Assembly (NCBI GenBank): GCA_003452935.1
Contig: DMMY01000016.1
Coordinates: forward strand, 142,009-206,008
From: Elusimicrobiota bacterium
GTDB lineage: Bacteria; Elusimicrobiota; Elusimicrobia; UBA1565; UBA9628
Reading direction: 5' to 3'
DNA: 64,000 nt
Shown here: one piece after another, positions 1 through 64,000 of the stretch
How the letters are laid out: every line of letters starts with the position of its first letter
Position numbering within the stretch: position 1 is the first letter of the stretch
Translations under genes and position numbers: made by a program
The notes under the pieces: generated by a model
What the model was told of the DNA's origin: nothing
The model's database searches: none
Seen by the model: the letters and a program-made list of their open reading frames with translations, nothing else

Positions 1-20
1 CCCTCAAGGGGGGCCTTCAG

Positions 21-45
21 GGTTCGGCGCCTTCGGCGCCGAACC
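21..45. other. Perfect GC-rich hairpin: 11-bp stem ggttcggcgcc/ggcgccgaacc with a 3-nt loop
   Basis: Read directly: 21-31 is the exact reverse complement of 35-45. No U-tract follows on either strand. Confidence 0.8.
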
Positions 46-48
46 GCG

Positions 49-79
<31 letters not shown>

Positions 80-99
80 GGCACGGCCCCCAACGGCGC

Positions 100-124
100 G
101 GGCGCCCCCCGCGGGGGGGCGCCC
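100..124. other. Second perfect GC hairpin: stem gggcgcccccc/ggggggcgccc with a 3-nt loop
   Basis: 100-110 is the reverse complement of 114-124. It lies 18 nt upstream of the first ATG of the permease ORF. Confidence 0.75.
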
Positions 125-141
125 GTGGCGCGGCATCTTCG

Positions 142-954
142 ATGCCGCGCGCGCTAACGGCCATGAAAAGATCGCGCGGCCTCCTTGCCTACTGCGCGGG
201 ACTCTACGGGTTCCTCTATCTGCCCCTGGCGGTCATGGTAGCCTTTTCCTTCAACGACGCGCGACGCAACGTGGCGTGGAAAGGGTTCACCCTCAAGTGG
301 TACGCAAGCCTGTTCCACAACGCGGAGCTCGCCGGCTCGGTGGCCACAACCCTGGAACTGGCCGTGGTCTCAAGCCTCATCGCGGCCATCATGGGGATGC
401 TCGCCAGTTACGCCATGACCCGCCACGCGCCCTTCCGCGGCCGGGGGCTTTACGGCGCGCTTTTAAACGCCCCCTTGATGATGCCCGAGATCGTCATGGG
501 CGTGGGCCTGCTCTCCTTCTTCTCCCGCGTGGGAGTGCCGCTCAATTTCTGGAGCCTGGCCTGCGCGCACGCGCTCATCGCCCTGCCCTACACCGTGGGC
601 TCGATCCGGGCGCGGCTGCTGTCCCTCAAGGAATCCAATCTCGAGGACGCGGCCATGGACCTGGGCGCGACCGAATGGCAGGCTTTTTGCCGCATCACCC
701 TGCCCCTGGCCCGGCCCGCCGTGCTTTCGGGGGCGCTGTTGGCCTTCACCGTGAGCTTCGAGGATTTCGTGACCAGCTTCTTCATCGCCGGCATCGGCAT
801 CGTGACCATGCCCATCAAGGTCTACTCCATGATGAAGTTCGGCGTCACCCCGGAAATCAACGCCCTGGCCTCCTGCCTGCTGGCCCTGACCGTGGCCTTC
901 CTGCTCGCGGACCGATTTCTCAAGCGCCGCTCTCGCCCGGCGCGCAGGGTCTAG
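142..954 (+). CDS. ABC transporter permease, spermidine/putrescine PotC-like
   Basis: Polytopic membrane protein with an EAA-loop region (LEDAAMDLGATEWQAFCRITLPLARPAVLSGALLAF). The MKRSRGLLAY start typical of PotC is at 163; a frame-2 stop at 155-157 would end an upstream gene 5 nt before it. Confidence 0.75.
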   Translation: MPRALTAMKRSRGLLAYCAGLYGFLYLPLAVMVAFSFNDARRNVAWKGFTLKWYASLFHNAELAGSVATTLELAVVSSLIAAIMGMLASYAMTRHAPFRGRGLYGALLNAPLMMPEIVMGVGLLSFFSRVGVPLNFWSLACAHALIALPYTVGSIRARLLSLKESNLEDAAMDLGATEWQAFCRITLPLARPAVLSGALLAFTVSFEDFVTSFFIAGIGIVTMPIKVYSMMKFGVTPEINALASCLLALTVAFLLADRFLKRRSRPARRV

Positions 955-1039
955 AAGTCCTTACTAGCCCAATGCGTAAAATACGTGAAAGCCTGACACC
1001 GAAGGCCTAGGCGGGCTGGGCCCTTGGGCCCTCGACGGG

Positions 1040-1068
1040 AAACTAGGGCCCTGGTACAATAAGTCATA
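1040..1068 (+). promoter_or_regulatory. Partial copy (R0) of the repeated GGGCCC/AT-box cassette, abutting the GTG start of the downstream gene
   Basis: tagggccctggtacaataagtcata aligns with tagggcccttgacaatatagtat at 59596-59619. A TACAAT box ends 8 nt before GTG 1069. Confidence 0.5.
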
Positions 1069-1857
1069 GTGTTTTTTACCAAGAGTCAGACGCTCATGGC
1101 CGGGGTCGCGGGGACCGTCCTGGCCCTCGCCCCCGGCCCTGCCCCGGCCCATCCCCGGGCCGGCGCCGGCATCATCGGCCAGGGAGCGCGGCCCATGTCG
1201 CGCAGCTCGGGCGCCCGGCCGGCGAATCTCAAGATCGCGCCCTCGCGCGGCAAGGCCCCTATGGCCAAGGCAGCCCCCTTGGTCGTCCCCGTTCCCAAGC
1301 CCACCCCGGCCTACAAGCACACCTTCAACGTCCTGCGCAACCGCCCCGAGATCACGGACCGCTACGACGATATCATCATCAAGCAGGCACGCCGGCGCGG
1401 CATCGACCCGCGCCTGGTCAAGGCCATCATCGCGGCCGAATCCGAATTCTCGAACTCGGCCCTCTCCCCGCGCGGGGCCCGAGGTCTCATGCAGATACTG
1501 CCCGAGACCGCCGAGGAATTCGGCGTGGCCCGCGCGAATCTCAACGATCCCAAGGCCAATATCCAGGCCGGAACCGCGTACCTGGCCAGGCTTTACCAGA
1601 CGGCGTGGAAACAGTACCGGCTCAAGGGCGTGGCCTACCGCAACGCGCCGCCTTGGGTCCTGCAGAGAATCGTGGCCTCGTACAATGCCGGGCCGCGGGC
1701 CCTGACCCGGGATCAATGGATGAGCCAGACGCGCAATTACGTCAGGAAGGTTCTGCTGTTCTACGGCTCCGACGTGTCTCTTTTCCGCCGACACCCGGCG
1801 CGCAGGGTCGGGTCCGGGCCGTCGCTGCCCCGTCCCGATCACGGCACGCTGCACTGA
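1069..1857 (+). CDS. Lytic transglycosylase (SLT domain) protein
   Basis: SLT catalytic motif AESEFSNSALSPRGARGLMQILPETA. GTG start. Low-complexity Pro/Ala-rich N-terminus, possibly a signal or linker. Confidence 0.7.
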   Translation: MFFTKSQTLMAGVAGTVLALAPGPAPAHPRAGAGIIGQGARPMSRSSGARPANLKIAPSRGKAPMAKAAPLVVPVPKPTPAYKHTFNVLRNRPEITDRYDDIIIKQARRRGIDPRLVKAIIAAESEFSNSALSPRGARGLMQILPETAEEFGVARANLNDPKANIQAGTAYLARLYQTAWKQYRLKGVAYRNAPPWVLQRIVASYNAGPRALTRDQWMSQTRNYVRKVLLFYGSDVSLFRRHPARRVGSGPSLPRPDHGTLH

Positions 1858-2206
1858 CGTCGCGCCGGATCTGCTCCACCAGCTCGCCCAAGGAATCGAA
1901 GCGCTTCTCGTCGCGGATCTTCTCCAGGAACCGGACCTCCAGTTCCCGGCCGTAAAGGTCGCCGTCGAAGCCCGGGATATGGACCTCCACCCAGACCGCG
2001 CCGCAGGGCCCCAGGGTGGGCCTCACGCCCACGTTGCAGACTCCCACCCGGGACTCATCGTCCCAGCAAGCCTTGACGCGGTAGACTCCCAGGGGGGGAA
2101 GCTTTCCTCGGGAAACGACCACGTTGGCCGTGGGAAAGCCCAGGCGCCGGCCCAGGCCCGTTCCCTGGACGACCTTGCCGCGCAAGAGGGGGAGAATCCG
2201 CTTCAC
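1742..2206 (-). CDS. Riboflavin kinase, monofunctional (RibF C-terminal-domain homolog without a FAD-synthetase domain)
   Basis: GRRLGFPTANV and EVHIPGFDGDLYG motifs of the riboflavin kinase domain. Only 154 aa. Its start overlaps the truB stop (ATGA); its 3' end overlaps the convergent transglycosylase ORF by ~115 nt. Confidence 0.75.
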   Translation of the reverse strand: MKRILPLLRGKVVQGTGLGRRLGFPTANVVVSRGKLPPLGVYRVKACWDDESRVGVCNVGVRPTLGPCGAVWVEVHIPGFDGDLYGRELEVRFLEKIRDEKRFDSLGELVEQIRRDVSAACRDRDGAATARTRPCAPGVGGKETRRSRRTAEPS

Positions 2207-2961
2207 AAAGGCAAGGAATCCGGCGCCATGGGCCGGTTGGCTTGGGCTAGGGTCTCTCCCAGGCGCATCAGGGAAGCCGTCATAAGCCTCTGCAGGGAGC
2301 CGGAATCCAGCTTCCTGGCCGCCTCCAGAGTGATCGCGTCCTCGATCCTGAAACCCGCGATCCTTTCACGGCGCAGGGTCAGGACCGTGGCCCCGCAGCC
2401 CAGCTTGCTGCCGGCGAGCTCGGCCAGGGAACGAACGTAGGTGCCGCTCGAGCAGGTGAGGCGATGCTCGAAATCCGGGCTCTGCAGGCCCAAGGCCTTC
2501 CAGGAGAAGACCGTGCAACTGCGCGGCTTGACCGGAACTTCCAGGCCGGCCCGGGCGTAGCGGTAGAGGGCCTTGCCCTTGTGCTTGACCGCGGAATAGG
2601 CGGGCGCGGGCATCTCCAAGGCGCCCACCATGGAGTCAAGACAGGCCTGAACCCGCGCCAGATCCAGGGAGGGGACTGTCTTGGTTTCCAGGACCGTGCC
2701 GGTGACATCTCCCGTGTCCGTGCGCACTCCCAGACGGATGCGGCCGGCGTAGACCTTGTCGAGGCCCTGCATCCGCGCCTGCAAACGCGTGCACGGGCCC
2801 ACCAGCAGGATCAAAAGCCCCGTGGCCAGGGGATCGAGGGTGCCGCAATGGCCGACCTTGGCGCCCTTGGGCAGCATGCGCCTGAAAGCCGCCACGGCAT
2901 CGTGGGAGGTCCAGCCCTCGGGCTTGTCGAAAAGAATCATCCCCGAGGCGGACGCGCGCAT
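2203..2961 (-). CDS. truB: tRNA pseudouridine(55) synthase TruB
   Basis: ILFDKPEGWTSHDAV ... GHCGTLDPLATGLLILLVG. Start trimmed to the ATG at 2961, which overlaps the rbfA stop (ATGA). Confidence 0.9.
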   Translation of the reverse strand: MRASASGMILFDKPEGWTSHDAVAAFRRMLPKGAKVGHCGTLDPLATGLLILLVGPCTRLQARMQGLDKVYAGRIRLGVRTDTGDVTGTVLETKTVPSLDLARVQACLDSMVGALEMPAPAYSAVKHKGKALYRYARAGLEVPVKPRSCTVFSWKALGLQSPDFEHRLTCSSGTYVRSLAELAGSKLGCGATVLTLRRERIAGFRIEDAITLEAARKLDSGSLQRLMTASLMRLGETLAQANRPMAPDSLPL

Positions 2962-3311
2962 CACGGCCGGCCCTCCTTCTCGATGTCGCCCAGGAGCTTG
3001 TCCACGCGGGAGGCACGGCGCGGAGTATCGTCGAAACGGAACACGATCTTGGGGATGAGCTTCAAGCTCAAGCGCTTGATGAGGAGATGGTGAATGAACG
3101 GCGCGCACCGGTCCAGGGCCCGGGACGTGCGTTTGCTCTCCTGCGTCGTGCCCAGGACCGAGTAATAGACGGTCAGGTTCTTGCGGTCCACGCTGAGCTC
3201 GAGGTCGGTCAGGGTGAGAAGCCCGGATATCCCGGGATCCTTCACCTCGCGCAGGGCCTTGGTGATCTCTACCCGGAAAAGCTCGCGCAAACGCTCGTTG
3301 CGGTCGAACAT
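2961..3311 (-). CDS. rbfA: Ribosome-binding factor A
   Basis: MFDRNERLRELFRVEITKALREVKDPGISGLLTLTDLELS. The ggagg RBS lies before the ATG at 3311. The ORF-track start at 3446 is an upstream extension. Confidence 0.85.
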   Translation of the reverse strand: MFDRNERLRELFRVEITKALREVKDPGISGLLTLTDLELSVDRKNLTVYYSVLGTTQESKRTSRALDRCAPFIHHLLIKRLSLKLIPKIVFRFDDTPRRASRVDKLLGDIEKEGRP

Positions 3312-3343
3312 GGGGCCTCCTGGGGCGAAGCGCGCCGCCCGTC

Positions 3344-5890
3344 CTAGCGGGAGCTGCTCAGGCGCCGGGTGCGGGTCTCCTTGGCGTAGAACTCCAGCTG
3401 ATCGCCTTTCTGGAAGTCCTTGAAATTCTCGAAGTCCATGCCGCATTCCAGGCCCTTCTCCACTTCCTTGACGTCGTCCTTGAAGCGCTTGAGCGTCGAC
3501 ACGCGGCCCTCATATGCCACGCCCTCGCCGCGCTTGATGCGCACCAGGCTGCCGCGCACGGCCTTGCCGTCGCGGATCATGCAGCCCGCGACCTTGCCGG
3601 ACTTCACGCTGAAAATCTCGCGAATCTCGCCCTTGCCCACGATGACCTCCACGATCTCGGGCTCCAGGAGCCCCTCCAGCGCCGCCTTGACGTCGGCGAT
3701 AAGGTCGTAGATGATCTCGTACTTGCGCACTTCCACGCCCTCGCGCGCCGCCACTTCCTCGGCGCGAGGATCGATCGCGGCATGAAACAGCATGGTCACG
3801 GCGTCGGAGGCCGAGGCCAAAAGGACGTCGGACTCGTTGGCGTTGCCCACCTCGCCGTGGATGATGCGCACGCGGCATTCGGAGGTGGAAAGTCCCTCAA
3901 GGGAGTCCTTGAGGGCCTGCAGGGAACCCTGCACGTCGGCCTTGAGCACGATCTTGAGTTCCTTGGCCGCGGCCACGTTGCCGGCGGAAAGCTGGCTCTT
4001 GAGGCCGACCAGGGTCATGTGCTTCTGGTGCGCCAGGGACTGCTCGCGGTGGATGAGGGCGCGCCGCTCCGCGATCTCCCGGGCTTGGCGCTCGTCCTTG
4101 ACCACGTTGAAGGTGTCGCCCGCTTGCGGGGTGTTGATGACCCCGAGTATCTCGACGGGGGTCGCGGGCCCCGCCGCGATGATGCGCTTGCCGGTGTCGT
4201 CGTGCAGGGCCTTGACCTTGCCGAAAGCAAGGCCGGCCACGAAGGCGTCGCCCGGCTTGATCGTCCCGGCCTGGATCAGGACGTTGGCGACCACGCCTTT
4301 CTTGGGATCGAGACTGGCCTCCAGGACCACGCCGTAGGCAGGCCGGTCAGGATTGGCCTTGAGGTCGAGCATCTCTGCCTGCAGGGCCAGCATCTCAAGC
4401 AGCGTGTCGATGTGCAGTCGCTTCTTGGCCGAGACGTCGACGAAGATGTTCTTGCCGCCCCATTCCTCGGGCTGGATGCCGCGGTTGGCCAGCTCCTGTC
4501 GGATCTTCTGGGGGTTGGCGCCGGGCAGGTCGACCTTGTTGACCGCCACCACGATGGGAACGTCGGCGGCTTTGGCGTGGTCCAAGGCCTCGACCGTCTG
4601 AGGCATGACCCCGTCCGTCGCGGAAACGACCACGACGACGATGTCGGTCACCTTGGCGCCGCGCGCGCGCATGGCGGTGAAAGCCTCGTGACCGGGGGTA
4701 TCGAGAAAAACGATGTCGCCCTTGGAGGTGCGCACCCGGTAGGCGCCGATGTGCTGGGTTATGCCTCCGGATTCGCCCTCGGCCACGCGCGTGGAGCGGA
4801 TGGCGTCCAAAAGCGTGGTCTTGCCGTGGTCCACGTGCCCCATGACCGTGACCACGGGGGCGCGGGGCTTGAGAGATTCCGGCTTCTCCTCCTCGACATG
4901 GGCCGTTATCTCGGATTCCTTGTAAAGGGGTTGAAAGTCCAGCTCATAGCCGAAATCCTGCGCGACGATGGAGGCGGACTCGGGCTCCAGGCGCTGGTTG
5001 ATGGTGGCGAATATGCCCAGGTTCATGAGCTTCTTGATGACGTCTGGGGAACGGACTTCCATCTTCTCGGATAGGTCGCGCACGGTCATCAAGGTCGAGA
5101 CCTGAAGCTTCTTCAAAGCCGGCTTGGCCGCGGACGGCGCGGAGGAACGGGGCTCGACCGGCTTGGCCGGAACGGGCTGAGGAGCGGCCGCGTGTTTGGG
5201 CGCCGGCCGGCCTGGTCCGGCGGGCCGATGAACGCCCGGCCTGGCCCCGGGAGCCGGGAACCGGGCTCCGGCCGGAGGCCGGGGCGCCGGCGGGCCCGTC
5301 CTGACCGACGGAGGAACGGGGCGCGGCGGAGCGGGAGGAACCGCCGGCTTGGCTGCCGGTGGTGTCGGAGATTGCACCGCGGGTTTGGCCACGCTGGGCG
5401 CGGCCGGCAAAACCGTCGGCGCGGCAGCCGCTGGTTTTGCCGCAGGCGCGGAAGACGGTTTGGCGACGGGCGCCGGAGCAGGAGCCGCCGCTTGCGGAGC
5501 GGGCAACGGCGAAGGCGCCGGCTTGACAACGTCCGCCGCGGGGGGCTCCGGCTTGGGCGGCTTGGGAAGAGACGCCCCGGCCGCCAATCGCGTCACGGTC
5601 GGTCCGGTGGAATGCAGAAGCTTTTTCTTTTTGAACAGATCGAACGCGGAGACGAGGTTCTGTGACGGGGGAGCGATGGAGCCCTCCTCTTGGACGGCGC
5701 GGGTTTCGGCCGCGGTCTGGAGGATGCCCTGAGCGCCATTCTTCTCGCCCTTCTTGTCATGAGACCCCTTGGAGGTCTTCTTGGGGGCAGCGGGTTTGGC
5801 GGCCTTCTTGGCGGTTTTCTCCGTCTTTTCCACCTTGTCTTTGGCCGGCTTTTCCGCTTTTTTCTTCTCCATAATGTTCAATGATAGCAT
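3344..5890 (-). CDS. infB: Translation initiation factor IF-2
   Basis: GTPase G-domain [20 protein letters not shown] and the IF-2 C-terminal domains. Long Pro/Ala/Lys-rich N-terminal region. Confidence 0.95.
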
Positions 5891-5933
5891 TTATGCAGCC
5901 GCTCCCCAAAACCGGCAAGTGCGCCGCGGCATC

Positions 5934-7217
5934 CTATCTCTGCTCCTGCGGGGCCTGCCCGCTCATGTATTTCTTTGCGCTGGCTATGATCTTAGCCGCA
6001 GTCTTCTCGCCGATACCCTCCAGAGACGTCAACGCCTCGGGATCAGCCTCGGCCAGACGGGCCGGGTCCGCGAATCCCGCCCGGGCGAGAATTTCGGCGG
6101 TCTTGGCGCCGACGCCCTCTAAAACCGAAAGCGCTTCAACGGAGACGGAACCGCGGTCGTCGCCGGAAGCGGCCCCGGCCTGCGCGGGCGCCTCGCAGCG
6201 GACCTCTATCTCCCAACCAGTCAGCCGGCAGGCCAGGCGCACGTTTTGCCCGTCCTTTCCGATGGCCAGAGAAAGCTGCTCCTGCGAAACGAGCGCCTCG
6301 GCGCGCTTGTTCTCCGCGTCAAGCACGCGTACGGAGGCGACCTTGGCCGGAGCCAAGGAGTTGGCCAAAAACTTCGGGATATCCTCGTCGAAGAGGATGA
6401 GATCAATGCGCTCCCCGGCCAGCTCGTTCATGATGCTGCGGATGCGCGAGCCGCGCAGGCCCACGCAGGAACCCACCGGGTCCACCTTGGGGTCGTTGGA
6501 ACGCACCAGAACCTTGGCCCGGAACCCCGGGTCGCGCGCGACCTCCAATATTTCCACGATCTTCTCCCCGATCTCGGGAACCTCGAGCTCGAAGAGCCGG
6601 CGCAAAAACAGCGGCGCCGCCCGGGAGATGACGACCTGAGGCCCGCGCTGGGCCTTGTCCACGCGCAGGATGACCGCGCGGACGTTGCCGCCCACGTTGT
6701 AGCGCTCGCGGCGGATCTGCTCGCGCACGGGCAGAATGGCTTCGGTCTTGCCGATATCCACGACGATGTTGCGCTCCAGGAAACGGTGCACCGAGCCGGT
6801 GACCACCTCGCCTTCCTTGGGCTTGAACTCATCATAAAGAGTGTCGCGCTCCACCTCGCGGATCTTCTGGGCCAGGACCTGTTTGGCGGTCTGGGCCGCG
6901 ATCCGGGCGAAGTCGGTAACGGGCGCGGGCAGGCGCACGTCCTCGCCGATCGCTGCGTCTTTCTTGTAGCGCCTGGCCTCGGCCAAGGATATCTCCAGCT
7001 CCGGATCGGCCACAGCCTCGGCGACCTTCTTGACCACGTTAGCCCGGAACTCGGCCGTGTCGGGATCGATGGAAGCCTCGATGACCGTGGTCTTGCCCAC
7101 GTGCTTGCGCAGGGAGCTGACCACCGCGCCCTCGATCATCTTGAGAATATCGTCCTTTTTTATTCCCTTCTCGCGCTCGAGCTGCTCGAGCGCCAACACC
7201 AATTCTGATTTAGCCAT
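5934..7217 (-). CDS. nusA: Transcription termination/antitermination factor NusA
   Basis: MAKSELVLALEQLEREKGI N-terminus; S1 and KH regions; C-terminal HhH segment. Confidence 0.95.
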   Translation of the reverse strand: MAKSELVLALEQLEREKGIKKDDILKMIEGAVVSSLRKHVGKTTVIEASIDPDTAEFRANVVKKVAEAVADPELEISLAEARRYKKDAAIGEDVRLPAPVTDFARIAAQTAKQVLAQKIREVERDTLYDEFKPKEGEVVTGSVHRFLERNIVVDIGKTEAILPVREQIRRERYNVGGNVRAVILRVDKAQRGPQVVISRAAPLFLRRLFELEVPEIGEKIVEILEVARDPGFRAKVLVRSNDPKVDPVGSCVGLRGSRIRSIMNELAGERIDLILFDEDIPKFLANSLAPAKVASVRVLDAENKRAEALVSQEQLSLAIGKDGQNVRLACRLTGWEIEVRCEAPAQAGAASGDDRGSVSVEALSVLEGVGAKTAEILARAGFADPARLAEADPEALTSLEGIGEKTAAKIIASAKKYMSGQAPQEQR

Positions 7218-7223
7218 GGCGTG

Positions 7224-7679
7224 TTACACCTCCGCCCTGCAATCCAGCCGCGCCTCGTCGACAAGATCGAGGGGAAACTCGAAGTCCTTGCCCTCGCACT
7301 GTAAAAGGACCTTGCCCTCCCGCCAGCCTCGCAACAGGCCCTTGAAATTGCGCCGGCCATTCTCCGCGACCTTAAGGCGGACTTGCACCGCCTTCCCAGC
7401 AAAGCGAATAAAATCCTTCTCTTTCTTGATAATCCGATCCAAACCCGGGGATGAAACCTCCAAGACGTAAGAACCCTGGACCGCGTCGGCCTCGTCGAGC
7501 AAGGCGCCGATGCGGTTGGAAAGGTGCTCGCAGTCGTCCAAGGTGATGCCGCCCTCCTTGTCCAGATAGAAGCGCAGGATCTGCCGGCCGCTTTCGCGAA
7601 AAAACTCCAGATCCACCAACTCCGCCGCCTCCTGCGTCAACAGCGGCGCCACCAGCTCTTCTATGCGGCCCGCGTCCAT
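7224..7679 (-). CDS. rimP: Ribosome maturation factor RimP
   Basis: LVAPLLTQEAAELVDLEF ... SSPGLDR motif. ATG at 7679 is preceded by the GGGGGAAG SD. Confidence 0.85.
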   Translation of the reverse strand: MDAGRIEELVAPLLTQEAAELVDLEFFRESGRQILRFYLDKEGGITLDDCEHLSNRIGALLDEADAVQGSYVLEVSSPGLDRIIKKEKDFIRFAGKAVQVRLKVAENGRRNFKGLLRGWREGKVLLQCEGKDFEFPLDLVDEARLDCRAEV

Positions 7680-7694
7680 GCTTCCCCCGTGAAT

Positions 7695-7724
7695 AAAAAA
7701 AGTGGCTTGACGGCAGCCACTTTT
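7695..7724 (-). terminator. Leader hairpin plus U-tract (intrinsic-terminator/attenuator-like) between the promoter and the rimP RBS
   Basis: On the transcript strand: aaaagtggc-ugccgucaa-gccacuuuuuuua. A GC stem flanked by an A-tract and a U7 tract, ending ~15 nt before the rimP ATG. Confidence 0.55.
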
Positions 7725-7743
7725 CATGGTTGATGCTGATAAA

Positions 7744-7773
7744 ATAATACTAAACTAGCCCGTCGTCTGTCAA
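7744..7773 (-). promoter_or_regulatory. Sigma70-like promoter of the rimP-nusA-infB operon (TTGACA-18-TATTAT)
   Basis: Minus-strand TTGACA at 7773-7768 and TATTAT at 7749-7744. Confidence 0.55.
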
Positions 7774-7784
7774 ATTCGCTGAGT

Positions 7785-7900
7785 GCCGGAGATCACCTTT
7801 TTTCAACTTGTTGGAATTATTTTTTGCACATCGCAAAAAATCATTAACACTCAACCTTATTTTTCAAAACAAGTTGAATAAGTCCAACAAGTTGATCTCC
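7785..7900. repeat. 116-bp AT-rich element bounded by 13-bp terminal inverted repeats (gTGCCGGAGATCA), with three CAACTTGTTG-type motifs inside
   Basis: 7786-7797 tgccggagatca is the reverse complement of 7888-7899 tgatctccggca. The interior is far more AT-rich than the flanks. ttcaacttgttgga occurs once forward and twice reversed. Confidence 0.6.
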
Positions 7901-7907
7901 GGCACCG

Positions 7908-8990
7908 CTAAGGGGCTTCGGCGCTCTGGGATTTGCGCGCGGCACGGCCGTCGCGCAGACGCAAGACGTCGCTGTAGGTGGCGAATATAAGCAGCAGGAC
8001 CAGGAGGACAATGCCCACGCTGTTGGCCTTGCTGAGAATATCGGGCGTAAGGCGCCGGCGCGAGATGCCTTCCCACACATACATCACCGCGTGGCCGCCG
8101 TCGAGCAGAGGCACGGGCAGGAGATTGAAGAAACCGATGGCCACCGAGATGATCCCGATGAGAAAGACCAGATCCTCCCAGCCCGAGTGCGCGGCCCGGC
8201 TGACCATCTGCACGATGCCCACGGGTCCGGCCAAGTCCGGCCGCTGGCGGCGGTATATCTTGGAAAGGATGGTCTTTAGCGTGAAGGCGGTCAGGGCATA
8301 GCATTGCCCCACGCCCTCGCCCATGGCGCCCAGCAAGCCCACGGGCTTATAGATGGATTGCGGCTGGATGCCGATCACGCCGAAGTTATGGGTTTCGTCG
8401 AGTTTGGGCGTGATCCTCACGACCTGTTCCACGCCCTCGCGGCTGTAAACGACCTTGATCTCCCGATTCGGACTTTTGTGGATGGCGTCCGAGAGCTGCT
8501 TCCAATCCGCCATGGCCGCGCCGTCCACTGACACGATCCGGTCGCCGATGCGCAGGCCGGCGCGGTCCGCCGGGTAGCCGACCATCATGTTGCCGATGAC
8601 CGCCTCGCTGCCCGGCTCGGGTATGCCCTTGATGTAGACGACCCCGGTGAAAAGGAAAAAAGCCAGGACATAGTTCATGGCCGGCCCGGCCAGGACAATG
8701 GCGAGCCGGCGGTGCCAGGCTTGGCCGAAGTACTCGTCGGGCTTGCCGCCGCAAGTGTCCAGCTCCTCGCCGGCGGGCTTGACGAACCCGCCCAAGGGCA
8801 GGGCGCAGAAGGAATAGCGGGTCCCGCCCCGCGTCACTCCGAAAAGCTCCGGGCCCATGCCGAAGGCGAACTTCTCCACGCGCACGCCGAGGCGGCGGCA
8901 CATGAGGAAGTGCCCCAGCTCATGCAGGAAAATAACCAAGCCGAAGGTGAGCACCACCGCGGCCGCGGACTGCAGGTAATAGATGTTCAT
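7908..8990 (-). CDS. rseP: RIP zinc metalloprotease RseP (site-2 protease, M50) with a PDZ domain
   Basis: HELGHFLMCRRLGV (HExxH) and LDGG motifs. Start trimmed to MNIYYLQ at 8990, overlapping the dxr stop (ATGA). Confidence 0.9.
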   Translation of the reverse strand: MNIYYLQSAAAVVLTFGLVIFLHELGHFLMCRRLGVRVEKFAFGMGPELFGVTRGGTRYSFCALPLGGFVKPAGEELDTCGGKPDEYFGQAWHRRLAIVLAGPAMNYVLAFFLFTGVVYIKGIPEPGSEAVIGNMMVGYPADRAGLRIGDRIVSVDGAAMADWKQLSDAIHKSPNREIKVVYSREGVEQVVRITPKLDETHNFGVIGIQPQSIYKPVGLLGAMGEGVGQCYALTAFTLKTILSKIYRRQRPDLAGPVGIVQMVSRAAHSGWEDLVFLIGIISVAIGFFNLLPVPLLDGGHAVMYVWEGISRRRLTPDILSKANSVGIVLLVLLLIFATYSDVLRLRDGRAARKSQSAEAP

Positions 8991-10162
8991 AGACGGACGC
9001 AGACCTCCTGGGCCTTGCGCCTCGCCCATTGATCGATTTCAACGACTTCCGAGAACCCGGGCAGGCGCCCGCTTCCCCGGAAAGCCTTCATGCCGCGCTC
9101 CACGACCCGCGCGATGTCCGTGAAACGGATGCGCCCCGCGACGAAAGCCTCGACCGCCACTTCGTCGGCGGCGTTGAGCACCGCGGGCATGCCGCCCCCG
9201 TCCCGGGCCGCCTGACGCGCCAGCGCCAGGCACGGGAAGCGCCGGAAATCCGGCTCGCGGAAGGTCAGTTCCCCGGCCTTGGCCAAGTCGAGCCGCTCGA
9301 CGACCCTGACGGCGCGCTCCGGATAAGTCAGGGCGTATTGGATGGGCAGGCGCATGTCCGGGGGGGACATCTGGGCCAGAACCGAGCCGTCCGAAAACTC
9401 CACGCAGGAATGCACGATGGATTGCGGGTGGATCACGATCTCGACTTGATCGCGCCCGAGGCCGAAGAGATTCATGATCTCGATGGACTCGAAGCCCTTG
9501 TTCATCAAGGTGGCGCTGTCGATGGTGATCTTGCGCCCCATCTTCCAGGTCGGATGGCGCAGGGCCTCGGCCACGGTGACGCGGTCCAGGCTGCCCTGGC
9601 GCCTGTAAAACGCCCCGCCCGACGCGGTCAAAAGGACGCGGCGCACGGCCTGGCCGAGCTGTCCATGCACGCACTGAAAAATCGCGGAAGGCTCCGAATC
9701 CACCGGTATGATGCGCGCTTCCCAGCGCCGGGCCTCGTTCATGAACTGGGCGCCGGCCATGACCATGGGCTCCTTGTTGGCCAGGGCCACGGTCTTTCCC
9801 GCGCGGATCGCGGCCAGAAGCGGGGCGAAGCCCACGCCGCCGACCAGGCTGGTCAGGACCACGTCCACGTCCGGATGCGAGGCCATCTCCACCAAGCCGT
9901 CGACCCCCGAGCCCAGCCGCCGCGCGCCGCAGCAGCGGCGCGCCAGCTTCTCTGCGCAGGCGTGGTCGAAAAGCGAGATCATGGCCGGCTTGTGCTTGCG
10001 GGCCTGCTTGAGAAGCAGGCCGCCGTTGGAATGGGCGGCCAGCCCCGCCACCTCAAAGGCTCCGGGCATGGCCTCGATGACGCTCAGGGCGCTCAATCCG
10101 ATCGAACCGGTCGAGCCCAGAATCGCGATTCTCTTGGGCCGGGAGGCGGGAGTCTTTTTCAT
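8987..10162 (-). CDS. dxr: 1-deoxy-D-xylulose 5-phosphate reductoisomerase
   Basis: IAILGSTGSIGLSALSVI NADPH-binding N-terminus; full Dxr length. Confidence 0.95.
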   Translation of the reverse strand: MKKTPASRPKRIAILGSTGSIGLSALSVIEAMPGAFEVAGLAAHSNGGLLLKQARKHKPAMISLFDHACAEKLARRCCGARRLGSGVDGLVEMASHPDVDVVLTSLVGGVGFAPLLAAIRAGKTVALANKEPMVMAGAQFMNEARRWEARIIPVDSEPSAIFQCVHGQLGQAVRRVLLTASGGAFYRRQGSLDRVTVAEALRHPTWKMGRKITIDSATLMNKGFESIEIMNLFGLGRDQVEIVIHPQSIVHSCVEFSDGSVLAQMSPPDMRLPIQYALTYPERAVRVVERLDLAKAGELTFREPDFRRFPCLALARQAARDGGGMPAVLNAADEVAVEAFVAGRIRFTDIARVVERGMKAFRGSGRLPGFSEVVEIDQWARRKAQEVCVRL

Positions 10163-10941
10163 TTCATCACCAGGAAATAGTAGGCGGCGGGCGCGGCCAG
10201 GATAAAGGAGTCGAAACGGTCCATCACTCCGCCGTGCCCGGGCAGAAGGTTGCCCGAATCCTTGAGCCCGACCGCGCGCTTGATCATGGACTCGGCCAAG
10301 TCCGATAGCTGGCCGCAGACGCCGATGATGACCCCCAGCGCGGCCGCGCCGCGCCAGCCCAAGGTCTCAAGACCCAGAAGCCGCGCCATGAGCACGACGC
10401 CGCCCACGGCGCAAAGCAGGCCGGCCGTCGCCCCTTCCCAGGTCTTCTTGGGGCTCAAGCCCTCGGCAAGCTTGCGCCGGCCCAAGGTCTTGCCCGCAGC
10501 GTAAGCCGCGCTGTCCATGAGCCATACGGCCGAAAAGAGGATGTAGGTCAGTTTTTCTCCGTCGGGCCGCAACTCCCGCACCAGGGCCAGGTGCGCGGGG
10601 AGCCAGCCCAGGAACAGGGCTCCGAAAAGCGTGAAGCTGAGCCGTTCCAAGGACCGCACGCGGCCGAACATCTCGCGCAGCACGATCGCGGCCACGGCCG
10701 CGGTCAAGATCGCCTCGCCGGGACCGGCCAGGGCCACGCTCATGGCCAGGGCCGCGCCGCACGCGAGCAAGACGACCCTCTGCACGGGCCGCCCGCCCGC
10801 GACCAGGGCTTGGCCGTACTCGAACACGCACAAGCCGCATACCGCGACGACGAAAGCCGCCCACGCCAGGCCTCCGCAGTGGATGAGCAGCAGCACCAGC
10901 GGGATGCCGAGGGCGGCCGTCATGAGCCGGGGCAAAAGCAT
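10159..10941 (-). CDS. cdsA: Phosphatidate cytidylyltransferase CdsA
   Basis: C-terminal GHGGVMDRFDSFILAAP signature. Start trimmed to MLLPRLMTAALGIP at 10941 (ATGA overlap with the uppS stop); the ORF-track N-extension is spurious. Confidence 0.85.
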   Translation of the reverse strand: MLLPRLMTAALGIPLVLLLIHCGGLAWAAFVVAVCGLCVFEYGQALVAGGRPVQRVVLLACGAALAMSVALAGPGEAILTAAVAAIVLREMFGRVRSLERLSFTLFGALFLGWLPAHLALVRELRPDGEKLTYILFSAVWLMDSAAYAAGKTLGRRKLAEGLSPKKTWEGATAGLLCAVGGVVLMARLLGLETLGWRGAAALGVIIGVCGQLSDLAESMIKRAVGLKDSGNLLPGHGGVMDRFDSFILAAPAAYYFLVMK

Positions 10942-11666
10942 CAGCGCCCTCCGAAGCGCCGGTCGCGGCGCTGAAATTCGGCCAGAGCCGCGTGCAGATC
11001 CGCGCGCTTGAAATCCGGCCAGAGCACGGGCGTCACGTAAAGCTCGGCATAGGCCACCTGCCAGAGCAGAAAATTCGAAAGCCGCATCTCGCCCGAGGTG
11101 CGGATCACCAAGTCGGGCTCGGGCAGGCCGGCCGTATAAAGAGCGCCCGAAAAATCCTCCTCGCCGATGGAACGCTTTCCCGAGGCCAGCAGGGCGTTGA
11201 CCGCGTCCAGTATCTCCTGGCGCGCCCCGTAATTGAGCGCGAGGTTGAGACACAGTCCCGTGTTGCCCTTGAGCCGTTCGATGGAGCGGGCCAGTTCCGC
11301 GCGCAGGGATTTGGGCAGGCCCTCAAGACGACCGATGGCGCTCAGGCGCACGTTGTTCTTGTCGAGCTCCAAGGTCTCGCGGCGCAGGGCGAAGGAGAGA
11401 AGACCCATCAAATCGCTCACCTCGTCCTGGGGCCGATTCCAGTTCTCCGTCGAAAAGGAGTAAAGCGTCAGCACCGGGATATTGAGCGCCGATGCGGCTT
11501 TGACCATCTCGCGCACCGTCTCGACTCCCGCCTTGTGGCCGGCCAGGCGCGGCAGGCCCTTGGCCTTGGCCCAACGGCCGTTGCCGTCCATGATGATGGC
11601 CACGTGGCGGGGCAAACGGCTCACATCCAAGCCTGGTACGGAAGAAGAGGCAGGAGAGGTTTTCAC
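10941..11666 (-). CDS. uppS: Undecaprenyl-diphosphate synthase (isoprenyl transferase) UppS
   Basis: HVAIIMDGNGRWAKAKGLPRLAGHKAG cis-prenyltransferase motif. Confidence 0.9.
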   Translation of the reverse strand: MKTSPASSSVPGLDVSRLPRHVAIIMDGNGRWAKAKGLPRLAGHKAGVETVREMVKAASALNIPVLTLYSFSTENWNRPQDEVSDLMGLLSFALRRETLELDKNNVRLSAIGRLEGLPKSLRAELARSIERLKGNTGLCLNLALNYGARQEILDAVNALLASGKRSIGEEDFSGALYTAGLPEPDLVIRTSGEMRLSNFLLWQVAYAELYVTPVLWPDFKRADLHAALAEFQRRDRRFGGR

Positions 11667-11763
11667 GAAGTTCCTTTATAAACGGATGCCGATAAAACAG
11701 AGCCGACGGCCTTCGGCCGTCGGTGGCGCGCGCTCCCTCGGAGCGCGCGCTCGCACAAAAACA

Positions 11764-12336
11764 TTAAACGGTGGTGATTTCCTTCTCTTTGCCGGCCACG
11801 GTCTCGTCGACAAAGCGAACGTACTGGTCGATGACCTTTTGGATCTTGGCCTCGAGGAGCTTGAGCTCGTCCTGGCTGATCTCCTTGCCCTTCTCCGCCT
11901 TCTTGACCTTCTCCAGGGCGTCATGGCGGTCCGTGCGCAGGCCCACCTTGGCTTCCTCGCCCATGCGCTTGACCACCTTGACGAGTTCCTTGCGCCGCTC
12001 CTCGTTCATGGCCGGCATGGACAGGCGGATCATCTTGCCGTCGTTGATGGGCTGGGCGCCCAGATCCGCCTTGGAAAGGGCCTTTTCCAAATCCTTGAGC
12101 ACCGAAGGGTCCCAGGGCCTGATTTCCAGGGTGCGCGCCTCGGGCACGGAGACCGCGGCCACCTGCTTGAGCGGCACCTGCTGGCCGTAATACTCCACCT
12201 TGACGTTCTCCAAGAGCATGGGATTGGCCCGTCCGGTGCGCAGGGCGGAGAAGTCCCGGCCCAAGCGGGTCAGGCGCTCCTTCATGCTCTCTTCCATTTT
12301 CACGACGACGGCGTTGACGGCTTCAGTGATCGGCAT
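11764..12336 (-). CDS. frr: Ribosome recycling factor
   Basis: MPITEAVNAVVVKMEESMKERLTRLGRDFSALRTGRANP. Start trimmed to the ATG at 12336. Confidence 0.9.
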   Translation of the reverse strand: MPITEAVNAVVVKMEESMKERLTRLGRDFSALRTGRANPMLLENVKVEYYGQQVPLKQVAAVSVPEARTLEIRPWDPSVLKDLEKALSKADLGAQPINDGKMIRLSMPAMNEERRKELVKVVKRMGEEAKVGLRTDRHDALEKVKKAEKGKEISQDELKLLEAKIQKVIDQYVRFVDETVAGKEKEITTV

Positions 12337-12338
12337 GA

Positions 12339-13052
12339 TTACTCCGTGATCCAGGTCCCGACTTTCTTTCCGCAAGCCGCCTTGGCGATATTGCCCTCGA
12401 CGGCCAGGGCGAACACCGCGATGGGCATGCGGTTCTCCAAACATAGGGTCAAGGCCGTGGCGTCCATGACGCGCAGACGGCGGCGGATGGCCTGCATGAA
12501 GGTCACCCGGGAAAGCTTCCTGGCCCGGGGATTGGTCTTGGGGTCGTCGCTGTAGACCCCGTCGACCTGCGTGGCCTTGAGCAGGACGTCGGCCTCTATC
12601 TCGACGGCGCGCAGGGCCGCGGCCGTATCCGTCGTGAAATAGGGATTGCCCGTGCCGCCCGCGAATATGACCACGCGCCGCTTCTCCAGGTGCCGGATGG
12701 CGCGGCGGCGGATGTAAGCCTCGGCGAGCTTGGCTATCTCGATGGCCGTCTGCACCCGCGTAGGCACGCCCTGATCCTCGAGCGCGTCCTGCAGGGCCAG
12801 GGCGTTGATGACGGTCGCGAGCATGCCCATGTAATCGGCCGTGACCCGGCCGATGGCTTGGCCGCGGTCCTTGGCCCCGCGCCAGATGTTGCCGCCTCCC
12901 ACCACGACCCCGATCTGGCTGCCGTGGGACCAGGCGCGCTTGATCTCGGTCGCGATGCGCACCAGGGAGGGGGAATCAATGCCGCGCTTGGCCCCGCCCC
13001 CCAGGGATTCCCCGGAAAGCTTGAGCAGGACGCGCCGAGCTTTGGCTGGCAT
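12339..13052 (-). CDS. pyrH: UMP kinase
   Basis: RVLLKLSGESLGG ... GVVVGGGNIWRG. Confidence 0.95.
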   Translation of the reverse strand: MPAKARRVLLKLSGESLGGGAKRGIDSPSLVRIATEIKRAWSHGSQIGVVVGGGNIWRGAKDRGQAIGRVTADYMGMLATVINALALQDALEDQGVPTRVQTAIEIAKLAEAYIRRRAIRHLEKRRVVIFAGGTGNPYFTTDTAAALRAVEIEADVLLKATQVDGVYSDDPKTNPRARKLSRVTFMQAIRRRLRVMDATALTLCLENRMPIAVFALAVEGNIAKAACGKKVGTWITE

Positions 13053-13894
13053 TATTCGCCGAGCGTGTAGCGGGCGAAGCGGACGACCTTGACCTCGCCG
13101 CCGGCCTTGGAGGAGGCTTCCTTAATAATGCTGGATACCGGAGTCTTGTTGTCGCGCACGCTCATTTGCTCGAGCAGGCAAAAGGCCTGGTAAAAAAGCT
13201 TATTAAGCTTGCCTTCCAGTATCTTGCCGATGGCGGCCTCGGGCTTGCCTTCCTTGCGCAAAATCTCGGTGTGGATCTCCCGCTCCTTGGCCACGTCCGC
13301 GGCCGGGACGTCCTCCCGGCGTAAATACTTGGGCGAAAAGCCCACGATCTGAAGCAGAAGCTCCTTGGCCAACTCGGCTACGGCCGGATGCTGGGACGCG
13401 GCCGCGCTGGAGGCCGAGAGCTCGATCAAAGCGCCCTTCTTGGCGCCCAGATGGATGTAGCCCGCGATAAGACCCTCGCCCGAAAGCTCGAAGCGGTCCA
13501 AACGGCGCAGTCCCATATTCTCGCCCATCTTGCCCTGGACCGGCTGGACCAGGGGCAGGCCGTCCTCTACCCGGCGCAACTCGCCGCCGGCGGCCTTGAC
13601 GGCCAGAGTCTCGGCCAGTTTCTTGAACTCGTCGGTGCGCGCCACGAAATCCGTCTCGCAGTTGAGCTCCACGATGGCTCCGGACTTGCCGCATACGTGG
13701 AAGGCGACCGCGCCTTCCTTGGTGGCCCGGGCCGAGCGCTTGGCAGCGTCGGCCAAGCCCTTCTTGCGCAGGGCGGTCAAGGCGTCGTCTAGCCTGCCGC
13801 CCGCTTCCTCGAGCGCTTTCTTGCAGTCCGTCATGCCCGCTCCCGTCTTCTCGCGCAGCTCCTTGATAAGTTGGCCCAGTTCCATTGTCGCCAT
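13052..13894 (-). CDS. tsf: Elongation factor Ts
   Basis: TGAGMTDCKKALEEAGGRLDDALTALRKKG UBA-like N-terminus and EF-Ts dimerisation domain. Confidence 0.9.
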   Translation of the reverse strand: MATMELGQLIKELREKTGAGMTDCKKALEEAGGRLDDALTALRKKGLADAAKRSARATKEGAVAFHVCGKSGAIVELNCETDFVARTDEFKKLAETLAVKAAGGELRRVEDGLPLVQPVQGKMGENMGLRRLDRFELSGEGLIAGYIHLGAKKGALIELSASSAAASQHPAVAELAKELLLQIVGFSPKYLRREDVPAADVAKEREIHTEILRKEGKPEAAIGKILEGKLNKLFYQAFCLLEQMSVRDNKTPVSSIIKEASSKAGGEVKVVRFARYTLGE

Positions 13895-13896
13895 GG

Positions 13897-14802
13897 CTAT
13901 TCGAGCTCCTCGGCCACTTCGGCCAGCACGCGAGTCTTGGCCCGGCCCTTGGGCTTGGCCTTGGGAGCGGCGCCCTCGGGGCGCATCTCCTTCTCCCAGG
14001 CGTCCATGGCGTCCTCCATGGGCTGCTCCTCGGCCGAGACGGCTGCGGCCTCCGCGGTCTCGCCGGCCAGCATCTGCTGCTCGGCCTCGGCCACGGTGGA
14101 GGCGCTCTGCGCCGCGGCGTATGCGGCGGCGCCCTCGGCCACGGCGTCGGCGATCAGGCCGCAGAAAAGCTTGATGGAACGCGCCGCGTCATCGTTGCCC
14201 GGCATGGGATGGTCGATCAAGTCCGGGTCGCAGTCCGTGTCGCAGACGGCCACGATCGGGATCTTGAGGCGCCGCGCCTCGGCCACGGCCAGTTCCTCCT
14301 CGACGGAGTCGACCACGAACATGATGTCGGGAAGCTTGGTCAGCAAGCGGATGCCGGTCAGGACCTTCTTAAGGCGCGCCATCTCCTTGCCTAGGCGCGC
14401 GGCGTCCTTCTTGGGCATGACGCCCAGGATGCCGTCGGCCTGCCACTTCTCTATTTCCTCCAGCCGCTTGATGGAACGGCGGATGGTCATGAAGTTGGTC
14501 AGGGTGCCGCCGAGCCACTTATCCGAGACATAGGCCGCGCCGCAGCGCTGCGCCTCGGCGCGCAGTATCTCCTGGGCCTGTTTCTTGGTGCCGACGAAAA
14601 GGAAGGACTTGCCCGCGGCCGCCTGGTCGCGAACCCAGGCGTAGACCTTCTTGATCTCCTTGACGGTCTTCTGCAGGTCGATGATGTGGATGGCGTTGCG
14701 CTCGCCGAATATGAACCGGCTCATCTTCGGGTTCCAGCGCCGGGTCTGATGGCCGAAGTGAACTCCGGCCTCCAACATGGCCTTCATGGATACATTGATC
14801 AT
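13897..14802 (-). CDS. rpsB: 30S ribosomal protein S2 with an extended acidic/Ala-rich C-terminal tail
   Basis: [27 protein letters not shown]. Roughly 60 extra C-terminal residues rich in A/E/K. Confidence 0.95.
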
Positions 14803-14942
14803 CCGCTGTGCTTATCCTCCGTGACTCCTGTGAATTGACTCCAAAATCCGGACAGTTAGTGATATTAGCAAATTCCCGGATATTTTGTCACGCCCATTTC
14901 CGGATCTTATATAGGAAATAACCGTTACCGAGGAAAACGGGC

Positions 14943-15875
14943 CTAGGCGCGGGCCCGGGCCGCCATGCAGGGCAGATGCGACGCCGCGTAGGCGCGCCAA
15001 GCCGGCTCAAAGCCGCGCATATGCTCCAGGCCCTGACGCGCGCCCAGCAGCGGCACGTCCACGCAGGAGCGGACCTTATCGGTCAGCAATATCGCTTCCT
15101 TGGGCCGGCGCGCCGGGGATTTGAAATCAGAGATCGACGCGGCCCTCACCAGTGACGCGTCGAGTCCGAAACAGCCGGCCGCCATGGCCGCCAGCTCATG
15201 ACGGCTCGCCGCGTCCGGACCCACCACGTGAAAAATCCCGCCCCGGTCCTTTTCGCTCAAAGCGACGGAGACCTCGGCGAGGTTCTCGGCGTAGGTGGCG
15301 GTGACCCGCGAGTCCGAGGCCGCCCGAACCTCAGCTCCGGCCCTGAGCCGTCCCAACACCTGCAACACGAAATTCTTGGGCTCCCATTGCCAGCCGAAAG
15401 CCGCAGCCGTGCGCAACACGAAGTTCCGTGAAGACGCGGCCAGGACCAGTTCCTCGGCCTCGGCTTTCTGCCGGCCGTACTCGTTGAGGGGGCAAACCGC
15501 GTCGTTTTCCTTATAAACGCCCTTGCGGCCGTCGAAGACATAATCCGAGGAGAAGAAGATCATCCGCGCGCCGATGTCTTGGCAGGCCCGGGCCACGTTG
15601 AAAGTCCCGGCCACGTTGACGCGCCGGGTCTCATCCGGATGAAGCTCGCAATAATCCACATGGGGATTGGCCGCGGGCACGGCCACGACTTCCGGGACCA
15701 GGCTCTCCAGGACGCGGCGCACCGCGCGCTCGTCTTGCATGTCGAGCCGGCTGAAATGCGGGCACGGATGGCAGTGGAACGTCGCGCCCACGACCCGGCG
15801 GCCGCGCCTGTCCCAGGCCCGCATGAGAGCGTTGCCCACCAAGCCCGTGCCGCCGATAACGAAAATTCCCGCCAT
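14943..15875 (-). CDS. NAD(P)-dependent sugar-nucleotide reductase, RmlD (dTDP-4-dehydrorhamnose reductase)-like
   Basis: GGTGLVGNAL Rossmann motif; FFSSDYVFDG ... YGRQKAEAE (the STDYVFDG / YxxxK signature of RmlD). Confidence 0.65.
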   Translation of the reverse strand: MAGIFVIGGTGLVGNALMRAWDRRGRRVVGATFHCHPCPHFSRLDMQDERAVRRVLESLVPEVVAVPAANPHVDYCELHPDETRRVNVAGTFNVARACQDIGARMIFFSSDYVFDGRKGVYKENDAVCPLNEYGRQKAEAEELVLAASSRNFVLRTAAAFGWQWEPKNFVLQVLGRLRAGAEVRAASDSRVTATYAENLAEVSVALSEKDRGGIFHVVGPDAASRHELAAMAAGCFGLDASLVRAASISDFKSPARRPKEAILLTDKVRSCVDVPLLGARQGLEHMRGFEPAWRAYAASHLPCMAARARA

Positions 15876-15912
15876 AGGGCAGGCATTATAACATATGTGC
15901 CTAAAATCCTAT

Positions 15913-15941
15913 TGACATGAATGTCGCATAGAAGTATATTC
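15913..15941 (+). promoter_or_regulatory. Sigma70-like promoter TTGACA-17-TATATT for the OM barrel/gmd genes
   Basis: TTGACA at 15913-15918, a 17-nt spacer, TATATT at 15936-15941. AGGAGA RBS at ~15963, ATG at 15975. Confidence 0.6.
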
Positions 15942-15974
15942 TCAAGGCAAATTTACTGTTCAAGGAGAATGCGA

Positions 15975-17231
15975 ATGAAGCGTCTCGCCTGTAATGTCGC
16001 AGCACTTGTCCTGGCCTTAGCAAGCCTGCCGGCCTTTGCCGAGTCCGACAAGCCCAACATCAAGCTCGGGCAATTGGCCCTGCATCCCTTCTATGGGATC
16101 GCGGCGACCTACGACGACAACATCTACCTCGTGCCGCGCAACATCGACAACCACGCGGTGCAGGGCGGCGGCATCCGCGGTTCCTGGATCATGACCAACC
16201 GGCTCGGCTTGGGAGCGGAACTCCCCGTAGGCGAGATGAACAAGTTCAAGGCCGACTACGAGGTCCGTTCCGACGTATACAAGACCCAGCCCTCGGCCAA
16301 CAACGCCATCTCCCAGAAGGCCAACGGCTCATACGACTTCAAGGGTTCCTGGCTCAAGGCCCGTATTTTCGACAGTTACATCAACACCCAGGACCCGGCC
16401 TTCAACCCCAACAACACCGCCGTGGCGGGCGAACTCGTGGCCCGCGAGCGGCGCTGGCAGAACACGGCCGGCGCCTCGGCCGAGTACTTCCTCGGCGAGA
16501 AGTTTTTCATCGGCGCCGACGGTTCGGACACGGTGCAGAAATACCTCAGCAAGGTCCTGAGCAAGAAGCTCAACCGCTCCGAAGTCGTCTTCGGATTCAA
16601 GACCGGATACAAGCTCGCGCCCAAGACCCGCCTCTACGTCGCGGGGCACCGCTCCATGACCCATTACAACGCGGGCGTCGCCGCGGACCACGTGGCCAAC
16701 AGTCGCGCCTGGCTCGCGGACGCGGGCGTCGAGGGCGAGTTGACCCCCAAGCTCAAGGGCCAGATCCAGGGCGGTTTCGTCTACCGGCAGCACGACCACG
16801 ACAACGCCTTCGCCCTGAGAAAATCCGTGGCGCGCACCTGGACCACCATGGTCAGCCTGGATTTCAAGCCCACGCAAAGCGACACGATCAAGCTCTCGGC
16901 TAACCGCGGCTTAGTCGACGCGATCACGGGCGGCAACTACTACACCACCACCGGCGGCACCCTGGACATCGCCCACACCTTAAACAAGGTGACCTTCGGC
17001 CTCAACGGCGGCGCGCAGAACGACAAATACTCCGAGGTGATCACGGCCGGCGGCTTGACCGCGCAGCGCCGCGACAACACCTACTCGGTCGGCGCCAAGC
17101 TCGACTATAAGATCCAGGAGTGGCTCATCGCCAGCGCCAACTACAAGCGCCTGGCCCGCTACTCGAACTTCAGCCGCGAGTACAACTACAAGGACAACCG
17201 CTCAACGGTCGAGCTCAAGCTCGCCTTCTGA
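15975..17231 (+). CDS. Outer-membrane beta-barrel protein, polysaccharide-locus associated
   Basis: Signal peptide MKRLACNVAALVLALASLPAFA, alternating beta-strand pattern, C-terminal ...VELKLAF. Start trimmed to the ATG at 15975 behind the RBS. Confidence 0.55.
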   Translation: MKRLACNVAALVLALASLPAFAESDKPNIKLGQLALHPFYGIAATYDDNIYLVPRNIDNHAVQGGGIRGSWIMTNRLGLGAELPVGEMNKFKADYEVRSDVYKTQPSANNAISQKANGSYDFKGSWLKARIFDSYINTQDPAFNPNNTAVAGELVARERRWQNTAGASAEYFLGEKFFIGADGSDTVQKYLSKVLSKKLNRSEVVFGFKTGYKLAPKTRLYVAGHRSMTHYNAGVAADHVANSRAWLADAGVEGELTPKLKGQIQGGFVYRQHDHDNAFALRKSVARTWTTMVSLDFKPTQSDTIKLSANRGLVDAITGGNYYTTTGGTLDIAHTLNKVTFGLNGGAQNDKYSEVITAGGLTAQRRDNTYSVGAKLDYKIQEWLIASANYKRLARYSNFSREYNYKDNRSTVELKLAF

Positions 17232-17243
17232 GCCGATTAGCCG

Positions 17244-18329
17244 GTGAAAACAGCCCTTATCACGGGGGTAACCGGCCAGGATGGCGCATACCTGGCCGAG
17301 TTCCTCCTTAATAAAGGATACGAGGTCCACGGCATCAAGCGTCGGACCTCGCTGTTCAACACCAACCGCATAGACCACCTCTTCCAGGACCCGCACGAGA
17401 AGAAGCCGCGCTTCATCCTGCACTACGGGGACATGACGGACGCGACCAGCCTCATCCACACCGTGGGCAAGATCCGGCCCGACGAGATATACAACCTCGC
17501 GGCCCAAAGCCACGTGCAGGTGAGCTTCGAGAAGCCCGAATACACGGCCAACGCCGACGGACTGGGCACCCTGCGCATGCTGGAAGCCGTCCGCATATTG
17601 AACCTCGAAAAAAAGACCCGCCTCTACCAGGCCTCCACCTCGGAGCTCTACGGCAACGTCGGCGGCGCGTCCCAGGATGAGAACACGCTGTTCAGGCCCC
17701 GGTCCCCATACGCCGCGGCCAAGCTCTACGCCTTCTGGATCACGGTCAATTACCGCGAGGCCTACGGCCTCTACGCGTGCAACGGCATCCTCTTCAACCA
17801 CGAGTCCCCGATCCGCGGCGAGACCTTCGTCACGCGCAAGATCACCCGCGGCCTGGCCCGCATCAAGCTGGGCCTGCAGGACACGCTGTTCCTGGGCAAC
17901 CTTGACTCCCGGCGCGACTGGGGCCACGCGCGCGACTACGTGGAGATGATGTGGCTCATGCTCCAGCAGCCAGAGCCCGACGACTACGTGGTGGCGACCG
18001 GCGAGCAGCACACGGTGCGGGAATTCGTCGACGCCGCGGCCCGGGAGCTTTCCATGTCCCTGCGCTGGACGGGCAAGGGCGTGGCCGAAAAAGCGTTCTG
18101 GGGCAAGCGCGCCACGCCCGTCGTGTCCGTGGATCCGCGCTACTTCAGGCCCACGGAAGTGGAAAGCCTCTGCGGCAACGCGGCCAAGGCGCGCAAGAAG
18201 CTCGGCTGGAAGCCGCGCACCACTTTTCTCGAGCTGGTCCAAGAGATGGCCCGCGAGGACCTCCTGCGCGCCAAGAAAGAGCTGCTTTTCACCAAGCACG
18301 GCTACCCGGCCCTGCGCCGGCACGAATAG
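17244..18329 (+). CDS. gmd: GDP-mannose 4,6-dehydratase
   Basis: [43 protein letters not shown], a canonical GMD N-terminus. GTG start. Confidence 0.9.
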
Positions 18330-18368
18330 CCCGGCGTTTGCAGTCAGGAAGACTACAACTTCCGGATA

Positions 18369-18397
18369 TTGACATTTTTCCGCTTAATACTTAATAA
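18369..18397 (+). promoter_or_regulatory. Sigma70-like promoter TTGACA-17-TAATAA upstream of wza
   Basis: TTGACA at 18369-18374 and TAATAA at 18392-18397. Confidence 0.5.
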
Positions 18398-18464
18398 ATA
18401 TCCTATTTATATTATCATGTATAAAAGAATACACCTTTTAACTGGAAATAGCCGGCCCGGCAAG

Positions 18465-18473
18465 TGATATAAT
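18465..18473 (+). promoter_or_regulatory. Extended -10 (TGaTATAAT) 9 nt upstream of the wza ATG, implying a near-leaderless transcript
   Basis: gtgatataat at 18464-18473; ATG at 18483; no SD in between. Confidence 0.45.
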
Positions 18474-18482
18474 CTTCTAGCT

Positions 18483-19151
18483 ATGAAACGAATTTTTCCG
18501 ACCTTCTGCGCCCTGGCACTGGGCCTGCAAGCCTGCGCCGGGATTAAACTGGGCTCTCCGAACTCGCCTGCGTCGCGCTCAACCTCCTCCCAGGAAAAGG
18601 CCGAGGAAGCCGCGCTGCAGTCCGTGCTGCAGAATCTCCAGACCAAAAAATCCGACTACAAGCTGGGCGGCGCGGACTTGATCGAGATCACGGTGTTCCA
18701 GCAGCCGGAGATGAGCCGCAGCCTGCGCGTGAGCCAAAACGGCACGATCACGTTTCCCTTGATCGGCACGGTGAAGGTAGGGGGGCTTTCGGTCGCCGAA
18801 GCCGAAGAAGCGCTCTCCACGAAACTCAAGGACTACGTCATCAGCCCGCAGATCACGATCTTCATCAAGGAATACGGCAACAAGAAGGTCTTCGTGCTGG
18901 GCGAGGTGACCAAGCCGGGCTCCTTCGAACTGCCCACCGAAGCCAAGCTGACCGTGCTGGAAGCGATTTCCTTAGCAGGAGGATTCACCGGCATCGCGGC
19001 ACCGGACCGCACCAAGGTGATCCGCAACATCGACGGCAAGAGCCAAAGCTTCAAGATCGTGGTCTCGGACATCACCTCGCGGGGGGAAAAGCACAAGGAC
19101 ATCCCCCTGGAGCCCAACGACGTGGTCTGGGTGCCGCAGAGCTTTTTCTAA
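18483..19151 (+). CDS. wza: Polysaccharide export outer-membrane lipoprotein, Wza-like (Poly_export + SLBB)
   Basis: Lipobox LGLQAC; FPLIGTVKVGGLSVAEAEEAL and GEVTKPG motifs of the polysaccharide export family. Confidence 0.8.
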   Translation: MKRIFPTFCALALGLQACAGIKLGSPNSPASRSTSSQEKAEEAALQSVLQNLQTKKSDYKLGGADLIEITVFQQPEMSRSLRVSQNGTITFPLIGTVKVGGLSVAEAEEALSTKLKDYVISPQITIFIKEYGNKKVFVLGEVTKPGSFELPTEAKLTVLEAISLAGGFTGIAAPDRTKVIRNIDGKSQSFKIVVSDITSRGEKHKDIPLEPNDVVWVPQSFF

Positions 19152-19212
19152 ATTTTCTCACCTCGATTTTCCCGCATGCCATATAAACCCCTAAGAGCAA
19201 ATTCGCCCGAAT

Positions 19213-19221
19213 TGCTATAAT
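19213..19221 (+). promoter_or_regulatory. Extended -10 box aattgcTATAAT at the left edge of the low-GC island
   Basis: TG at 19213-14 and TATAAT at 19216-21. An identical aattgctataat string recurs at 24560-24571. Confidence 0.4.
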
Positions 19222-19365
19222 TATTAAAATTTCGTTGTCGACTTTTAATTTAATAATCGACAGTGTTTTAATTTATCCGCGATTCAGCTCCTTGACTTTT
19301 GCCGGCAGGTTTTGCAACTCAGCATAGATTGATATCGAAAATTCATAGAGATAAATATCGATTAA

Positions 19366-20451
19366 ATGAAGCATTCAAGAATACAAAGAACGATCCCTGT
19401 CAATAAAGGGAACTATTCAATGGAAACCCCGGAGCGGGAGGCATTATTTGACCATTTTCGCGGCGAGGGCTGGGAAAAGGAATATTGCAATTACCGCCAA
19501 AATTGGGTTAGCTACCCCTCGAAGCAATTTATTTCCGATTACCCCTTACTGGTTGACATTGAGCTCTCCACTCGCTGCAATCTGCGCTGCCCGATGTGCT
19601 ACACGATAACCAATGAATTCAAAAAAAGGGTAAAGCCCCGCTTGATGGGATTTGGCCTTTTCACCAAAATTATCGATGAAATACGAGGAAAAGTTCCAGC
19701 GATTAGACTAAGTCTACGCGGAGAGCCCACCATTCATCCCAAATTCATCGCTTGCGTCGATTATGCCAAACGAAGCGGCATTCAAGAAGTATCAACTCTG
19801 ACCAACGGCAGCACACTTTCAACAGAATTTATTTTAAAGATGATGCAGGCCGGCATTGATTGGTTAACCATATCAGTGGATGGCCTGGATGGAACGTATG
19901 AGAGCATCCGTCGGCCTCTAAAATTCAGGGCCCTTCTACAAAAACTAAAAGATATCAAGAGAATTAAGGATAAAACAGGGGCTCACAAACCCGTCGTCAA
20001 GATTCAATCCATCTGGCCGGCAATCAAGCAGAATCCCGAGAACTTCTACAACACCCTTTCTCCGTATGTTGATCTGATCGCATTTAATCCATTGATTGAC
20101 TATCTCGGCAAGGACGAGGAAATAGTCTACGAAAACAACTTCATTTGCTGCCAATTATACCAACGTCTTGTCGTGGGCGCTAACGGAGGCGCGATGATGT
20201 GCTCCAACGACGAAGACGGGACTATCATCGTCGGAGATGCGGAGAAACAAAGCATTCATAGCATCTGGCACGGATCCGCATTGAACAAACTCCGGGCCGT
20301 CCATCGGAAAAAGAATGGTTTTCTTCAGATAGCGGTATGTCGCAAATGCTATCTTCCGCGCTTGACCGAAGAAAGCGAGACCGCTCAAATCAACGGCCGC
20401 GAATTCACGATCAAGAATTACGTCAACAGAAATCAAAGAATCGGTCAATAA
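19366..20451 (+). CDS. Radical SAM / SPASM-domain protein no. 1
   Basis: CNLRCPMCY (Cx3Cx2C) near the N-terminus, plus a C-terminal Cys cluster (FICCQLY...MMCSND...AVCRKCY) of SPASM/twitch type. The start could be the ATG at 19420. Confidence 0.8.
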   Translation: MKHSRIQRTIPVNKGNYSMETPEREALFDHFRGEGWEKEYCNYRQNWVSYPSKQFISDYPLLVDIELSTRCNLRCPMCYTITNEFKKRVKPRLMGFGLFTKIIDEIRGKVPAIRLSLRGEPTIHPKFIACVDYAKRSGIQEVSTLTNGSTLSTEFILKMMQAGIDWLTISVDGLDGTYESIRRPLKFRALLQKLKDIKRIKDKTGAHKPVVKIQSIWPAIKQNPENFYNTLSPYVDLIAFNPLIDYLGKDEEIVYENNFICCQLYQRLVVGANGGAMMCSNDEDGTIIVGDAEKQSIHSIWHGSALNKLRAVHRKKNGFLQIAVCRKCYLPRLTEESETAQINGREFTIKNYVNRNQRIGQ

Positions 20452-20469
20452 TTATTTAAAGGGAATGCC

Positions 20470-21495
20470 ATGAAACCGACCTTCAACTTTCCATCCTTAG
20501 GGCCCGCCTACATCATCGCAGAGATCGGCGGGAATTTTACAAATGCCCGAGAAGCGACAGCTCTCATTGACGCGGCCGCCGATTGCAATGTCAACGCCAT
20601 AAAACTTCAGACTTACAGAGCAGAAACCATCGCGAGCCGAAAAGCCATTTTCGACATGGAGAATACCGGCGTCACGTCTCAATTCGACTTATTCAAAAAA
20701 TACGAGATCGACAAGAAGCTGCATCATGACGTTTTTAATTACGCGGCCAGACGGGGATTGGATTATTTTTCAACCCCCTCGCACGAATCCGACGCGGACA
20801 TGCTTGAAGGACTGGGCGTGGCGGTCTACAAAATCGGGTCCGACGATGCGGTTAATCTCCCATTCTTGCGCTACGTCGCGCGCAAGGGCAAGCCCATGAT
20901 TCTCGCCACAGGAATGTGTACCATGGACGAAGTGCGCGATTCCGCGCGTGTTGTTCGTGAAGCCGGATGCCCCCGGCTCATTCTGCTTCATGCCATTACG
21001 AGTTATCCGACCCACGCTGAGCATGTCAACCTGGCCGCCATGCAGGCCATGATGCGTGAATTCCCGGACTTGGAGGTCGGTTATTCAGACCACACTCTCG
21101 GCATAACGGCATGCATTTGCGCCGCGGCCATGGGGGCGCGGGTTCTGGAAAAACATTTTACCTGCGATAAGCATGCCCCAGGACCGGATCACATGCTTTC
21201 CGCCGACCCCGCCCAAATGAAAGAGCTTGTGCAAAGGGTTCGCGAATTTGAACTCATGCGGGGAAATGGCATCAAGCAACCGGCGTTATCTGAAGAAAAA
21301 ACTCGCCTCAACAATCGCAAAAGCATAGTACTCATGCACGCGATCTCCAAAGGGGAAAGGCTGACGCCCTCCCACCTCGCCGTCAAACGCCCTGGGCACG
21401 GCATCGCTCCGCGGCACCTGCCCGAACTGCCTGGCCGATCCGTCAACAAGGACATGAAGAGAGACGACATCCTTTCCTGGGAGGACTTAGACTGA
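20470..21495 (+). CDS. N-acylneuraminate/pseudaminate synthase family (NeuB/PseI-like) with a C-terminal SAF domain
   Basis: YIIAEIGGNF ... AIKLQTY ... VAVYKIGSDD ... GKPMILATGM NeuB signature blocks. Confidence 0.85.
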   Translation: MKPTFNFPSLGPAYIIAEIGGNFTNAREATALIDAAADCNVNAIKLQTYRAETIASRKAIFDMENTGVTSQFDLFKKYEIDKKLHHDVFNYAARRGLDYFSTPSHESDADMLEGLGVAVYKIGSDDAVNLPFLRYVARKGKPMILATGMCTMDEVRDSARVVREAGCPRLILLHAITSYPTHAEHVNLAAMQAMMREFPDLEVGYSDHTLGITACICAAAMGARVLEKHFTCDKHAPGPDHMLSADPAQMKELVQRVREFELMRGNGIKQPALSEEKTRLNNRKSIVLMHAISKGERLTPSHLAVKRPGHGIAPRHLPELPGRSVNKDMKRDDILSWEDLD

Positions 21496-21521
21496 AAGTC
21501 GGGATCATCCTGCAGGCGCGC

Positions 21522-22202
21522 ATGGGGTCATCGCGTTTTCCCGGTAAAGTCCTGCGCTTAATCGGGAAGCGCAAGCTGCTGGAGCATGTTTTTTTTCGAT
21601 TGAGACATTCAAAAGTCGAAACAACCTTGATCGTCGCAACCCCAGACATTACGGCTGATGACCCCATTTCCGAGCTCTGTCGCCAACACGAAGTGGCATG
21701 CTTCCGCGGCAGCGAGCTCAATGTCCTCGACCGATATTATCGCTGCGCCTTACGGCACGCTTTTGACCACATAGTCCGCTTGACAGGAGACAATCCGTTC
21801 GTCGATATTGAAGAAATGGACCGTCTAATTAGGCTTCATTTGGAGACCGAGGCCGATTTCTCCTATTCCTTTCAGGTTTTGCCAATCGGCTGCGGAGCCG
21901 AGATATTTTCCTTCCCAGCCCTGGCAACAAGTTTCCAGGAGGGACACGCATCGCATCATTTGGAGCACGTAGACGAATACATATTCGACCATCTCGATCG
22001 CTTTCGCACCAGTGCGTTGATAGTTCCGGGGGACAAGCAGAAGCCAAAAGTGCGCCTGACCGTTGACACGCCGGAAGACTATGCCCGAGCATGTTTCATC
22101 GTCAAACACTCATCAAGCGAATATGTATCGACAGAGGAAGCGATAGCCCTGGCGGCGGATTTTGACCATATTACAAGGAAACCGTCAGGCGGGATCCTAT
22201 GA
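21522..22202 (+). CDS. Nonulosonic-acid cytidylyltransferase (PseF/NeuA/SpsF family). The N-terminus probably starts upstream at a non-ATG codon.
   Basis: MGSSRFPGKVL matches the GSSRLPGK motif. The in-frame upstream reading LKVGIILQARM supplies the conserved AIIQAR block, with CTG 21492 overlapping the neuB-like stop. Confidence 0.7.
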   Translation: MGSSRFPGKVLRLIGKRKLLEHVFFRLRHSKVETTLIVATPDITADDPISELCRQHEVACFRGSELNVLDRYYRCALRHAFDHIVRLTGDNPFVDIEEMDRLIRLHLETEADFSYSFQVLPIGCGAEIFSFPALATSFQEGHASHHLEHVDEYIFDHLDRFRTSALIVPGDKQKPKVRLTVDTPEDYARACFIVKHSSSEYVSTEEAIALAADFDHITRKPSGGIL

Positions 22203-23167
22203 CTTTCGCTATTTGCGCGGAATCTTCGCATCAACGAGGCATGGGGCATATTTTCCGCGCGATAAACTTTCACTCATATCTGAAGGCGAAAGGGGAAGCC
22301 TGCGTTATCTTAACCAACCCCCATGCGCCGGCTGAAGACGCGCTGCGCAAGAACAGCGTTCAATTCGACTTGATAGACCTTAACAACGAGCAAAGCCAAT
22401 GGGAACGCATCCTCATCTCCCGTCACAGAATCGATGTTTGGATTAACGACCGCCTAACTACCGGGAAAGCTCACGCCTTAAGGGTCAAAAACGCAGGCGC
22501 CAAACTAATCACGATGGATGATCACGGTCCCGGAGCAGATTTGAGCGATCTTCATGTGGCCAGCCTATCTTTCTCAGAATCAGAGCCACCACGAGGCCGC
22601 AGGGTGCTGCAAGGCATTGATTACCTGATCTTAAGTCCGCACATTATCGCGCGGCGCCGCCTCCGAAGGACTCTGGAACGGATCGTTATTTCCTTGGGAG
22701 GCAGCGATACATACGGCGTCACGGTCAAAGTCGCCATTCTCCTAAGAGAGCTGAACTATTCGGCCGTCATTCATCTCGGCCCCGCATTCGCCCACCACGA
22801 TGCGCTCGCGGCATTGCTCGGAGACAATCTCTCGGTAACGGAAAACATCCCATCGTTGGTTGATTTGTTTTCAGATTTCGATCTAGCCATCACAGGTGCC
22901 GGCGTGACCCCTTTCGAAGCCAACGCGGCGGGCTTGCCGGCACTAGTCATAGCCAACGAGCTCTTTGAAATACCCAACGGCAAGCTGCTGCATGCCGCAG
23001 GATCCGCTTTTTTTATGGGCCATCACAAAAACCTTTGCCGTCATCAAATGCAGGCAGGACTTTCCTACGCCGCCGCCCACCTCGAAGAAATGAGCCGACG
23101 AGGCATGGAACGATTTTCTCCTCAAACAGCTTTCGAGAGAATATTTAAAGAAATTAAGAATATATAA
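22199..23167 (+). CDS. PseG-like UDP-sugar hydrolase (GT28 C-terminal-like)
   Basis: N-terminal AICAESSHQRGMGHIFRAINF resembles PseG (R.DSSSQIG.GH). C-terminal ISLGGSD...ITGAGVTPFEANAAGLPALVI block. Confidence 0.55.
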   Translation: MTFAICAESSHQRGMGHIFRAINFHSYLKAKGEACVILTNPHAPAEDALRKNSVQFDLIDLNNEQSQWERILISRHRIDVWINDRLTTGKAHALRVKNAGAKLITMDDHGPGADLSDLHVASLSFSESEPPRGRRVLQGIDYLILSPHIIARRRLRRTLERIVISLGGSDTYGVTVKVAILLRELNYSAVIHLGPAFAHHDALAALLGDNLSVTENIPSLVDLFSDFDLAITGAGVTPFEANAAGLPALVIANELFEIPNGKLLHAAGSAFFMGHHKNLCRHQMQAGLSYAAAHLEEMSRRGMERFSPQTAFERIFKEIKNI

Positions 23168-23168
23168 T

Positions 23169-23855
23169 ATGACTGCCGTCATCCACCAACCAGATTTCTT
23201 GCCCTATCTCGGATTTTTCCATAGATTACTTCAGGCACATTTGTACGTAATCCTGGACCACGTTCAATTCGTATACGGCAGCAGAAGTTGGACCAGCAGG
23301 GATAAGATAAAGACTTCCCAAGGAGCAAAATGGCTGACCGTACCGATAAAAAAATGCGCGCAGGCGACGCCGATCGATCAAGTAATGCTTTCCAACACGG
23401 ACTGGCGCCAAACCCATCTTAACTTATTGTTCGAAAACTACCGCTCCACCCCATTCTTTGAGGAAATATTGCCCCATATAGAGGCTCTCTATCAGTTTCA
23501 GTGCGAACGCCTGGTAGATTTCAACCTTGCCTCAATCAATATGCTGAATCATCTTTTTGGCATCTCCATTCCATCCGCCCTCTCCAGCAGCCTGAAACCT
23601 GCGGGAAAAAGCAACGAGTTGCTCGTTGACATTCTTAAAAAAGTCAATGCGACCACATATCTTTCAGGAATCGGGGCGAAAGCTTACTTCGATCCCAAGC
23701 CGTTCGAAACCGCAGGCATACGCGTTATTTGGCAGAATTTCTCTCATCCAGTTTATCTACAATGCCACGGCCCCTTCATTGCGTCTCTGAGCAGTATCGA
23801 CCTGCTTTTTAATTGCGGCATAGCGAAATCACGCGAAATACTAAGGAGCTGCTAA
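23169..23855 (+). CDS. WbqC-like family protein (O-antigen-cluster associated, function unknown)
   Basis: MTAVIHQPDFLPYLGFF start typical of WbqC-family proteins. Confidence 0.55.
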   Translation: MTAVIHQPDFLPYLGFFHRLLQAHLYVILDHVQFVYGSRSWTSRDKIKTSQGAKWLTVPIKKCAQATPIDQVMLSNTDWRQTHLNLLFENYRSTPFFEEILPHIEALYQFQCERLVDFNLASINMLNHLFGISIPSALSSSLKPAGKSNELLVDILKKVNATTYLSGIGAKAYFDPKPFETAGIRVIWQNFSHPVYLQCHGPFIASLSSIDLLFNCGIAKSREILRSC

Positions 23856-24481
23856 TGAATATTCTCGCGATCGGCGCGCATTTTGACGATATAGAACTCG
23901 GATGCGGAGGAGCACTAGCAAAGCATGTTGCCCATGGCGATAACGTATACGCCTATGTCGCGACCCTTTCCGGTTTTGCCAACCAAAAAAATCAGGTTGT
24001 TCGAACCAACAAGATCGCGAAAGAGGAAGGAAAAAAGGCAATGGCTATTTTGGGGGCAACCCTGATTTGCGGAGACCACAAGACCTTAGCTGTCGAATTC
24101 AATGAGCGATTAAATACGCAAATCTTGAGCATCACCGAGGATCAAGCTATAGGTTTGGTCTACACACATTGGATCGGCGACATTCATCATGACCACCAAG
24201 CCGTGGCGCGGGCGTCGCTACACTCCTGCCGCCACGTTCCACGCATGCTGATGTATCGCAGTAATTGGTACCACTCCACCATGGAATTTCAAGGAAATTT
24301 TTACGTTGACATAACCGATCATATCGACACAAAATTTAATGCCGTCCGGGCGCACTCTTCCGAACTAAAACGAATCGGAAACAGATGGATCACTTTTTTT
24401 CAAAATGAGGCGGAAAACGCCGGGCAACGCATTTCGGTCAAGCACGCGGAGGTCTTCGAGCTTGTGAAATGGCTTGAATAA
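23855..24481 (+). CDS. PIG-L/LmbE family N-acetyl-sugar deacetylase
   Basis: ILAIGAHFDDIELGCGG (AHPDD-type motif) and HxDH segment. AGGAG RBS before the ATG at 23855. Confidence 0.75.
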   Translation: MNILAIGAHFDDIELGCGGALAKHVAHGDNVYAYVATLSGFANQKNQVVRTNKIAKEEGKKAMAILGATLICGDHKTLAVEFNERLNTQILSITEDQAIGLVYTHWIGDIHHDHQAVARASLHSCRHVPRMLMYRSNWYHSTMEFQGNFYVDITDHIDTKFNAVRAHSSELKRIGNRWITFFQNEAENAGQRISVKHAEVFELVKWLE

Positions 24482-24562
24482 AGCGCCGACCTCTGGTAAA
24501 ACCTGCCAACAAGGCCCAGCTTTTCAATGCATCGGATTACGCATCATATTCCTAATGGCAAT

Positions 24563-24571
24563 TGCTATAAT
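24563..24571 (+). promoter_or_regulatory. Extended -10 box aattgcTATAAT upstream of wzc
   Basis: TG at 24563-64 and TATAAT at 24566-71 in a 230-bp AT-rich spacer. Confidence 0.4.
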
Positions 24572-24711
24572 AATGAACACGATAACATCTTTATTCAGAT
24601 AGAGTGGCAAACGCAGATTTAACAATTCACAGTATTACGGCCTGAAAAAAAGAGAAACAAATAACGGGCGAGAGCCCTTGATTTCCAGACTCATTTGACT
24701 GAAGAGCCCCC

Positions 24712-26454
24712 ATGAACCCCACGCCCGATTCCGAAACCGAACTTGATTTGACTCATTACATGGATATCATCCTGCGCCGCCGATGGATCGTCCTCTCGGC
24801 GCTCTCCATCGTTTTTATCTCAACGATGCTCGTGACTTTCACCACCAAACCAATCTACCAGGCCAGTTCCTTGCTTGTCATCGAAAAGGAACGCAGTTCC
24901 AGCAATGCGGTCTACACCAACGGCGCCCTCATTGAAAGCAGCAATGACGACTATTACCAAACCCAATACAAACTGCTCCAAAGCAAATCCTTAACGCAAA
25001 AGGTTTTTGACGATCTGCACTTATCCAATGCCGCCGATTTCGCGGACCCTCGCGGCATAGAGAAGTTCCGCAACGCCCTGACCATTTCCCCGGTCCTGCG
25101 CAGCCGTTTGGTCTATGTCCGGGTGCAGTCCCACAATCCACATCTCGCCGCCAAAGCCGCCAATGCCCTCAGTGAAACCTTCGTCGATCAAAATCTCTCC
25201 AATCAACTTTTCATCTCCAAGGAAGTCTTGCAGGCCCTACAAGTCAATGAAGACTCCCCAAAAGCCCGGCAGATGTACGAAGCCCTGCCCGCCGTCGTCA
25301 GCAACCCGCTCATCCAAACCCTTAAAGGCGAACACGCCAAGCTCGAGGCGCAATGCGCGGAAATGTCACAAAAATTCACGGCCAAATACCCAGCCATGAT
25401 CGCTTTGCGATCCAACCTGAACGCGCTCAAGGGGCAAATTCAAGCTGAAACAGACAAAGTCGTGCAGAGCCTGAAGACCGAACTGTCCGGCCAGTTGCGC
25501 GGGAATAATGTTCGCATCGTTGATTCTGCCACTGTTCCGGAGTCTCCGATCAAGCCAACAAAACGGACGAACGCTTTGCTCGGGCTTATCGGCGGCCTAG
25601 GCCTGGGCTTGGCCCTGGCATTCCTGGTGGAAATGATCGATCAAAGCGTTCGAACCCAGGAAGATATAGAGGAAAAGCTCGGCCAGCCCTTCCTTGGCAT
25701 AATTCCTCAATCCATTATCCGGAACAACACAATCATTGAGGCGATGCTGGCCAAAGAACTTTCTCTTACCAGCGAGGCCTTCCGCAACATGCGAACCATG
25801 GTGGATTTCGCCGGCATTGGCGGAAAAGCAAAGACCGTCCTGCTGACATCGACGGTCCAGGGAGAGGGAAAGACTTATATAGCTTCCAACTTAGCCGTGG
25901 CCTGGGCCCAGATAGGAGAAAGCGTTTTGCTCATTGACGGAGACCTTCGCCGCCCAAAAATCCACAAAGCCTTCCATCTCTCGGCCGAAAAAGGTCTCAG
26001 CGATTTCTTGGTCTCAGGCCGCCACACCGAAGACGTGGCAAACCTAGTCCAACAATGCGTGGTTCCCGGCTTATCTCTCCTGCCCTGCGGCCAACGCCCC
26101 CCCAATCCATCAGAACTGCTCAACACTCCCCGCTTGGGCGCGATGATCGCCTGGGCGCAGGAACATTACGACAGAGTCGTCGTCGACAGCACACCCATGT
26201 TTCCCATCAACGACACATTGCTTTGGGGCCGCCATATCCCCTCCAGCATCTTCGTCGTTCGCTACGGCGAGACCCGCACCCCGCTTATTCGCAGCGCCTG
26301 TCAAAAACTCATCACCAGCAGCATCAAGCCACTCGGCGTCGCTATCAACGCGGCAAAAGCCGGCGGGCTATCCTACGCATCCTACGGCTACTACTATCAA
26401 CAATACTATCAGCAATACCACCAGGAATCGGAGCTCAGCAAAAAGTCCACATGA
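24712..26454 (+). CDS. wzc: Polysaccharide co-polymerase / tyrosine autokinase (Wzc/BY-kinase family)
   Basis: N-terminal Wzz region with TM; Walker A QGEGKTYIASNLA; DGDLRRP; C-terminal Tyr cluster YASYGYYYQQYYQQY. Confidence 0.85.
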   Translation: MNPTPDSETELDLTHYMDIILRRRWIVLSALSIVFISTMLVTFTTKPIYQASSLLVIEKERSSSNAVYTNGALIESSNDDYYQTQYKLLQSKSLTQKVFDDLHLSNAADFADPRGIEKFRNALTISPVLRSRLVYVRVQSHNPHLAAKAANALSETFVDQNLSNQLFISKEVLQALQVNEDSPKARQMYEALPAVVSNPLIQTLKGEHAKLEAQCAEMSQKFTAKYPAMIALRSNLNALKGQIQAETDKVVQSLKTELSGQLRGNNVRIVDSATVPESPIKPTKRTNALLGLIGGLGLGLALAFLVEMIDQSVRTQEDIEEKLGQPFLGIIPQSIIRNNTIIEAMLAKELSLTSEAFRNMRTMVDFAGIGGKAKTVLLTSTVQGEGKTYIASNLAVAWAQIGESVLLIDGDLRRPKIHKAFHLSAEKGLSDFLVSGRHTEDVANLVQQCVVPGLSLLPCGQRPPNPSELLNTPRLGAMIAWAQEHYDRVVVDSTPMFPINDTLLWGRHIPSSIFVVRYGETRTPLIRSACQKLITSSIKPLGVAINAAKAGGLSYASYGYYYQQYYQQYHQESELSKKST

Positions 26455-28181
26455 CGTTTCGCCTTCCGGCGCCAATCCTCGAAAGCCTCTTCCTTTTTGC
26501 CGTAATTGTCGGGCCATTATTCTTCGGCGCCGTTGAACCGTGGTCATTTGCCGTTCTATGCCTCGCGATTAACACAACGGTATTTTTTTGCGCATTACGC
26601 GGCCTGCCGAATCTTGAGCAGCCTATCTACCGGACGTTGCTCCCTGGCATCGCGGCCTTACTTTTCATAGGCGTGATTCAACGCTTCAATCCCCGCTCGA
26701 TCCTCGAGCCTGCCTCTTGGCTGCCCGCAAGCACAAGTCCTAATGCCACCGGTCGCGCTTTATGGCTATGGTCGACCTACGCAGCCGCTCTCTGGTGCGC
26801 GCCCCAGGTTTTCAATGGGCTGGCCGCCGTGAAACGACTCCTGGCTACGATATTCGCCCTAGGCTGCACGCTCGCTGTCGTCGGAATCATTCAAAAGGCC
26901 CAATATCCAGAAATGTATGATAACTTAATCTACGGATTACGCCGAGCCCCATTTCCTCTCCAACCCTTCGGACCTTATTACAATAAGGATCACGCTGCTT
27001 CCCTGCTGATCATGACCATATTCTGCGGGGTCGGCTTGCTGTGGAACCAAGCCAGCGTTATGCAAGAACGCCCCAAGCAACACGATTTATTCAGCATCGC
27101 AGCCATCCAAACCATGATCATTTTTGGCATTGGGATCAGCCTTCTCGGCCTCCTCCATACCCGTTCAAGAGGCGCACTGGCCGCCCTTTTAATAACAGGG
27201 CTCGCTCTTGGCATACACTCCTTTTGGGGGAGAATTTATCGAACCTTTTTATTCATTCCAGCCTTGGCCCTTGTTCTATTCGCTATAACGACAAGCCCCA
27301 TCGCCGACAAATTCTCAGGTTCGCTGATCAAGACAGCAATTGCCGAACGAACCATGTTCTATCGCTCAGGAATGCTCATCGTCAGCGATTTCCCATTAAT
27401 GGGCACAGGCCTAGGCACTCTCCAACAGGCCTACTATCCATATCAGCCGAGAGAAGTACGGGGAATAATGGAGCACATCCACTGCGACTGGCTGGAGCTC
27501 TTAATCCAGGCTGGACTTGCAGGTTTTACTGCATACATATTGGGCTTTGCACTCTTCTTGCGCTCCTGCATAAAATCTCCGCCTCATATCGCTAAGCGAG
27601 AAAACCCGGGGCTTGCCCAAGGAGTTGGCGGCGGCGCCATTGCCTTCGCAATTCACGGATGCATTGATTTCGGGTTCCAGACTCCGGCCAATGCATTGAT
27701 CTTTTTCCTTCTTCTCGCGGCATTAGGCATCTTGTCTAGCCGCAACGAGGACTCCCAGAAGCCTCGCCTGCCCCTTTTCTCGAGAATTCCACAAATCGCC
27801 ATCGCCGCCGCGGCCCTCACCCTAGTCCTTTTCTCCGTTCCGCCGGCCGTTGCATCCTGGCACTACTTAAACCGAAAAGCGGATTCTCCGGAATCCTGCG
27901 CAAAACGTCTCTCCCTAGCTATTGAGCTGGACGCCCAGCCAAAATATCATTATGAACTTGCGCGACACCTCGCATCTTCGATGCCTCAACAAATAGACGG
28001 GCGCATCCAAATACTCCGTCAAGCCCTTGCGCATGCCAATTCGGCCTTACTGCTCGATCCCGCAAGCCCGAACCTCCGCAGGCTTCAAGATGACATCCTT
28101 TGGCGCTTAGGCCGCTTGGCGGACGGGAAAGACCTCCGCAATCAAGACGATCGTTTAGAGGGCGGCAATGGCGAATACTAG
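26450..28181 (+). CDS. O-antigen ligase/polymerase-family membrane protein (Wzy_C domain) with a C-terminal TPR-like tail
   Basis: Many TM helices. LLHTRSRGALAAL loop typical of the Wzy_C/WaaL family. ATG at 26450 overlaps the wzc stop (ATGA). Confidence 0.6.
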
Positions 28182-29106
28182 CCGGCCGCTCGTAACAGTC
28201 GTCATCAATGCCTATAATGGCGCGCGCTATCTGCGGGAAGCAATCAATTCCGTTTATGCTCAAACTATGCAAGACTTCGAGATCGTACTCTTCGATGACG
28301 CATCAACTGATGAAACCCCGAAGATTGCCGGAGAATTCGACTCAAGATTGAGATATGCCCGTTGCGACCACAATATTCCTCTTGGAGAAGCCCGCAACAG
28401 GGCCCTCGAAATATCGCTTGGAAAATACGTGAGCTTTCTAGATCAGGATGACCTCTTCCTGCCGAATAAGCTATCGCTTCAGGTCGCGGCTTTTCAAGGC
28501 GACATAGCTTTGGTATTCAGCAATTCCATCCGGTTCTGGGAGGAAACCGGCAAGGAAGCCATACACTACACGTCTCGACCTATGGATGGGAATGCCTTCA
28601 GGGCCCTATTGCGCTGGTATTATCTGACCATCAATACTGTGACCATTCGCAAGGATGCCTTGCCCGATGACCGGAACTGGTGGTTTCCTCCAACATTTAG
28701 GATGTGCGAGGAAACCGACCTGTTTTTGAGACTGGCATACCAGCATCCCATAGCATATGTAGACGAGCCCTTAGCCAAGTACCGAATCCACGGCTCAAAT
28801 TTTTCACTTTGCCATCGCGAATATCTCATATCTGAGCAAAACGCCATTCTTGAGAGGCTTCACGGATTAATCCCAGGATTCGCATCCCGCTACGCGGATG
28901 AGGTCGCGGTGTTTAGGGCTGAAATTAAGAGAACCGAAGCGCAGATACATTGGAAGAAGGGGCATTGCCGCAAGGCTTGGAAAAACTACCTTGAAGGATT
29001 ACGCCTCAACCCGCGGCCGGTATACCTGGCGGAAATGTTCTTAAGCGCCATTTTCCCTTACGAGGTCCTGCCGGCGATACGCGAATTCATCGGGAAACCC
29101 ATTTGA
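28168..29106 (+). CDS. Glycosyltransferase family 2
   Basis: VTVVINAYNGARYL ... FDDASTD ... FLDQDD (DXD) motifs. Confidence 0.8.
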   Translation: MANTSRPLVTVVINAYNGARYLREAINSVYAQTMQDFEIVLFDDASTDETPKIAGEFDSRLRYARCDHNIPLGEARNRALEISLGKYVSFLDQDDLFLPNKLSLQVAAFQGDIALVFSNSIRFWEETGKEAIHYTSRPMDGNAFRALLRWYYLTINTVTIRKDALPDDRNWWFPPTFRMCEETDLFLRLAYQHPIAYVDEPLAKYRIHGSNFSLCHREYLISEQNAILERLHGLIPGFASRYADEVAVFRAEIKRTEAQIHWKKGHCRKAWKNYLEGLRLNPRPVYLAEMFLSAIFPYEVLPAIREFIGKPI

Positions 29107-29175
29107 CACGGAACATTTGATGCATCTCTCCGCTTCTCGCCGTGAGCCTCATCAGACTTTCAGACAACTCGGGAA

Positions 29176-30978
29176 TTGGAAAGAAAACAATTGGGTCGGT
29201 TCCTAATTACCACAGCCCTGGAAGAAGCCTGGCGCGATGATGTGCCGGTTTTATTCCTCGGGGAGTGGTGTCTATCCTACTCCCGCAAGGATCGATGGTC
29301 AAAAATCGATGCGGAAATATTGCCTTATCACTGGGATGACCGGGCCAAGTTATATGCCGATTATAAAAACCTCCTGGCTTTCCATGAGCGCTTATTGGCC
29401 AATTTGGCCGGACAGCTCAACGAGATTCACGGCGTCGACCACAGTCTTCGCTACTGGCGCATATTGATCGGCCCGTGGTTGGGGGATTTCATCCACATAC
29501 TATTTGATCGCTGGACATCCATTCACCAAGCCATTGCTCAGCATGTGCTGTCCGGAACTCTTATTCTAACCGGCAAAGAAGAAACCTTGATTCCCAATGA
29601 CATGGCCGACTTCAGCCGCCTCTTGATCCGAGATGAATGGAATCATCACCTCTACGCCGCCATTCTACAGCGCTTTACGACGGTTCCCTGCAGCAAAAGG
29701 GCACGGCAAGACATTGCAAGTTGGACTCCACATGCCGTTCCAAACACATCCTGGAAACAACTTGTCAAGCGCACAATGGCCGACTGGTATGTCCGAGGAG
29801 CACGGTTGCTGGCTAGTGACCAAGACGCATTCCTTCTAGCCACCTACTTGCCCTTTCGCGACGAGATGAGAATGCATCGACGTTTGGGGCAATTGCCGCA
29901 ACCCTGGCGTTCGACATCTCCGGCAAAAGCCTCCGTTGACGAACACCGACGGCAATGGGTTGTCGCAGGAAACAGTCTCTCGCCATTCGAGACATGCGCG
30001 CGCGCCCTAATCCCATCTCAAATACCGGCGATATATCTAGAAGGCTACAGCCAACTGGTTATGCAGACGACTGTTTTACCTTGGCCTAAAAAACCCAAGC
30101 TAATCTGGACCAGCAATGCCTTGACTTCCGACGATGTTTTTAAAGCCTGGGCAGCGGACAAAATTGAAAAAGGGTCCCCGTTGGTGGTCGGGCAGCATGG
30201 CGGTCATTACGGCATAGGCCGTTGGTCGTTCCTTGAAGATCATGAAATAGCCATCAGCGACCGCTACCTCAGCTGGGGCTGGGCAGAGCCGGGCCATCCC
30301 AAAATAAAACCAGTCGGACAATTGAAGGCAAAACGGCCATTAGGCATTCGACATGCGGAAAAACCGGTCGCATTGCTGGTCACGTCCAACCACCCACGAC
30401 AAAGCTATCGGAATCACAGTTCAATGATCTCGCGCCAGTGGAGCGATTATTTTAAGGATCAGAGAATATTCGTCGCGCAATTACCCGCGGAGATTAAAGA
30501 GGCGTTGATTGTGCGCCTATATTGCCATGATTACGGCCGCGACCAAGCGGCGCAATGGCATGATCACTTCCCGGCCCTGCGCCTTGACGCCGGCCATTCC
30601 AACATCATTAGGTTGATTGCCCAATGCCGCCTTTATATCTCCACATATAATTCCACGACTTTCCTGGAATCGTTCACCATGAATATACCTACGATCATTT
30701 TTTGGAACCCAAATCATTGGGAACTGCGCGATTCCGCCATCCCTTATTTCGAAGAGCTCAAGCGCGTCGGCATCTTTCACGAAAGCCCGGCATCCGCCGC
30801 ACGTCACGTGACCGACATATGGGATCATGTCGATGAGTGGTGGTCCTCCGCATCCGTCCAGCGGACTCTCAAGCAATTCAAGGCGCGTTACTGCGATCTG
30901 CCCAATAATCTATTGGAACGAATTGAGCACGCATTGCGGGAAGTCATGCCCATTTCAGAAAAAACCGACTCATGTTAA
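29176..30978 (+). CDS. Large uncharacterised protein, probable GT-B-fold transferase of unassigned family (hyp-A)
   Basis: No recognised family. The C-terminal region (IIRLIAQCRLYISTYNSTTFLESFTMNIPTIIFW) resembles the donor-binding tail of GT-B enzymes. Shows weak similarity to the 33777 ORF. Confidence 0.3.
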   Translation: MERKQLGRFLITTALEEAWRDDVPVLFLGEWCLSYSRKDRWSKIDAEILPYHWDDRAKLYADYKNLLAFHERLLANLAGQLNEIHGVDHSLRYWRILIGPWLGDFIHILFDRWTSIHQAIAQHVLSGTLILTGKEETLIPNDMADFSRLLIRDEWNHHLYAAILQRFTTVPCSKRARQDIASWTPHAVPNTSWKQLVKRTMADWYVRGARLLASDQDAFLLATYLPFRDEMRMHRRLGQLPQPWRSTSPAKASVDEHRRQWVVAGNSLSPFETCARALIPSQIPAIYLEGYSQLVMQTTVLPWPKKPKLIWTSNALTSDDVFKAWAADKIEKGSPLVVGQHGGHYGIGRWSFLEDHEIAISDRYLSWGWAEPGHPKIKPVGQLKAKRPLGIRHAEKPVALLVTSNHPRQSYRNHSSMISRQWSDYFKDQRIFVAQLPAEIKEALIVRLYCHDYGRDQAAQWHDHFPALRLDAGHSNIIRLIAQCRLYISTYNSTTFLESFTMNIPTIIFWNPNHWELRDSAIPYFEELKRVGIFHESPASAARHVTDIWDHVDEWWSSASVQRTLKQFKARYCDLPNNLLERIEHALREVMPISEKTDSC

Positions 30979-32537
30979 TGTCCTCCATTCGCTGGCGCTT
31001 TGCCTTCACCATTGGAAGCAACCTAATACGCGGTTCGATCAGCTTTATAACCGGAATACTGTTGGCCCGCTACCTAGGCCCGGCCTCGTATGGCAACATG
31101 GCTTTTCTGCTGGGCACTTTTCTGGGCATTCGGCAATTATTGGATATGGGAAGTTCATCGGCGTTCTTCACATTTTTGTCGCAAAAACCACGATCCAGAC
31201 GGTTCGTCATGTCATATTTTGCCTGGCTGGCCGCGCAATTCCTCATCACATTAGGGGTTATCGGGTTACTATTCCCATCCCGATGGATTGCTACTATCTG
31301 GCATGGAGAGCAGCGCGGATTGGTTCTTCTGGCATTTACCGCCGCCTTCATGCAAAACAGCATATGGCCGGTTATCCAGCAGGCGGGAGAATCCCAGCGG
31401 CAAACCGTTTGGGTACAGGGCATTAGCACGGTTGTCGCGGGAGTTCATCTCTCAGTAGTTATTTTGCTCAGGAAGTTTGGGATTCTGCAGCTCTACGCCA
31501 TTTTCGCCGCCATTTCTCTAGAATATTTTCTGGCCGCTGTTGTTGCGCAGAAGTGGCACAATTACGCCAAGGAGGAAACCAGCGGTTCGCCCCACATAAC
31601 ATCGGAGCCGTTATTCGGGAAATACCTAAATTATTGCTCGCCCCTAATACTCTACTCATGCATCGGTTTCGCCTACAATTTCGCCGACCGCTGGCTTCTC
31701 CAAAAATACGGCGGGGACGTTGAACAGGCCTATTACGCAGTCGGCTCCCAATTTTCCGCCATCGCGCTCATCGCCACATCTTCCATCCTCCGCATTTTTT
31801 GGAAGGAGATTGCCGAGGCGCACCACCTTGCAGACCACGCGCGCACAAAAACGCTTTACCAGAAGGTTTCCCGGCACTTATTCTTTGGCGGTGCGATGAT
31901 CGCCGGATTTTTCATGCCCTGGGCCGAAGATTTGCTGCGCCTGGTTCTCGGCGCATCATATGTCGGTGGAACAACGACCATGGCAATTATGTTTCTCTAC
32001 CCAGTCCACCAATCCATGGGGCAAATTGTCAGCACCATGCTTTTCGCGACAGAACGGGTTTCATTGCAGGTCACAACCGGCATCATCTTCATGATCGCAA
32101 GCATGGGAGCGACTTATCTTGTGCTCGCGCCTGGGAATGCAGTCATACCGGGCCTGGGACTGGCTTCAATGGGCTTGGCCATCAAGATGATTATGCTGCA
32201 GCTTATACAAGTCAATGTCCTTGCATACATGATCGCCCGCATCTGGAAATGGCCATTTGACTGGGTCCATCAACCCGCAAGCCTGCTGGGATGCCTGGGT
32301 TCGGGATGGATAGCCCATGCCGCGGCCATGCGCATGGACATCGGCGCAACTTCACTGCCCGGGCTCATGGGATTGGGAGGGGGCATATACCTGCTGATGA
32401 TGGCGACTTTTGTCTGCGCTATGCCGTGGCTGGCTGGGCTGACTCGGGATGATTTGATTTCCAACGTAACGAATATTTGGGGAAAAGCAGGATGCCGCTG
32501 GAAAATGGGATGGTCCAATACCCCAGACAGCAAGTGA
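30972..32537 (+). CDS. wzx: Wzx-like oligosaccharide flippase (MOP superfamily)
   Basis: Polytopic protein; N-terminal SNLIRGSISFITGILLARYLGPASYG typical of the polysaccharide-biosynthesis (PST) family. Confidence 0.7.
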   Translation: MLMSSIRWRFAFTIGSNLIRGSISFITGILLARYLGPASYGNMAFLLGTFLGIRQLLDMGSSSAFFTFLSQKPRSRRFVMSYFAWLAAQFLITLGVIGLLFPSRWIATIWHGEQRGLVLLAFTAAFMQNSIWPVIQQAGESQRQTVWVQGISTVVAGVHLSVVILLRKFGILQLYAIFAAISLEYFLAAVVAQKWHNYAKEETSGSPHITSEPLFGKYLNYCSPLILYSCIGFAYNFADRWLLQKYGGDVEQAYYAVGSQFSAIALIATSSILRIFWKEIAEAHHLADHARTKTLYQKVSRHLFFGGAMIAGFFMPWAEDLLRLVLGASYVGGTTTMAIMFLYPVHQSMGQIVSTMLFATERVSLQVTTGIIFMIASMGATYLVLAPGNAVIPGLGLASMGLAIKMIMLQLIQVNVLAYMIARIWKWPFDWVHQPASLLGCLGSGWIAHAAAMRMDIGATSLPGLMGLGGGIYLLMMATFVCAMPWLAGLTRDDLISNVTNIWGKAGCRWKMGWSNTPDSK

Positions 32538-32587
32538 TCAGGGGAAAATGAAGATTCGACCACGGCATTAAAATTGATATATAATTC

Positions 32588-33748
32588 TTGCAGCAATTAC
32601 CCCGCAATATTGTCCGATTCAAAAATTATGGCCACGCGCAGATGGGAAATATAACAACCTTTCTTCCGGATCATTTCAAGAACCTCATAAGACCTTATTA
32701 TTATTGGCTGAAGCGGCATGTGCGCAAATCTTTTAAATCCAGCATAGTCGCCCTGCCGTCTCACCTGAACATGGCATTTACGATGAAATGCCAAGCTGCC
32801 TGCCCGCACTGCTACTTCTTACAGGAAAACACAGCTACCTTCAAACGCCCTGAATTATTAACTCAAAAATTCCTGACCAACATGCTGGGGTCGCCGTTTT
32901 GCAAAAATATAAGGACCATGACGTGCGGCGGGGGAGAAGCCCTTCTGCATCCAGACATTCTCTCACTGGTTAAAATTCCCTACCAATTCGGCATCACGCA
33001 AATTCAGATCGTCTCCAATGGCATCACCCTGCAGGACAAGGATATCGTACAGAGGATAATTGCCAATAAAAGTTTCAACACTTTGCAGGTTTCCCTCGAC
33101 GCCGCGAATGCCGATGATTTCATGCTTAAGAAAGGCATCACGAAATGCGATTTCAATAGCATATTGAAGAATATAGCCGCGATCACGGCCTCATATGAAA
33201 AAGGGGGACATTTTTCCACAGGGCTGAGCTTCGTGATCAACGCGCGCAATATCAGGGACCTGTCCCAAATGATAAAATTGGCGGAGGAGCTAAATGTCGA
33301 TTATTGTCATTTCGCCACTCAACAAGTTACCAGGGACGACAACTCCTCAACCATCGGACAAACGGTCGAAAAGGAACAACCAGAATACGATAATGTTCTT
33401 CGACAAACCAGCTACCAAGTAGACATCAACATCCAACCGCCACTTCAGTCCAATTTCCTTCACTACTTCTGCGCATCCCTGGCACATCATCTATCATTAA
33501 GCCCTGAAGGACGGCTTGCTCCGTGCTGCCACATCCCTTGGGACAAGAAATACGGGATGTTCGATTCATGCCGCGAAAACCCGATAAACAATCCGGCAGC
33601 GGTCAATTTACGAGACATGTTCATCGCCGCCAAAAAAGAGGGCAACCCCGTGCTGCTGCCCCAAGAATGCAAAAAATGCCCGCGCCGGCTCAAGGGATAT
33701 TTCCATTTTTCACGACATCGCCGGAAATGGCAATTTATCCCATATTAG
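32588..33748 (+). CDS. Radical SAM / SPASM-domain protein no. 2
   Basis: CQAACPHCY (Cx3Cx2C) plus a C-terminal Cys-rich region (CCHIPWD...DSCREN...ECKKCPRR). Confidence 0.75.
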   Translation: MQQLPRNIVRFKNYGHAQMGNITTFLPDHFKNLIRPYYYWLKRHVRKSFKSSIVALPSHLNMAFTMKCQAACPHCYFLQENTATFKRPELLTQKFLTNMLGSPFCKNIRTMTCGGGEALLHPDILSLVKIPYQFGITQIQIVSNGITLQDKDIVQRIIANKSFNTLQVSLDAANADDFMLKKGITKCDFNSILKNIAAITASYEKGGHFSTGLSFVINARNIRDLSQMIKLAEELNVDYCHFATQQVTRDDNSSTIGQTVEKEQPEYDNVLRQTSYQVDINIQPPLQSNFLHYFCASLAHHLSLSPEGRLAPCCHIPWDKKYGMFDSCRENPINNPAAVNLRDMFIAAKKEGNPVLLPQECKKCPRRLKGYFHFSRHRRKWQFIPY

Positions 33749-33776
33749 CGCCAACTATATTTATATTGTTTGAGGA

Positions 33777-35768
33777 TTGAGTACGCGAGCCCCTCCCCAA
33801 GCAGACAGCGACATCCGCGCTTCTAATTTGCCGCCAGACGCATTGAGTTGTCCATTGACAAAGAATCCGACGGGCATTTCCATCACCGTTTGGGATTCGG
33901 CTGTCGAGCCAGCCGAATGCGAAGGACTTATTTATACATGGAATGGCTACGCGGAGAATGCTCACGTCCATTCCTTATTCCGGCAGGTCGACATCCATGG
34001 CGAACGATTGCGGCGAAAATACTTAACCTGGATACACGATTTTGGCGAGAGCAGATTCTCAAATAAACGCATCATTGATCACCTAGCGATTGAAGATGGA
34101 TTAAGTTACTGGTGGTTGACCCTCCTGTCCGAGCAGAGCCAGTATAAATCGCCTAGAATCAAAGATGCCATTCGCCTTTTGGCCTTGGATGAAATCGTCA
34201 ACGAGCTCAAGCCAGTCAAAGTCAAGCTGGTTAGCCCAGACTCAAGCTTGAGCGAATCACTCCAGGGCTTATGCCTCAAATTGGACATTGCCTATACATG
34301 GGAACGAATTGCGGACCAGCACCCGCGCTCCTTAAACCTTAAAGCCGCCTGCCATGCATTACCGCAATCAATTAGGGCGCTCGCAACCCTTATTCGCTAC
34401 CTGCATATTCGATGGCCGCTAAGGCGGGCAGACAAGCACAACTGGTTCAGCGGCGACAAGGCTTTATTTTTTTGCGCATTTTTCGTCTATATGGACCCTC
34501 AAAATGCCCAAGCAGGACATTTTCATTCCCATTATTGGGAAGGATTGCATGCCCTGCTGGAGAGACTGAACCTCAACGGAAACTGGCTTCAGCTTTACAA
34601 ATCAGCCGAAGGAGGGCCGTGCCCCCAGACTGCAATTGATTGGGTCAATCGCTTCAACCGGCAACGCCAGAAAGAGGGGTTTCATGCCTTCCTTGACGCT
34701 TTTTTATCTTGGCGCATTGTATTACGCGTCTTGAGAGGTTGGCTCAATCTCATTGTCATCTCGCGGCGTCTTCGAAAACTCAAAGACGCATTCACGCCAA
34801 GAGGCACGCATCTCTCCTTGTGGCCCATTATGAAGGCGGATTGGTACGCCTCACTGCGCGGCCCTGACGCTATCAGCAACCTGCTCTGGGTTGAACTTTT
34901 CGATGCCGCCCTGCGAAACATGCCCCATCAAAAAAGAGGGATATATACCTGCGAGAATCAGGCCTGGGAACGCGCTTTGGCGCATGCTTGGCGCAAGCAC
35001 GGCCATGGCCAATTAATCGCCGCCGCGCATTGCACCATTCGTTTTTGGGATCTACGTTACTTCAGCCACCCTCGCACAATTACTTCAAAGAGGGAACCCT
35101 ACCCCAAACCAAATCCAGATATCGTGGCTGTCAACGGCAAGGCCGCGTTAGACGTCTGCCTCAATGCGAATTTTTCAAAAGATACGCTCGTTGAAAGCGA
35201 AGCCCTGCGTTACGGCTACCTGACGAATCTAACGAGAACATACCCATCCCAGGTAAAGAACGGCGGGCCCCTCAAAGTCCTCATCCTGGGCGATTATCTC
35301 CGTTCAGGAACATCGAAAACGTTGCGGCTGCTTGAAGCTGCAGTTCCACTCATAGCCATCCCTATCACTTTCACGATGAAACCGCACCCTAACTGCCTAG
35401 TAAAATCAACGGATTACCCATGCCTCAAATTGAAGATAGTCATGGACCCCTTGAAGGACATTCTGCGCGACTTCGACATTGCCTATTCCAGCAACATGAC
35501 CGCAGCGGCGACAGACGCCTATCTTGCGGGGCTGGGGGTGGTGGTGATGCTCGATGATAAGGAACTTAACTCCAGTCCATTGCGCGGCCAACCCGGAGTG
35601 CAATTTATCGACACGCCAGATAGGCTTGCCAAGTCGCTCATGACGTTTTCCCCCGCTGAATCTCCACGTCCTGATTCAAGCCTCTTCTATTTTCTAGATC
35701 AACGCTTGCCCCGATGGGAGAAACTGTTGCTCGCACCAAGCCCGCAAGAACCGCGAGACACCAATTGA
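33777..35768 (+). CDS. Large uncharacterised protein, possible GT-B-fold transferase (hyp-B)
   Basis: No recognised family. C-terminal DIAYSSNMTAAATDAYLAGLGVVVM is GT-B-like. Start uncertain. Confidence 0.3.
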   Translation: MSTRAPPQADSDIRASNLPPDALSCPLTKNPTGISITVWDSAVEPAECEGLIYTWNGYAENAHVHSLFRQVDIHGERLRRKYLTWIHDFGESRFSNKRIIDHLAIEDGLSYWWLTLLSEQSQYKSPRIKDAIRLLALDEIVNELKPVKVKLVSPDSSLSESLQGLCLKLDIAYTWERIADQHPRSLNLKAACHALPQSIRALATLIRYLHIRWPLRRADKHNWFSGDKALFFCAFFVYMDPQNAQAGHFHSHYWEGLHALLERLNLNGNWLQLYKSAEGGPCPQTAIDWVNRFNRQRQKEGFHAFLDAFLSWRIVLRVLRGWLNLIVISRRLRKLKDAFTPRGTHLSLWPIMKADWYASLRGPDAISNLLWVELFDAALRNMPHQKRGIYTCENQAWERALAHAWRKHGHGQLIAAAHCTIRFWDLRYFSHPRTITSKREPYPKPNPDIVAVNGKAALDVCLNANFSKDTLVESEALRYGYLTNLTRTYPSQVKNGGPLKVLILGDYLRSGTSKTLRLLEAAVPLIAIPITFTMKPHPNCLVKSTDYPCLKLKIVMDPLKDILRDFDIAYSSNMTAAATDAYLAGLGVVVMLDDKELNSSPLRGQPGVQFIDTPDRLAKSLMTFSPAESPRPDSSLFYFLDQRLPRWEKLLLAPSPQEPRDTN

Positions 35769-35877
35769 GCTGCCCTTAAAACCAATCCAGGTAATTTGAC
35801 AGGATGGAACATCGTCAGACGGACAATATGTTTCGCAAAACAAGTTATTTGAGGATTAAAAAAGACATCTAGCCGCC

Positions 35878-38505
35878 ATGCCAGAACGCCCTCATGTTTC
35901 GATATGCATAGTGGCCACTCTGTGCGTGATCTGGAGCGCTGGCAGCCAAGCGGTCGCTCAGACTTCTGACGACTTCATCCAGGTAAAAAATCCGTTCTCC
36001 TTGCGCCTGGACAAAGTGCCGGCCCAGAGAATTCCCATTGGAGCTCCGGATGATTACAAGCCGAATATCGCTATTCTTCCAAGCGGGGAACTGCTGCTGG
36101 TCGCCTTCCACCGCTACACGACGGGCGCTGTATTTTACGAAGAACAGCTCCTGTTCCGGTCAATCGACCACGGCATCACTTGGTCAGGACCACAAGCGCT
36201 CGGCTTGTTAGGACGAGAGCCTTACCTGACGGCGCTTTCTGACGGCACCCTGTTCATCACCGTACATTTGTTGGAGGGAGACTTGCGCAACCCAGACACC
36301 TACACACATAGTTACATCCATCGGTCTATAGACAACGGTCAGACATGGACGACATTGCGCATCGGCCCAGAGGGTTTCCCGGAAAAAGCCGTCACCCATA
36401 CCAGCCGGCAGGTGCTTGAGCTTCCTGATGGGACCTTATTGCTCGGAGTAGATGCCGTAGGCGGCCAAGCTTATCTCTGGCGTTCCAACGACCGGGGCGC
36501 GACCTGGGACCGTTCCCAGCTTGTGGATAATGATGGCTTTCATAATACCGCTTCCTATTTCGGCGAGGCGCATCTCTGGCGAGCAAAATCCGGCAAGCTT
36601 TTCAATATTGTCCGCGTCAACAGCGCGGTATATCCGATTCCCGGCCGCGATCCGCCGGAAGCCGCCTGGGACCATGCCAATCATTTGATCGTTTATGAAT
36701 CGACCGATACAGGCCGAACCTTTCGCAAGCTTATAGATTTAGGCGATTATGGGGAAATGTACCCTTCTCTCCTGCGGCTCACCAGAGACCGGTTGTTGCT
36801 GACTTTCACAGTCCGGGCAGAGAAGATTCCTTTAGGCGTCCAAGCAGTGCTCGGTTCCGAGACCGAGGACGGATTTGTGTTTGATTTTTCGCGCGACCGA
36901 TTCGTTCTCGAAGAAAAAACTCCTCCAGATCAAGACAGCGGCGGAGGATTCGGCCCGAGCCTTCGGGCGGGCGACGGCAAGATTGTGACGGCATATTCCT
37001 ACCGAGGGGCGGATGGCTTGTCCCATGTCGAGGTCGTCCGCTGGCCATTGGCGGAGGACGACTCCGATGTCCCGCTTCCTCCATCTAACCTTTCCGCAAG
37101 CTCGGAAGATGCTGGCCACATCAGATTGCATTGGCAAATCTCTCCATCTACGGGGATCACGCACTACAACATCTATCGGGACACCGGCGCCGGGACGGTC
37201 GATTACTCCATGAGAATCGCCAGCGTTCCCGCCTCGGTCTGTGATTTTTCGACAGGCCCATTTACCCTATCGGAGTCTTACAGATTCGCCATTCGGGCCG
37301 CGGGGCCGTTCGGCGAAGAAGTCAACACAAGCGTCGCGGCCTCGGCAACCGCACAATCTCATCCCTCGGCCATCACGGCCGCAATCAAAACGCCGGCGGC
37401 GGGCAAGAGAATCTGGGGCAATCGGGTCACTATTATCGCGGAACCGGCAGCCGGCCAAGCTGCAAAACTGAAACAAATCCTATTCCAATATCGAGCTTCA
37501 ACCGGATCAGTCTGGTCGCATATCACGCCCCCCGACTCGACCTATCCCAATCCAAGGATGACAGCTCCCTATATCACGCAGTGGGATGTTACCTCACTGA
37601 GCACTGGAAATTACGAATTGCGGGCACTCGCCAGCAGTTTTGATGGCGAAACGGATGAGGCACCCGCGACCGTGACGATCGCGGTTGATTCCTTAGATTT
37701 CGACATCAATGAACGCCTAATAGCCGGAGGGCCGTTGGTGAAAGAGCAAAAAATTAACAATTTCATCTCCAACACGGTCCAAGCCGCCTCTGCAGGCTCG
37801 CCGCTATTCTCCCAGGTCGACATCCCTCCCGGAGCCCTGGATGGTTCGACCGTAACGATAACAATCACGAACACACCAGCAACCGTGCCTGCGACACCCA
37901 GGGGAACTGAAAGCATCGGCGCTTTCGCCGAAGTGGCGCTTTCGAATGCACAAAGCAATCTTTCCATGGGCAAGACTGCTGTCGTCTCTCTAGGTTTTCC
38001 TGATGACAACGGCGATGGGATCGTTGACGGGACCATGGTCAGGACGGATCGCCTCGCCATGTTCTCGGCGCCGACCGCGGCCGGTCCCTGGCAAAGGGAT
38101 GTAGCGACCACGATCGATACAGCAAATAAGATGGCGAGAGGCGTCACCTCGCATTTCAGCTTCTTCGGCCTGTTCGCTACGGCATCAACAAGCCTGGACT
38201 CTGTCCGGGTTTATCCAGTGCCCTTCGTACCGAACAACAGTTTAAGCGACGATGGGGTTCCATACTCCGCCGGCAACGTCAATTCCGGGATAGTTTTCGA
38301 TAACCTTACGGATTCGGCCATAATTGAGATTTATACGGTGACGGGACAACTCGTGGCCCGGCTGAACTCAAGCCATACCAACGGCAGGCTTCAGTGGGAT
38401 ATTAAAAACGATAGGGAAACGGATGTCGCTTCCGGCGGCTATATCGCGCTCATCAGCAATGGGGGAGATCCGCCCATAGCCAGGAAGCTGCTGATCATCA
38501 AATGA
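35878..38505 (+). CDS. Secreted BNR/Asp-box sialidase-like glycosidase with an FN3 domain and a T9SS C-terminal sorting domain
   Basis: Signal peptide; RIP motif (AQRIPIG); four Asp-boxes (SIDHGITW, SIDNGQTW, SNDRGATW, STDTGRTF); FN3-like LHWQISPSTGITHYNIYR; C-terminal ~80 aa ending ...GGYIALISNGGDPPIARKLLIIK, typical of type-A T9SS CTDs. Confidence 0.7.
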   Translation: MPERPHVSICIVATLCVIWSAGSQAVAQTSDDFIQVKNPFSLRLDKVPAQRIPIGAPDDYKPNIAILPSGELLLVAFHRYTTGAVFYEEQLLFRSIDHGITWSGPQALGLLGREPYLTALSDGTLFITVHLLEGDLRNPDTYTHSYIHRSIDNGQTWTTLRIGPEGFPEKAVTHTSRQVLELPDGTLLLGVDAVGGQAYLWRSNDRGATWDRSQLVDNDGFHNTASYFGEAHLWRAKSGKLFNIVRVNSAVYPIPGRDPPEAAWDHANHLIVYESTDTGRTFRKLIDLGDYGEMYPSLLRLTRDRLLLTFTVRAEKIPLGVQAVLGSETEDGFVFDFSRDRFVLEEKTPPDQDSGGGFGPSLRAGDGKIVTAYSYRGADGLSHVEVVRWPLAEDDSDVPLPPSNLSASSEDAGHIRLHWQISPSTGITHYNIYRDTGAGTVDYSMRIASVPASVCDFSTGPFTLSESYRFAIRAAGPFGEEVNTSVAASATAQSHPSAITAAIKTPAAGKRIWGNRVTIIAEPAAGQAAKLKQILFQYRASTGSVWSHITPPDSTYPNPRMTAPYITQWDVTSLSTGNYELRALASSFDGETDEAPATVTIAVDSLDFDINERLIAGGPLVKEQKINNFISNTVQAASAGSPLFSQVDIPPGALDGSTVTITITNTPATVPATPRGTESIGAFAEVALSNAQSNLSMGKTAVVSLGFPDDNGDGIVDGTMVRTDRLAMFSAPTAAGPWQRDVATTIDTANKMARGVTSHFSFFGLFATASTSLDSVRVYPVPFVPNNSLSDDGVPYSAGNVNSGIVFDNLTDSAIIEIYTVTGQLVARLNSSHTNGRLQWDIKNDRETDVASGGYIALISNGGDPPIARKLLIIK

Positions 38506-39425
38506 GGACACGAGCGCACAAGCTTTGCTGGATTATGGCAATGTTCGTTCTCCTCGCAAACCGCGCGAATGCGGGGGGGGCGAACCCATTCAATTTCCTT
38601 TTCCTCGATGCCGGAGCCCGCTCCGCAGGCCTGGCAGGGGCGTACACCGCCCTGGCCAAGGATTCCGTTGCTCTGCATTACAACCCAGCAGGACTGGCAT
38701 GGACCGAAGACCATGAGGCCACGTTTATGCACAATCAGTATTTCGAGAGGATAACGCAGGAATATGCGGCCTATGCGTCTCCCTGGGGTTTTGGCGGCAT
38801 ACTCAACCATCTTAGCTTTGGAAACGCAACGCAAACGACGTATTCCAACGCCGACGGCGCGGGCATGGGCAGTCAAGGCATGAGTGATCTGGCGGTATCC
38901 TTGGGATATGGCCGGATTTTGGCGAAAGGCTTAGGGCTTGGGGCGGGGCTCAAATACATCAGAGAATCGATAGCCGGCTATTCCGCGCAGGGCCATGCCG
39001 TCGATATCGGCGTCCTGTATGATGCGGACGTATTCATGAATGGCGTGACCGTGGGCGTCGCGATTAAAAACATGGGGCCGGACATCAAGTTCCAGGGAAC
39101 CGAAGAGAAACTGCCGCTGAATTTACAAGGCGGGGCATCCTATCGTTTCAATATCGGCGACCTAAAAAACACGATGGTCGCTGACATAAGCAGGGAGCGC
39201 AACGAGCCCGCCATCTTCGCCTCGGGTTTAGAGAGCGTGATTTTAAAGTCCTTCCCTATTCGTTTGGGTTATTCGACAAGGAATCAAGCAGGACTGGGCG
39301 TCACAGCCGGCATGGGATATAGGCATAAAATTTTTGGCGTAGATTACGCTTTCGCGCCTTATGGAAACTTGGGAAGCGTCCATCGGATCAGTCTGACAAT
39401 TAAATGGGGCCAAAACAAATACTAA
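38502..39425 (+). CDS. T9SS-associated outer-membrane beta-barrel (PorV/PorP/SprF/PorQ-like)
   Basis: Signal peptide; GARSAGLAGAYTALAKDSVALHYNPAGLA matches the conserved N-terminal motif of the PorV/PorP family. Its ATG overlaps the sialidase stop (ATGA). Confidence 0.5.
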   Translation: MRTRAHKLCWIMAMFVLLANRANAGGANPFNFLFLDAGARSAGLAGAYTALAKDSVALHYNPAGLAWTEDHEATFMHNQYFERITQEYAAYASPWGFGGILNHLSFGNATQTTYSNADGAGMGSQGMSDLAVSLGYGRILAKGLGLGAGLKYIRESIAGYSAQGHAVDIGVLYDADVFMNGVTVGVAIKNMGPDIKFQGTEEKLPLNLQGGASYRFNIGDLKNTMVADISRERNEPAIFASGLESVILKSFPIRLGYSTRNQAGLGVTAGMGYRHKIFGVDYAFAPYGNLGSVHRISLTIKWGQNKY

Positions 39426-39586
39426 TATGGAGGTTGAGTGTGTGGCATCCTCCATCCACTACGACAAACTGCTACAATTTCAGCTGCGAGTCCAGCAATA
39501 TCCAATCATGCAGTGAACCTTTCCATATATAAAGTCCGCGGCATGTTATTGCGCGCAATCGGGATTTAATTGGACTCATCATACCC

Positions 39587-41071
39587 ATGACCATACGCGC
39601 TCTTTCGGCATTATTTTTCTTGCTATATGGAATTCTCATGCCCATGACGGCAAGCGATTTCATCGCGGGAAATCTGGTCGCCTCCCTCGCCATGATAGCA
39701 TCATCGTTTGTCCTTGCTGCACTTCTATGGTCCGGCCGTGCGCTCTTGCTCAATATTCTTATTGCCTTTTATGTATTCAGGGTCTACATGACACGCCCCT
39801 ACATCAATCTCTTTCTTCCAAAACTCAGGGGGGGACAATACGCCTACATCTGCTCTTTAAACTCCTACTACAACCCTTCTGATTCATCAGTGGTCTACCT
39901 AAGTCTGCTATCTCTGCTGTCGGCCTGGTTAATCGGACTTTATATCGCAAAACCAAAGCCTGTCGTCATGGGTTCCCCGCCTTGGATTTTCCGTCAAATC
40001 GATGAGATCGTCACATCCGCAAGCTGGCCATTCTGGACGGCATGGATATTGCTGACAATTTTAAATTACAAATCCCCTTCGGACACCTGGCAGGGCATCG
40101 CAACCGGAGAGAGTTCTACGCTTTTCGCCTTTGGACTCTTCTCTATGGCGACAATAAATGTCGTCTGTCTATACGTGCTTCTGCTTTCTCGCCAAACCCG
40201 AGCCAAGCCCGCGTCGATCATGTTAATTGCTCCCATATTGATTTCCTCTGTTTTCCGCAGTGCGGGAGGAAGCCGTAGCGCCATATTTTTTGCCGCCATT
40301 TTTGCCGCAACTTATTGGCTGTTTCTCAACCTGAACAAACGCGTCAGCCGTGGCGACCTAGCAAAAACAATCTTTATAGCTCTTCTTTTTCCGGTTATAC
40401 TTTTTGCCGGGCTTTTCGCCCAATACCTCAGGCCTTTTCTGAGATCAGGCACAACCAATGAAGCCATATGGACAATGAGCGTAGAAGGATTGGATATTTT
40501 CAATCCCGACAATCCGATAATCAACTCACTTTATTTCGGCCTTACCGAACTGGCGCATAGATTGAGCAGCCTAAAAGCTCAATTCCTAATACTCAATGAC
40601 CACTTCATCCATCCCCCATGGGCAAGCTACAACCCGCTGCAGGCGTTCATGCGGATCATCAATGATCTTCTCCCGGGAGACATCTTCCCGAATATGCTGA
40701 CGATCAATCAGCTTTTTGATTACATATATTCCGATAGCCATGTAATCTACAACAGCGAATCTTGGAGCATCCAGGGGACGCTTTATCTTTACTGCGGCCT
40801 TTGGCTGTCCCCTATTGTCGTATTCTTCATGTCATACCTAATTAGAAGGAACTATCAAAAACTCCAAACCCTCGCCACAGCCTCTCCATCCTTTGCGGCT
40901 TTCTTTATTTTGCTCTTTAACGATATTCTCGAAAATGGCACGATCGAACGCATCGTTCCTGTTGATATCGTTCGACCGATGGCAGGATTCGTAGCATTCA
41001 TATTCTTGGTCAAAATCTTCCAGGCCTTGTATCCTCAAAGAAAAAAGTCGCCGCTGTCGATGACTCATTAA
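39587..41071 (+). CDS. Polytopic membrane protein, putative Wzy-type repeat-unit polymerase
   Basis: About 11-12 hydrophobic helices with a large periplasmic loop; no soluble domains; sits among GT genes. Confidence 0.4.
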   Translation: MTIRALSALFFLLYGILMPMTASDFIAGNLVASLAMIASSFVLAALLWSGRALLLNILIAFYVFRVYMTRPYINLFLPKLRGGQYAYICSLNSYYNPSDSSVVYLSLLSLLSAWLIGLYIAKPKPVVMGSPPWIFRQIDEIVTSASWPFWTAWILLTILNYKSPSDTWQGIATGESSTLFAFGLFSMATINVVCLYVLLLSRQTRAKPASIMLIAPILISSVFRSAGGSRSAIFFAAIFAATYWLFLNLNKRVSRGDLAKTIFIALLFPVILFAGLFAQYLRPFLRSGTTNEAIWTMSVEGLDIFNPDNPIINSLYFGLTELAHRLSSLKAQFLILNDHFIHPPWASYNPLQAFMRIINDLLPGDIFPNMLTINQLFDYIYSDSHVIYNSESWSIQGTLYLYCGLWLSPIVVFFMSYLIRRNYQKLQTLATASPSFAAFFILLFNDILENGTIERIVPVDIVRPMAGFVAFIFLVKIFQALYPQRKKSPLSMTH

Positions 41072-41075
41072 TGAT

Positions 41076-42323
41076 ATGGAAGACGCTTCAATCAAGTTCG
41101 CCGCCTTAAGAAGGTCCCGGCTTCCGATCAAATTGGCCTTTTACGAACCCTATCCGATGGGCCTGGGCGGCAACTATCTCACCCAGCGCCTGATCCTGGA
41201 GCGGCTCAATCGCGCACGTTTTTTACCCATCGTGCTAGCTCCCAGGGAGGGGGCGGCGCTTGATCGATTTCGGACAATGGGGGTACAATGCATTGTGATA
41301 CCTCCGCCCGAAACCCTCAATCGCTATGGCGGCGCAGCTCTGAGAGTTGGGGCGTTCGAAAAGTTAAAAGCCGCCGCAGATCTGGTTAAATACAACCTTC
41401 GGTTGGCCAAATTCCTGCACGAGCGGAATATCGATGTCGTCTACGCCAATTGCGTACGCGCCCAACTGAGCATAGGCCTCGCCGCCCGGCTCGCACGGGT
41501 GCCAAGTCTTCTCTATATCAAAGGGGAATTGGCGAATCCGTTTATAGATCGCCTCTGTTTTTTAATGGCCTCAAGACTCCTGTTTTTCTGCGCTCAAAAT
41601 CGCGATGACCGATACCCTTTTTTCGTGCGCTGGTTTCGGCGCAAGATCGGCATCCTAAAAATCGGACTGGATCCAGCCTTGATAGCGGGAGCTCAAGGGC
41701 ATGATTCCACTGCTCTTCGCGAGGAACTCGATATCAGGCCTGACCGCATTAATACGGCGGTGTTGGCGCAACTCTACAGACCCAAGGGACAGCATCTTGT
41801 CATTGAAGCTCTCTCTAGGCTGGTAGCCGAATTCCCCCAGGTACGCCTGTATCTTTTAGGAGATCATGTCCTCGAAGAATACCGCAATTACAAGACAGAA
41901 CTCGAAGCCCTGATCGAGCGGCATGGTCTTACCCGGCATGTCCTCTTCACCGGATGGCGCAAGGACGCGCTGGAGATCGCCAACCTAATGGACATCGTCA
42001 TTCATCCTTCCTTGGCGGAAGGATTCGGCCGCGCCATCCTGGAATCGTTGGCCTTGGGCAAGCCCGTTATCGCGTCGGCTGTTGGCGGAGCAAGGGAAGC
42101 CATCCGTGATGGGCAAAACGGTTTCCTGGTGAAAGCCGGCGATGTCGATGCTATCACACTGCGATGGCGCGAGCTACTATCTAATGAGAGACTTCGGCAA
42201 AGGCTAGGACAGGAAGCCAAAAACACTGTATTTTCCGAATACTTGATAGACGACAAAGTGGCTCGCCTCGCTGACATATGGGCTGAGATGGCCTCGGGAC
42301 GAAAAAAAGAATGTGTGGCATAG
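41076..42323 (+). CDS. Glycosyltransferase family 1 (GT4-like)
   Basis: C-terminal EGFGRAILESLALGKPVIASAVGGAREAIRDGQNGFLV signature. Confidence 0.8.
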   Translation: MEDASIKFAALRRSRLPIKLAFYEPYPMGLGGNYLTQRLILERLNRARFLPIVLAPREGAALDRFRTMGVQCIVIPPPETLNRYGGAALRVGAFEKLKAAADLVKYNLRLAKFLHERNIDVVYANCVRAQLSIGLAARLARVPSLLYIKGELANPFIDRLCFLMASRLLFFCAQNRDDRYPFFVRWFRRKIGILKIGLDPALIAGAQGHDSTALREELDIRPDRINTAVLAQLYRPKGQHLVIEALSRLVAEFPQVRLYLLGDHVLEEYRNYKTELEALIERHGLTRHVLFTGWRKDALEIANLMDIVIHPSLAEGFGRAILESLALGKPVIASAVGGAREAIRDGQNGFLVKAGDVDAITLRWRELLSNERLRQRLGQEAKNTVFSEYLIDDKVARLADIWAEMASGRKKECVA

Positions 42324-44242
42324 CAGGGGAGTTAAGTTTCGACGCCCCGGTCAGCGCCCAAGCGCTGCGGTGCATGACCACGGCAATCACCCATCGCGGG
42401 CCTGATGATGAGGGGTTGTATTGCGAGGGACGAATAGGCCTCGGTCACCGGCGGCTATCGATCATCGACATCTCATCTGCCGGACACCAGCCTATGTGGA
42501 CGGAAGATCGCTCCCTCGCCATCATCTTCAATGGGGAAGTCTATAACTACCGCGAAATTCGCCCAGACCTCGAAAAAAACGGCTACCACTTCCGCAGCAA
42601 CTCAGACACTGAAGTTGTCCTTAACGCCATTCACTGTTGGGGGCTGGAGAAAGCGCTCAAGCGCTTCATCGGCATGTTCGCCTTCGCCGTGTGGGACTCT
42701 CGAGACCGGACACTTTGGCTGGCACGGGATCGGGTGGGGATAAAACCGCTTTATTACCACATATCCAGGCAACGCTTTTTATTCGGCTCAGAACTCAAGG
42801 CCCTTTATGCTCACCCGTTCTTCCAACGCGACCTTTTGCCAAAAGGCTTGGCCCAGTATTTCTGTTTCGGTTATACCCTAGGTGGAACCACGGTCTACAA
42901 AGACACCTACAAACTGCCCGCAGGGCACTATCTGCGCGTTGCTCAGGGCGGCCAGATTTCATTGACACGCTTCTGGAGCCTCGACCACATTGAAAGAGGA
43001 TCATTCCGCGGCACGTTTGAAGAAGCCTCGGAACAGCTGACCGCTTTATGCGACAGCGCTTTCGCATACCGGTTGGTGTCGGATGTGCCGGTGGGAGTAT
43101 TTCTCTCCGGGGGCATCGACTCCGCCTTTTTAGCGGTATTTTTAAAAAAACGCTTGGGCGTCGATCTGGAGCACATCTCCATCGGCTTCAACGATCCTGC
43201 TTACGATGAAACCTCAAAGGCCGTCACGGTGGCGCAGGATATCGGCCTGCGTCACGCGACAAAGACTCTCGACGCGCGCGAATCCCAAGACGCCCTGCAC
43301 CGCTTCGTTGAAATATGGGATGAGCCTTTTGGCGACACTTCAGGGATACCTATGCACATCCTCTGCGGCCTGGCGCGACAGAAAGTCAAGGTGGCCCTCT
43401 CCGCCGACGGAGGCGACGAGCTGTTCTGCGGCTATGAGAGCTATCCGGCTTACGATGCCCGCTACCGTTGCCTGCAACGATTCCCTCTGCCATTACGCAG
43501 GGCGGCCGCCGAGGTCCTGCGCCTCTTGCCCTACCGCACGCTGATTTCAACAGGACTTCGCGGCCAGACTGATTCTTGCTGGAATCCTCAAGCTATCGCC
43601 CGTTACGAAAAAGCGATAGAACTATTGCAGACGACAGGGGCGGAAGATGCAACCCGGGTCATAAACGAAAAGGGCTGGACCGCGGGGGCCGTCGCGAAGC
43701 TCCTAGGCCTCAGCCATTGCGACGCAATTTCAGGAACCGTCTTCGAAGAATCATTCAAGGACAGAGGACGCGGAGCTTTCATTGACCACATGATGCGCAC
43801 GGATCTGGCCGCTTTTCTAGGCGAGGACATTCTGACAAAGGTGGATCGCGCCTCGATGGCCGCATCCCTTGAGTGCCGGGATCCCTTCCTTGACCATCGA
43901 TTGATCGAGTTCTCTTTTTCTCTCCCGCTCAACTATCTCTATGATCACGGAGAACACAAACGCATCCTCAAGAAAATAATTCGTCCCTGGATCTCTCCGT
44001 CGGTTCTTAACGCCCCGAAAAGAGGCTTCTCCATCCCCCTTTACAATTGGATGAGAGGCCCCTGGAAGCCGCTAGTCGACGAATATCTTTCTCCAAGCAA
44101 GATTCGCCGCATTGGAGTATTGAATGATCGAGCGGTCAAGCGGGAATTGGACGACTTCTACCAATATCGGGGCTGCCGCGCCGAAAAAATCATGCTGCTG
44201 CTTAATTTTCAAATGTGGGCGGAACGATGGCTGCGATCCTGA
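42311..44242 (+). CDS. Asparagine synthetase B-like glutamine amidotransferase (PseA/WbpS-type) no. 1
   Basis: N-terminal MCGIAG nucleophile; SGGIDSAF PP-loop. Confidence 0.85.
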   Translation: MCGIAGELSFDAPVSAQALRCMTTAITHRGPDDEGLYCEGRIGLGHRRLSIIDISSAGHQPMWTEDRSLAIIFNGEVYNYREIRPDLEKNGYHFRSNSDTEVVLNAIHCWGLEKALKRFIGMFAFAVWDSRDRTLWLARDRVGIKPLYYHISRQRFLFGSELKALYAHPFFQRDLLPKGLAQYFCFGYTLGGTTVYKDTYKLPAGHYLRVAQGGQISLTRFWSLDHIERGSFRGTFEEASEQLTALCDSAFAYRLVSDVPVGVFLSGGIDSAFLAVFLKKRLGVDLEHISIGFNDPAYDETSKAVTVAQDIGLRHATKTLDARESQDALHRFVEIWDEPFGDTSGIPMHILCGLARQKVKVALSADGGDELFCGYESYPAYDARYRCLQRFPLPLRRAAAEVLRLLPYRTLISTGLRGQTDSCWNPQAIARYEKAIELLQTTGAEDATRVINEKGWTAGAVAKLLGLSHCDAISGTVFEESFKDRGRGAFIDHMMRTDLAAFLGEDILTKVDRASMAASLECRDPFLDHRLIEFSFSLPLNYLYDHGEHKRILKKIIRPWISPSVLNAPKRGFSIPLYNWMRGPWKPLVDEYLSPSKIRRIGVLNDRAVKRELDDFYQYRGCRAEKIMLLLNFQMWAERWLRS

Positions 44243-45348
44243 TTTCATCCTCAAACAACGAGCTTCTATCTAACGCGCAGATCCATCGTTTGCTCGGACT
44301 CCAGGTGGCAAAAGACATCTTGGGCGCCACCGAGGATTCCAGTCCCGCGGAGGTCGGCCCCCTCTCCAACAACTATTATTCCTTCACTTTCTCGGTCAAA
44401 GCCAGAACTCACTCTGGATCGGACGATGTATTCATCAAGATCCCCAAGGCCGATATGCGCGGCATGGTTCCCAGGATACTCCCGCTGACCTTGGAAGACC
44501 GTAGGATGGCGCAAGAGGAGGAGTCCAGCCTCAGATTATTGGCCCAAAAATGGAACGCCAAAGAACAGGAAGTGCTCTGGGTCAACCTTCGCGGGACAGT
44601 CCCCGAATATAACGCCCTCGTCACCGATCGCATCTTCGCGGATGAGGCATTGCCGGCATTCCGACGGTTCGACATTCTCCGGAGATTAGGGTTTCAAGAA
44701 TATGCTCAGCGCCTGCAACGTCAGATGGCTCGCATGGGTGCGGCTTTGGGGCGCTTTCACCAAGCCAATCGCAGACCGCTTATTTTCCGATTGAATGAGG
44801 CTTTGCCAAAACTGGGATTCTACTGTCAGGACATTGCCGCCAGAAGCGGAAGCGCCTGGCCGCTTGAAATTTTACGGATACTGGATTCCATGGCAGACTT
44901 GGAGCTATCCGGGATTGAAGTCCCGACTCTCAAAGGAATTGATATCCGCAACATGTTGATTGGCAAACAGGATAGAATATATTTATTGGACCCCGGAAAA
45001 ACCAAGCCGACTCATCGAGAAGCCGACCTTGCCCGATTCATAATGACTTATCGCATTCTATATTGGGGGAGCTTGAAGTTGCTCCTATTGCGAGAGCCCG
45101 ATCCCAGGGGAGAGTCCGCTTTTCTTAAAGCCTACTACGCCAACAGCAGTCCTCCCAACCCAAGGATGCTTGACCTATTCTTGCTCAAAGAACTGCTCAA
45201 GCATTGGCAAACCGCACTGGTTTCGTTGCAGCGGCTGAATTGGTCGGCGGCGCGAAAACGATTGGCCGCATGGATATATGTCCATCCTTTTTACACGCGC
45301 CAAATTGCGGCGCAACTCGAAGTCATTTCGAACCATCATATGCCATGA
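44215..45348 (+). CDS. Hypothetical protein with a kinase-like (APH/WaaP-type) catalytic loop
   Basis: GIDIRNMLIGKQDRIYLLDPGKT resembles the DxxxxN ... D catalytic/DFG loops of phosphotransferases; otherwise unassigned. Confidence 0.3.
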   Translation: MGGTMAAILISSSNNELLSNAQIHRLLGLQVAKDILGATEDSSPAEVGPLSNNYYSFTFSVKARTHSGSDDVFIKIPKADMRGMVPRILPLTLEDRRMAQEEESSLRLLAQKWNAKEQEVLWVNLRGTVPEYNALVTDRIFADEALPAFRRFDILRRLGFQEYAQRLQRQMARMGAALGRFHQANRRPLIFRLNEALPKLGFYCQDIAARSGSAWPLEILRILDSMADLELSGIEVPTLKGIDIRNMLIGKQDRIYLLDPGKTKPTHREADLARFIMTYRILYWGSLKLLLLREPDPRGESAFLKAYYANSSPPNPRMLDLFLLKELLKHWQTALVSLQRLNWSAARKRLAAWIYVHPFYTRQIAAQLEVISNHHMP

Positions 45349-46019
45349 TAGATTATGAAAATGGCACATTGAATGCCTACCGCACCACAGCCAGGGCAGC
45401 GGAATACAAAAGGTACCACACCAAGGGATGGACGTGGGGCCGATTAGTTACATGCATCGAACAGCGGGCCATCGCTCGGGAATTAGGGCGCTATCAATGG
45501 TCGGCATCGGACCAGTTGCTGGATATTCCTTGCGGAACGGGCATAATGGGCAGAATACTCCATCGATTTCCTTTCAAGATCGTGGCGAGCGATATTTCAC
45601 CCGAGATGATGGCCATGGCGCGAGCGGAGTATCCCCCAGACAGGTTGCTCGCCTGCGTTCAGGCCGACATCACAAATACGCCCTTTCCGCGCGGGTCGTT
45701 CGCTTGCGTCGTCGCCTTAGGCTTTCTCCATCGAGTGCCAATTCCCATCAAGCGCGCTGCCTTGCGCGAAATCGCCGCCTTATCGAATAGGCTTGTCATC
45801 GTGTCCTGCAGCGTAGACACTCCCCTGCAACGCCTCAAGCACGTCCTTCTGCGCCGTCTCAAACGCGGCCATATTGCGGCGCCATGCCCCATGCCGTTCA
45901 AGGACATCCTCTCAGAATGCCTGTCTCATGGATTGAGGCTGAACCGAGCCTTTATGGTGATCCCGATGCTATCGTCTCACGCGGTCTTTATTTTAGAAAA
46001 GGTCGATTTACATGATTAA
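45345..46019 (+). CDS. Class I SAM-dependent methyltransferase
   Basis: LLDIPCGTGIMG motif I. ATG at 45345 overlaps the upstream stop (ATGA). Confidence 0.7.
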   Translation: MIDYENGTLNAYRTTARAAEYKRYHTKGWTWGRLVTCIEQRAIARELGRYQWSASDQLLDIPCGTGIMGRILHRFPFKIVASDISPEMMAMARAEYPPDRLLACVQADITNTPFPRGSFACVVALGFLHRVPIPIKRAALREIAALSNRLVIVSCSVDTPLQRLKHVLLRRLKRGHIAAPCPMPFKDILSECLSHGLRLNRAFMVIPMLSSHAVFILEKVDLHD

Positions 46020-46031
46020 CACCCGACTAGC

Positions 46032-47954
46032 ATGTGCGGAATAGCCGGGCTTTTTTCTCGCGCGCCGCGCCGGCACGAGCCCCTCTTATCGAGCGCCTCA
46101 GCCATGGTGCGCGCAATCCGTCATCGCGGGCCCGACGGCGAGGGAATTTGGACCGACCCTCGGGGGCATACGGCATTGGGCCACGCCCGACTGGCCATCA
46201 TTGATGTGACAGAAACCGGCAAGCAACCCATGATCTCCCGAGACGGGAATTTCGTCCTGACCCTAAATGGCGAGATTTACAATTACGTTGAACTGCGCCG
46301 CGAGCTTCTCCAGGCAGGATTAAAGCTTCGCGGAACGTCCGATACCGAGGTACTGCTCGAAGCCATGGCTCATTGGGGCATCGAAAGCACACTGGCGCGC
46401 TCACGCGGCATGTTCGCCATGGCAGTTTGGGATATCGAAAGACAATGCCTTTGGCTCGCGCGCGATCGCGTCGGCAAAAAGCCCCTTTACTTCTACGATC
46501 ACGCCGACACCTTTATGTTCGCATCAGAAATCAAAGGCTTGCTGGCCGCGCCAGACGTCCAGGTCACTATTTCACAGCAATCACTCTCTGATTATCTATC
46601 GCTCGGATTCATCCTGGGCTCCGACACAATCTATCGCGAAATATCGGAAGTGCGGCCCGGCACGCTGATAAAAGTCGGGATAGGACTCCAAACTCGACAA
46701 GAGAGCGTCTATTGGCGGTTTCCTGCCCAAACAGCCCGCATCCTAGCGCCGGAGGAAATACAGGAAGAAACGGAAAAACGGCTCAGCGATGCCGTTCGCC
46801 TAAGATTACGCGCGGATGTGCCCGTCGGCGTATTCCTGTCCGGGGGCATAGACAGCGGCCTGATCACCGCCTTCGCCGCGACACAGTCCAGAGAGCCGAT
46901 CCATTCCTTCACTGTCGCGTTCAGCACTTCCACCTTTGACGAATCCAGGCTCGCGCGTTTGGTCGCCCAACGCTACGCGACCATCCATCATGAAATTTAC
47001 CTTAACCCCGACCTTGAGGAACTGCTCCCCAAGGTGGTGCGAACCTATGACGAACCTTTCGCGGATCCGTCAGCCTTGCCTACTTACGCTATTTCTGGCG
47101 AGGCGGCAAAGCGCGTCAAGGTCGTTCTCAACGGCGAAGGCGCCGATGAATTATTCGGTGGCTACAGGCGCGTTTTCGCGATGCGCTGGCTCGCAAAAAT
47201 CGACCATCTCCTGCGCAAATTTCCGCCCAACACTCTAAGATCGATTGCGGACGCCTTGCCGCGGCCGAGGGGGTTCCGCAGCGCATATTCATTCCTGCAC
47301 CGCTTCGCCAGGGCGGCGCAAGCCGATTCCGCGACCCGTTATCTTTTATGGTCTTCGGATGGTTTCGATCATGACGAGAAACAGCGACTCGGCCTGATCG
47401 GCGCGAAAGACTCTACTCGTCCCACGGCGCAAGCCTTAAGAGATTGCCTCGCTTCCTACAAGACCTTGCCGGCATTATCCGAATTCATGGCGTTCGATTT
47501 TCTCGTTGGAATGGCCGATTGCCTTCTCCCCAAGATAGATATGGCCACCATGGCGCATGGCTTGGAGGGGAGATCCCCTTTCCTGGACCAGGAAGTCGTT
47601 GAATGGGCGGCTGGAATCGACAAATCAGCGCTTCTCGCCGGCTGGAAAACCAAACCGGTTCTACGCGCCATTGCAAGTCGCCATTTGCCGTCCGCAGTGA
47701 CGCGCGCGCCGAAGCGGGGGTTTGAGATTCCCCTGGTACAGTGGATGAAACACGATCTGCACGCCATGGCGCATGATATCTGCGCGTCGCGAGACAGCAT
47801 CCTATTCGACCTATTCGATCGTCGAGAGGTGCTGGCCGTTCTAAATCGTCAAGTTCTCATGGATGATGAGCGCTGGGCCAAGCGCATGTGGACGCTCCTA
47901 ATGCTCGCTTACTGGGGGAGGTGCGCTCATGAAGATCGCTTGCATTGCGCCTGA
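46032..47954 (+). CDS. Asparagine synthetase B-like glutamine amidotransferase no. 2
   Basis: MCGIAGLFS; SGGIDSGL PP-loop. Confidence 0.85.
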   Translation: MCGIAGLFSRAPRRHEPLLSSASAMVRAIRHRGPDGEGIWTDPRGHTALGHARLAIIDVTETGKQPMISRDGNFVLTLNGEIYNYVELRRELLQAGLKLRGTSDTEVLLEAMAHWGIESTLARSRGMFAMAVWDIERQCLWLARDRVGKKPLYFYDHADTFMFASEIKGLLAAPDVQVTISQQSLSDYLSLGFILGSDTIYREISEVRPGTLIKVGIGLQTRQESVYWRFPAQTARILAPEEIQEETEKRLSDAVRLRLRADVPVGVFLSGGIDSGLITAFAATQSREPIHSFTVAFSTSTFDESRLARLVAQRYATIHHEIYLNPDLEELLPKVVRTYDEPFADPSALPTYAISGEAAKRVKVVLNGEGADELFGGYRRVFAMRWLAKIDHLLRKFPPNTLRSIADALPRPRGFRSAYSFLHRFARAAQADSATRYLLWSSDGFDHDEKQRLGLIGAKDSTRPTAQALRDCLASYKTLPALSEFMAFDFLVGMADCLLPKIDMATMAHGLEGRSPFLDQEVVEWAAGIDKSALLAGWKTKPVLRAIASRHLPSAVTRAPKRGFEIPLVQWMKHDLHAMAHDICASRDSILFDLFDRREVLAVLNRQVLMDDERWAKRMWTLLMLAYWGRCAHEDRLHCA

Positions 47955-49140
47955 CGATCTATCCACGCTCCTTTTCTGCAAAACGCTTTCACGCCTGCTT
48001 GCCCGGCATGCAGACGTGAAATTGGTCACCATCGGCGGACCGGTGCAAGGACTTCCCGTTGATATGTATAGCGATGAAATTCGCAGGGATGTGATCTCCA
48101 CCCATCTAAAAATCCCCATGCAGCGATTCATATCCCCGGTTCGGGATTTGGTTTATCTATTCCGACTCTGGCAAATGATAAGACGAGAAAAGTGTTCGGC
48201 TGTCGTGACGTTTACGACGAAGCCCAACATTTACGGCCAATTTGCCGCCTTTCTAGCCGGTGTGCCCCTGAAGGTCATGGCTGTGCGCGGGCTAGGTCGA
48301 ACCTTCAATGCGGACGCCACGGGCAACGAGCGCCTGCTGCGCTGGTTGATGACCATGCTCTACAAATTCGCCTGTCGAACGGCGACGAAAGTTTGGTTCA
48401 CGAATCACGGAGATCTCGTCGATTTCACCTCAACCGGCATATGCCTTGCGGAAAAGACCTTTCTCACCAAAAATGCTATCGACCTCACGGATTACTGCAG
48501 CGCCCGCATTAGCCCGGAACGATTGCGATCGCTTCGCCATGAAATGGGAATGAGGCCTATGGACCAAGCGGTGATTATGGTTGCCCGATTAATCGAAGAA
48601 AAGGGCGTCCGGGAATTCGCACAGGCAGCCTCGGCCTTGCGCGAGCGCGCCCCAAGGCTGCGATTCCTGCTTGTAGCCCCCGAAGAACCCCATAACCCAT
48701 CTACGGTGCCCGTCGCGTTCATTCGCGAGATGGAATCCCGGGCCAATCTTACATGGCTGGGATTTCGCAAGGACGTCCGAGAATTATACGCCCTTGCAGA
48801 TATTGCGGTCCTGCCCTCCTACTACAAAGAAGGAGGATACCCTCGCGCCCTTCTCGAAGCTATGGCGTATGGCAAACCCGTCATAGCCGCTGACACGCCG
48901 GAGTGTCGTGGCCCGGTGGAAACTGGGCGCAACGGCTATCTGGTCCCGCCGCGAGATGGGGAGGCTCTAGCCCGCGCTATTGAAAAGATCACGGCGGATC
49001 CGGAATTATTACTCAGCATGGGGCGCGAATCCTTGCAGCGAATGCGCCAGGAATTCGATGATCAAATCGTCTTCAACAAGCTTATAAACGATGTGCTATT
49101 GCCGTGCAGCGCCACGGCGGGAGATTCCTCCGCCCCCTAG
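47929..49140 (+). CDS. Glycosyltransferase family 1 (GT4-like)
   Basis: EGGYPRALLEAMAYGKPVIAADTPECRGPVETGRNGYLV. Confidence 0.8.
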   Translation: MKIACIAPDDLSTLLFCKTLSRLLARHADVKLVTIGGPVQGLPVDMYSDEIRRDVISTHLKIPMQRFISPVRDLVYLFRLWQMIRREKCSAVVTFTTKPNIYGQFAAFLAGVPLKVMAVRGLGRTFNADATGNERLLRWLMTMLYKFACRTATKVWFTNHGDLVDFTSTGICLAEKTFLTKNAIDLTDYCSARISPERLRSLRHEMGMRPMDQAVIMVARLIEEKGVREFAQAASALRERAPRLRFLLVAPEEPHNPSTVPVAFIREMESRANLTWLGFRKDVRELYALADIAVLPSYYKEGGYPRALLEAMAYGKPVIAADTPECRGPVETGRNGYLVPPRDGEALARAIEKITADPELLLSMGRESLQRMRQEFDDQIVFNKLINDVLLPCSATAGDSSAP

Positions 49141-49221
49141 GCCCCAAAGCCTCGAAATTTTCACATTGGCCACGGCCCCTCAATATTGCACAATATCCAG
49201 AAACGGATTTGAGAAAATCCA

Positions 49222-49828
49222 AATGAAAAGAGCTTTAGACTTGGCCTTAGCCTGTTCCGGCCTCCTGTTCTGCGCACCTATCATGCTCGCCATCACGCTA
49301 GTCCAAAAACTAAGCTCCCCAGGCCCTTTGCTCTATCGCGGGAGCCGGGTGGGAAAAAATGGCCGCAGATTCAGCATCCTCAAGTTCCGAACCATGGTCG
49401 TCAACGCTGAAAAAATTGGCGGGTCCTCAACCTCCGATAGCGATCCCCGGATCACCTCAATGGGCAGGTTTCTGCGGCGATGGAAGCTGGATGAATTGCC
49501 CCAACTTTGGAACGTGATCACCGGGGACATGAGCCTTGTCGGCCCCCGCCCGCAGGTCGAACACGATGTTGCCCAGTACTCGGAGGATGAGAAAAAAATT
49601 CTTACGGTTCGCCCGGGAATCACAGACTGGTCTTCGATCAAGTTCCGCAATGAAGGAGCAATTTTGGCGAAATATCCGGATCCGGATCAAGCCTACATCG
49701 AGCAAATTCGTCCGGAGAAAATTCGTCTGCAGATGCTCTATATCCGCGAGATGTCCTTTTTGGGCGATTTAGAAATACTCTGGGCGACCATCGTCGCATT
49801 ATTCGGAGCAGAGGTCAAACTGCCATGA
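49222..49828 (+). CDS. Initiating sugar-phosphate transferase (PglC/WbaP C-terminal-domain type, 'bacterial sugar transferase')
   Basis: MKRALDLALACSGLLFCAPIMLAI TM helix, then LYRGSRVGKNGRRFSILKFRTM ... GDMSLVGPRP. Start trimmed to the ATG at 49222. Confidence 0.8.
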
Positions 49829-50559
49829 AACCCTTAAAAACCAAAGCCGAAGAGCTGGCGGGGCCGCAAATCGCCAAATTATTCGAGATCTCTTGCGATC
49901 CACTCCAGGTCAAGCTGGAAAACGCCCCAAAGTACTTCAGGCGCAAGACCATGACCCGATTGCTGGCCCTCTATGAGATTTTCAAGCAAATCTTAGATGT
50001 TAAGGGATCCATTATAGAATGCGGGATTCATAGAGGTTTCGGCCTCATGAGTTGGGCCCAATTCAGCGCCGTTTTGGAACCCGCGAACCTCACTCGCCGA
50101 ATCTACGGATTCGACAGCTTCGAAGGTTTCACCCAAGTCCATCAGCATGATAAGAACACCCGCCTAAATCCCAAAAGAGGGGGGCTAAGAGCCGATTGCC
50201 ACCAGGAACTAACTCAACTCATCAAGGTTTACGATTCCGACCGCTTCCTTGGGCATGTGGACAAGGTTCACATGATCAAAGGCGACGCGACGAAAACGAT
50301 TCCCGATTTTCTATCAAAAAACAGGCATCTTATGGTCAGCCTTCTATTTCTGGACTTCGATTTATATGAGCCAACCAAAGTAGCCATTCAACAATTCTTG
50401 CCACGCATGCCGAAAGGCGCTGTCCTGGCCTTTGATGAACTCGACAACCCCATCTGGCCCGGCGAGACGCAGGCTGCCCTAGAAGCAATAGGTCTCAGCC
50501 AGCTCAAAATCCGCAGGTTGCCGTGGGATCCCTACATAGGTTATGCCCTCCTTGACTAA
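49825..50559 (+). CDS. TylF/MycF-family O-methyltransferase (class I SAM MTase)
   Basis: GIHRGFGLM...GDATKTIPDFL...LLFLDFDLYEPT blocks characteristic of macrocin-O-MTase-like sugar methyltransferases. Confidence 0.6.
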   Translation: MKPLKTKAEELAGPQIAKLFEISCDPLQVKLENAPKYFRRKTMTRLLALYEIFKQILDVKGSIIECGIHRGFGLMSWAQFSAVLEPANLTRRIYGFDSFEGFTQVHQHDKNTRLNPKRGGLRADCHQELTQLIKVYDSDRFLGHVDKVHMIKGDATKTIPDFLSKNRHLMVSLLFLDFDLYEPTKVAIQQFLPRMPKGAVLAFDELDNPIWPGETQAALEAIGLSQLKIRRLPWDPYIGYALLD

Positions 50560-51388
50560 CGCATTGAATCCCACTGTCGCGAGTTGTCAGGTCTTTGCCA
50601 AGAACCTCAGACTAACCGCCCTGCGTATGGTTCATGCGGCCAAAAGCGCTCATGCCGGGGGCTCTCTTTCAATAGCAGACCTCTTGGCAGCCCTCTATGG
50701 AGGCGTTCTTCGCGTCGATTCAAAACGACCAGACAGCCCGGATCGCGACCGATTCATTTTAAGCAAAGGGCACGCCTGCGCAGCGTTTTATGCCGCGCTT
50801 GCATTCCGCGGTTTTTTCCCCATGGAATGGCTTGATACCTTTTATCAGAATGGAGGACGCTTGGCCGGCCATGCCACCCACTCGGGCGTCCCAGGGGTAG
50901 AGTTCTCCACCGGATCGCTCGGCCACGGCCTATCGGTAGCGACCGGGATGGCCCTAACGGGCAAACGCGACGGCGCCCCCTGGAGGGTATTCGCCCTTCT
51001 TTCGGATGGGGAATGCGACGAAGGTTCAACCTGGGAGCCGGCCCTCTTCGCCCCGCATCACCGGCTAGACAACCTGGTCGCGATCATCGATTACAACAAG
51101 ATTCAAAGCCTAGGACACACGAAGGAAGTGCTCGACCTCGATCCTTTCGCCGAGAAATGGCGGGCATTCGGATGGGCGGTCCAAGAGATTGACGGCCACG
51201 ACATGAGCAAAATCATCGCCGCCCTCACAACGATTCCTTTTACGCAAGGGAAACCGTCCTGTCTGATCGCCCATACGGTCAAAGGCAAAGGTGTCAGTTT
51301 CATGGAAGACAAGCTCCTCTGGCACTACCGCAACCCATCGACCGAGGAATACCAGGCAGCCATAATCGAGATTGAAAAAATGCCATGA
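50543..51388 (+). CDS. Transketolase, N-terminal (ThDP pyrophosphate-binding) subunit
   Basis: GHAGGSLSIADLLAAL ... LSKGHA ... GSLGHGLSVATGMAL ... SDGECDEG. Confidence 0.85.
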   Translation: MPSLTNALNPTVASCQVFAKNLRLTALRMVHAAKSAHAGGSLSIADLLAALYGGVLRVDSKRPDSPDRDRFILSKGHACAAFYAALAFRGFFPMEWLDTFYQNGGRLAGHATHSGVPGVEFSTGSLGHGLSVATGMALTGKRDGAPWRVFALLSDGECDEGSTWEPALFAPHHRLDNLVAIIDYNKIQSLGHTKEVLDLDPFAEKWRAFGWAVQEIDGHDMSKIIAALTTIPFTQGKPSCLIAHTVKGKGVSFMEDKLLWHYRNPSTEEYQAAIIEIEKMP

Positions 51389-52317
51389 GAACAGCATTTT
51401 TCAAGACGCTCGAAGAATTGGCGGCTAAAGAACCAAGAATAAACCTCATCACCGGCGACCTCGGCTTCACCGTCGTTGAACCTTACGCGGAGCGCTTTCC
51501 GCTGCAATTCCTCAACGCAGGAGTAGCCGAGCAAAACATGACGGGACTGGCGGTGGGGATGGCTCTGTCAGGCAAGATCGTCTTCACTTATTCGATAGCC
51601 AATTTCCCTACCCTGCGATGCATCGAGCAGATTCGCAACGACGCCTGCTATCACAAGGCGAATGTGAAGGTCACATGCGTGGGAGGCGGGCTCGCCTATG
51701 GGGCGCTGGGCAGTTCCCATCAAGCCACCGAGGACATCGCTATCATGCGCTCGCTTCCAGGCATGACCGTCGTCGCTCCGGGCGACCCCGTCGAAGCGGA
51801 ACAAGCCACCCGCGCCATCGCGGCGTTCGATGGCCCCTGCTATCTGCGTCTCGGCAAAGCCGGAGAACCTCCCGTCCACCGCGACCCCATCGATTTTAAA
51901 CTTGGGAAAGCCATTCGGGTTCGCGACGGCAAGGACATCACGATCATATCGACAGGAGGCATGCTTCACCCATGCTTTGAGGCAGCCAGCCAACTGGAGC
52001 AAGCCGGTTTGTCCGCGCGGCTTCTCAGCATGCACACAATCAAGCCTATCGATGTCCAGTCGGTCCTATCCGCCGCGCAAGAGACTTCAGCGATCCTGAC
52101 GGTTGAAGAGCACTCGGTGATCGGCGGGCTGGGCAGCGCGGTGGCCGAAATTCTCGCGCAGCAAAGTTCCCGCCGGATAGAATTCCGAATCATGGGACTG
52201 CCCGACCAGTTCTGCCGGACCGTAGGCAGCCAGGACTACCTCAGGCAAGCCTTCAAGCTGTCGCCAGAAGCCATCAAACTCGCAGCCACCGAACTGATTC
52301 GAAGAACCGATGAATAA
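51385..52317 (+). CDS. Transketolase, C-terminal (pyrimidine-binding) subunit
   Basis: LNAGVAEQNMTGLAVGMALSGKIVF ... GALGSSHQATEDIAIMRSLPGMTVVAPGDPVE. Confidence 0.85.
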   Translation: MRTAFFKTLEELAAKEPRINLITGDLGFTVVEPYAERFPLQFLNAGVAEQNMTGLAVGMALSGKIVFTYSIANFPTLRCIEQIRNDACYHKANVKVTCVGGGLAYGALGSSHQATEDIAIMRSLPGMTVVAPGDPVEAEQATRAIAAFDGPCYLRLGKAGEPPVHRDPIDFKLGKAIRVRDGKDITIISTGGMLHPCFEAASQLEQAGLSARLLSMHTIKPIDVQSVLSAAQETSAILTVEEHSVIGGLGSAVAEILAQQSSRRIEFRIMGLPDQFCRTVGSQDYLRQAFKLSPEAIKLAATELIRRTDE

Positions 52318-53449
52318 TATCCCGCGCCGCCTTGACGCATACCGAGTACCTTTCGTCAAACCAAAGGAGCACTACCTGAGGCTGAAGCCAGAAATCGACG
52401 GCGCCTTTATAGGGTGCCTCAAAAACGGCGATCTCATCCACCGCCAGCAGCTTCTCGATTTTGAAAAGCACTTGTCCGCCTATGTTGGGACAAAATACGC
52501 CATCGGCCTAGCCAGCGGCTACCACGCGCTGCTTTTCGGACTTATGGCCGCCAAAGTCGGCCCGGGAGACGAAGTTATTACCGTGGCGCATACATTTGCC
52601 GCGTCGGTCTCGGCCATCGTGCACACCGGCGCCAAGCCTGTATTAATCGACGTCCAGGACGATTTCAACATGGACGTCACCCAACTCAAGACCGCGTTGA
52701 GCAACCGCACGAAAGCTATCATGCCGGTTCATCTCAACGGCAGGCTTTGCGATATGGACCAAGTGATGGACTTCGCCGACAAGCACCGCCTGGCAGTCAT
52801 CGAAGACGCCTGCCAGGCTTTGGGCGCAACACATGGAGGCACCATGGCGGGAGCCTTCGCCACGGGGTGCTTCAGTTTCTATCCCTTCAAATCCCTTGGC
52901 GGTTTCGGCGACGGAGGCGCCTTAACCACGAACGACCCGGATGTCGCACGCTTTGCCACCCTGATGCGCTACAATGGAGAGGACCGGGCGACGGGAGATT
53001 TCTTCTATCACGGACACACCGCGTTGCTCGACAACGTCCAAGCCGCCGTGCTTGACGTAAAGCTGCGGCATTTTCCAGCATGGCTCGAGCATCGCCGCGA
53101 GATAGCCGCCATCTACAGCAAGGGCCTTGCCGGCATCCCCGGCCTTAGCACCCCCCGCATCGACGGCGGCAAAAATCGCGACGCATGTCAGAACTACGTT
53201 ATCCGAACCGTCCAGAGAGACTCCTTGCGCGCGCATCTGACTGCAGCGGGAATCGAGACCCTTGTCAGTTGGCCAAAACCACTGTGGGAACACGCAGGGC
53301 TCAGTCTCGGGAAACCGAATCTTCCAAAAACCAAGGCCATCTGCCAAGAAGTTTTATCATTGCCGCTATGCGCCGAAACCACCCACGAAGAAACGCAGTT
53401 CGTCATAGACAGCATCCGGAGCTTTACAAGCCAATGCCCCTCGCCTTAA
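52310..53449 (+). CDS. DegT/DnrJ/EryC1/StrS-family PLP-dependent sugar aminotransferase (PseC-like)
   Basis: AIMPVHLNGRLCDMDQVMDFADKHRLAVIEDACQALGA ... FSFYPFKSLGGFGDGGAL. Confidence 0.85.
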   Translation: MNNIPRRLDAYRVPFVKPKEHYLRLKPEIDGAFIGCLKNGDLIHRQQLLDFEKHLSAYVGTKYAIGLASGYHALLFGLMAAKVGPGDEVITVAHTFAASVSAIVHTGAKPVLIDVQDDFNMDVTQLKTALSNRTKAIMPVHLNGRLCDMDQVMDFADKHRLAVIEDACQALGATHGGTMAGAFATGCFSFYPFKSLGGFGDGGALTTNDPDVARFATLMRYNGEDRATGDFFYHGHTALLDNVQAAVLDVKLRHFPAWLEHRREIAAIYSKGLAGIPGLSTPRIDGGKNRDACQNYVIRTVQRDSLRAHLTAAGIETLVSWPKPLWEHAGLSLGKPNLPKTKAICQEVLSLPLCAETTHEETQFVIDSIRSFTSQCPSP

Positions 53450-54591
53450 GCCGGCGTTGCGACCGATCCGTTCAATCGGAAATACGCGCCATGTCGGTGG
53501 AATGCGAGCAATTAGCCGGATTAAACCTCGCCCAAGGGGTGTGCGACACGCCCATCCCAACGCCCGTTTGTCTGGGCGCGCAAAGAGCAGTTGGCGATGG
53601 GATCAACAGCTATACTCGTTTCGACGGGCTCATCGAACTACGCTGCGCCATCGCTCAAAAATTGCGTCGTTACAACGCGATCTCGGCAGACCCGGAATCC
53701 GGCATCGTCGTCAGCTGCGGATCAACCGGTTCTTTTTATGCGGCCTGTTTGGCTCTCCTTAATCCCGGCGATGAAGTCCTCCTTTTTGAGCCGTTTTACG
53801 GCTATCACCTCAATACCCTGCTCGCAGTCGAGGCCGTGCCTGCCTTTATCCGCATGCAAGCGCCGGGATGGACCTTCGCCAAGGCGGACATCGAGAAAGC
53901 GATCACGCGCAAGACGCGAGCCATCGTGGTCAACACTCCAAGCAATCCATCGGGAAAAGTATATACTCGGCAAGAACTCCAGTGGATCGCGGATGTGGCG
54001 GAAAAACACGATCTCTTTGTGCTTACTGACGAAATCTACGAATATATTCTTTATGAAAACCGCAAGCACCTAAGCCCGGCATGCCTGCCCGGCATGGCGG
54101 AACGCACCATCACGATCTCCGGATTCTCGAAGACTTTCAGCATCACGGGCTGGAGAATCGGCTACAGCGCGTGCCACGCAAAATGGGCGCAAATGATCGG
54201 ATATATGAGCGACCTGATCTACGTCTGCGCCCCGGCCCCTCTGCAGGCCGGCGTGGCGCGTGGACTCGCTGAGCTCGGGGATGACTACTACGATAGCCTC
54301 CGCAAAGACTTCGAGCGCAAGCGATCGGTGATTTGCGCGGCGCTCGACAAGGCAGGATTGACTCCCTGCACGCCACAAGGCGCATACTATGTCCTCGCAG
54401 ATATCAACCGTTTGCCCGGGAAGACCGGCAAGGAACGGGCGATGCATCTCTTGCGGTCTATCGGCGTGGCATGCGTTCCGGGAGAGGCTTTCTTTCACAA
54501 TGGCCAAGATGGCGCGGGCATGGGACGCTTCTGCTTCGCCAAGACCGATGAAGAACTTGAGGATGCGTGCAGACGGCTAGCGCGATTATGA
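53426..54591 (+). CDS. Class I/II PLP-dependent aminotransferase (AspAT-like fold)
   Basis: VVNTPSNPSGKV ... SGFSKTFSITGWRIGY lysine-motif region. Start trimmed to MPLALSRRC (ATG ~53426), overlapping the DegT 3' end. Confidence 0.7.
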
Positions 54592-55355
54592 ACGATCACG
54601 ATTTTTCGACGGTTACGGAAATTCCCGGGAATAAAGCATCCCTCGAGCAGTTGTCCATGATCCACACGCGATATCGATTGGCATATGATTTTTGCGCCGA
54701 CAAGGACGTGCTCGAAGCGGCTTGCGGCCCAGGGCGAGCGTTGGGTTATCTGGCGCAAAAAGCGCGATCCGTCGTCGGAGGAGACCTTTCCCAGAACCTG
54801 GTCGATCTCGCCAACCGCCACTATGGAGGGAGAATTTCAGTTGTACGAATGGACGTCCAGGCAATGCCTTGGGCCGACCACAGTTTTGACGTAGTGATTC
54901 TCTACGAGGCCCTCTATTACCTGCCTGACGTAGACCGCTTCATAGCTGAAGCTCGTCGGATTTTGCGACCGGAAGGCGTACTTCTGCTGTGCACGCCAAA
55001 CTGTGAGTGGGAGGGATTTAATCCCAGTCCTTTCAGCCGTAAATATTTTTCAGCCTCAGAATTGCGCCTCTGGCTCGAAAAAGCAGGCTTTACCGTTCAG
55101 ATCAAGGCATGCTTTAAAGTCTCCCATGACACCTTAAAGCAAAAAGCAGTTTCTGCAGCACGCAAAGCCGCAGTGACGCTGGGACTTATTCCTAAAACGA
55201 TGAAAGGCAAGACGTTCCTCAAACGGCTTTTTTACGGGCAACTCTCCGAACTCGGACCAGAGATAGATACGACGGCGCCCGCCAAGGTGCCGGTGTCCGT
55301 GGAGCCCAGGCATCTCCCGAACTACAAGGTTCTCTATGCCATCGCCAAGCGATAA
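54588..55355 (+). CDS. Class I SAM-dependent methyltransferase (Methyltransf_11-like)
   Basis: LEAACGPGRALGYLA motif I. ATGA overlap with the upstream stop. Confidence 0.7.
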   Translation: MNDHDFSTVTEIPGNKASLEQLSMIHTRYRLAYDFCADKDVLEAACGPGRALGYLAQKARSVVGGDLSQNLVDLANRHYGGRISVVRMDVQAMPWADHSFDVVILYEALYYLPDVDRFIAEARRILRPEGVLLLCTPNCEWEGFNPSPFSRKYFSASELRLWLEKAGFTVQIKACFKVSHDTLKQKAVSAARKAAVTLGLIPKTMKGKTFLKRLFYGQLSELGPEIDTTAPAKVPVSVEPRHLPNYKVLYAIAKR

Positions 55356-56505
55356 CCTTGGTCCTGCCTTTCTTGTCATCCTGACCGCGTCTATGGCTTG
55401 CGCAGGGACGCCCCGAGGGCCAAAAGCGGCCTTGACACGATTCCCCATCGGAATTTACGGAGGAAATGACCCAAAGCATCTGGCACGGCTCAAGAGCGAT
55501 GGTTTCGACTCATTTCATTGCAGTTGGAAGGATTTTGACCGTCTAGCGGCCATGGCAAAAGAAGCCAAGCACCAAGGAATGCGGATGATCATTTCCCCAG
55601 ATGAAATCCGTCGAAAAGCATCCTCTCATATCCAGGAGTGGCCGGTTGATGCCTGGTACCTATTCGACGAACCAGATGTCCATCGGTTATCAAGCGCCAC
55701 TCTCCAAGGGATCTCCGAGCAAACCCGCTCGTGGGATCCAGAACGGCCACAGACATTCGTCATCGGGCAGGGATCTCCCACGAACGTCTACGGCCGGATC
55801 GGGGATATATTGATGATGGACTGGTATCCCGTTCCACACAGAGCGCCAGATTCCGTAGCGGATCAGATCGACCTCCTCATGAAGACGCTTCCAAAAGGGA
55901 AACCTTTCTGGATGGTAATCCAGGCATACGATTGGGCCGATGAGATAAAGGATCCAACCAAGATCAAGGGCCTGCGATTCCCGAACCGCCATGAAATCCG
56001 CTTCATGAGTTATATCGCCGTCATGCATGGGGCCCGGGGGCTTTTTTATTGCACTTTACTCAAGAAAGGAAAGACCCTTTTCGAATATCCGGAACTCTGG
56101 CAGGAAGTTTCCGTTGTCACTCGAGAAATAAGGGATATGCGTCCCGTCTTCGAACGAGGCAAGCGGGTACGGCTGCCATTCCCGCCAAACCCGGATGGCG
56201 TAGAGGCAAAGGCGTGGCGTTATAAGAACCGCGACCATGTCATCATCCTCAATCGCAAAGCCACCGTCTATCAGAAGGTTCCCGAGGAACTTTTCAATGG
56301 GCTATGGCAGCCGATCCACTGCGCAAAAAACAATTGTCGAGAGGCCCTCTCATCGTTTTATGGCGCTTGGTATCTGAGGCCCTATCACGTAATGGTTTTC
56401 AAGAGCCGGCTGAATTGGTTTCGGGGACTATCGCGGGGTTTGCCAATAGCGACCTCCTGTGACCAAGACGACACTCTAACCCGCAGTAGGCATTTGGTAA
56501 AATAA
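55336..56505 (+). CDS. Lipoprotein, putative TIM-barrel glycoside-hydrolase-like polysaccharide-processing protein (paralog 1, island GC)
   Basis: Lipobox LTASMAC. Shares FPIG, AWYLxDEPDV, GDILMxDWYPVPH, EIRFMxY and LPFPPNPDG..AKAWRY blocks with the ORF at 58377-59486. Confidence 0.35.
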   Translation: MPSPSDNLGPAFLVILTASMACAGTPRGPKAALTRFPIGIYGGNDPKHLARLKSDGFDSFHCSWKDFDRLAAMAKEAKHQGMRMIISPDEIRRKASSHIQEWPVDAWYLFDEPDVHRLSSATLQGISEQTRSWDPERPQTFVIGQGSPTNVYGRIGDILMMDWYPVPHRAPDSVADQIDLLMKTLPKGKPFWMVIQAYDWADEIKDPTKIKGLRFPNRHEIRFMSYIAVMHGARGLFYCTLLKKGKTLFEYPELWQEVSVVTREIRDMRPVFERGKRVRLPFPPNPDGVEAKAWRYKNRDHVIILNRKATVYQKVPEELFNGLWQPIHCAKNNCREALSSFYGAWYLRPYHVMVFKSRLNWFRGLSRGLPIATSCDQDDTLTRSRHLVK

Positions 56506-56514
56506 TTATTCTTA

Positions 56515-58431
56515 ATGCCAAAAATATTTTTTTCATATAAACGCCTCCTTATCATAGGCGCGGATGCGATGGCTTTTACGGTTTCTTACGCCCTAGCCTT
56601 TTTCCTGCGCTTTGATCTCCATATCCCTCTGAACCAACTAGCCAACTTTCTCGTCACCGTCTGGCTCGTGGTCGGCATCCGGCTGCTGACCTTCCTCTAC
56701 CTCGGCGCCTACGAAGGCGTCTGGCGCTACGCCAGCATCGCGGACCTCTCCACCCTCCTAAAAGCCATGGCCGCGAGCCAGGTCGTCATCACCGCCGCGG
56801 TCCTGTTCCTCCAGCACGCCAATTTTCCGCGCTCCACGCTCCTCATCGACGCCGCCTTGGCCCTCATCTTCGTCGGCCTCACCCGCTTCGGAATCCGCAT
56901 GACCCGCCAATGGCGCCAGCAAGGCCACCCACAGGACCTTCCCCGGCTGATCATCTTCGGCGCCGGGGATTTGGGGGAGACCATCGTGCGCGACATGCAA
57001 AGGCGCAAGCGCCCCACGCACAAAATCGTGGGCTTCGCCGACGACGATCACGCCAAATGGCGCATGCGCATCCACAACGTGCCCATCTTGGGAGGCCGCA
57101 AGGAACTGCCCAAGCTCATCGAGAAGCACGGCGTCGACGAGGTCGTAGTCGCGGTCAACCACTCGCGCGGACCCCTGATCCAGGACTTGATCGAGCTCTG
57201 CCGCAAGGAGCCGGGCCGCAAGGTCGAATTCAAGACCGTGCCCACCATCGAGGAGACCCTGCGCAGCGACCATACCCATCAAAAAGGCTTTCGCAGAATC
57301 GAGCTCTCGGACCTCTTGCGCCGCAAGCCCGTCGCCACCGACCTGGGAGCGGTCAAGAACCTCATCGCGGGCAAGACGGTCCTGGTCACGGGCGCGGGCG
57401 GGAGCATCGGCTCCGAGCTCTCGCGCCAGATATTGCGCTTCAAGCCATCCAAGCTGATCCTCCTGGAGAAGCACAACACGGCCCTTTTCTACATCGACCG
57501 GGAGCTCTGCGCGGTCAAGAACGGGACCTGCCTCGTGCCCGCGGCGGGAGACATCACGGACCCCGACCTCCTGGACAATCTCTTCGACGCGCACAAGCCC
57601 CAGCTCGTGTTCCACGCGGCCGCGCACAAGCACGTCTCGCTCATGGAGGCCAATCCCCAGGAGGCGGTCAAGAACAACACCATAGGCACCCATCTCCTGG
57701 CCGAGAAAGCGGCGCGCTACCACGCGGAACGCTTCCTGTTCATCTCCACGGACAAGGCGGTGCGGCCCACCAGCGTCATGGGCGTCTCCAAGCGCATGGC
57801 CGAGATGGTGATCCGGGCCCTGGCCCCGGCCGCAGAGACCAAGTTCCTGTCCGTGCGCTTCGGCAATGTCCTGGGCAGTTCCGGCAGCGCCGTCAACATC
57901 TTCAAGGAGCAGATCGCCCATGGCGGGCCGGTGACCGTGACGCATCCGGAGGTCACGCGCTACTTCATGACCACCCAGGAGGCGGTCGAGCTGATCCTTC
58001 AGGCCTGCTCCATGGGCAGCGGGGGGGAGATTTTCGTCTTGAACATGGGAGAGCCCGTAAAGGTGGCGGACGTCGCCCGCAACCTCATCCTCTTGTCGGG
58101 CCTGGAGCCGGACAAGGACATCAATATCGTCTACACGGGCCTGCGGCCGGGCGAGAAAATGTACGAGGAGCTTTTCCGGAGCAACGACGTGCGCCAGGAC
58201 ACGGGCCACCCGGACATATTCGCGGCCCTGCCCGAGGAGGCGGACCTCGCCATCCTGCGCAACCATATCGAGAGCCTGCGCGCGCTTTGCAGCCAGGCCG
58301 ACCCGGCGCCCCTGTTGCGCAAAATCCAGCAGCTCGTGCCCGCCTACACGCCTTCTGCCGTGCACGCGGCCCAACCATGCCCTTGCGACCAGCCATCAGC
58401 TATAGCCCCTGTCTCAGACTTGGCCTCCTAG
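56515..58431 (+). CDS. Membrane-anchored UDP-GlcNAc 4,6-dehydratase (WbpM/PglF/CapD family)
   Basis: N-terminal TM helices; KTVLVTGAGGSIGSEL Rossmann motif; full CapD-type architecture. Only the first ~100 nt are AT-rich; the rest is high GC. Confidence 0.85.
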   Translation: MPKIFFSYKRLLIIGADAMAFTVSYALAFFLRFDLHIPLNQLANFLVTVWLVVGIRLLTFLYLGAYEGVWRYASIADLSTLLKAMAASQVVITAAVLFLQHANFPRSTLLIDAALALIFVGLTRFGIRMTRQWRQQGHPQDLPRLIIFGAGDLGETIVRDMQRRKRPTHKIVGFADDDHAKWRMRIHNVPILGGRKELPKLIEKHGVDEVVVAVNHSRGPLIQDLIELCRKEPGRKVEFKTVPTIEETLRSDHTHQKGFRRIELSDLLRRKPVATDLGAVKNLIAGKTVLVTGAGGSIGSELSRQILRFKPSKLILLEKHNTALFYIDRELCAVKNGTCLVPAAGDITDPDLLDNLFDAHKPQLVFHAAAHKHVSLMEANPQEAVKNNTIGTHLLAEKAARYHAERFLFISTDKAVRPTSVMGVSKRMAEMVIRALAPAAETKFLSVRFGNVLGSSGSAVNIFKEQIAHGGPVTVTHPEVTRYFMTTQEAVELILQACSMGSGGEIFVLNMGEPVKVADVARNLILLSGLEPDKDINIVYTGLRPGEKMYEELFRSNDVRQDTGHPDIFAALPEEADLAILRNHIESLRALCSQADPAPLLRKIQQLVPAYTPSAVHAAQPCPCDQPSAIAPVSDLAS

Positions 58432-59486
58432 CGGCCTGCCTGCTGGGACTAAGCGCCTGCCAAGGGGGGGGGGCCTATTTCCCAATCGGATTATTCAACA
58501 CGGGAAATCCCAAGGACCTCCGGTCCATTAAAAAGGCCGGATTTAACGCGGTCCAGACTTACTCCCGCGACCCGGCGCAGCTCAAGGCCCTGGCCAAGGC
58601 CGCCGATAAAGCCGGCGTCAAGCTCCTGGCCCATCCCCAGGAGCTCTCGGCCTCGACCGTGCCCGTGCGCGGCTGGCCCATGGCGGCTTGGTATCTCGTC
58701 GACGAGCCCGACGTCAACGGCATGAGTCCGAGCGAGCTCTGCTACCTCGCCGGCAAGGTCAAGGCCTGGGCGCCCCGGATACCGGGCGCTTTCGTGGTCG
58801 GCGCCGGGGCCAAGGCCCGGGACTACGCGGCCTGCGGCGACATCCTCATGGTCGACTGGTACCCCGTGCCCCACATGCCCCTTGAATCCGCGGGAGAGAA
58901 CGTGCGCCTCACCGTCGAGGCCGCGGGCGACAAGCCGGTCTGGGCCGTGCTCCAGGCCATGAACTGGAAAGACTACGCCCAGCGCGATCCCAAAAAGCCG
59001 CGCGTCGGCAGATTCCCGACATACGGCGAGATACGCTTCATGACCTATCACTCCATCATCGCCGGGGCCAAGGGCGTATGGTACTTCTCATACGCCAAGC
59101 CCGGCGGCGCGACCCTGGCGCAAAGCCCGGAGGAATGGCTCGCCGTCACCGCCATGGCCAAGGAACTCGCCGCGCTTCGCCCCATCTTCGAGGGGGGAAC
59201 TCCCGCCTATCTTCCCTTCCCGCCCAACCCGGACGGCCCCCTGGCCAAGGCCTGGCGCTATCACGGCCGCGACTACGTCATCATCGCCAACCCCAAGCCC
59301 AAGGCCATGCAGCTCGTGCCCGAGGCGTTGCTCGCGATGCATTGGCGGCCGCTTTTCGAGACCAGGCGCTACCAGAAGGAGCTCTTGAAGAAGGTCGGGG
59401 AAGGCTTTTATCTGCCGCCCTACCGCGTCCTGGTCTTCGAAAGCCGCCTCTCCTGGCGCTCTTCCCGCCCCAAGACCTGGCCTTAA
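58377..59486 (+). CDS. Lipoprotein paralog 2 of the 55336 protein (host-like GC)
   Basis: Lipobox LLGLSAC. Same conserved blocks as paralog 1. Lies inside a long artefactual ORF (56910..59486); the real start is the ATG at 58377. Confidence 0.35.
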   Translation: MPLRPAISYSPCLRLGLLAACLLGLSACQGGGAYFPIGLFNTGNPKDLRSIKKAGFNAVQTYSRDPAQLKALAKAADKAGVKLLAHPQELSASTVPVRGWPMAAWYLVDEPDVNGMSPSELCYLAGKVKAWAPRIPGAFVVGAGAKARDYAACGDILMVDWYPVPHMPLESAGENVRLTVEAAGDKPVWAVLQAMNWKDYAQRDPKKPRVGRFPTYGEIRFMTYHSIIAGAKGVWYFSYAKPGGATLAQSPEEWLAVTAMAKELAALRPIFEGGTPAYLPFPPNPDGPLAKAWRYHGRDYVIIANPKPKAMQLVPEALLAMHWRPLFETRRYQKELLKKVGEGFYLPPYRVLVFESRLSWRSSRPKTWP

Positions 59487-59546
59487 GGCCTTTCGCCGCG
59501 ACAGGAGATGCGGCCGAAGCGGCCGCAACCTTCACGACAACGGCGC

Positions 59547-59619
59547 GGAACCTTTTTGAGGGTTCGATCGTATACCTCCTAGGCTGATCCGGGCCATAGG
59601 GCCCTTGACAATATAGTAT
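59547..59619 (+). promoter_or_regulatory. Repeat cassette R1 (ggaacctttttgagg...GGGCC-ata-GGGCCC-TTGACAATATAGTAT) abutting the ATG at 59620
   Basis: Aligns over ~70 nt with 62354-62435. A GACAAT box ends 7 nt before the ATG, a leaderless geometry. Confidence 0.5.
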
Positions 59620-59955
59620 ATGCAATCTAATATATATGTTAGTAGCGGCCATATTAAAGCCAAGCCGCTCATCAGGTACAAACTGACGGATGAAGAGGGA
59701 AATTTAACGCAAATAGCGGCGTGGAGGGTTCCGGCAGATGCGAAGCATCCGGAAGGGGTGCGATACAGAATGGCTTTTGTCCCAAGGGGGCATTCGCGCC
59801 CCGTCGTCCTCTACGATAACCATCATCCAAAAGGACACCACAAACACATAGGCGCGCAAGAAAGCCCCTATCTGTTTTTCGACGCGCGCCGGTTGGTGCT
59901 GGATTTCAACCGGGACATCCAGCTCTGGAAGCAAGCCAGGGGGTGGCCGCAATGA
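59620..59955 (+). CDS. Small protein with an HHPKGHHKH motif, putative TumE-like (DUF6516-type) toxin component
   Basis: 111 aa; YDNHHPKGHHKHIG histidine-rich motif; its 3' end overlaps the next gene (ATGA). Confidence 0.35.
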   Translation: MQSNIYVSSGHIKAKPLIRYKLTDEEGNLTQIAAWRVPADAKHPEGVRYRMAFVPRGHSRPVVLYDNHHPKGHHKHIGAQESPYLFFDARRLVLDFNRDIQLWKQARGWPQ

Positions 59956-60323
59956 AGGTCGTTACCTTTGAAATCAAGGACGCGGCAACGGCCATGGCTC
60001 AGTTCCAAGAGGCGTTCGAAGCCGCCCACGGCCGAAAACCCTTCAAGCCGAAGTCCGGGGTCTATTTCACGAGCCTCGCAGCGGTGAGGAATTTCCTCAC
60101 TCCGAAACGGCTGGCCCTGCTTCGCCTCATCCGCGCGAAAAAGCCCCACAGCATCTACCACCTAGCCCAATTAACGGGCCGGAGCTTTTCCAGCGTCCTC
60201 AAGGACGTGGACATGCTTGCCAAACATGGCCTCGTGAGATTATCAAGGGACAAGGCCTCGGCGCGGCGCGCCGTGCATCCGTGCGTCGGCTACAGCGCCA
60301 TCCAGGTTTGGATCAACGTTTAA
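59952..60323 (+). CDS. Winged-HTH DNA-binding protein, putative antitoxin partner
   Basis: LTPKRLALLRLIRAKKPHSIYHLAQLTGRSFSSVLKDVDMLAKHGLV HTH; tightly coupled to the upstream small ORF. Confidence 0.45.
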   Translation: MKVVTFEIKDAATAMAQFQEAFEAAHGRKPFKPKSGVYFTSLAAVRNFLTPKRLALLRLIRAKKPHSIYHLAQLTGRSFSSVLKDVDMLAKHGLVRLSRDKASARRAVHPCVGYSAIQVWINV

Positions 60324-60332
60324 ACCGGGCCT

Positions 60333-62252
60333 TCAGGAGGCCGCGGCCGGCTCCGGGGGCGGGGCGAGGCTGCGCCGGAAAGCGTCCATGCCGGGCATGC
60401 GGCCGAGGAAGTCGCGGAGCATTTGCCAGGGGTCCTTGGAGGCTCCAGGCTCAAGGACCTTCCTGCGGTACTCCATGCCGACCTTGGGGTTGAGGATTCC
60501 CTCGGCCAAAAACCTCGAGAGAACATCGACGGAGCGCACGTAAGCCCATGGATAGCCGTAGTAGCCTGCCTCGTAGCCCGATACGATATGATCAAAGTCC
60601 CCTATAACGGCTTTTGGGAAGTACCCGACCCACTCCGCGAAGACGCGGGCTGCGGCCTGGCCGACGTCCAGGGGGGACTCCAGGGTGTGGAAAGCCAGAT
60701 CCATGGCCGCAAGGGCCGAATGATACATCAGGTAATCGGCCGAGGCGGCGGACTGGGCGGCGAGCTGCTCTCGCAGGAGCTCCGGCGGCAGTTTTCGCGA
60801 CGGATCCTGGTCGTGGCCCGAGATGCGGGCGACGATCTCAGGCCGCCAAACCGCGTTTCCCCATAGCATGGACGGGATTTCCCTGAAGTCGACGGGGACC
60901 GACCACGAGTCATACCGGCTGTAGCGCGTCCTGGAGAGCAGTCCGTGCATGAGATGCCCGAATTCATGGAAAATCCTTTCCACTTCCTCGGGGCCGAGCC
61001 ACACGTTCGGATCCACGGAGCTTTTCTTGAATTTGGCGACCACGAGATTGATCGGATTTTGGTAGCCCCCGGCGCCGGAGGCATGGCCCTTGCGCAGGGC
61101 GTCGGCCCAGCCGTCTCCGACTTTCCCCGGACGATCGAAGAGGTCGAGGTAGAAGCTCCCTATCGCGCGGCCCGTGGCCGCGTCCGAGACCTCGAAGAAC
61201 CTCACGTCCGGATGCCAGGCCTGGGCCGGCAGTTCCTTGAAGTCGATCCCCAGGATCTCATGGAATATCTCGAAGGTCCCCTTCAGCACGGTGGCCACGG
61301 GAAAGTAGGGGCGCAGCCTCTGGTAAACGCTTTGGCCGTTTTGGGGAGCCTGGGCCCGCGCGCGGCCGGGCGATTGCAGTTCCGTCTTGAGCTCCGACAG
61401 GAAGGCTGCCGCATTTTCCGGAGTGCGCGCCATGTTCCGCGCGAGCCGGTATTGGGCGAAGTTCTTATAGCCCAGGATGCGGCTTTGTTCCTGGCGCAGC
61501 GCCAGTATCTCGCGCAGGATCGGCGGATTTATTTCCTCGGGCCGGCTCGGGCGCCCGGGCTGAGGCTGCCGCCCGGCCGGCGAATTGCCGGCGCGCGCCA
61601 GCAGCGCGCTTCCTACCGGCGCCTGGCTTTCCTCGAACTTGGAGATGTTGTCGACGAAAGCCTGGCTCAGTTCCGAGAGGCGATCATTGATGGCCTTTAG
61701 GTTGACGCGCTGTTCGATGGGCAGACCCATGCCCCGGGCCCTGTAATCCCGCAAAACGTCTTCCAGGAGCTTCTTGTTCTCCCCGCGCAGACGATCCTCG
61801 GCTTGCGCGGCCCGCAGGACCGCTTGGTAGATATCCTCGCGATAATTCAAGTCATCGAAGTGCCGCGCCGACCGGCGTTCAAGGGCTTTAGCCGCCCGCC
61901 TGACGCGAGGGTCCGGCGAGACGTCCTTCATCATGATCCAGGGAAGCACCGCGTCGTTGTAGCTCTCATGGGCCCGCTCCAGGGCCCGGACCGTGTTCTT
62001 GAAGTTCCGCTCGGCCGCCGGGACGACCAAGACCGCGTCGACGGCGGCGTTGTGACGCCGCTCGACTTCCTTATATCCGTTAATCATCCGCGCGTGGGTG
62101 AAGGAAAAATCCAGACCCGGACCCAAGGCGGACGCGCCCGCGGCGGCGGAAACGTTTCCGGCCGGAGTCCGGCCGCGGAGGGCGATCGCCTGGCCGCGGG
62201 CCGCGGCCGGCAGCAGGAACGCAGCCGAGGCCGCGATGAGTCCGAGGTTCAT
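60333..62252 (-). CDS. Secreted M3-family zinc metallopeptidase (oligopeptidase A / peptidyl-dipeptidase Dcp-like)
   Basis: Signal peptide; HEFGHLMH HExxH motif with downstream Glu; length and layout typical of M3. Confidence 0.85.
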   Translation of the reverse strand: MNLGLIAASAAFLLPAAARGQAIALRGRTPAGNVSAAAGASALGPGLDFSFTHARMINGYKEVERRHNAAVDAVLVVPAAERNFKNTVRALERAHESYNDAVLPWIMMKDVSPDPRVRRAAKALERRSARHFDDLNYREDIYQAVLRAAQAEDRLRGENKKLLEDVLRDYRARGMGLPIEQRVNLKAINDRLSELSQAFVDNISKFEESQAPVGSALLARAGNSPAGRQPQPGRPSRPEEINPPILREILALRQEQSRILGYKNFAQYRLARNMARTPENAAAFLSELKTELQSPGRARAQAPQNGQSVYQRLRPYFPVATVLKGTFEIFHEILGIDFKELPAQAWHPDVRFFEVSDAATGRAIGSFYLDLFDRPGKVGDGWADALRKGHASGAGGYQNPINLVVAKFKKSSVDPNVWLGPEEVERIFHEFGHLMHGLLSRTRYSRYDSWSVPVDFREIPSMLWGNAVWRPEIVARISGHDQDPSRKLPPELLREQLAAQSAASADYLMYHSALAAMDLAFHTLESPLDVGQAAARVFAEWVGYFPKAVIGDFDHIVSGYEAGYYGYPWAYVRSVDVLSRFLAEGILNPKVGMEYRRKVLEPGASKDPWQMLRDFLGRMPGMDAFRRSLAPPPEPAAAS

Positions 62253-62353
62253 GCGCCTATAGTCTAAGCGAATAAGCGGCTTTCGCGTATGGGGCCCAAG
62301 GCCCGCAATTCAGGCGACAAAAGACCCAGCGATTTCCTGGGCCCGGAATGCGG

Positions 62354-62435
62354 GCGAGGACTGGAACTTTTTTGAGGGGTCGCTCGTATATCCTTCAGGG
62401 AACCGGCCCAAAGGGCCCTTGTTAAAACATCAAAT
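62354..62435 (+). promoter_or_regulatory. Repeat cassette R2 (ggaacttttttgagg...GGCCC-aaa-GGGCCC-TTGTTAAAAC...) abutting the ATG at 62436
   Basis: Direct repeat of R1 about 2.8 kb away; GGGCCC palindromes at 62298-62311 and 62323-62330. Confidence 0.5.
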
Positions 62436-62804
62436 ATGATGTATCATGGCCGGGTAGGGCGATACGAACTGATCTTCTATGAAGATGCCCGCGGCATATG
62501 CCAAGTCCGAGATTATCTGCGCGCCCAGAGCAAAAAGGTCCGGGGCCATGCCGGCTGGTTATTGCAGCGGCTCGAGGAAGACGGCCCGAATCTGATCCGG
62601 CCGTCAGCAGCCTGCCTGGGCGACGGGATATATGAGCTTCGGATCATCGCGGAGAGGCGCCAACATCGGATTCTATACTTCTTTGATCGCGAGTTTATCG
62701 TGGCTACGAACGCTTTTCTCAAGAAGTCGGACCGAGTGCCCGACGCGGAAATAGAAAAAGCCAAGAAGACGCGCGCGGCGTGGAGAGGCCACCGAGGAAA
62801 ATGA
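62436..62804 (+). CDS. higB: HigB-like (Gp49/DUF891, RelE/ParE superfamily) toxin
   Basis: LEEDGPNLIRP...GDGIYELRII...HRILYFFDREFIVATNAFLKKSDRVPDAEIEKA, the canonical Gp49-like toxin pattern. Confidence 0.7.
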   Translation: MMYHGRVGRYELIFYEDARGICQVRDYLRAQSKKVRGHAGWLLQRLEEDGPNLIRPSAACLGDGIYELRIIAERRQHRILYFFDREFIVATNAFLKKSDRVPDAEIEKAKKTRAAWRGHRGK

Positions 62805-62805
62805 C

Positions 62806-63126
62806 ATGAGCACGAAAAAGAGACGGCACGTTCGCCTTAAGGATTTTTTACGGGAAGAATTGAAGGATCCGGCAATCCGAAGGTTTTATCACGAAGCCCG
62901 CGCCGAATGGCTCGCCGCCCAAGCGGTCATGAAGGCAAGGGCAGCGGCTCATTTGACGCAGGCTCAGTTGGCCCGCAGGATTCACACCAGCCAGCAGGCC
63001 ATCTCACGCATCGAGGCGGGGGAGCAAAACACCACCGTCGAAATTCTCCAGAAAATCGGCCGCGCCCTGGGCATGGAGCTGCGCATCGCTTACAAACCCA
63101 GAAGCCTGCGTCTTAAACACGCCTGA
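62806..63126 (+). CDS. higA: XRE-family HTH antitoxin (HigA-like)
   Basis: AAAHLTQAQLARRIHTSQQAISRIEAGEQNTTVEILQKIGRALGMEL XRE HTH; toxin-first order as in higBA. Confidence 0.7.
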   Translation: MSTKKRRHVRLKDFLREELKDPAIRRFYHEARAEWLAAQAVMKARAAAHLTQAQLARRIHTSQQAISRIEAGEQNTTVEILQKIGRALGMELRIAYKPRSLRLKHA

Positions 63127-64000
63127 AGGCGTACGGTAGGGCCGCTTGGCTCAGGGAGCGGGCGGCGGAGAAATCCGGCGCCGGGCGGCTGGGAAGCAGC
63201 CATCTCGAGCGCTCGAGGATGAGCGGGCTGCCCTCGCGGCCCAGCCAGAGCCGTCCTCCCCGCTTGGCGAAAGCCGAGATGAGCGGGCCGCCCTCGAGTT
63301 CGGGCAGGCCGTAGACCGCCGACACCGCCAGGGCCGAGTCCTTGTCGTGGCGGATAAGGCGCCTGGAATTGGCGTCAGCGGTCCAGAACTCATCGCCCGA
63401 GACGTCCATGCCGACCACGGAGGCGGGAGCGAGATACGTCTCCTGGACCGAAAGCGAGTCGTCGAGCGCGTGCCGGGAGATGCGCCCCGTCCCGTAATAG
63501 GCCGCGTAAAGGCCGCGGCCGTCGCTGGCCAAGGCGCAAACGCCTTGGTAGGGCAGGGGCCAGGACTTCTCCACGGAAAGCCCCGCGTCCATGCGCCGCC
63601 TCTGGACTTCGTTTTTTCCCGCGTCCGCCAGATACAGGAAGCCTCCGGCCAAGGCCAGCCCCGTGACGCGCAGACCCGCCAGATCGTACCTTCGCTCCTC
63701 GATCAAGCCGCCGTCCCTGAGCCTGAGACGGTAGACGGCCTGGTCGGATGAATCCGCCACCCAGAGAACGTCGCCCTGCCAGGCCATGGCCCGGGGATGG
63801 GAGAAGGTCATGGAGTGGTCCTGGCCGGGGGCGGGAAACGGCCTCCAGACCAGGACCGCGAGCAATGCGGCCAGACCAAGGCCGAGCCAAAGGCCCAGGC
63901 GGCGACCCGCCGGGGCCGGCTCGGGCCGGAGCGGCGCGTCCGCCTCCGGCGATTGGAGGACGACCGGCGCCTGCGACGACCGCTGCTCCTTGGCCGCGGC
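63113..64000 (-). CDS. Membrane-anchored beta-propeller-like protein (5' end beyond the window)
   Basis: The frame stays open to the window end and encodes a TM helix (LGLWLGLGLAALLAVLVW) upstream of the listed Met. Repeated WxADxx/YxADxG blades. Confidence 0.35.
   Translation of the reverse strand, partial: AAAKEQRSSQAPVVLQSPEADAPLRPEPAPAGRRLGLWLGLGLAALLAVLVWRPFPAPGQDHSMTFSHPRAMAWQGDVLWVADSSDQAVYRLRLRDGGLIEERRYDLAGLRVTGLALAGGFLYLADAGKNEVQRRRMDAGLSVEKSWPLPYQGVCALASDGRGLYAAYYGTGRISRHALDDSLSVQETYLAPASVVGMDVSGDEFWTADANSRRLIRHDKDSALAVSAVYGLPELEGGPLISAFAKRGGRLWLGREGSPLILERSRWLLPSRPAPDFSAARSLSQAALPYAFRRV

Follow-up and report, generated by a model that had tools for sequence, protein, structure and literature searches.

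The rimP-nusA-infB operon of this groundwater Elusimicrobiota bacterium is preceded by a spacer in which an AT-rich palindromic block, a promoter and a hairpin with a U-tract follow one another in the direction of transcription. This arrangement raises the question of whether all three belong to the control region of the operon or whether a part of the spacer has been acquired. An earlier note on this DNA had offered two readings of the AT-rich block, either a MITE-like insertion or a structured operator/UP region. We analysed the spacer within the window (the whole stretch of 64,000 nucleotides) and compared it with rimP loci of related genomes. The comparison suggests that the spacer is probably made up of two inherited parts, the promoter and the attenuator, and one acquired part, the palindromic element.

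The rseP-rimP spacer and its AT-rich palindromic element

The spacer between rseP and rimP is 228 nt long (positions 7680-7907), and rseP, rimP, nusA and infB are all on the minus strand. The rseP gene (7908-8990, minus strand) encodes a RIP metalloprotease (NCBIfam TIGR00054, E = 4e-66; 360 aa in the gene calls of L001 and L101) and is the final gene of the row rpsB-tsf-pyrH-frr-uppS-cdsA-dxr-rseP. L101 is the window's contig extended by 6.7 kb on one side; the extension on the other side is 8.2 kb. The stop codon of rseP is TAG at 7910-7908, and it aligns with the stop position in the relatives. On the other side of the spacer lie rimP (7224-7679; 151 aa), nusA (5934-7217; TIGR01953, E = 8e-117) and infB (3344-5872; 842 aa), all on the minus strand, and the nusA product is the presumed effector of the attenuator. 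An identical RimP is encoded on four contigs from different samples, and the spacer is identical in all four. The spacer folded better than its shuffled versions on both strands, with z values of -5.0 and -5.7.

The AT-rich palindromic repeat element occupies 7783-7905, with a GC content of ~0.29 as opposed to ~0.6 in the flanks. The block had previously been given a length of 116 bp, but it measures 123 bp including its repeats. The perfect inverted repeats of 13 nt that had been described at its borders were indeed found, at 7783-7795 on the promoter side (plus strand) and at 7893-7905 on the rseP side (minus strand), both reading GTGCCGGAGATCA and enclosing a 97-bp interior. Inward of the rseP-side repeat come ACTTGTTGG ACTTATTCA ACTTGTTTT with a 9-nt periodicity, and the arm on the promoter side has an extra CCTTTTTTCA compared to the other arm. 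Inward of the repeats, the palindrome is imperfect, with arms of ~30 nt (7803-7821 and 7877-7895 are 95% complementary), and an inner hairpin at 7815-7845 consists of AATTATTTTTTGC (7815-7827), 5 nt, and GCAAAAAATCATT (7833-7845). As RNA, the element has a computed folding energy of -51 kcal/mol. The three CAACTTGTTG-like motifs noticed earlier are located at 7804, 7867 (with one mismatch) and 7885, and they are part of the arms with the 9-nt periodicity (ACTTRTTNN). At up to one mismatch, CAACTTGTTG matched nine times in the window, compared to 2.35 expected. The spaced long inverted repeat of the element is the sole one in the 64 kb; no long inverted repeats were found in the other low-GC islands of the window, and no further copy of the 13-mer GTGCCGGAGATCA was found in the window at 0-1 mismatch. 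The open reading frames within the element are all very short.

On one side, 2 nt separate the element from the rseP stop codon; on the other, the -35 hexamer of rimP follows after 9 nt. It is flanked by TTAGCG at 7906-7911 (minus strand), which includes the rseP stop codon, and by TCAGCG at 7777-7782 (minus strand), and these may be the two copies of a 6-bp target-site duplication. The element was present in none of 80 rimP loci from species-representative genomes, in which the best RimP match was 78%. At least six close relatives with rseP adjoining rimP (70-78% RimP identity) had spacers of 99-135 nt without the element, and the distance from the rseP stop codon to the -35 hexamer in these relatives was 5-31 nt. 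When the element is subtracted from the window spacer, the remaining 105 nt (228 minus 123) are within the range of 99-135 nt of the relatives. Furthermore, removal of the element together with one flank copy gives TAG-CGAAT-TTGACA, which closely resembles TAA-AGGCGG-TTGACA in the relative L005.

Because the element is absent from the relatives and its removal restores their spacer length, we interpret it as an insertion. Its loss in the common ancestor of the relatives would be less parsimonious, since the outgroup L018 also lacks the element. The comparison of orthologous intergenic regions, suggested in the earlier note, gave the opposite of a conserved single-copy element, as the block was missing from all relatives. 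The element is likely to be an insertion in this lineage only, outside the ancestral control region.

Dispersed relatives of the element and its classification

Of the two options in the earlier note, the MITE-like insertion holds, as the block is absent from the relatives of the bacterium and related palindromes were found at other loci. One of these palindromes is on the window's contig, 13.2 kb from the rimP copy and between divergent genes (L101 21266-21332); it is 67 bp long and contains a perfect inverted repeat of 17 nt, TGCCAGACGTGAACTTT. Another, a complete member of 88 bp whose perfect inverted repeat has 29 nt, GTGCCGGACATAGACTTATAGACTTATTG, begins directly after a TAG stop codon on another Elusimicrobia-like contig (L097 2056-2143). 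The tetranucleotide correlation between this contig and the window was r = 0.855; values within the window were 0.94-0.95, and those of other Elusimicrobia were 0.80-0.90. A half-copy on a third contig, from a JGI metagenome (L013 843-804), shares 85% identity over 40 nt with the rseP-side arm. It also follows a TAG stop codon directly, between a cytosine deaminase gene and tag, and a 12-nt remnant is found after the next TAG.

The arms of these members are ~75-85% identical and align to GTGCCRGA-N4-5-ACTTDT-N1-2-RACTTATT, and their centres are unrelated. The ends read TGCCRGA...TCYGGCA, with the subterminal motifs ACTTDT and RACTTATT. The tetranucleotide NTAG abuts four of the five left ends (TTAG+CG in the window, CTAG and TTAG in L013, and ATAG in L097); neither L101 21266 nor the right-hand ends carry it. 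The two 6-nt flanks agree at five of six positions in the window (TTAGCG/TCAGCG), at four of six in L097 (CAATAG/CCATAC) and at two of six in L101.

The search for other copies of the element, suggested in the earlier note, gave diverged relatives (67 bp, 88 bp, and half-copies) and no near-identical copy in the DNA scanned, i.e., ~79 kb of the source contig, the loci of the relatives and the metagenome contigs. The ~79 kb of the source contig contain two diverged family copies, and no family copy was found in the 8.2-kb extension on one side of the window. An nhmmer profile of seven arms also detected no further copies in the DNA scanned. The pattern of GTGCCGGAGATCA, a gap of 0-10 nt, and ACTTGTTGG gave no matches in the species-representative genomes, among which the source species is not represented, and four matches in JGI metagenome contigs. 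One of the four is a true relative (L013), and the other three are chance matches inside coding DNA encoding VPEI.... A family-level pattern had no matches in viral contigs. The context of the L013 half-copy was not reproduced in the contigs of Tag homologues, where the L097 member was found by luck. These data suggest that the element is probably one of a small family of dispersed, non-coding hairpin repeats that would be mobile but non-autonomous.

We compared the element with known families of small repeats. It resembles Correia/NEMIS of Neisseria, ERIC/IRU of Enterobacteria and MITEAba12 in its size class (~70-150 bp), its terminal inverted repeats and its long imperfect palindrome, as well as in its intergenic location near promoters or gene ends, a possible short target duplication, an IHF-like core in one arm, and a presence/absence difference between related genomes. 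As in MITEs generally, it is small and non-coding with terminal inverted repeats (123 bp, with repeats of 13 nt), and the related genomes have the empty site. However, no cognate IS was found, the copies are diverged with no sign of a recent burst, and the target duplication is not clear-cut. No parent IS with the same ends was detected in the DNA scanned. The arm bears a superficial likeness to the end of IS1, GGTGATGCTGCCAACTTACTGAT, and we regard this as a coincidence. In addition, GTTGGAC/GTCCAAC fit the loose GTTRRRY core of an integron attC site, but the context contains no array or integrase.

The element also shares features with REP sequences, which are defined by a conserved tetranucleotide, mostly GTAG, possibly 2 nt from the stem (PMC8266576), and with REPINs, which consist of two inverted units and a spacer that is variable in length and sequence but still hairpin-forming (PMC3337134). 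Like REPINs or BIMEs, it is non-coding and extragenic, with two conserved ends in inverted orientation and a variable, hairpin-forming spacer. Like GTAG-tagged REPs, from which the flanking ORF often takes its TAG stop codon (PMC3733652), it has a G+C-rich foot, GCCGGA...TCCGGC, and its left end often abuts the TAG stop codon of the upstream gene. It is possible, although we tend to doubt it, that the element is a REP doublet moved by a RAYT (Y1/HUH) rather than a DDE-derived MITE, with TAG as part of the REP tag or guide tetranucleotide. The NTAG before four of the five left ends would then be comparable to the GTAG tags that supply stop codons (PMC3733652), and the members of 67, 88 and 123 bp with unrelated centres would fit the variable spacer of REPINs (PMC3337134).

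However, a REP is a palindromic unit of 20-50 nt, and the single arms of this family are not palindromes; only the whole element of 67-123 bp is palindromic, and the solo arm in L013 forms no hairpin. The tag reads NTAG instead of GTAG and is lacking in some places, namely in the L101 member and at the right-hand ends, and the interior is AT-rich. Furthermore, the near-identical 6-nt flanks in the window and in L097 point rather to a duplication by a DDE transposase, since decayed. A tblastn search of the DNA scanned with RAYT and IS608 TnpA queries, which is a weak test, found no RAYT or IS200-like ORF. Because the features fit each class only partly, we call the element a MITE/REPIN-like palindromic repeat.

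The rimP promoter and the leader hairpin

The promoter reported earlier, TTGACA-18 nt-TATTAT, is present in the window and matches the consensus at 11 of 12 positions. Its -35 hexamer TTGACA (7768-7773, minus strand) is conserved in the relatives, and its -10 hexamer TATTAT (7744-7749, minus strand) lacks the extended -10 TG that is present in 32 of 38 relatives. Matches to TTGACA-N17-19-TATAAT at 10 or more of 12 positions were found at 38 of 46 Elusimicrobia rimP loci. Two fixed spacings, of 41-48 nt or 54-69 nt, separate the -10 hexamer from the U-run at these loci. Judged by this conservation, the rimP promoter appears to be real and of the sigma-70 type. The promoter geometry predicts a transcription start at 7736-7737 (minus strand), 7-8 nt past the -10 hexamer; a start ~7 nt past TATTAT, near 7737, would give a leader of ~58 nt. 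A sigma-54 promoter at the promoter-side repeat of the element (CCGGCAC...) was rejected by eye on the unfit spacing of GG-N10-GC.

The GC stem and U7 tract that had been noted after the promoter are present at 7724-7695 and are conserved across ~45 species. The rimP-leader terminator hairpin (7698-7724, minus strand) consists of AAAAGUGGCU, a 7-nt loop (GCCGUCA) and AGCCACUUUU, with a computed folding energy of -13 kcal/mol. The stem has 6-10 bp, as GUGGCU/AGCCAC is lengthened by A-U pairs, and it overlaps the run of seven U (7695-7701, minus strand). The U-run had been placed ~15 nt before the ribosome-binding site of rimP, but it ends 15 nt ahead of the ATG and only 6 nt ahead of the Shine-Dalgarno sequence GGGGGA (7688-7683, minus strand), as read from the sequence. 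No strong alternative fold was found in the 58-nt leader. A consensus terminator scan did not flag the hairpin, although the stem and U7 are plainly present.

We fetched 80 rimP loci and took leaders from 45 Elusimicrobia species, and the resulting alignment had 46 sequences. In relatives with 70-78% RimP identity, the promoter and the hairpin can be aligned with those of the window, and the remaining spacer has diverged. In the Elusimicrobia consensus of the hairpin, AAAGUGGC is joined to GCCACUUUUUUUAUUG by a loop of 5-10 nt. In the alignment of 46 sequences, 94.9% of the cells were paired, the U-run was nearly invariant, and double-sided changes occurred in four outer stem pairs. The four G-C pairs of the GUGGC/GCCAC core showed no variation in 45 distinct Elusimicrobia sequences. 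None of 500 shuffles reached the observed covariation score, and the pairing fell to 38-70% when the 3' partners were slid. The hairpin motif occurs once in the 64-kb window and essentially only in rimP leaders in the 602 kb scanned. A subset of Elusimicrobia, which does not include the window, carries an extra 5' hairpin and a CUUUCUUAAGGAG linker.

The hairpin corresponds in most features to the rimP-leader, which has been described as the most widespread attenuator of transcription (Naville & Gautheret 2010, Genome Biol 11:R97, PMC2965389). The rimP-leader is a short terminator with an unusually conserved GGGc...gCCC stem and a U-stretch, at a distance of 4-130 nt from the start codon; it lacks an antiterminator, it is specific to the rimP-nusA-infB operon, and NusA is its most likely effector (PMC2965389). 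The window hairpin occupies the same 5' UTR position, 15 nt before the rimP ATG and thus inside the range of 4-130 nt. It is likewise a short terminator with a G-rich 5' arm, a C-rich 3' arm, a U-stretch and no visible antiterminator, and its stem is unusually conserved and specific to the rimP leader. However, the Elusimicrobia core is GUGGC...GCCAC with a loop of 5-10 nt, and the published GGGc(...)gCCC stem motif does not occur in the 45 distinct Elusimicrobia leaders; the non-Elusimicrobia rimP loci in the same set have AGUGGGC...GCCCGCU.

Rfam gave no match to the leader, neither for the window at the gathering score nor for 7600-8000 and 7670-7760 at E values up to 10. At E up to 10, the spacer had only chance matches to miRNA precursors and terminator-bearing sRNAs. 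Rfam also returned nothing for 20 non-Elusimicrobia rimP loci or for the GGGC-type leader L088. As judged from sequence and position, the hairpin with U7 is an Elusimicrobia sequence variant of the known rimP-leader attenuator. The promoter and the attenuator are ordinary in this respect, being of a class already described.

In E. coli, the metY-rimP-nusA-infB operon is repressed by NusA. In B. subtilis, NusA is autoregulated via NusA-stimulated termination in its own 5' leader (Mondal 2016, as cited in PMC12288461). By analogy with these two species, we infer premature termination and NusA dependence for the Elusimicrobia leader. RNA polymerase would reach the GUGGCU/AGCCAC hairpin and U7 after ~40 nt, and most transcripts would be expected to end at this terminator, with NusA probably raising the terminated fraction. 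The read-through fraction would enter rimP-nusA-infB, so that NusA would limit its own synthesis by negative feedback.

The hairpin with U7 could also be supposed to serve chiefly as the terminator of the upstream rpsB...rseP row, and not as a regulated rimP attenuator. Indeed, in the window as in its close relatives, the stretch from the rseP stop codon to rimP contains no other terminator, and the A-tract, stem and U-tract are symmetric enough for termination in both directions. However, since the hairpin is located between a strongly conserved promoter and the rimP ATG, 15 nt from the latter, all transcripts of rimP have to cross it. The promoter and hairpin are retained irrespective of what precedes rimP, be it rseP, a different gene or an additional 1.8-2.1 kb, and they therefore belong to rimP and not to the upstream operon. 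Moreover, the invariance of the stem sequence across the phylum is atypical of ordinary terminators (PMC2965389). A main role as the terminator of the upstream row is quite unlikely in view of these observations.

Regulatory and coding readings of the element, and its meaning

The other option of the earlier note makes the AT-rich block a dedicated regulatory region of rimP, such as an UP element, a site for DNA bending by IHF or Fis, or an operator at which a dimeric factor binds the half-palindromes CAAC-N2-GTTG. In favour of this reading, the block lies 9 nt from the -35 hexamer on its upstream side and contains three near-palindromic CAACTTGTTG motifs and one exact match to the IHF core, ATCAANNNNTTR. 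In addition, the extended -10 TG kept in 32 of 38 relatives has been lost in the window, so that upstream activation could compensate. However, the block is absent from every relative, while the promoter and hairpin are conserved, and this lack of conservation leaves the operator/UP option unsupported. The CAACTTGTTG motifs amount to no more than the palindrome's arms, relatives of which are also found at unrelated loci. The IHF core ATCAANNNNTTR occurs 10 times in the window and is too common to carry weight, and positions -44 to -57 hold no A/T-rich UP element but the terminal repeat, which is G+C-rich. We consider a dedicated regulatory role very improbable.

As an insertion, the element would have left the promoter and the attenuator intact; it is upstream of the attenuator module and would not be needed for attenuation. 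Its effects may be passive ones, with a hairpin of -51 kcal/mol added at the 3' end of rseP read-through RNA and element DNA taking the place of rseP coding DNA upstream of the -35 hexamer.

It is hardly credible that the element ends encode a small peptide, with VPEINLLDLFNLF and a stop codon read from a GTG at 7905, and VPEIKLLDLLDLFSI and a stop codon overlapping the tag start codon in the L013 copy: of the six positions at which the arms of the window and L013 differ, five are third codon positions of this frame (p ~0.02, our own calculation), but the frame has no Shine-Dalgarno sequence, stops after six codons in L097 (VPDIDL) and is preserved in neither L097 nor L101, the 9-nt periodicity of the arms alone yields a period of three, and the other pattern matches are unrelated coding DNA.

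On a wider and more speculative reading, which we regard as unlikely, the TGCCRGA palindromes would be an undescribed Elusimicrobia repeat family favouring TAG stop codons (four of the five left ends), and, separately, the phylum-invariant GUGGC/GCCAC could be a sequence-specific NusA or RimP binding site unlike the GGGC type of other phyla. If this were true, a strong hairpin 0-2 nt past the stop codon would tune translation termination or the 3'-end stability of the upstream gene, and at the rimP locus the element would, in addition, keep the rpsB...rseP row uncoupled from the rimP promoter.

The current understanding of attenuator and repeat systems is changed neither by the leader nor by the element. 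The range of the rimP-leader attenuator now includes an uncultivated phylum; the sequence form in this phylum is distinct, is conserved very strictly and is missed by current Rfam models. This form is of use in annotation, and it allows one to ask what reads the stem. The element, in turn, is a clean example of a small palindromic repeat located between a stop codon and a housekeeping promoter, with neither of them disrupted.

Further members of the palindromic element family

We found a 67-bp palindromic element (GGTGCCAGACGTGAACTTTTGAAACTTATTCAG...CTGAAAGTTCACGTCTGGCATCC) of the same family as the window's 123-bp element at 21266-21332 of L101, which extends the window's contig past window position 1. 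This copy is thus on the window's own contig, 5.4 kb ahead of the first window position, and is flanked by two divergent genes. In contrast to the other family copies, it has no TAG in front. On L013, a metagenome contig with a half-copy of the element, the tag gene for 3-methyladenine glycosylase I is split where a stretch of eight A is frameshifted (~525-540, minus strand); the gene is thus either misassembled or a pseudogene. L097, the Elusimicrobia-like contig with the 88-bp element, contains a Cas12b/C2c1-like gene, BrnT/BrnA and PIN toxin-antitoxin genes, and AbiEii at 12446-20657, a stretch resembling a mobile or defence island.

Base composition and gene content in and beyond the window

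Two clusters of low-GC islands (window 18322-20770 and 23081-25031) had a GC content of 0.23-0.38, as opposed to 0.57 overall. No long inverted repeats were found in these islands, which are possibly horizontally acquired genes. Two neighbouring G+C-rich hairpins, with arms of 16-17 nt and loops of 3 nt, occupy the window's very start (16-50 and 94-130). Directly beyond window position 64000, positions 1-9800 of the contig extension (L099/L100) exhibited a GC content of 0.67, above that of the window, and encode HTH_3/Gp49-type gene pairs; several ORFs there had no Pfam match.

rimP promoters and leaders

The window's rimP promoter (7744-7752) lacks the extended -10 TG present in 32 of 38 relatives, and its -10 hexamer is TATTAT instead of TATAAT; on these sequence grounds, it looks weaker than the ancestral promoter.

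Leader terminators at rimP loci outside Elusimicrobia (L074, L076, L077, L079-L083, L087 and L088) also start with RAAAGUG(G/A)G...CUUUUU, e.g., GAAAGUGGGCaccGCCCGCUUUUUUU, and by this motif the AGUG at the terminator 5' foot is common to different phyla. These leaders had no Rfam match either.

Within Elusimicrobia, a "long" class of rimP leaders (loci L029, L032-L034, L036, L038, L041, L042, L045-L048, L051 and L054) exhibited an extra 5' hairpin, formed by CGCCCCCC, a loop and GGGGGGCG, and a conserved linker, CGCUUUCUUAAGGAG. These features are situated ~70-90 nt upstream of rimP, and the linker includes a Shine-Dalgarno-like AAGGAG that overlaps the terminator 5' arm. The "long" form may represent a more elaborate regulatory leader.

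Follow-up and report, generated by a model that had tools for sequence, protein, structure and literature searches.

Other bacteria have long been known to have low-GC polysaccharide cassettes at a fixed chromosomal site in their O-antigen and capsule loci. Here we analysed a 64,000-nucleotide stretch of Elusimicrobiota DNA (the window) that shows the same arrangement. Positions 19150-56650 are very probably the swappable segment within a chromosomal Wzx/Wzy-dependent capsule or exopolysaccharide locus, situated at a fixed site in an uncultured high-GC groundwater Elusimicrobiota; the host is not a proteobacterium. The preliminary description had proposed a horizontally exchanged cassette flanked by an export gene and a wbpM homologue, and the sequences of relatives argue for this reading.

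Composition and edges of the island

The low-GC island of 37.5 kb was confirmed. Total GC was 0.642 at positions 1-19151, 0.527 at 19152-56651 and 0.637 at 56652-64000. GC3 per gene was 0.600±0.040 in the island (n = 30) versus 0.819±0.072 in the flanks (n = 22; Mann-Whitney p = 2e-9). All three codon positions were shifted, GC1 included: pooled GC1/GC2/GC3 values were 0.562/0.428/0.602 for island genes versus 0.648/0.442/0.851 for host genes. A uniform GC or codon-usage profile, which the preliminary description had taken as speaking against an island, was not seen (GC3 dropped from 0.85 to 0.60 and GC from 0.64 to 0.53). Maximum-likelihood change-point fits to the third-position series located one break on the left, at 19145 (0.882 to 0.589; log-likelihood ratio 162), next to the wza stop at 19151, and one on the right, at 56652 (0.621 to 0.872; log-likelihood ratio 98), 137 nt inside wbpM. 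Both steps were sharp (at most 150 nt wide), in agreement with the abrupt fall after wza and the recovery about 100 nt into wbpM first described. The GC3 of wbpM was 0.43 over its first 30 codons and 0.88 over the remainder. GC3 generally ran lower over the first 30 codons of host genes in the window (0.71 versus 0.84 for the remaining codons), so the dip in wbpM may be partly generic; its value of 0.43 was the minimum among host genes.

As initially described, the island genes are co-directional and tightly packed: 30/30 lie on the plus strand, most junctions overlap or span less than 30 nt, and only three gaps exceed 150 nt. The two minus-strand open reading frames of at least 150 aa are both nested in plus-strand genes with Pfam matches. 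Each large gap contains one plus-strand copy of the extended -10 motif TGNTANAAT (starting at 19213, 24563 and 39470). The first gap (19145..19419) is AT-rich and includes the left compositional junction, with TGCTATAAT at 19213-19221; the second (24482..24711), upstream of wzc, has TGCTATAAT at 24563-24571, and the third (39426..39586) has TGCTACAAT at 39470-39478. Ten copies of TGNTANAAT were observed versus 3.3±1.8 expected. The host flank has the motif as well (at 18465, at 15885 on the minus strand, at 7737 and at 1052), which is therefore not island-specific. A scan for full -35/-10 promoters revealed no enrichment in the region's first half (22 versus 19±4.2 expected) and a modest one in the second (22 versus 12±3.4). 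The suggestion that AT-rich extended -10 promoters characterise the island thus held for the large gaps, but not as a distinction from the host.

Gene content of the flanks and the core

All genes described below are on the plus strand unless stated otherwise, and their pathway roles are predictions from family matches, with the NeuB, PseG-like, PseC-like and PseB-like products scoring under curated cutoffs. The locus is preceded on its left by the housekeeping block truB-infB-nusA-rimP ... frr-pyrH-tsf-rpsB. A host gene for an NAD-dependent sugar epimerase/reductase (14943..15875, minus strand; Pfam RmlD_sub_bind, 198 bits; GC3 0.82) is divergent from a porin gene encoding an outer-membrane beta-barrel (15975..17231; BBP2_2, 52 bits, and a weak NCBIfam EpsL match; GC3 0.89). 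These are followed by gmd, encoding GDP-mannose 4,6-dehydratase (17244..18329; GDP_Man_Dehyd, 503 bits; GC3 0.90), and related locus L007 keeps the order rpsB, RmlD_sub_bind-family gene, porin, gmd. The wza-like gene (18483..19151; Poly_export, 85 bits, plus SLBB; GC3 0.83) encodes a short OPX lipoprotein of 222 aa with an N-terminal lipobox, LQAC. The Pfam search found no Wza_C domain in this product, which belongs to Class 3 OPX proteins (Poly_export and SLBB only); its relatives are all from Elusimicrobia (45-79% identical). The beta-barrel is likely to be the pore partner of this protein, with which it makes up an export pair native to the host; its gene adjoins wza in 14 of 25 related loci, as well as in L119, L123 and L129.

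A six-gene nonulosonic-acid block is inserted between wza and wzc. It starts with a radical SAM/SPASM enzyme (19420..20451; Pfam Radical_SAM and SPASM; GC3 0.53), for which the NCBIfam search returned no match at cutoff, followed by a NeuB-family nonulosonic acid synthase (20470..21495; Pfam NeuB, 273 bits, plus SAF) that scored under the NCBIfam cutoffs for both NeuB (337 bits) and PseI (270 bits). The next genes encode a CMP-sugar cytidylyltransferase (21522..22202; CTP_transf_3, 90 bits) and a PseG-like protein (22199..23167), a candidate nucleotide-sugar hydrolase with a weak NCBIfam PseG score (71 bits, under the cutoff of 154) and no match in the Pfam search. A WbqC-family protein (23169..23855; 225 bits) and a PIG-L family deacetylase (23855..24481; 57 bits) complete the block. 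Downstream lie wzc (24712..26454; Pfam Wzz and GNVR; NCBIfam TIGR01007, 137 bits, cutoff 108), encoding a polysaccharide co-polymerase that ends in a tyrosine autokinase domain, and a gene for a 576-aa membrane protein, polymerase or ligase-like (26451..28181; Wzy_C, 53 bits; 12 TM-like segments).

The middle core opens with a GT2 glycosyltransferase (28168..29106; Glycos_transf_2, 96 bits) and a LIC12162-family transferase (29176..30978; TIGR04331, 513 bits, cutoff 225). The latter has many homologues at 60-70% identity, only two of which carry an organism name (Gallionellaceae, 64%; Elusimicrobia, 59%). The Wzx flippase (30972..32537; Polysacc_synt, 43 bits; 10 TM-like segments) is 65% identical to its homologue in L127, another Elusimicrobia genome. 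Taken together, the locus has all the families of the Wzx/Wzy pathway. A second radical SAM enzyme (32588..33748; Radical_SAM, 45 bits), with no counterpart in the syntenic L127 cassette, precedes a LIC13510-family surface carbohydrate biosynthesis protein (33777..35768; TIGR04326, 497 bits, cutoff 250). The adjacent gene encodes a secreted BNR/sialidase-like protein of 875 aa (35878..38505; BNR_2, 34 bits) with a signal-peptide-like N-terminus and a sorting-type C-terminal domain matching the PorZ C-terminus; a C-terminal region of about 170 aa is shared with a large L119 protein. It is followed by a PorV/PorQ-family outer-membrane protein (38502..39425; PorV_fam, 164 bits, cutoff 90). A polytopic membrane protein (39587..41071; 9 TM-like segments), with no family match in Pfam or NCBIfam and a homologue in the corresponding place in L127 (53% identical), is a candidate cassette-specific repeat-unit polymerase. 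Beyond it are a GT4 glycosyltransferase (41076..42323; Glycos_transf_1, 129 bits; 70% identical to its L127 homologue) and the first of two AsnB-type glutamine amidotransferases (42311..44242; Asn_synthase, 265 bits; 67% identical to its L127 homologue). The second (46032..47954; Asn_synthase, 305 bits) is a paralogue, tied to the first by internal repeats D1 and D4. Between the two copies are a function-unassigned protein (44215..45348), whose sole match was a very weak one to the kinase-like Pfam family APH (E = 0.0096, under cutoff), and a SAM-dependent methyltransferase (45345..46019; Methyltransf_11 and Methyltransf_25), the start of which follows the public gene call in L132. Another GT4 glycosyltransferase (47929..49140; Glyco_trans_1_4, 108 bits) ends this part.

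A transferase-aminotransferase module adjoins wbpM. Its first gene encodes a small initiating polyprenyl-phosphate sugar-phosphate transferase of 201 aa (49223..49828; Bac_transf, 199 bits; one N-terminal hydrophobic segment), and a Bac_transf gene is found upstream of wbpM in most of the wbpM loci examined. A TylF-type O-methyltransferase (49825..50559; 42 bits) and a split transketolase-like pair (50543..52317) come next, the N-terminal gene at 50543-51388 (Transketolase_N, 155 bits) and the C-terminal gene at 51385-52317 (Transket_pyr and Transketolase_C); homologous pairs are present in L013, L019, L051 and L057. In L051 and L057, wbpM is closely preceded by 47-49% identical homologues of the DegT/PseC-type sugar aminotransferase (52310..53449; DegT, 316 bits) and adjoined by 57% identical homologues of the Class I/II PLP aminotransferase (53434..54591; Aminotran_1_2, 200 bits). 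A SAM-dependent methyltransferase (54588..55355; Methyltransf_11, 82 bits) and a protein of island composition (55393..56505; GC3 ~0.58) close the core. The latter is a paralogue of the host lipoprotein encoded downstream of wbpM (58377..59486; GC3 0.84; lipobox LSAC; 41% identical over 328 aa, E = 1e-85). The AlphaFold model of the lipoprotein (pLDDT 73) predicts a TIM-barrel glycoside-hydrolase-like fold, with GH13, GH164, GH30 and GH66 enzymes as top Foldseek matches (TM 0.5-0.6), which suggests a similar fold for the island paralogue. The gene wbpM itself (56515..58431; Polysacc_synt_2, 361 bits, and CoA_binding_3; 5 N-terminal TM-like segments) encodes a membrane-anchored UDP-sugar 4,6-dehydratase of the WbpM/PglF/CapD type. 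Its named relatives are all from Elusimicrobia (52-70% identical), and judged by these homologues the right flank is native to the host lineage.

Other cores between the same flanks

The comparison of relatives called for in the preliminary description revealed syntenic flanks around differing cores. The Elusimicrobiota contig Ga0376277_0000092 carries frr-pyrH-tsf-rpsB, porin, wza, 29.8 kb of other genes and wbpM, with wza and wbpM on one strand and a core GC3 of 0.67-0.77 versus 0.94-0.98 for housekeeping genes. In a sister species, contigs L119/L121 and L120 encode identical Wza proteins (79% identical to that of the window) and match at 98.9% identity over 9.7 kb, but have nothing in common past the 3' end of wzy, where the unrelated genes mostly have a GC3 of 0.56-0.63. 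The core has thus been replaced at strain level, the second strain type being represented by a single contig (L120). In L123, core genes at GC3 ~0.57-0.64 likewise adjoin genes at 0.93-0.95.

A native, vertically inherited region whose lower GC reflects local mutation or selection (for instance weak expression, relaxed selection on codons or less GC-biased gene conversion) instead of foreign origin is unlikely. Nearly every relative examined has a GC3-poor polysaccharide core, whatever its gene content, as this explanation would predict. L127 also has a syntenic counterpart of the stretches LIC12162-wzx-LIC13510 ... unk494-GT4-AsnB (51-70% identical), making the core a member of a cassette family and not unique; these backbone genes are about as diverged as Wza (66% identical), so some of the genes may be of old and partly vertical descent. 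The sharpness of the composition steps, the shift in GC1 and the unrelated cores of the two sister strains all argue against a native region, as does the history of wzc and wzy. The conserved export module across the phylum is porin-wza-wzc-wzy, the Wzy_C-domain gene coming after wzc throughout, and the orthologues of both genes are host-like in L119 and L123 but island-like in the window (GC3 of 0.86 versus 0.66 for wzc, 0.80-0.82 versus 0.58 for the Wzy_C-domain gene); composition therefore tracks history and not protein family. Locus L003 has the same step at its wza/wzc junction (GC3 0.92 to 0.66) and provides the best matches to the window Wzc and Wzy (67% and 40%). Identities of the window Wzc to its groundwater Elusimicrobia relatives, which range from 55 to 67%, are discordant with those of Wza: relative to the expectation from Wza, the window Wzc is 4-11 points too low against the sister loci and 13-17 points too high against L003 and L005 (residual sd 5.7). 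With wzc and wzy inside the low-GC block, of wza, wzc and wzy only the first lies outside the left edge, in host DNA; the earlier claim that conserved export genes bound the variable core is right for wza, but not for these two phylum-conserved genes.

A self-mobile element, either integrative or phage-derived, inserted by site-specific recombination is a still poorer explanation and very improbable. The block is large, compositionally distinct and co-directional, and the best LIC12162 homologue elsewhere (L125) lies near IS110 and rve transposase genes. Against this, we found no tRNA gene in the window, no integrase, transposase or conjugation family among the island proteins in Pfam and NCBIfam searches, and no direct repeats at the two boundaries. 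The right junction lies within conserved wbpM and leaves the gene intact, and other polysaccharide cores occupy the same site in relatives. In L056, L057, L060 and L061, the first 120-150 codons of wbpM still have low GC3, which then rises (to 0.84 in three of the four loci), indicating junctions at variable points within this gene.

An assembly or binning artefact joining two organisms can be practically dismissed, since, although the sequence derives from metagenome assemblies and the NCBI MAG scaffold has two N runs inside the island, these are scaffold gaps and not junctions, wza and wbpM lie together on single contigs of 84-197 kb, and independent assemblies and several data sets gave at least 30 contigs that are at least 99.95% identical across both junctions, with each junction and the interior covered at 99.95-100% identity by ENA, JGI, NCBI and Logan contigs from different runs. 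These conspecific contigs represent one clone and all carry the same island, as would be expected of a native region; among them, no alternative cassette was found.

A model for exchange and export

An exchanged cassette remains our preferred reading. Its DNA would come from a lower-GC gene pool, the codon positions being typical of a genome of ~52-53% GC; no donor was identified, the closest matches to island genes being just 50-70% identical. Entry was most likely by homologous recombination, with one crossover at or just past the 3' end of wza and another no more than ~140 nt into wbpM. In the lineage of the window, the incoming segment would also have displaced wzc and the wzy-like gene, both conserved across the phylum. 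Assembly of the repeat unit on undecaprenyl phosphate would begin with WbpM, the DegT aminotransferase and the small phosphoglycosyl transferase, and the GT2, GT4, LIC12162 and LIC13510 transferases would lengthen it, one of their substrates being a nonulosonic acid that the six-gene block supplies in CMP-activated form. The sugars may be modified by amidotransferases, methyltransferases, radical SAM enzymes and the transketolase-like pair. Wzx would then flip the repeat unit for polymerisation by a Wzy-type protein, and export of the product would involve Wzc, the OPX protein and the porin. Diversifying selection on the surface glycan, for example by phage, could drive the exchange.

The island had been described as about twice the usual size. 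Relative to typical O-antigen clusters this is correct, but the clade itself includes a relative with a core of ~30 kb, so that the size is not unusual there; in its organisation, the locus resembles the fixed-site cassettes of other bacteria.

Composition of the island and its boundaries

Base composition computed across the window followed two states, confirming the abrupt drop and recovery reported in the preliminary description. Total GC was 0.642 for positions 1-19151, 0.527 for 19152-56651 and 0.637 for 56652-64000, and GC3 was 0.600±0.040 in the 30 island genes versus 0.819±0.072 in 22 flanking genes (Mann-Whitney p=2e-9). Pooled GC1/GC2/GC3 values were 0.562/0.428/0.602 in the island and 0.648/0.442/0.851 in host genes, indicating that every codon position is shifted, beyond the silent one. 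Change-point fits to the third-position series placed the left break at 19145, beside the wza stop (19151), and the right break at 56652, 137 nt inside wbpM (56515-58431, + strand); the island limits first read from the sequence were therefore accurate. Host composition was found in wbpM after codon 46, and the GC3 of its 5' end (0.43) was below that of every other host gene. The first 30 codons of host genes in the window are GC3-poor in general (0.71 versus 0.84 in the remainder), so a generic start-of-gene effect may explain part of this dip. Between island sub-blocks GC3 varied little (0.57 to 0.63), which fits a single source or a common pool and is compatible with one or several acquisitions.

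The genes of the island were co-directional and tightly packed, as first described: all 30 lie on the + strand, the majority of junctions overlap or span <30 nt, and just three gaps are longer than 150 nt. Direct searching of the window for the extended -10 motif TGNTANAAT returned 10 copies versus 3.3±1.8 expected, an approximately threefold excess. Each large island gap contained one + strand copy (19213, 24563 and 39470); other copies were located upstream of wza (18465), upstream of wbpM (56495) and in the host flank at 15885 (minus strand), 7737 and 1052. The proposal that island promoters are AT-rich extended -10 boxes thus held for the three large gaps, but the host flank carries the same motif. 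TGnTAnAAT had no recognisable -35 and was found in host and island DNA alike; it is apparently the common promoter-like element of intergenic regions in this organism rather than an island-specific one. Alignment of four large intergenic gaps revealed nothing shared except this -10 motif. Consensus sigma-70 -35/-10 scans of the island were uninformative (first half not enriched, second half weakly) and gave no + strand extended -10 site because a -35 match was required.

Gene content and predicted export pathway

Left of the island, a housekeeping block (truB, infB, nusA, rimP, an M50 protease gene, dxr, cdsA, uppS, frr, pyrH, tsf and rpsB) is followed by genes for an RmlD-like reductase and a BBP2_2 beta-barrel, then gmd and the gene for a 222-aa OPX lipoprotein (18483-19151), referred to as wza. 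This protein matched Pfam Poly_export (85 bits) and SLBB. It differs from Class 1 Wza in its length (222 aa versus ~380 aa) and had no match to the C-terminal Wza_C helix; a Poly_export-SLBB architecture without Wza_C or GfcC is that of Class 3 OPX proteins. The barrel gene (Pfam BBP2_2, weak EpsL match) lies 1.25 kb upstream of the OPX gene, and the pairing is kept in relatives.

The island opens with a nonulosonic-acid block (19420-24481, +) encoding a radical SAM/SPASM enzyme, a NeuB-family synthase, a CMP-transferase, PseG-like and WbqC proteins and a PIG-L deacetylase. The core enzymes of this pathway were present (Pfam NeuB 273 bits, CTP_transf_3 90 bits). Every equivalog-level model scored under its cutoff (NeuB 337/400, PseI 270/340, PseG 71/154, PseC 187/424, PseB 158/408), which leaves the assignment at the level of a nonulosonic acid in general. 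Family searches of the island proteins found no N-acetyltransferase for the pathway. The block is followed by genes for Wzc (24712-26454; Pfam Wzz and GNVR, TIGR01007 137 bits with a cutoff of 108, a tyrosine kinase domain and two TM segments) and a 576-aa Wzy_C-domain protein (26451-28181; Pfam 53 bits, cutoff 32; 12 TM-like segments). A Wzx flippase is encoded at 30972-32537 (Pfam Polysacc_synt 43 bits, cutoff 28; 10 TM-like segments). Mid-island genes specify a GT2, a LIC12162-family transferase (TIGR04331, 513 bits), a second radical SAM enzyme and a LIC13510-family protein (TIGR04326, 497 bits); at 35878-39425 a secreted BNR protein is encoded together with an outer-membrane protein of the PorV/PorQ family, and at 39587-41071 a 9-TM protein without family match. 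A first GT4 comes next, and after it two AsnB-type amidotransferases, an unknown protein, methyltransferases and a second GT4. In the 3' part, the gene for a small Bac_transf initiating transferase is followed by those for a TylF methyltransferase and a split transketolase-like pair. Two aminotransferases, of the DegT and class I/II types, come next, then a methyltransferase and, last before wbpM, a glycoside-hydrolase-like protein.

An initiating transferase (Bac_transf 199 bits) and glycosyltransferases (one GT2, two GT4) were therefore present, and the Wzy_C protein and the 9-TM protein are both candidate polymerases. Judged from domain content, the locus is predicted to hold all components of a Wzx/Wzy-dependent pathway with PCP/OPX export. 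The presence of a tyrosine-kinase Wzc together with an OPX protein would make it a capsule/EPS-type locus, not a classical O-antigen cluster.

The 875-aa BNR protein had a partial counterpart upstream of a sister-species locus (L119:1-5473), where DNA of host composition encodes a Laminin_G_3/fn3 protein (1627 aa) and a PorV/PorQ protein as a pair. The two large proteins have only a ~170-aa C-terminus in common (31% identical, E=7e-17); this region also matches the PorZ C-terminus and raises the possibility that Elusimicrobiota have a T9SS-like C-terminal sorting signal.

The right flank consists of wbpM (Pfam Polysacc_synt_2 361 bits, CoA_binding_3, five N-terminal TM segments), a gene whose lipoprotein product is predicted to have a glycoside-hydrolase-like fold, two toxin-antitoxin-like pairs and an M3 peptidase gene. 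Two paralogues bracket wbpM (41% identity over 328 aa, E=1e-85). The one upstream (55393-56505) is of island composition (GC3 0.58) and lacks a signal peptide, and the one downstream (58377-59486) is of host composition (GC3 0.84) with a lipobox. Structure prediction was limited to this unannotated pair. The model of 58377-59486, a TIM barrel plus beta-sandwich, resembles GH13, GH164, GH30 and GH66 hydrolases; its confidence is moderate (pLDDT 73), so the glycoside-hydrolase reading is tentative. In one relative (L128) the homologue of the wbpM-adjacent hydrolase-like gene likewise lies 3' of wbpM, and the incoming cassette may have brought its own locus-associated copy. Downstream of the locus, the toxin-antitoxin-like pairs TumE/HVO_A0114 (59770-60323) and Gp49 (HigB-like) with an HTH protein (62436-63126) both had a GC3 of 0.65-0.76, under the host level.

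Conserved flanks and differing cores among relatives

The island had been interpreted as a swapped polysaccharide cassette, and related loci were compared for syntenic flanks around a different core. Such an arrangement was found on Ga0376277_0000092, a 556-kb Elusimicrobiota contig with frr-pyrH-tsf-rpsB, porin and wza, followed 29.8 kb on by wbpM on the same strand. The genes of its wza-wbpM interval are unlike those of the window and have a GC3 of 0.67-0.77 versus 0.94-0.98 in housekeeping genes. The rpsB-rmlD-porin-gmd order of the window recurred in another locus (L007). Strains of a sister species (L119/L121 versus L120), whose Wza proteins are identical to each other and 79% identical to that of the window, match at 98.9% identity over 9.7 kb; past the wzy 3' end the similarity ceases and other genes follow.

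Across Elusimicrobiota the order porin, wza, wzc, Wzy_C-like gene is conserved; in the window, the 5.3-kb nonulosonic-acid block separates wza from wzc. This gap (19152-24711 here) was an insertion hotspot across relatives, holding AAA_14/DUF4143 ATPase genes in L119, opposite-strand genes for LPG_synthase_TM and a B12 radical SAM enzyme in L122, and the defence-like HATPase_c_4 and SLFN_AlbA_2 in L123. In L119 and L123, wzc and wzy are host-like (GC3 0.80-0.86) and a core at 0.57-0.64 starts after wzy, whereas in the window wzc (0.66) and wzy (0.58) already have island composition. One further locus, L003, showed the same step as the window (wza 0.92, wzc 0.66) and gave the best Wzc and Wzy matches to it. 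The similarities of Wzc and of Wza to relatives were discordant.

Low GC upstream of wbpM homologues, recovering at or within wbpM, was recurrent. In four loci (L056, L057, L060, L061) low GC3 persisted 120-150 codons into wbpM and then rose (to 0.84 in three of them), which indicates crossover points inside this gene. Two loci, L051 and L057, had the order transketolase-C, DegT, aminotransferase, wbpM; compared with the window, DegT and the aminotransferase are 47-58% identical and transketolase-C only ~25-27%.

Island genes have their nearest homologues at 50-70% identity, and those few with an organism name include Elusimicrobia and one Gallionellaceae. An Elusimicrobia genome (GCA_016218575.1, L127) contains a syntenic run of LIC12162 (59%), wzx (65%), LIC13510 (51%), the 9-TM protein (53%), GT4 (70%) and AsnB (67%) at a GC3 of 0.74-0.87; relative to this run, the window has in addition the second radical SAM gene and the BNR-PorV pair. 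This counterpart places the core backbone in a cassette family shared within the phylum. The LIC12162-type gene has a Gallionellaceae homologue at 64% versus 59% for the named Elusimicrobia homologue, and its best homologue beyond the species (70%) lies in a different nonulosonic-acid-type cluster (L125:91-1728 and 17027-17344). With IS110 and rve transposase genes on its flanks and an HTH_Tnp_1 fragment within it, this cluster is a possible vehicle carrying such genes between genomes. The locus was first said to be about twice the usual size: at 37.5 kb it is large next to typical O-antigen clusters, but it is near the ~30 kb of one relative.

Probable cassette replacement and known systems

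Collectively, these data confirmed the compositional observation and supported its interpretation as a horizontally exchanged polysaccharide cassette at a fixed site, with refinements. Most probably, the interval was replaced by homologous recombination anchored in the conserved flanks, one crossover falling at the 3' end of wza and the other within the first ~140 nt of wbpM, and the incoming DNA was drawn from a lower-GC cassette pool. The rival reading, a native region whose composition is locally relaxed, is possible for the older backbone genes; for the island as a whole it is disfavoured by the sharp steps, the shift in GC1, the differing composition of orthologous wzc/wzy between loci and the replacement revealed by the sister strains. 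A self-mobile or integrative element is rejected since the window scan found no tRNA gene, the island proteins included no integrase or transposase families, and the repeat search returned only short chance matches and AsnB paralogy, with no direct repeats at the boundaries. An Rfam scan gave no matches. An assembly chimera of two organisms can be rejected because at least 30 contigs from separate assemblies (ENA PRJNA292723 groundwater; JGI 3300009296 and 3300009031; NCBI GCA_003509925.1 and DOMI01000061.1; Logan), carrying proteins identical to those of the window, match it at 99.95-100% across both junctions and the interior.

Relatives of the Wza-like protein are all from Elusimicrobiota MAGs (45-79% identical), and the named relatives of WbpM are all Elusimicrobia (52-70%). 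Exact-protein look-ups with Wza, WbpM and the BNR protein, which sought alternative cassettes in this species, returned a single clone, so within-species variation was invisible. A 116-nt coordinate offset of the NCBI scaffold corresponds to two runs of N. Several independent assemblies begin, stop or have N runs at ~33417-33433, inside the second radical SAM gene, and at ~45806, inside a methyltransferase gene. The local sequence is not repetitive at either site, and coverage or strain heterogeneity is a possible cause of these breaks.

A broader reading, which we put forward tentatively and at somewhat less than even confidence, is that the site from the rpsB operon and porin-wza to wbpM is a phylum-wide hotspot of glycan diversity in uncultured Elusimicrobiota, supplied from a common pool of lower-GC cassettes (GC3 ~0.6). 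Crossovers would then occur at several discrete points, either downstream of wza or wzy or within wbpM, with the wza-wzc gap as a second hotspot, for insertions of nonulosonic-acid genes here and of ATPase or defence-like genes in relatives. The pool may also cross phylum boundaries, as hinted by the closeness of the LIC12162 gene to Gallionellaceae. If this reading is true, the surfaces of these never-cultured groundwater bacteria would be under strong, ongoing diversifying selection by phage or grazers. No concept is changed by the finding. The kind of locus is already well known, and the phylum is poorly studied. It extends a textbook pattern, a fixed-site recombination hotspot for surface polysaccharides with atypical composition, to a lineage at candidate-phylum level that is known almost only from metagenomes. 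Porin-wza on the left and wbpM on the right offer practical anchors to extract and type glycan cassettes from Elusimicrobiota MAGs, and composition-based binning may lose or misassign such 30-40 kb segments. The enzymology may outweigh the architecture in interest, with two radical SAM enzymes, the split transketolase pair, the LIC12162/LIC13510 families and the BNR and PorV-like pair.

In Klebsiella and E. coli group 1 K loci, conserved export genes occupy the 5' end and a variable region follows. There wza, wzb and wzc all belong to the conserved part, whereas in the window wzc and the Wzy_C-like gene lie on the exchanged side, a six-gene nonulosonic-acid block stands between wza and wzc, and the OPX protein is of Class 3 instead of Class 1. 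The export pair resembles that of Myxococcus xanthus, whose EPS, BPS and MASC pathways combine Wzx/Wzy and PCP proteins with Class 3 OPX proteins (Poly_export and SLBB only) encoded near a beta-barrel porin (PMC9603273). The window likewise has a short OPX protein limited to these two domains and an outer-membrane beta-barrel gene nearby, but gmd stands between the two; the M. xanthus Wzp porins are 18-stranded and PgaA-like, and the barrel here matches BBP2_2 and, weakly, EpsL. Leptospira-type surface-glycan loci share the LIC12162 and LIC13510 families. In the window both family models are matched well over their cutoffs, and the genes stand alongside NeuB-type and CMP-transferase genes, as they do on the best-matching contigs (L125, L126); the context here is Elusimicrobiota and includes a Wzc/OPX export system.

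Salmonella O-antigen clusters have a GC under that of the genome, with segments of differing GC, read as transfer from a lower-GC source, and their flank-proximal genes are host-like in composition (PMC3715488). The island resembles such enterobacterial clusters in its lower GC. In Pseudomonas aeruginosa, highly divergent OSA clusters occupy a conserved site between ihfB/himD and wbpM, with wbpM conserved at the 3' end; wbpM was reported as a high-recombination region, and serotypes switch by recombination (PMC4600120). The present locus shares the divergent clusters at a fixed site, the position of wbpM and the junctions within it. It differs in its phylum, in a left anchor made of an OPX/porin pair by the rpsB operon rather than ihfB, in the tyrosine-kinase Wzc and OPX protein of a predicted capsule/EPS-type system, and in its larger size of 37.5 kb.

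Follow-up and report, generated by a model that had tools for sequence, protein, structure and literature searches.

A short form of a widespread nonulosonic acid cassette, with a putative N-acyl-remodelling pair, in an Elusimicrobiota polysaccharide island

The window analysed here is a 64,000-nucleotide stretch of contig DMMY01000016.1 from an Elusimicrobiota bacterium. It contains a tightly packed polysaccharide island of ~40 kb (about 18.4-58.4 kb), with a GC content of 50-55% compared to 63-66% in the flanks. The genes relevant to this study are as follows.

19366-20451, + strand: radical SAM/SPASM gene, first gene of the conserved block (PF04055, 54.2 bits; PF13186, 40.5 bits)
20470-21495, + strand: NeuB-family synthase with NeuB and SAF domains (PF03102, 272.8 bits)
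21492/21522-22202, + strand: CTP_transf_3 cytidylyltransferase, SpsF-type (PF02348, 90.4 bits)
22199-23167, + strand: PseG/SpsG-like GT-B protein (TIGR03590, 70.8 bits, below the cut-off of 153.55; E 1.4e-19)
23169-23855, + strand: WbqC family protein (WbqC, 224.9 bits)
23813/23855-24481, + strand: PIG-L/LmbE metal-dependent N-deacetylase (PF02585, 56.9 bits)
42311-44242 and 46032-47954: two AsnB-type proteins, passing the glutamine-hydrolysing asparagine synthase model
52310-53449: DegT aminotransferase
56515-58431, + strand: WbpM/PglF-type HexNAc 4,6-dehydratase, Polysacc_synt_2 (PF02719, 360.9 bits)

The first six genes (19366-24481) are one operon. They are translationally coupled, with spacings of 18, -4, -4, 1 and -1 nt, and 215 and 231 bp separate them from the neighbouring genes. 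Five of them (20470-24481) had been named in an earlier note on this DNA, and all five were found, contiguous and coupled on the + strand. The radical SAM/SPASM gene, located just ahead of the synthase at a distance of 18 bp, is likewise part of the conserved unit and lies outside the region described in that note. All six ORFs are full length and their catalytic motifs (CX3CX2C, the NeuB metal ligands, GMGH and AHFDD/HHDH) are intact. The true start of the cytidylyltransferase is probably at 21492, which gives back the N-terminal 'IILQARMGSSRFPGK' lost with the ATG at 21522 in the ORF list; the NCBI-called version has 236 aa. The PIG-L gene has its ATG at 23855, sharing 1 nt with the WbqC stop (the ORF list has a TTG start at 23813), and an alternative start of the radical SAM gene at 19420 gives a protein of 343 aa.

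Conservation of the unit was examined in a core set of 37 species-level loci with a NeuB homologue at least 53% identical, each partner being counted only where the contig permitted the test. The cytidylyltransferase is beside NeuB in 36/36 testable loci, the PseG-like gene in 34/35, and the WbqC and PIG-L genes in 33/34 each. Radical SAM orthologues (54-67% identity) are directly upstream of the synthase in 28 of 34. Throughout the 37 loci the partners share NeuB's strand and their order is almost always identical. Among 43 loci whose NeuB homologues are more distant, none has a cytidylyltransferase, PseG-like, PIG-L or radical SAM partner, and one has a weak WbqC match. The grouping of the cassette genes is far beyond chance. 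The same-order six-gene unit occurs in ~35 species-level genomes of many phyla, its carriers being found among the Beta-, Alpha- and Gammaproteobacteria, Bradyrhizobium, Rhizobium, Brocadiaceae, Chlorobiaceae, Leptospiraceae, Nitrospira, Geobacter, Acidobacteria and Lachnospiraceae. The radical SAM step is optional, since its gene is missing from the Lachnospiraceae versions and one planctomycete version of the cassette.

In full cassettes the six-gene unit is usually preceded by a LegB-type 4,6-dehydratase (SDR330, which passes the LegB cut-off with 511.8 against 475), after which come a guanylyltransferase-like NTP_transferase and a short SDR of 287 aa. None of these three precursor genes was found in the window; its six genes are the short form, or tail end, of a widespread, uncharacterised nonulosonic acid (NulO) cassette. 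The closest relative (74% identity) lies on a groundwater contig and shows this six-gene short form too, with 61-75% protein identity to the window across all six genes and a DegT gene two genes upstream. A Bradyrhizobium locus (L022) likewise lacks the three precursor genes. In locus L036 a Polysacc_synt_2-type dehydratase takes LegB's place directly upstream of the cassette. No aminotransferase is syntenic with the cassette, and only 13 of ~38 loci have a DegT gene less than 10 kb away.

The synthase is, as judged from its sequence, a NeuB-family ulosonic acid synthase, condensing PEP with an aldose, that belongs to a distinct clade. It scores below the cut-offs of both the NeuB/LegI model (NeuB_NnaB, 336.7 against 399.65) and the PseI model (270.5 against 340.25), and stands at roughly the same distance from NmNeuB (172 bits), BsSpsE (1vli, 166 bits) and PseI (156 bits) in the Protein Data Bank. 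The metal and PEP residues E25, K53, Q55, T110, K129, S132, H215, H236 and R314 are retained. D125-D126 stand in place of G133-E134, forming a K(I/V)GSDD motif that is unchanged in 119/120 homologues and 47/49 loci; this position is G-E in Neu/Leg enzymes and F-E in Pse enzymes, and the Pse-type Phe ahead of the catalytic acid is missing. The site occupied by D-D in this clade, in place of G-E, adjoins the C2 N-acyl group of the hexose (PMC7371886). The window synthase does not depart from the clade consensus in any of the conserved motifs or in the specificity loops.

The cytidylyltransferase is a presumed CMP-sugar synthetase. Its NCBIfam matches do not include PseF or NeuA, but are weak matches to KdsB and to the N-terminal half of TIGR04321; in the Protein Data Bank it matches 6oew, a 'cytidylyltransferase', with 88.9 bits. 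The GT-B protein has no Pfam match, and no MurG/GT28 or GT4 match at E <= 0.01. PseG is its sole NCBIfam match, it carries a PseG-like N-terminal E/D...GxGH-x-x-R motif (GxGH at residue 17), and its homologues bear the JGI label SpsG. The fold comparison does not separate the protein from a MurG-type transferase. It is most likely an NDP-sugar hydrolase, a transferase being conceivable. A triad of NeuB, SpsF-type CTP_transf_3 and SpsG/PseG-like proteins serves in B. subtilis in a NulO pathway that has been validated by genetics (PMC7439481).

The predicted model of the WbqC protein (228 aa, pLDDT 94) has BshC and class I LysRS as its nearest folds. The likeness to BshC is at the level of the fold only (11% identity), and no BshC NCBIfam match was found. 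From this model a HUP/class I aaRS-like nucleotide-binding fold is predicted, with BshC as the nearest case, and the protein is proposed to acylate a sugar amine as an ATP-dependent ligase. The PIG-L protein carries AHFDD and HHDH motifs; its best NCBIfam matches are BshB1 (61.3) and BshB2 (44.4), both below cut-off, and its matches in the Protein Data Bank are diacetylchitobiose deacetylase and BshB. The combination of a BshC/class I LysRS-like fold with a BshB-like deacetylase suggests that the sugar is first N-deacetylated and then re-acylated with the use of ATP. The analogy with bacillithiol and mycothiol synthesis (BshA/B/C; MshA/B/C), where a GT-B protein also adjoins, suggests that the two work like the Bsh pair, so that a GlcNAc-type amide would be deacetylated and an amino acid then ligated; no membership in these pathways is claimed. 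WbqC is a catalytic core that has neither BshC's coiled-coil nor an anticodon-binding domain, and no detectable sequence similarity to BshC. For BshC itself, the reaction has not so far been reproduced in vitro (PMC5790435). A WbqC-PIG-L pair is also present on B. thuringiensis pKBT365, at only 33% identity, and an aminotransferase adjoins WbqC or lies within ~5 kb of it in all six distant WbqC loci inspected.

The radical SAM protein, with CX3CX2C at C71/C75/C78 and five C-terminal Cys, has a SPASM/twitch-type C-terminal domain. It matches positions 222-377 of TIGR04321, the 'spiro-SPASM' family of spirochaetes, while the cytidylyltransferase matches positions 76-211, the scores of 39 and 28 bits falling far short of the 250 required for the family. 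The two halves are fused in that family, whereas in the window they are separate genes with the synthase between them. This Rosetta-stone link suggests that both proteins share one substrate.

The cassette shares the end triad of a GT-B hydrolase-like protein, a NeuB + SAF synthase and a cytidylyltransferase with the Pse pathway of Campylobacter and Helicobacter (PseB/C/H/G/I/F). However, the PseI, PseG, PseB and PseC scores in the window are all below the curated cut-offs, PseH is missing, and the radical SAM, WbqC and PIG-L genes are absent from Pse clusters. The earlier description of the module as pseudaminic-acid-like is not supported, given that the synthase scores higher on NeuB/LegI than on PseI, misses both cut-offs, lacks the Pse-type Phe, and is accompanied in full cassettes by a LegB-type dehydratase and not an inverting PseB. 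The Leg pathways of C. jejuni (LegB/C/H/G/I/F + PtmE) and B. subtilis (SpsM/C/D/G/E/F; PMC7439481) have other points in common with it: in full cassettes, too, a nucleotidyltransferase and a protein passing as LegB come first, and the trio is of the same kind as SpsE/SpsF/SpsG. Nevertheless, the cassette lacks a LegC/SpsC aminotransferase, in whose place the short SDR sits, a LegH/SpsD acetyltransferase and a NeuC-type LegG.

With a probability of roughly 0.55, the cassette makes a CMP-activated, sialic-acid-like NulO with a remodelled N-acyl group, and the window holds its short form. The domain assignments are observed, from which the chemistry, the product and several steps are inferred, and the order of the second to fifth steps is unconstrained. 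In full cassettes, the sugar-1-phosphate nucleotidyltransferase, the LegB-type 4,6-dehydratase and the short SDR, acting as a reductase or epimerase, would make an NDP-6-deoxy-HexNAc. The PseG/SpsG-like enzyme would hydrolyse the nucleotide sugar to the free sugar, the PIG-L enzyme would take off the 2-N-acetyl group, and WbqC, a minimal BshC/class I aaRS-like enzyme, would re-acylate the amine with an amino acid or another carboxylate, probably in an ATP-dependent manner and by the same logic as BshB-BshC and MshB-MshC. The KIGSDD-motif synthase would then join the sugar with PEP and the SpsF-type enzyme would form the CMP-sugar. The radical SAM/twitch enzyme may tailor the (CMP-)sugar, by a guess through oxidation, epimerisation or C-modification.

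Since the window lacks the three precursor genes, another part of the genome would have to supply the precursor, unless it is provided by the WbpM-type dehydratase at 56515, a possible but uncertain in-trans supplier of a 4-keto-6-deoxy-HexNAc. This dehydratase, together with DegT, is central to a rather unlikely alternative, in which the product is a Pse/Leg-type 5,7-diamino-3,5,7,9-tetradeoxy-nonulosonate, made from a UDP-4-amino-4,6-dideoxy-HexNAc supplied by these two enzymes and bearing non-acetyl substituents, including an AsnB-made amidino group. The window has both enzymes in the absence of LegB and the SDR, the closest relative has its upstream DegT, L036 has its substitute dehydratase, and in B. 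subtilis the UDP-GlcNAc-utilising dehydratase SpsM and an aminotransferase feed SpsG/E/F (PMC7439481); moreover, WbqC could acylate a 4-amino group without PseH. Both genes, as described in the earlier note, are indeed present, but 28-32 kb from the cassette, where they adjoin a small phosphoglycosyl transferase (49091), the standard arrangement for an initiating sugar. The dehydratase is the expected partner of this transferase, and a role of both genes in making the initiating amino sugar is at least as good an explanation. Furthermore, DegT scores below the PseC (187 against 423.5) and LegC (152 against 420) cut-offs, the WbpM-type protein scores below that of PseB (158 against 407.75), the DegT proteins of the window and the closest relative are only 32% identical, and the synthase has the specificity loops of a clade that normally works without an aminotransferase. 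PseA belongs to a different PP-loop family, and the two AsnB proteins, correctly reported but likened to PseA in the earlier note, are of the asparagine-synthase/EPS kind and not PseA-type, resembling XrtA/EPS amidotransferases.

A bacillithiol/mycothiol-like route is improbable. The GT-B protein would here be a BshA/MshA analogue that places a HexNAc on an acceptor for deacetylation by PIG-L and amino acid ligation by WbqC, with NeuB and the cytidylyltransferase making a separate CMP-ulosonate or the acceptor. The contiguous GT-B, BshC-like and BshB-like order does mirror BshA/BshC/BshB (PMC5790435), and S. vietnamensis pSVL1 carries radical SAM, SPASM, WbqC, DegT, NTP_transferase and 'MurG' genes without NeuB. 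However, the PseG-only family match and motif of the GT-B protein, and its strict linkage to NeuB and the cytidylyltransferase, as in the Pse and Sps pathways, speak against this route, and no free 6-deoxy sugar would be available to the synthase without a hydrolase; the cassette, moreover, is found in O-antigen/EPS loci and not in thiol-metabolism contexts. A further alternative, in which the six genes would be what is left of a nine-gene cassette, truncated, non-productive and carried along in an EPS island acquired horizontally, is very improbable. The deviating GC content and the missing precursor genes would fit such an origin, but the coupled, full-length ORFs with intact motifs and the Bradyrhizobium locus L022, which lacks the three genes as well, do not, and retention of the short form in the separate groundwater lineage argues for selection on the six-gene unit.

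For the preferred reading, a sialic-acid-like NulO with a remodelled N-acyl group, the reductase-type SDR and the lack of an aminotransferase in the conserved cassette lead to a predicted 5-N-acyl-3,5,9-trideoxy-nonulosonate. The generic product would have a 7-hydroxy, fusaminic-acid-like backbone and one nitrogen, not the two of the 5,7-diamino Pse/Leg sugars proposed earlier, although a DegT-fed 7-amino variant is conceivable in this organism. Because the only nitrogen would come from GlcNAc, no PseH/LegH acetyltransferase is needed, and the island, as previously noted, has none: no GNAT or LbH/hexapeptide Pfam match was found in any + strand ORF between 18.4 and 58.4 kb (E <= 0.01, orphan ORFs re-run at E <= 5). 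A sugar of this type, 5-acetimidoylamino-3,5,9-trideoxy-non-2-ulosonic acid, is known from F. nucleatum ATCC 25586 (Vinogradov 2017, as cited in PMC7371886). It is the only reported 3,5,9-trideoxy NulO, has one nitrogen and a 7-OH, and co-occurs with 6-deoxy-L-AltNAc, its presumed precursor. Its backbone is that expected from a dehydratase, reductase, hydrolase and synthase route without an aminotransferase, whereas its acetamidino group differs from the acyl group that a ligase is predicted to install here. Of the earlier Pse-like, 5,7-diamino, amidino reading, what stands is a non-standard NulO-type module whose product may be 'otherwise acylated', which fits the deacetylase and ligase-like pair. 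By means of this deacetylase and BshC-like ligase, the cassette probably swaps the N-acetyl group of its sugar for another acyl group.

The polysaccharide locus in which the cassette resides stands out by its base composition. The 40 kb island (about 18.4-58.4 kb) has a GC content of 50-55% compared to 63-66% in the flanks, which contain rpsB-tsf, an RmlD-like gene, a porin gene and gmd. All plausible genes of the island are on the + strand. The locus (18400-58430) was probably acquired horizontally, and Pfam and NCBIfam scans of all ORFs show it to be of the Wzx/Wzy polysaccharide type.

Main genes of the island, in window coordinates
18483, + strand: Wza (export, polymerisation and chain-length group)
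19366-20451, + strand: radical SAM/SPASM protein
20470-21495, + strand: NeuB-type synthase with SAF domain
21522-22202, + strand: CTP_transf_3 cytidylyltransferase
22199-23167, + strand: PseG-matching protein
23169-23855, + strand: WbqC
23813/23855-24481, + strand: PIG-L
24712, + strand: Wzc (export, polymerisation and chain-length group)
~26451-28181, + strand: Wzy_C (export, polymerisation and chain-length group)
28168, + strand: GT2 glycosyltransferase
30972, + strand: flippase (export, polymerisation and chain-length group)
41076 and 47929, + strand: GT4 glycosyltransferases
42311 and 46032, + strand: two AsnB homologues
49091, + strand: small phosphoglycosyl transferase
52310, + strand: DegT aminotransferase
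56515, + strand: WbpM-type dehydratase

From the radical SAM protein to PIG-L, the distances between consecutive genes are 18, -4, -4, 1 and -1 nt, and gaps of 215 and 231 bp flank the six genes, which resemble a single operon. Scanning 18.3-24.8 kb for promoters and terminators gave no useful signal. The earlier note had described the last five of these genes, as well as the DegT, WbpM-type and AsnB genes, and all of them are present, but it overlooked the radical SAM gene, which ends 18 bp 5' of the synthase. An identical protein from the module is found on 16 metagenome contigs, mostly from groundwater.

Several other features of the region deserve mention. The Wzy_C gene is listed as a 708-aa ORF (26055-28181) overlapping the Wzc gene by 400 nt, whereas metagenome gene calls give a 576-aa protein that starts at about 26451. 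Just outside the island, at 14943-18329 and with 63% GC, there are an RmlD-like reductase (- strand; 189.5 against the rmlD cut-off of 224), a BBP2_2 porin and a true GMD (566 bits). These probably belong to a GDP-6-deoxyhexose pathway of the host backbone and not to the cassette. A second radical SAM gene (32588-33748) is followed, up to 39425, by a 663-aa ORF without a family match, an 875-aa BNR_2 (sialidase-like repeat) protein and a PorV/UPF0164-like outer-membrane protein, which is an odd set for an EPS locus. Between the phosphoglycosyl transferase and the WbpM-type dehydratase (49825-56505) lie genes for a TylF-like methyltransferase, a split transketolase (50543-51388 and 51385-52317), DegT, a class I/II aminotransferase (~53458-54591), another methyltransferase and a 389-aa orphan. 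These genes suggest that the initiating amino sugar is an unusual one, either branched or N-acylated.

The synthase belongs to a tight group of homologues that are 61-74% identical to it; other NeuB-family proteins are at most 44% identical, with one intermediate at 53%. Three neighbourhood look-ups and 37 species-level genome loci share the block order radical SAM, synthase, cytidylyltransferase, PseG-like protein, WbqC and PIG-L. Where the contig permits the test, the synthase is accompanied by the radical SAM gene in 28 of 34 loci, the cytidylyltransferase in 36 of 36, the PseG-like gene in 34 of 35, and WbqC and PIG-L in 33 of 34 each. The radical SAM, cytidylyltransferase, PseG-like and PIG-L partners were found at none of 43 loci with more distant NeuB homologues, and a weak WbqC match at one of these 43. 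Carriers include Beta-, Alpha- and Gammaproteobacteria, Bradyrhizobium, Rhizobium, Brocadiaceae, Chlorobiaceae, Leptospiraceae, Nitrospira, Geobacter, Acidobacteria and Lachnospiraceae.

Most loci have three additional genes in front of the block, giving a full cassette of nine: an SDR that passes the curated LegB model (SDR330 of locus L007 scores 511.8, the cut-off being 475), a 239-aa guanylyltransferase-like NTP_transferase and a 287-aa SDR. The LegB-type gene is present in 28 of 31 loci. Rhizobium sp. WYJ-E13 is a cultured carrier of the nine-gene form, with the cassette at about 1.662-1.678 Mb of NZ_CP076854.1, and Neorhizobium galegae, Aliarcobacter butzleri, Aliarcobacter cryaerophilus and Geothermobacter are further cultured carriers by name. 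The three upstream genes (LegB 4,6-dehydratase, sugar-1-phosphate nucleotidyltransferase and SDR) were not found in the 64-kb window. They are likewise missing from the closest relative (L099, 74% identity, on another groundwater contig) and from one Bradyrhizobium locus, and thus the six-gene form exists as a maintained unit. The conserved unit contains no aminotransferase; a DegT gene lies no more than 10 kb away in 13 of about 38 loci, and its position varies.

Variable accessories near the cassettes comprise methyltransferases, an LbH acyltransferase, a 292-aa orphan, and Wzm/Wzt or PglK-like exporters; in some cases there is also a second full set of NeuB and cytidylyltransferase genes. 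In Methylobacter and Ferrovum MAGs (L020 and L047) a second set of SDR, DegT, ORF, NeuB and cytidylyltransferase is directly 3' of the cassette, so that some genomes place two nonulosonate pathways side by side. A CTP_transf_3, Gfo/Idh/MocA and DegT trio is 3' of the cassette in L009, L025, L029, L036 and L046. Gene order in L099 is shuffled relative to the window: Wzz, Wzy, orphan, DegT, GT2, cassette, LIC12162-family gene, flippase. The LIC12162-family gene is thus directly 3' of the cassette in L099 and three genes further on in the window (29176-30978; PF27859 by precomputed annotation, with no match in the Pfam copy used here). In this lineage only, the encoded protein is a candidate partner of what the cassette makes, perhaps as a transferase.

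The synthase is a member of the NeuB superfamily, matching PF03102 over all of its profile (positions 1-241 of 241, 272.8 bits) and carrying a SAF domain (37.5 bits). It scores 336.7 with the NeuB/LegI model TIGR03569 (cut-off 399.65) and, lower still, 270.5 with the PseI model TIGR03586 (cut-off 340.25), and it is about equally far from Neisseria meningitidis NeuB (172 bits), Bacillus subtilis SpsE (166) and a PseI structure (156). Compared to 1xuu, the PEP and metal residues E25, K53, Q55, T110, K129, S132, S213, H215, H236, D247 and R314 are kept, whereas G133-E134 is replaced by D125-D126 and N184 by T177. Pse-type synthases have a Phe directly before the catalytic Glu and a Ser at nmNeuB position 184 (PMC7371886). 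The window synthase, with D125-D126 and T177, has neither this signature nor the Leg-type Gly-Glu motif. The resulting K(I/V)GSDD motif occurs in 119 of 120 clade proteins and at 47 of 49 loci, whereas other NeuB homologues have K-x-(P/G)-S-G-E or different motifs at this site. The position that is Gly in Neu/Leg and Phe in Pse synthases adjoins the N-acyl group at C2 of the hexose (PMC7371886), and an acidic residue there would fit an amine that is free or modified in another way. The window synthase does not deviate from the clade consensus in any conserved motif, and this includes the FDMENTGV-SQ loop, the counterpart of the C4-C6 specificity region. The same type of substrate as in the full cassettes is therefore expected.

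The cytidylyltransferase is of the SpsF type (CTP_transf_3, 90 bits). NCBIfam searches at E <= 0.01 gave no PseF or NeuA match, but weak KdsB matches. The cytidylyltransferase and the radical SAM protein match one half each of TIGR04321, a spirochaete family in which a cytidylyltransferase-like domain is fused to a radical SAM/SPASM domain; this is a hint that the radical enzyme may act on a nucleotide-activated sugar. The radical SAM protein (PF04055, 54.2 bits; PF13186, 40.5 bits) has its CX3CX2C motif at C71/C75/C78 and only five C-terminal cysteines, and is thus twitch-like and not a full seven-Cys SPASM protein. Its gene is missing from the Lachnospiraceae versions, which points to a tailoring step.

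PseG (TIGR03590) is the only family model that the PseG-like protein matches. The match covers residues 1-252 with 70.8 bits (E-value 1.4e-19), which is under the cut-off of 153.55, and at E <= 0.01 there is no match to a MurG/GT28 or GT4 model. The family profile matches PseG in its N-terminal half and MurG/UgtP in its C-terminal half, and the fold does not separate the two. Invariant in the N-terminal part of the family alignment are S10, H11, G14, G16, H17 and R20, a set that, by its place in the sequence, probably corresponds to the GFGH17 motif of Campylobacter jejuni PseG. The strict linkage to the synthase and cytidylyltransferase favors a putative hydrolase over a transferase, by analogy with the Pse route and the SpsG/E/F route of B. 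subtilis, a genetically validated legionaminic acid pathway (PMC7439481).

WbqC is a clear member of its family (PF08889, 224.9 bits; gathering threshold 21.3). The family has no known function and only passing mentions in the literature searched, and neither the sequence nor the family profile finds a relative in the PDB. The predicted fold is the HUP nucleotide-binding fold of class I aminoacyl-tRNA synthetases. By sequence WbqC is not a BshC equivalog, and amino-acid ligase activity is a proposal. PIG-L has intact AHFDD and HHDH motifs and belongs to the PIG-L/LmbE family (56.9 bits; gathering threshold 28.2). Its best family matches are the bacillithiol deacetylases BshB1 and BshB2, both below cut-off; with a BshB1 score of 61.3 against 182.5 it is not a BshB equivalog. 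In the bacillithiol pathway, the acetyl group of GlcNAc-malate is removed by BshB, and BshC attaches cysteine to the amine thus exposed; the BshC reaction has never been reconstituted (PMC5790435).

A WbqC-PIG-L pair recurs at 33% identity on Bacillus thuringiensis pKBT365 (L093; NZ_CP072692.1 213531-228202). It is embedded there in a run of genes for sugar dehydrogenase, DegT, SDR, class V aminotransferase, GNAT, WbqC, PIG-L, sugar isomerase and MFS transporter, which looks like a small-molecule amino-sugar cluster and is found on many plasmids of the B. cereus group. A DegT/RffA aminotransferase adjoins WbqC or is within about 5 kb of it in all six distant WbqC loci inspected; radical SAM genes are present as well in two of these, and an NTP_transferase together with a 'MurG' gene in one. 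On Streptomyces vietnamensis pSVL1 (L096; NZ_CP010408.1 42210-54872) radical SAM, SPASM protein, UDP-galactopyranose mutase, WbqC, DegT, NTP_transferase and 'MurG' genes stand in a row, the same set of parts minus the NeuB synthase. The fold of WbqC, the BshB-like PIG-L, the recurring pair and the aminotransferase neighbors lead us to propose that PIG-L and WbqC exchange an N-acetyl group for an acyl group installed by the ligase, which would probably be aminoacyl. N-aminoacylated nonulosonic acids (NulOs), such as Leg5Ac7AcAla, are known (PMC7371886).

The earlier note had proposed a Pse-like 5,7-diamino product, possibly amidinated or otherwise acylated. Its observation that the island lacks a GNAT or hexapeptide (LbH) acyltransferase is borne out by Pfam and NCBIfam scans of the island ORFs, so that a PseH-type enzyme is missing, but the Pse assignment is not supported. 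Besides the PseI score, which is below cut-off, the cytidylyltransferase has only CTP_transf_3 and weak KdsB matches and none to PseF, the WbpM-like protein scores 158 as PseB (cut-off 407.75) and DegT 187 as PseC (423.5). Nor are the two AsnB proteins PseA-like. Both pass the asparagine synthase model TIGR01536 (432 and 447 bits against 267) and resemble the XrtA/EPS amidotransferase TIGR03108, and a role as acetamidino synthases of the PseA type was rejected. PseA belongs to the PP-loop N-acetyl sugar amidotransferases, a family distinct from AsnB, and asparagine-synthase/EPS amidotransferases typically amidate uronic acids. The Leg pathway is not matched either. The synthase is below the LegI cut-off; LegC, LegH and a NeuC-type LegG are absent from the cassette, the DegT of the window scores 152 as LegC (cut-off 420), and no island ORF has an Epimerase_2 match. 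LegB and the sugar-1-phosphate nucleotidyltransferase are present in the orthologous full cassettes, but not in the window. By analogy, the unit may combine the final steps of a Pse/Sps-type NulO route with a deacetylase-ligase pair of the Bsh/Msh type and a radical SAM enzyme.

The analysis shows domain identities and synteny; the chemistry that we infer would run as follows. An NDP-HexNAc would be 4,6-dehydrated, and the SDR would reduce or epimerise C4 to give an NDP-6-deoxy-HexNAc, which the PseG-like enzyme would hydrolyse to the free sugar. PIG-L and WbqC would then swap the N-acyl group, the synthase would condense the sugar with PEP, the cytidylyltransferase would activate the product with CMP, and the radical SAM enzyme would tailor it. 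Because the unit has no aminotransferase, the backbone should be a 5-amino-3,5,9-trideoxy-nonulosonate. The one natural precedent is the sugar of Fusobacterium nucleatum 25586, which occurs alongside 6-deoxy-L-AltNAc (cited in PMC7371886).

The nucleotidyltransferase, LegB-type dehydratase and SDR of the full cassettes, which would act first, are missing from the window. Locus L036 has a Polysacc_synt_2-type dehydratase in the place of LegB, and by analogy the WbpM-type enzyme of the window could feed the pathway; the island has no candidate for the reductase. GMD was also considered as a substitute for LegB, since the window, L016 and L036 all lack LegB and have an upstream GMD. This idea was dropped: the GMD genes of L016 and L036 belong to normal ManC-GMD-Fcl trios for GDP-fucose, and in L036 a FnlA/PseB-like HexNAc dehydratase is present instead. 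That the DegT of the island supplies a second amino group, giving the 7-amino product of the earlier note, is unlikely: the synthase follows the clade consensus, DegT and the WbpM-type gene are placed beside the phosphoglycosyl transferase, and the DegTs of the window and its closest relative are only 32% identical.

A pair of paralogous orphans (55336-56505 and ~58449-59486) flanks the WbpM-like gene, and both are 39-40% identical to an orphan beside DegT in L099. The downstream one, hidden in a spurious 858-aa ORF (56910-59486), shows a signal of the lipoprotein type (LLAACLLGLSAC) together with a faint match to a TIM barrel, and may therefore be a secreted glycoside-hydrolase-like protein. 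The 389-aa upstream orphan was rejected as the missing acyltransferase, because it has no Pfam match and, given this paralogue, looks like a secreted hydrolase-like protein.

In the most far-reaching reading, WbqC would be a minimal BshC or class I aaRS-like ligase that, with the LmbE-type deacetylase, swaps the sugar N-acetyl for an aminoacyl or other carboxyl-derived group, and the cassette, with nine genes in full and six in the window, would represent the first genetic route to 3,5,9-trideoxy (fusaminic-type) NulOs with a single nitrogen, with the CMP-sugar modified by a radical SAM enzyme. This joint reading is tentative, with a probability of roughly 0.3. The literature searched contained no relevant link between radical SAM enzymes and nonulosonic acids, or among the cassette parts (NeuB, radical SAM and cytidylyltransferase).

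NulOs influence recognition by hosts, the binding of phages and Siglecs, and the properties of biofilms. The cassette is a candidate for the genes behind the sole 3,5,9-trideoxy nonulosonate known so far, and its genes should not be named Neu5Ac, Pse or Leg genes in annotation. The orphan family WbqC gains a testable function, the cassette protein being a small, tractable candidate relative of BshC, and the radical SAM protein is a new candidate carbohydrate-modifying radical SAM enzyme. The cassette is widespread: at 90% identity it forms hundreds of clusters in more than 10 phyla, and cultured Rhizobium, Neorhizobium and Aliarcobacter are among its carriers. If the joint reading is true, rhizobia, Aliarcobacter, anammox bacteria, Nitrospira, gut Lachnospiraceae and others would possess an overlooked class of surface sugars.
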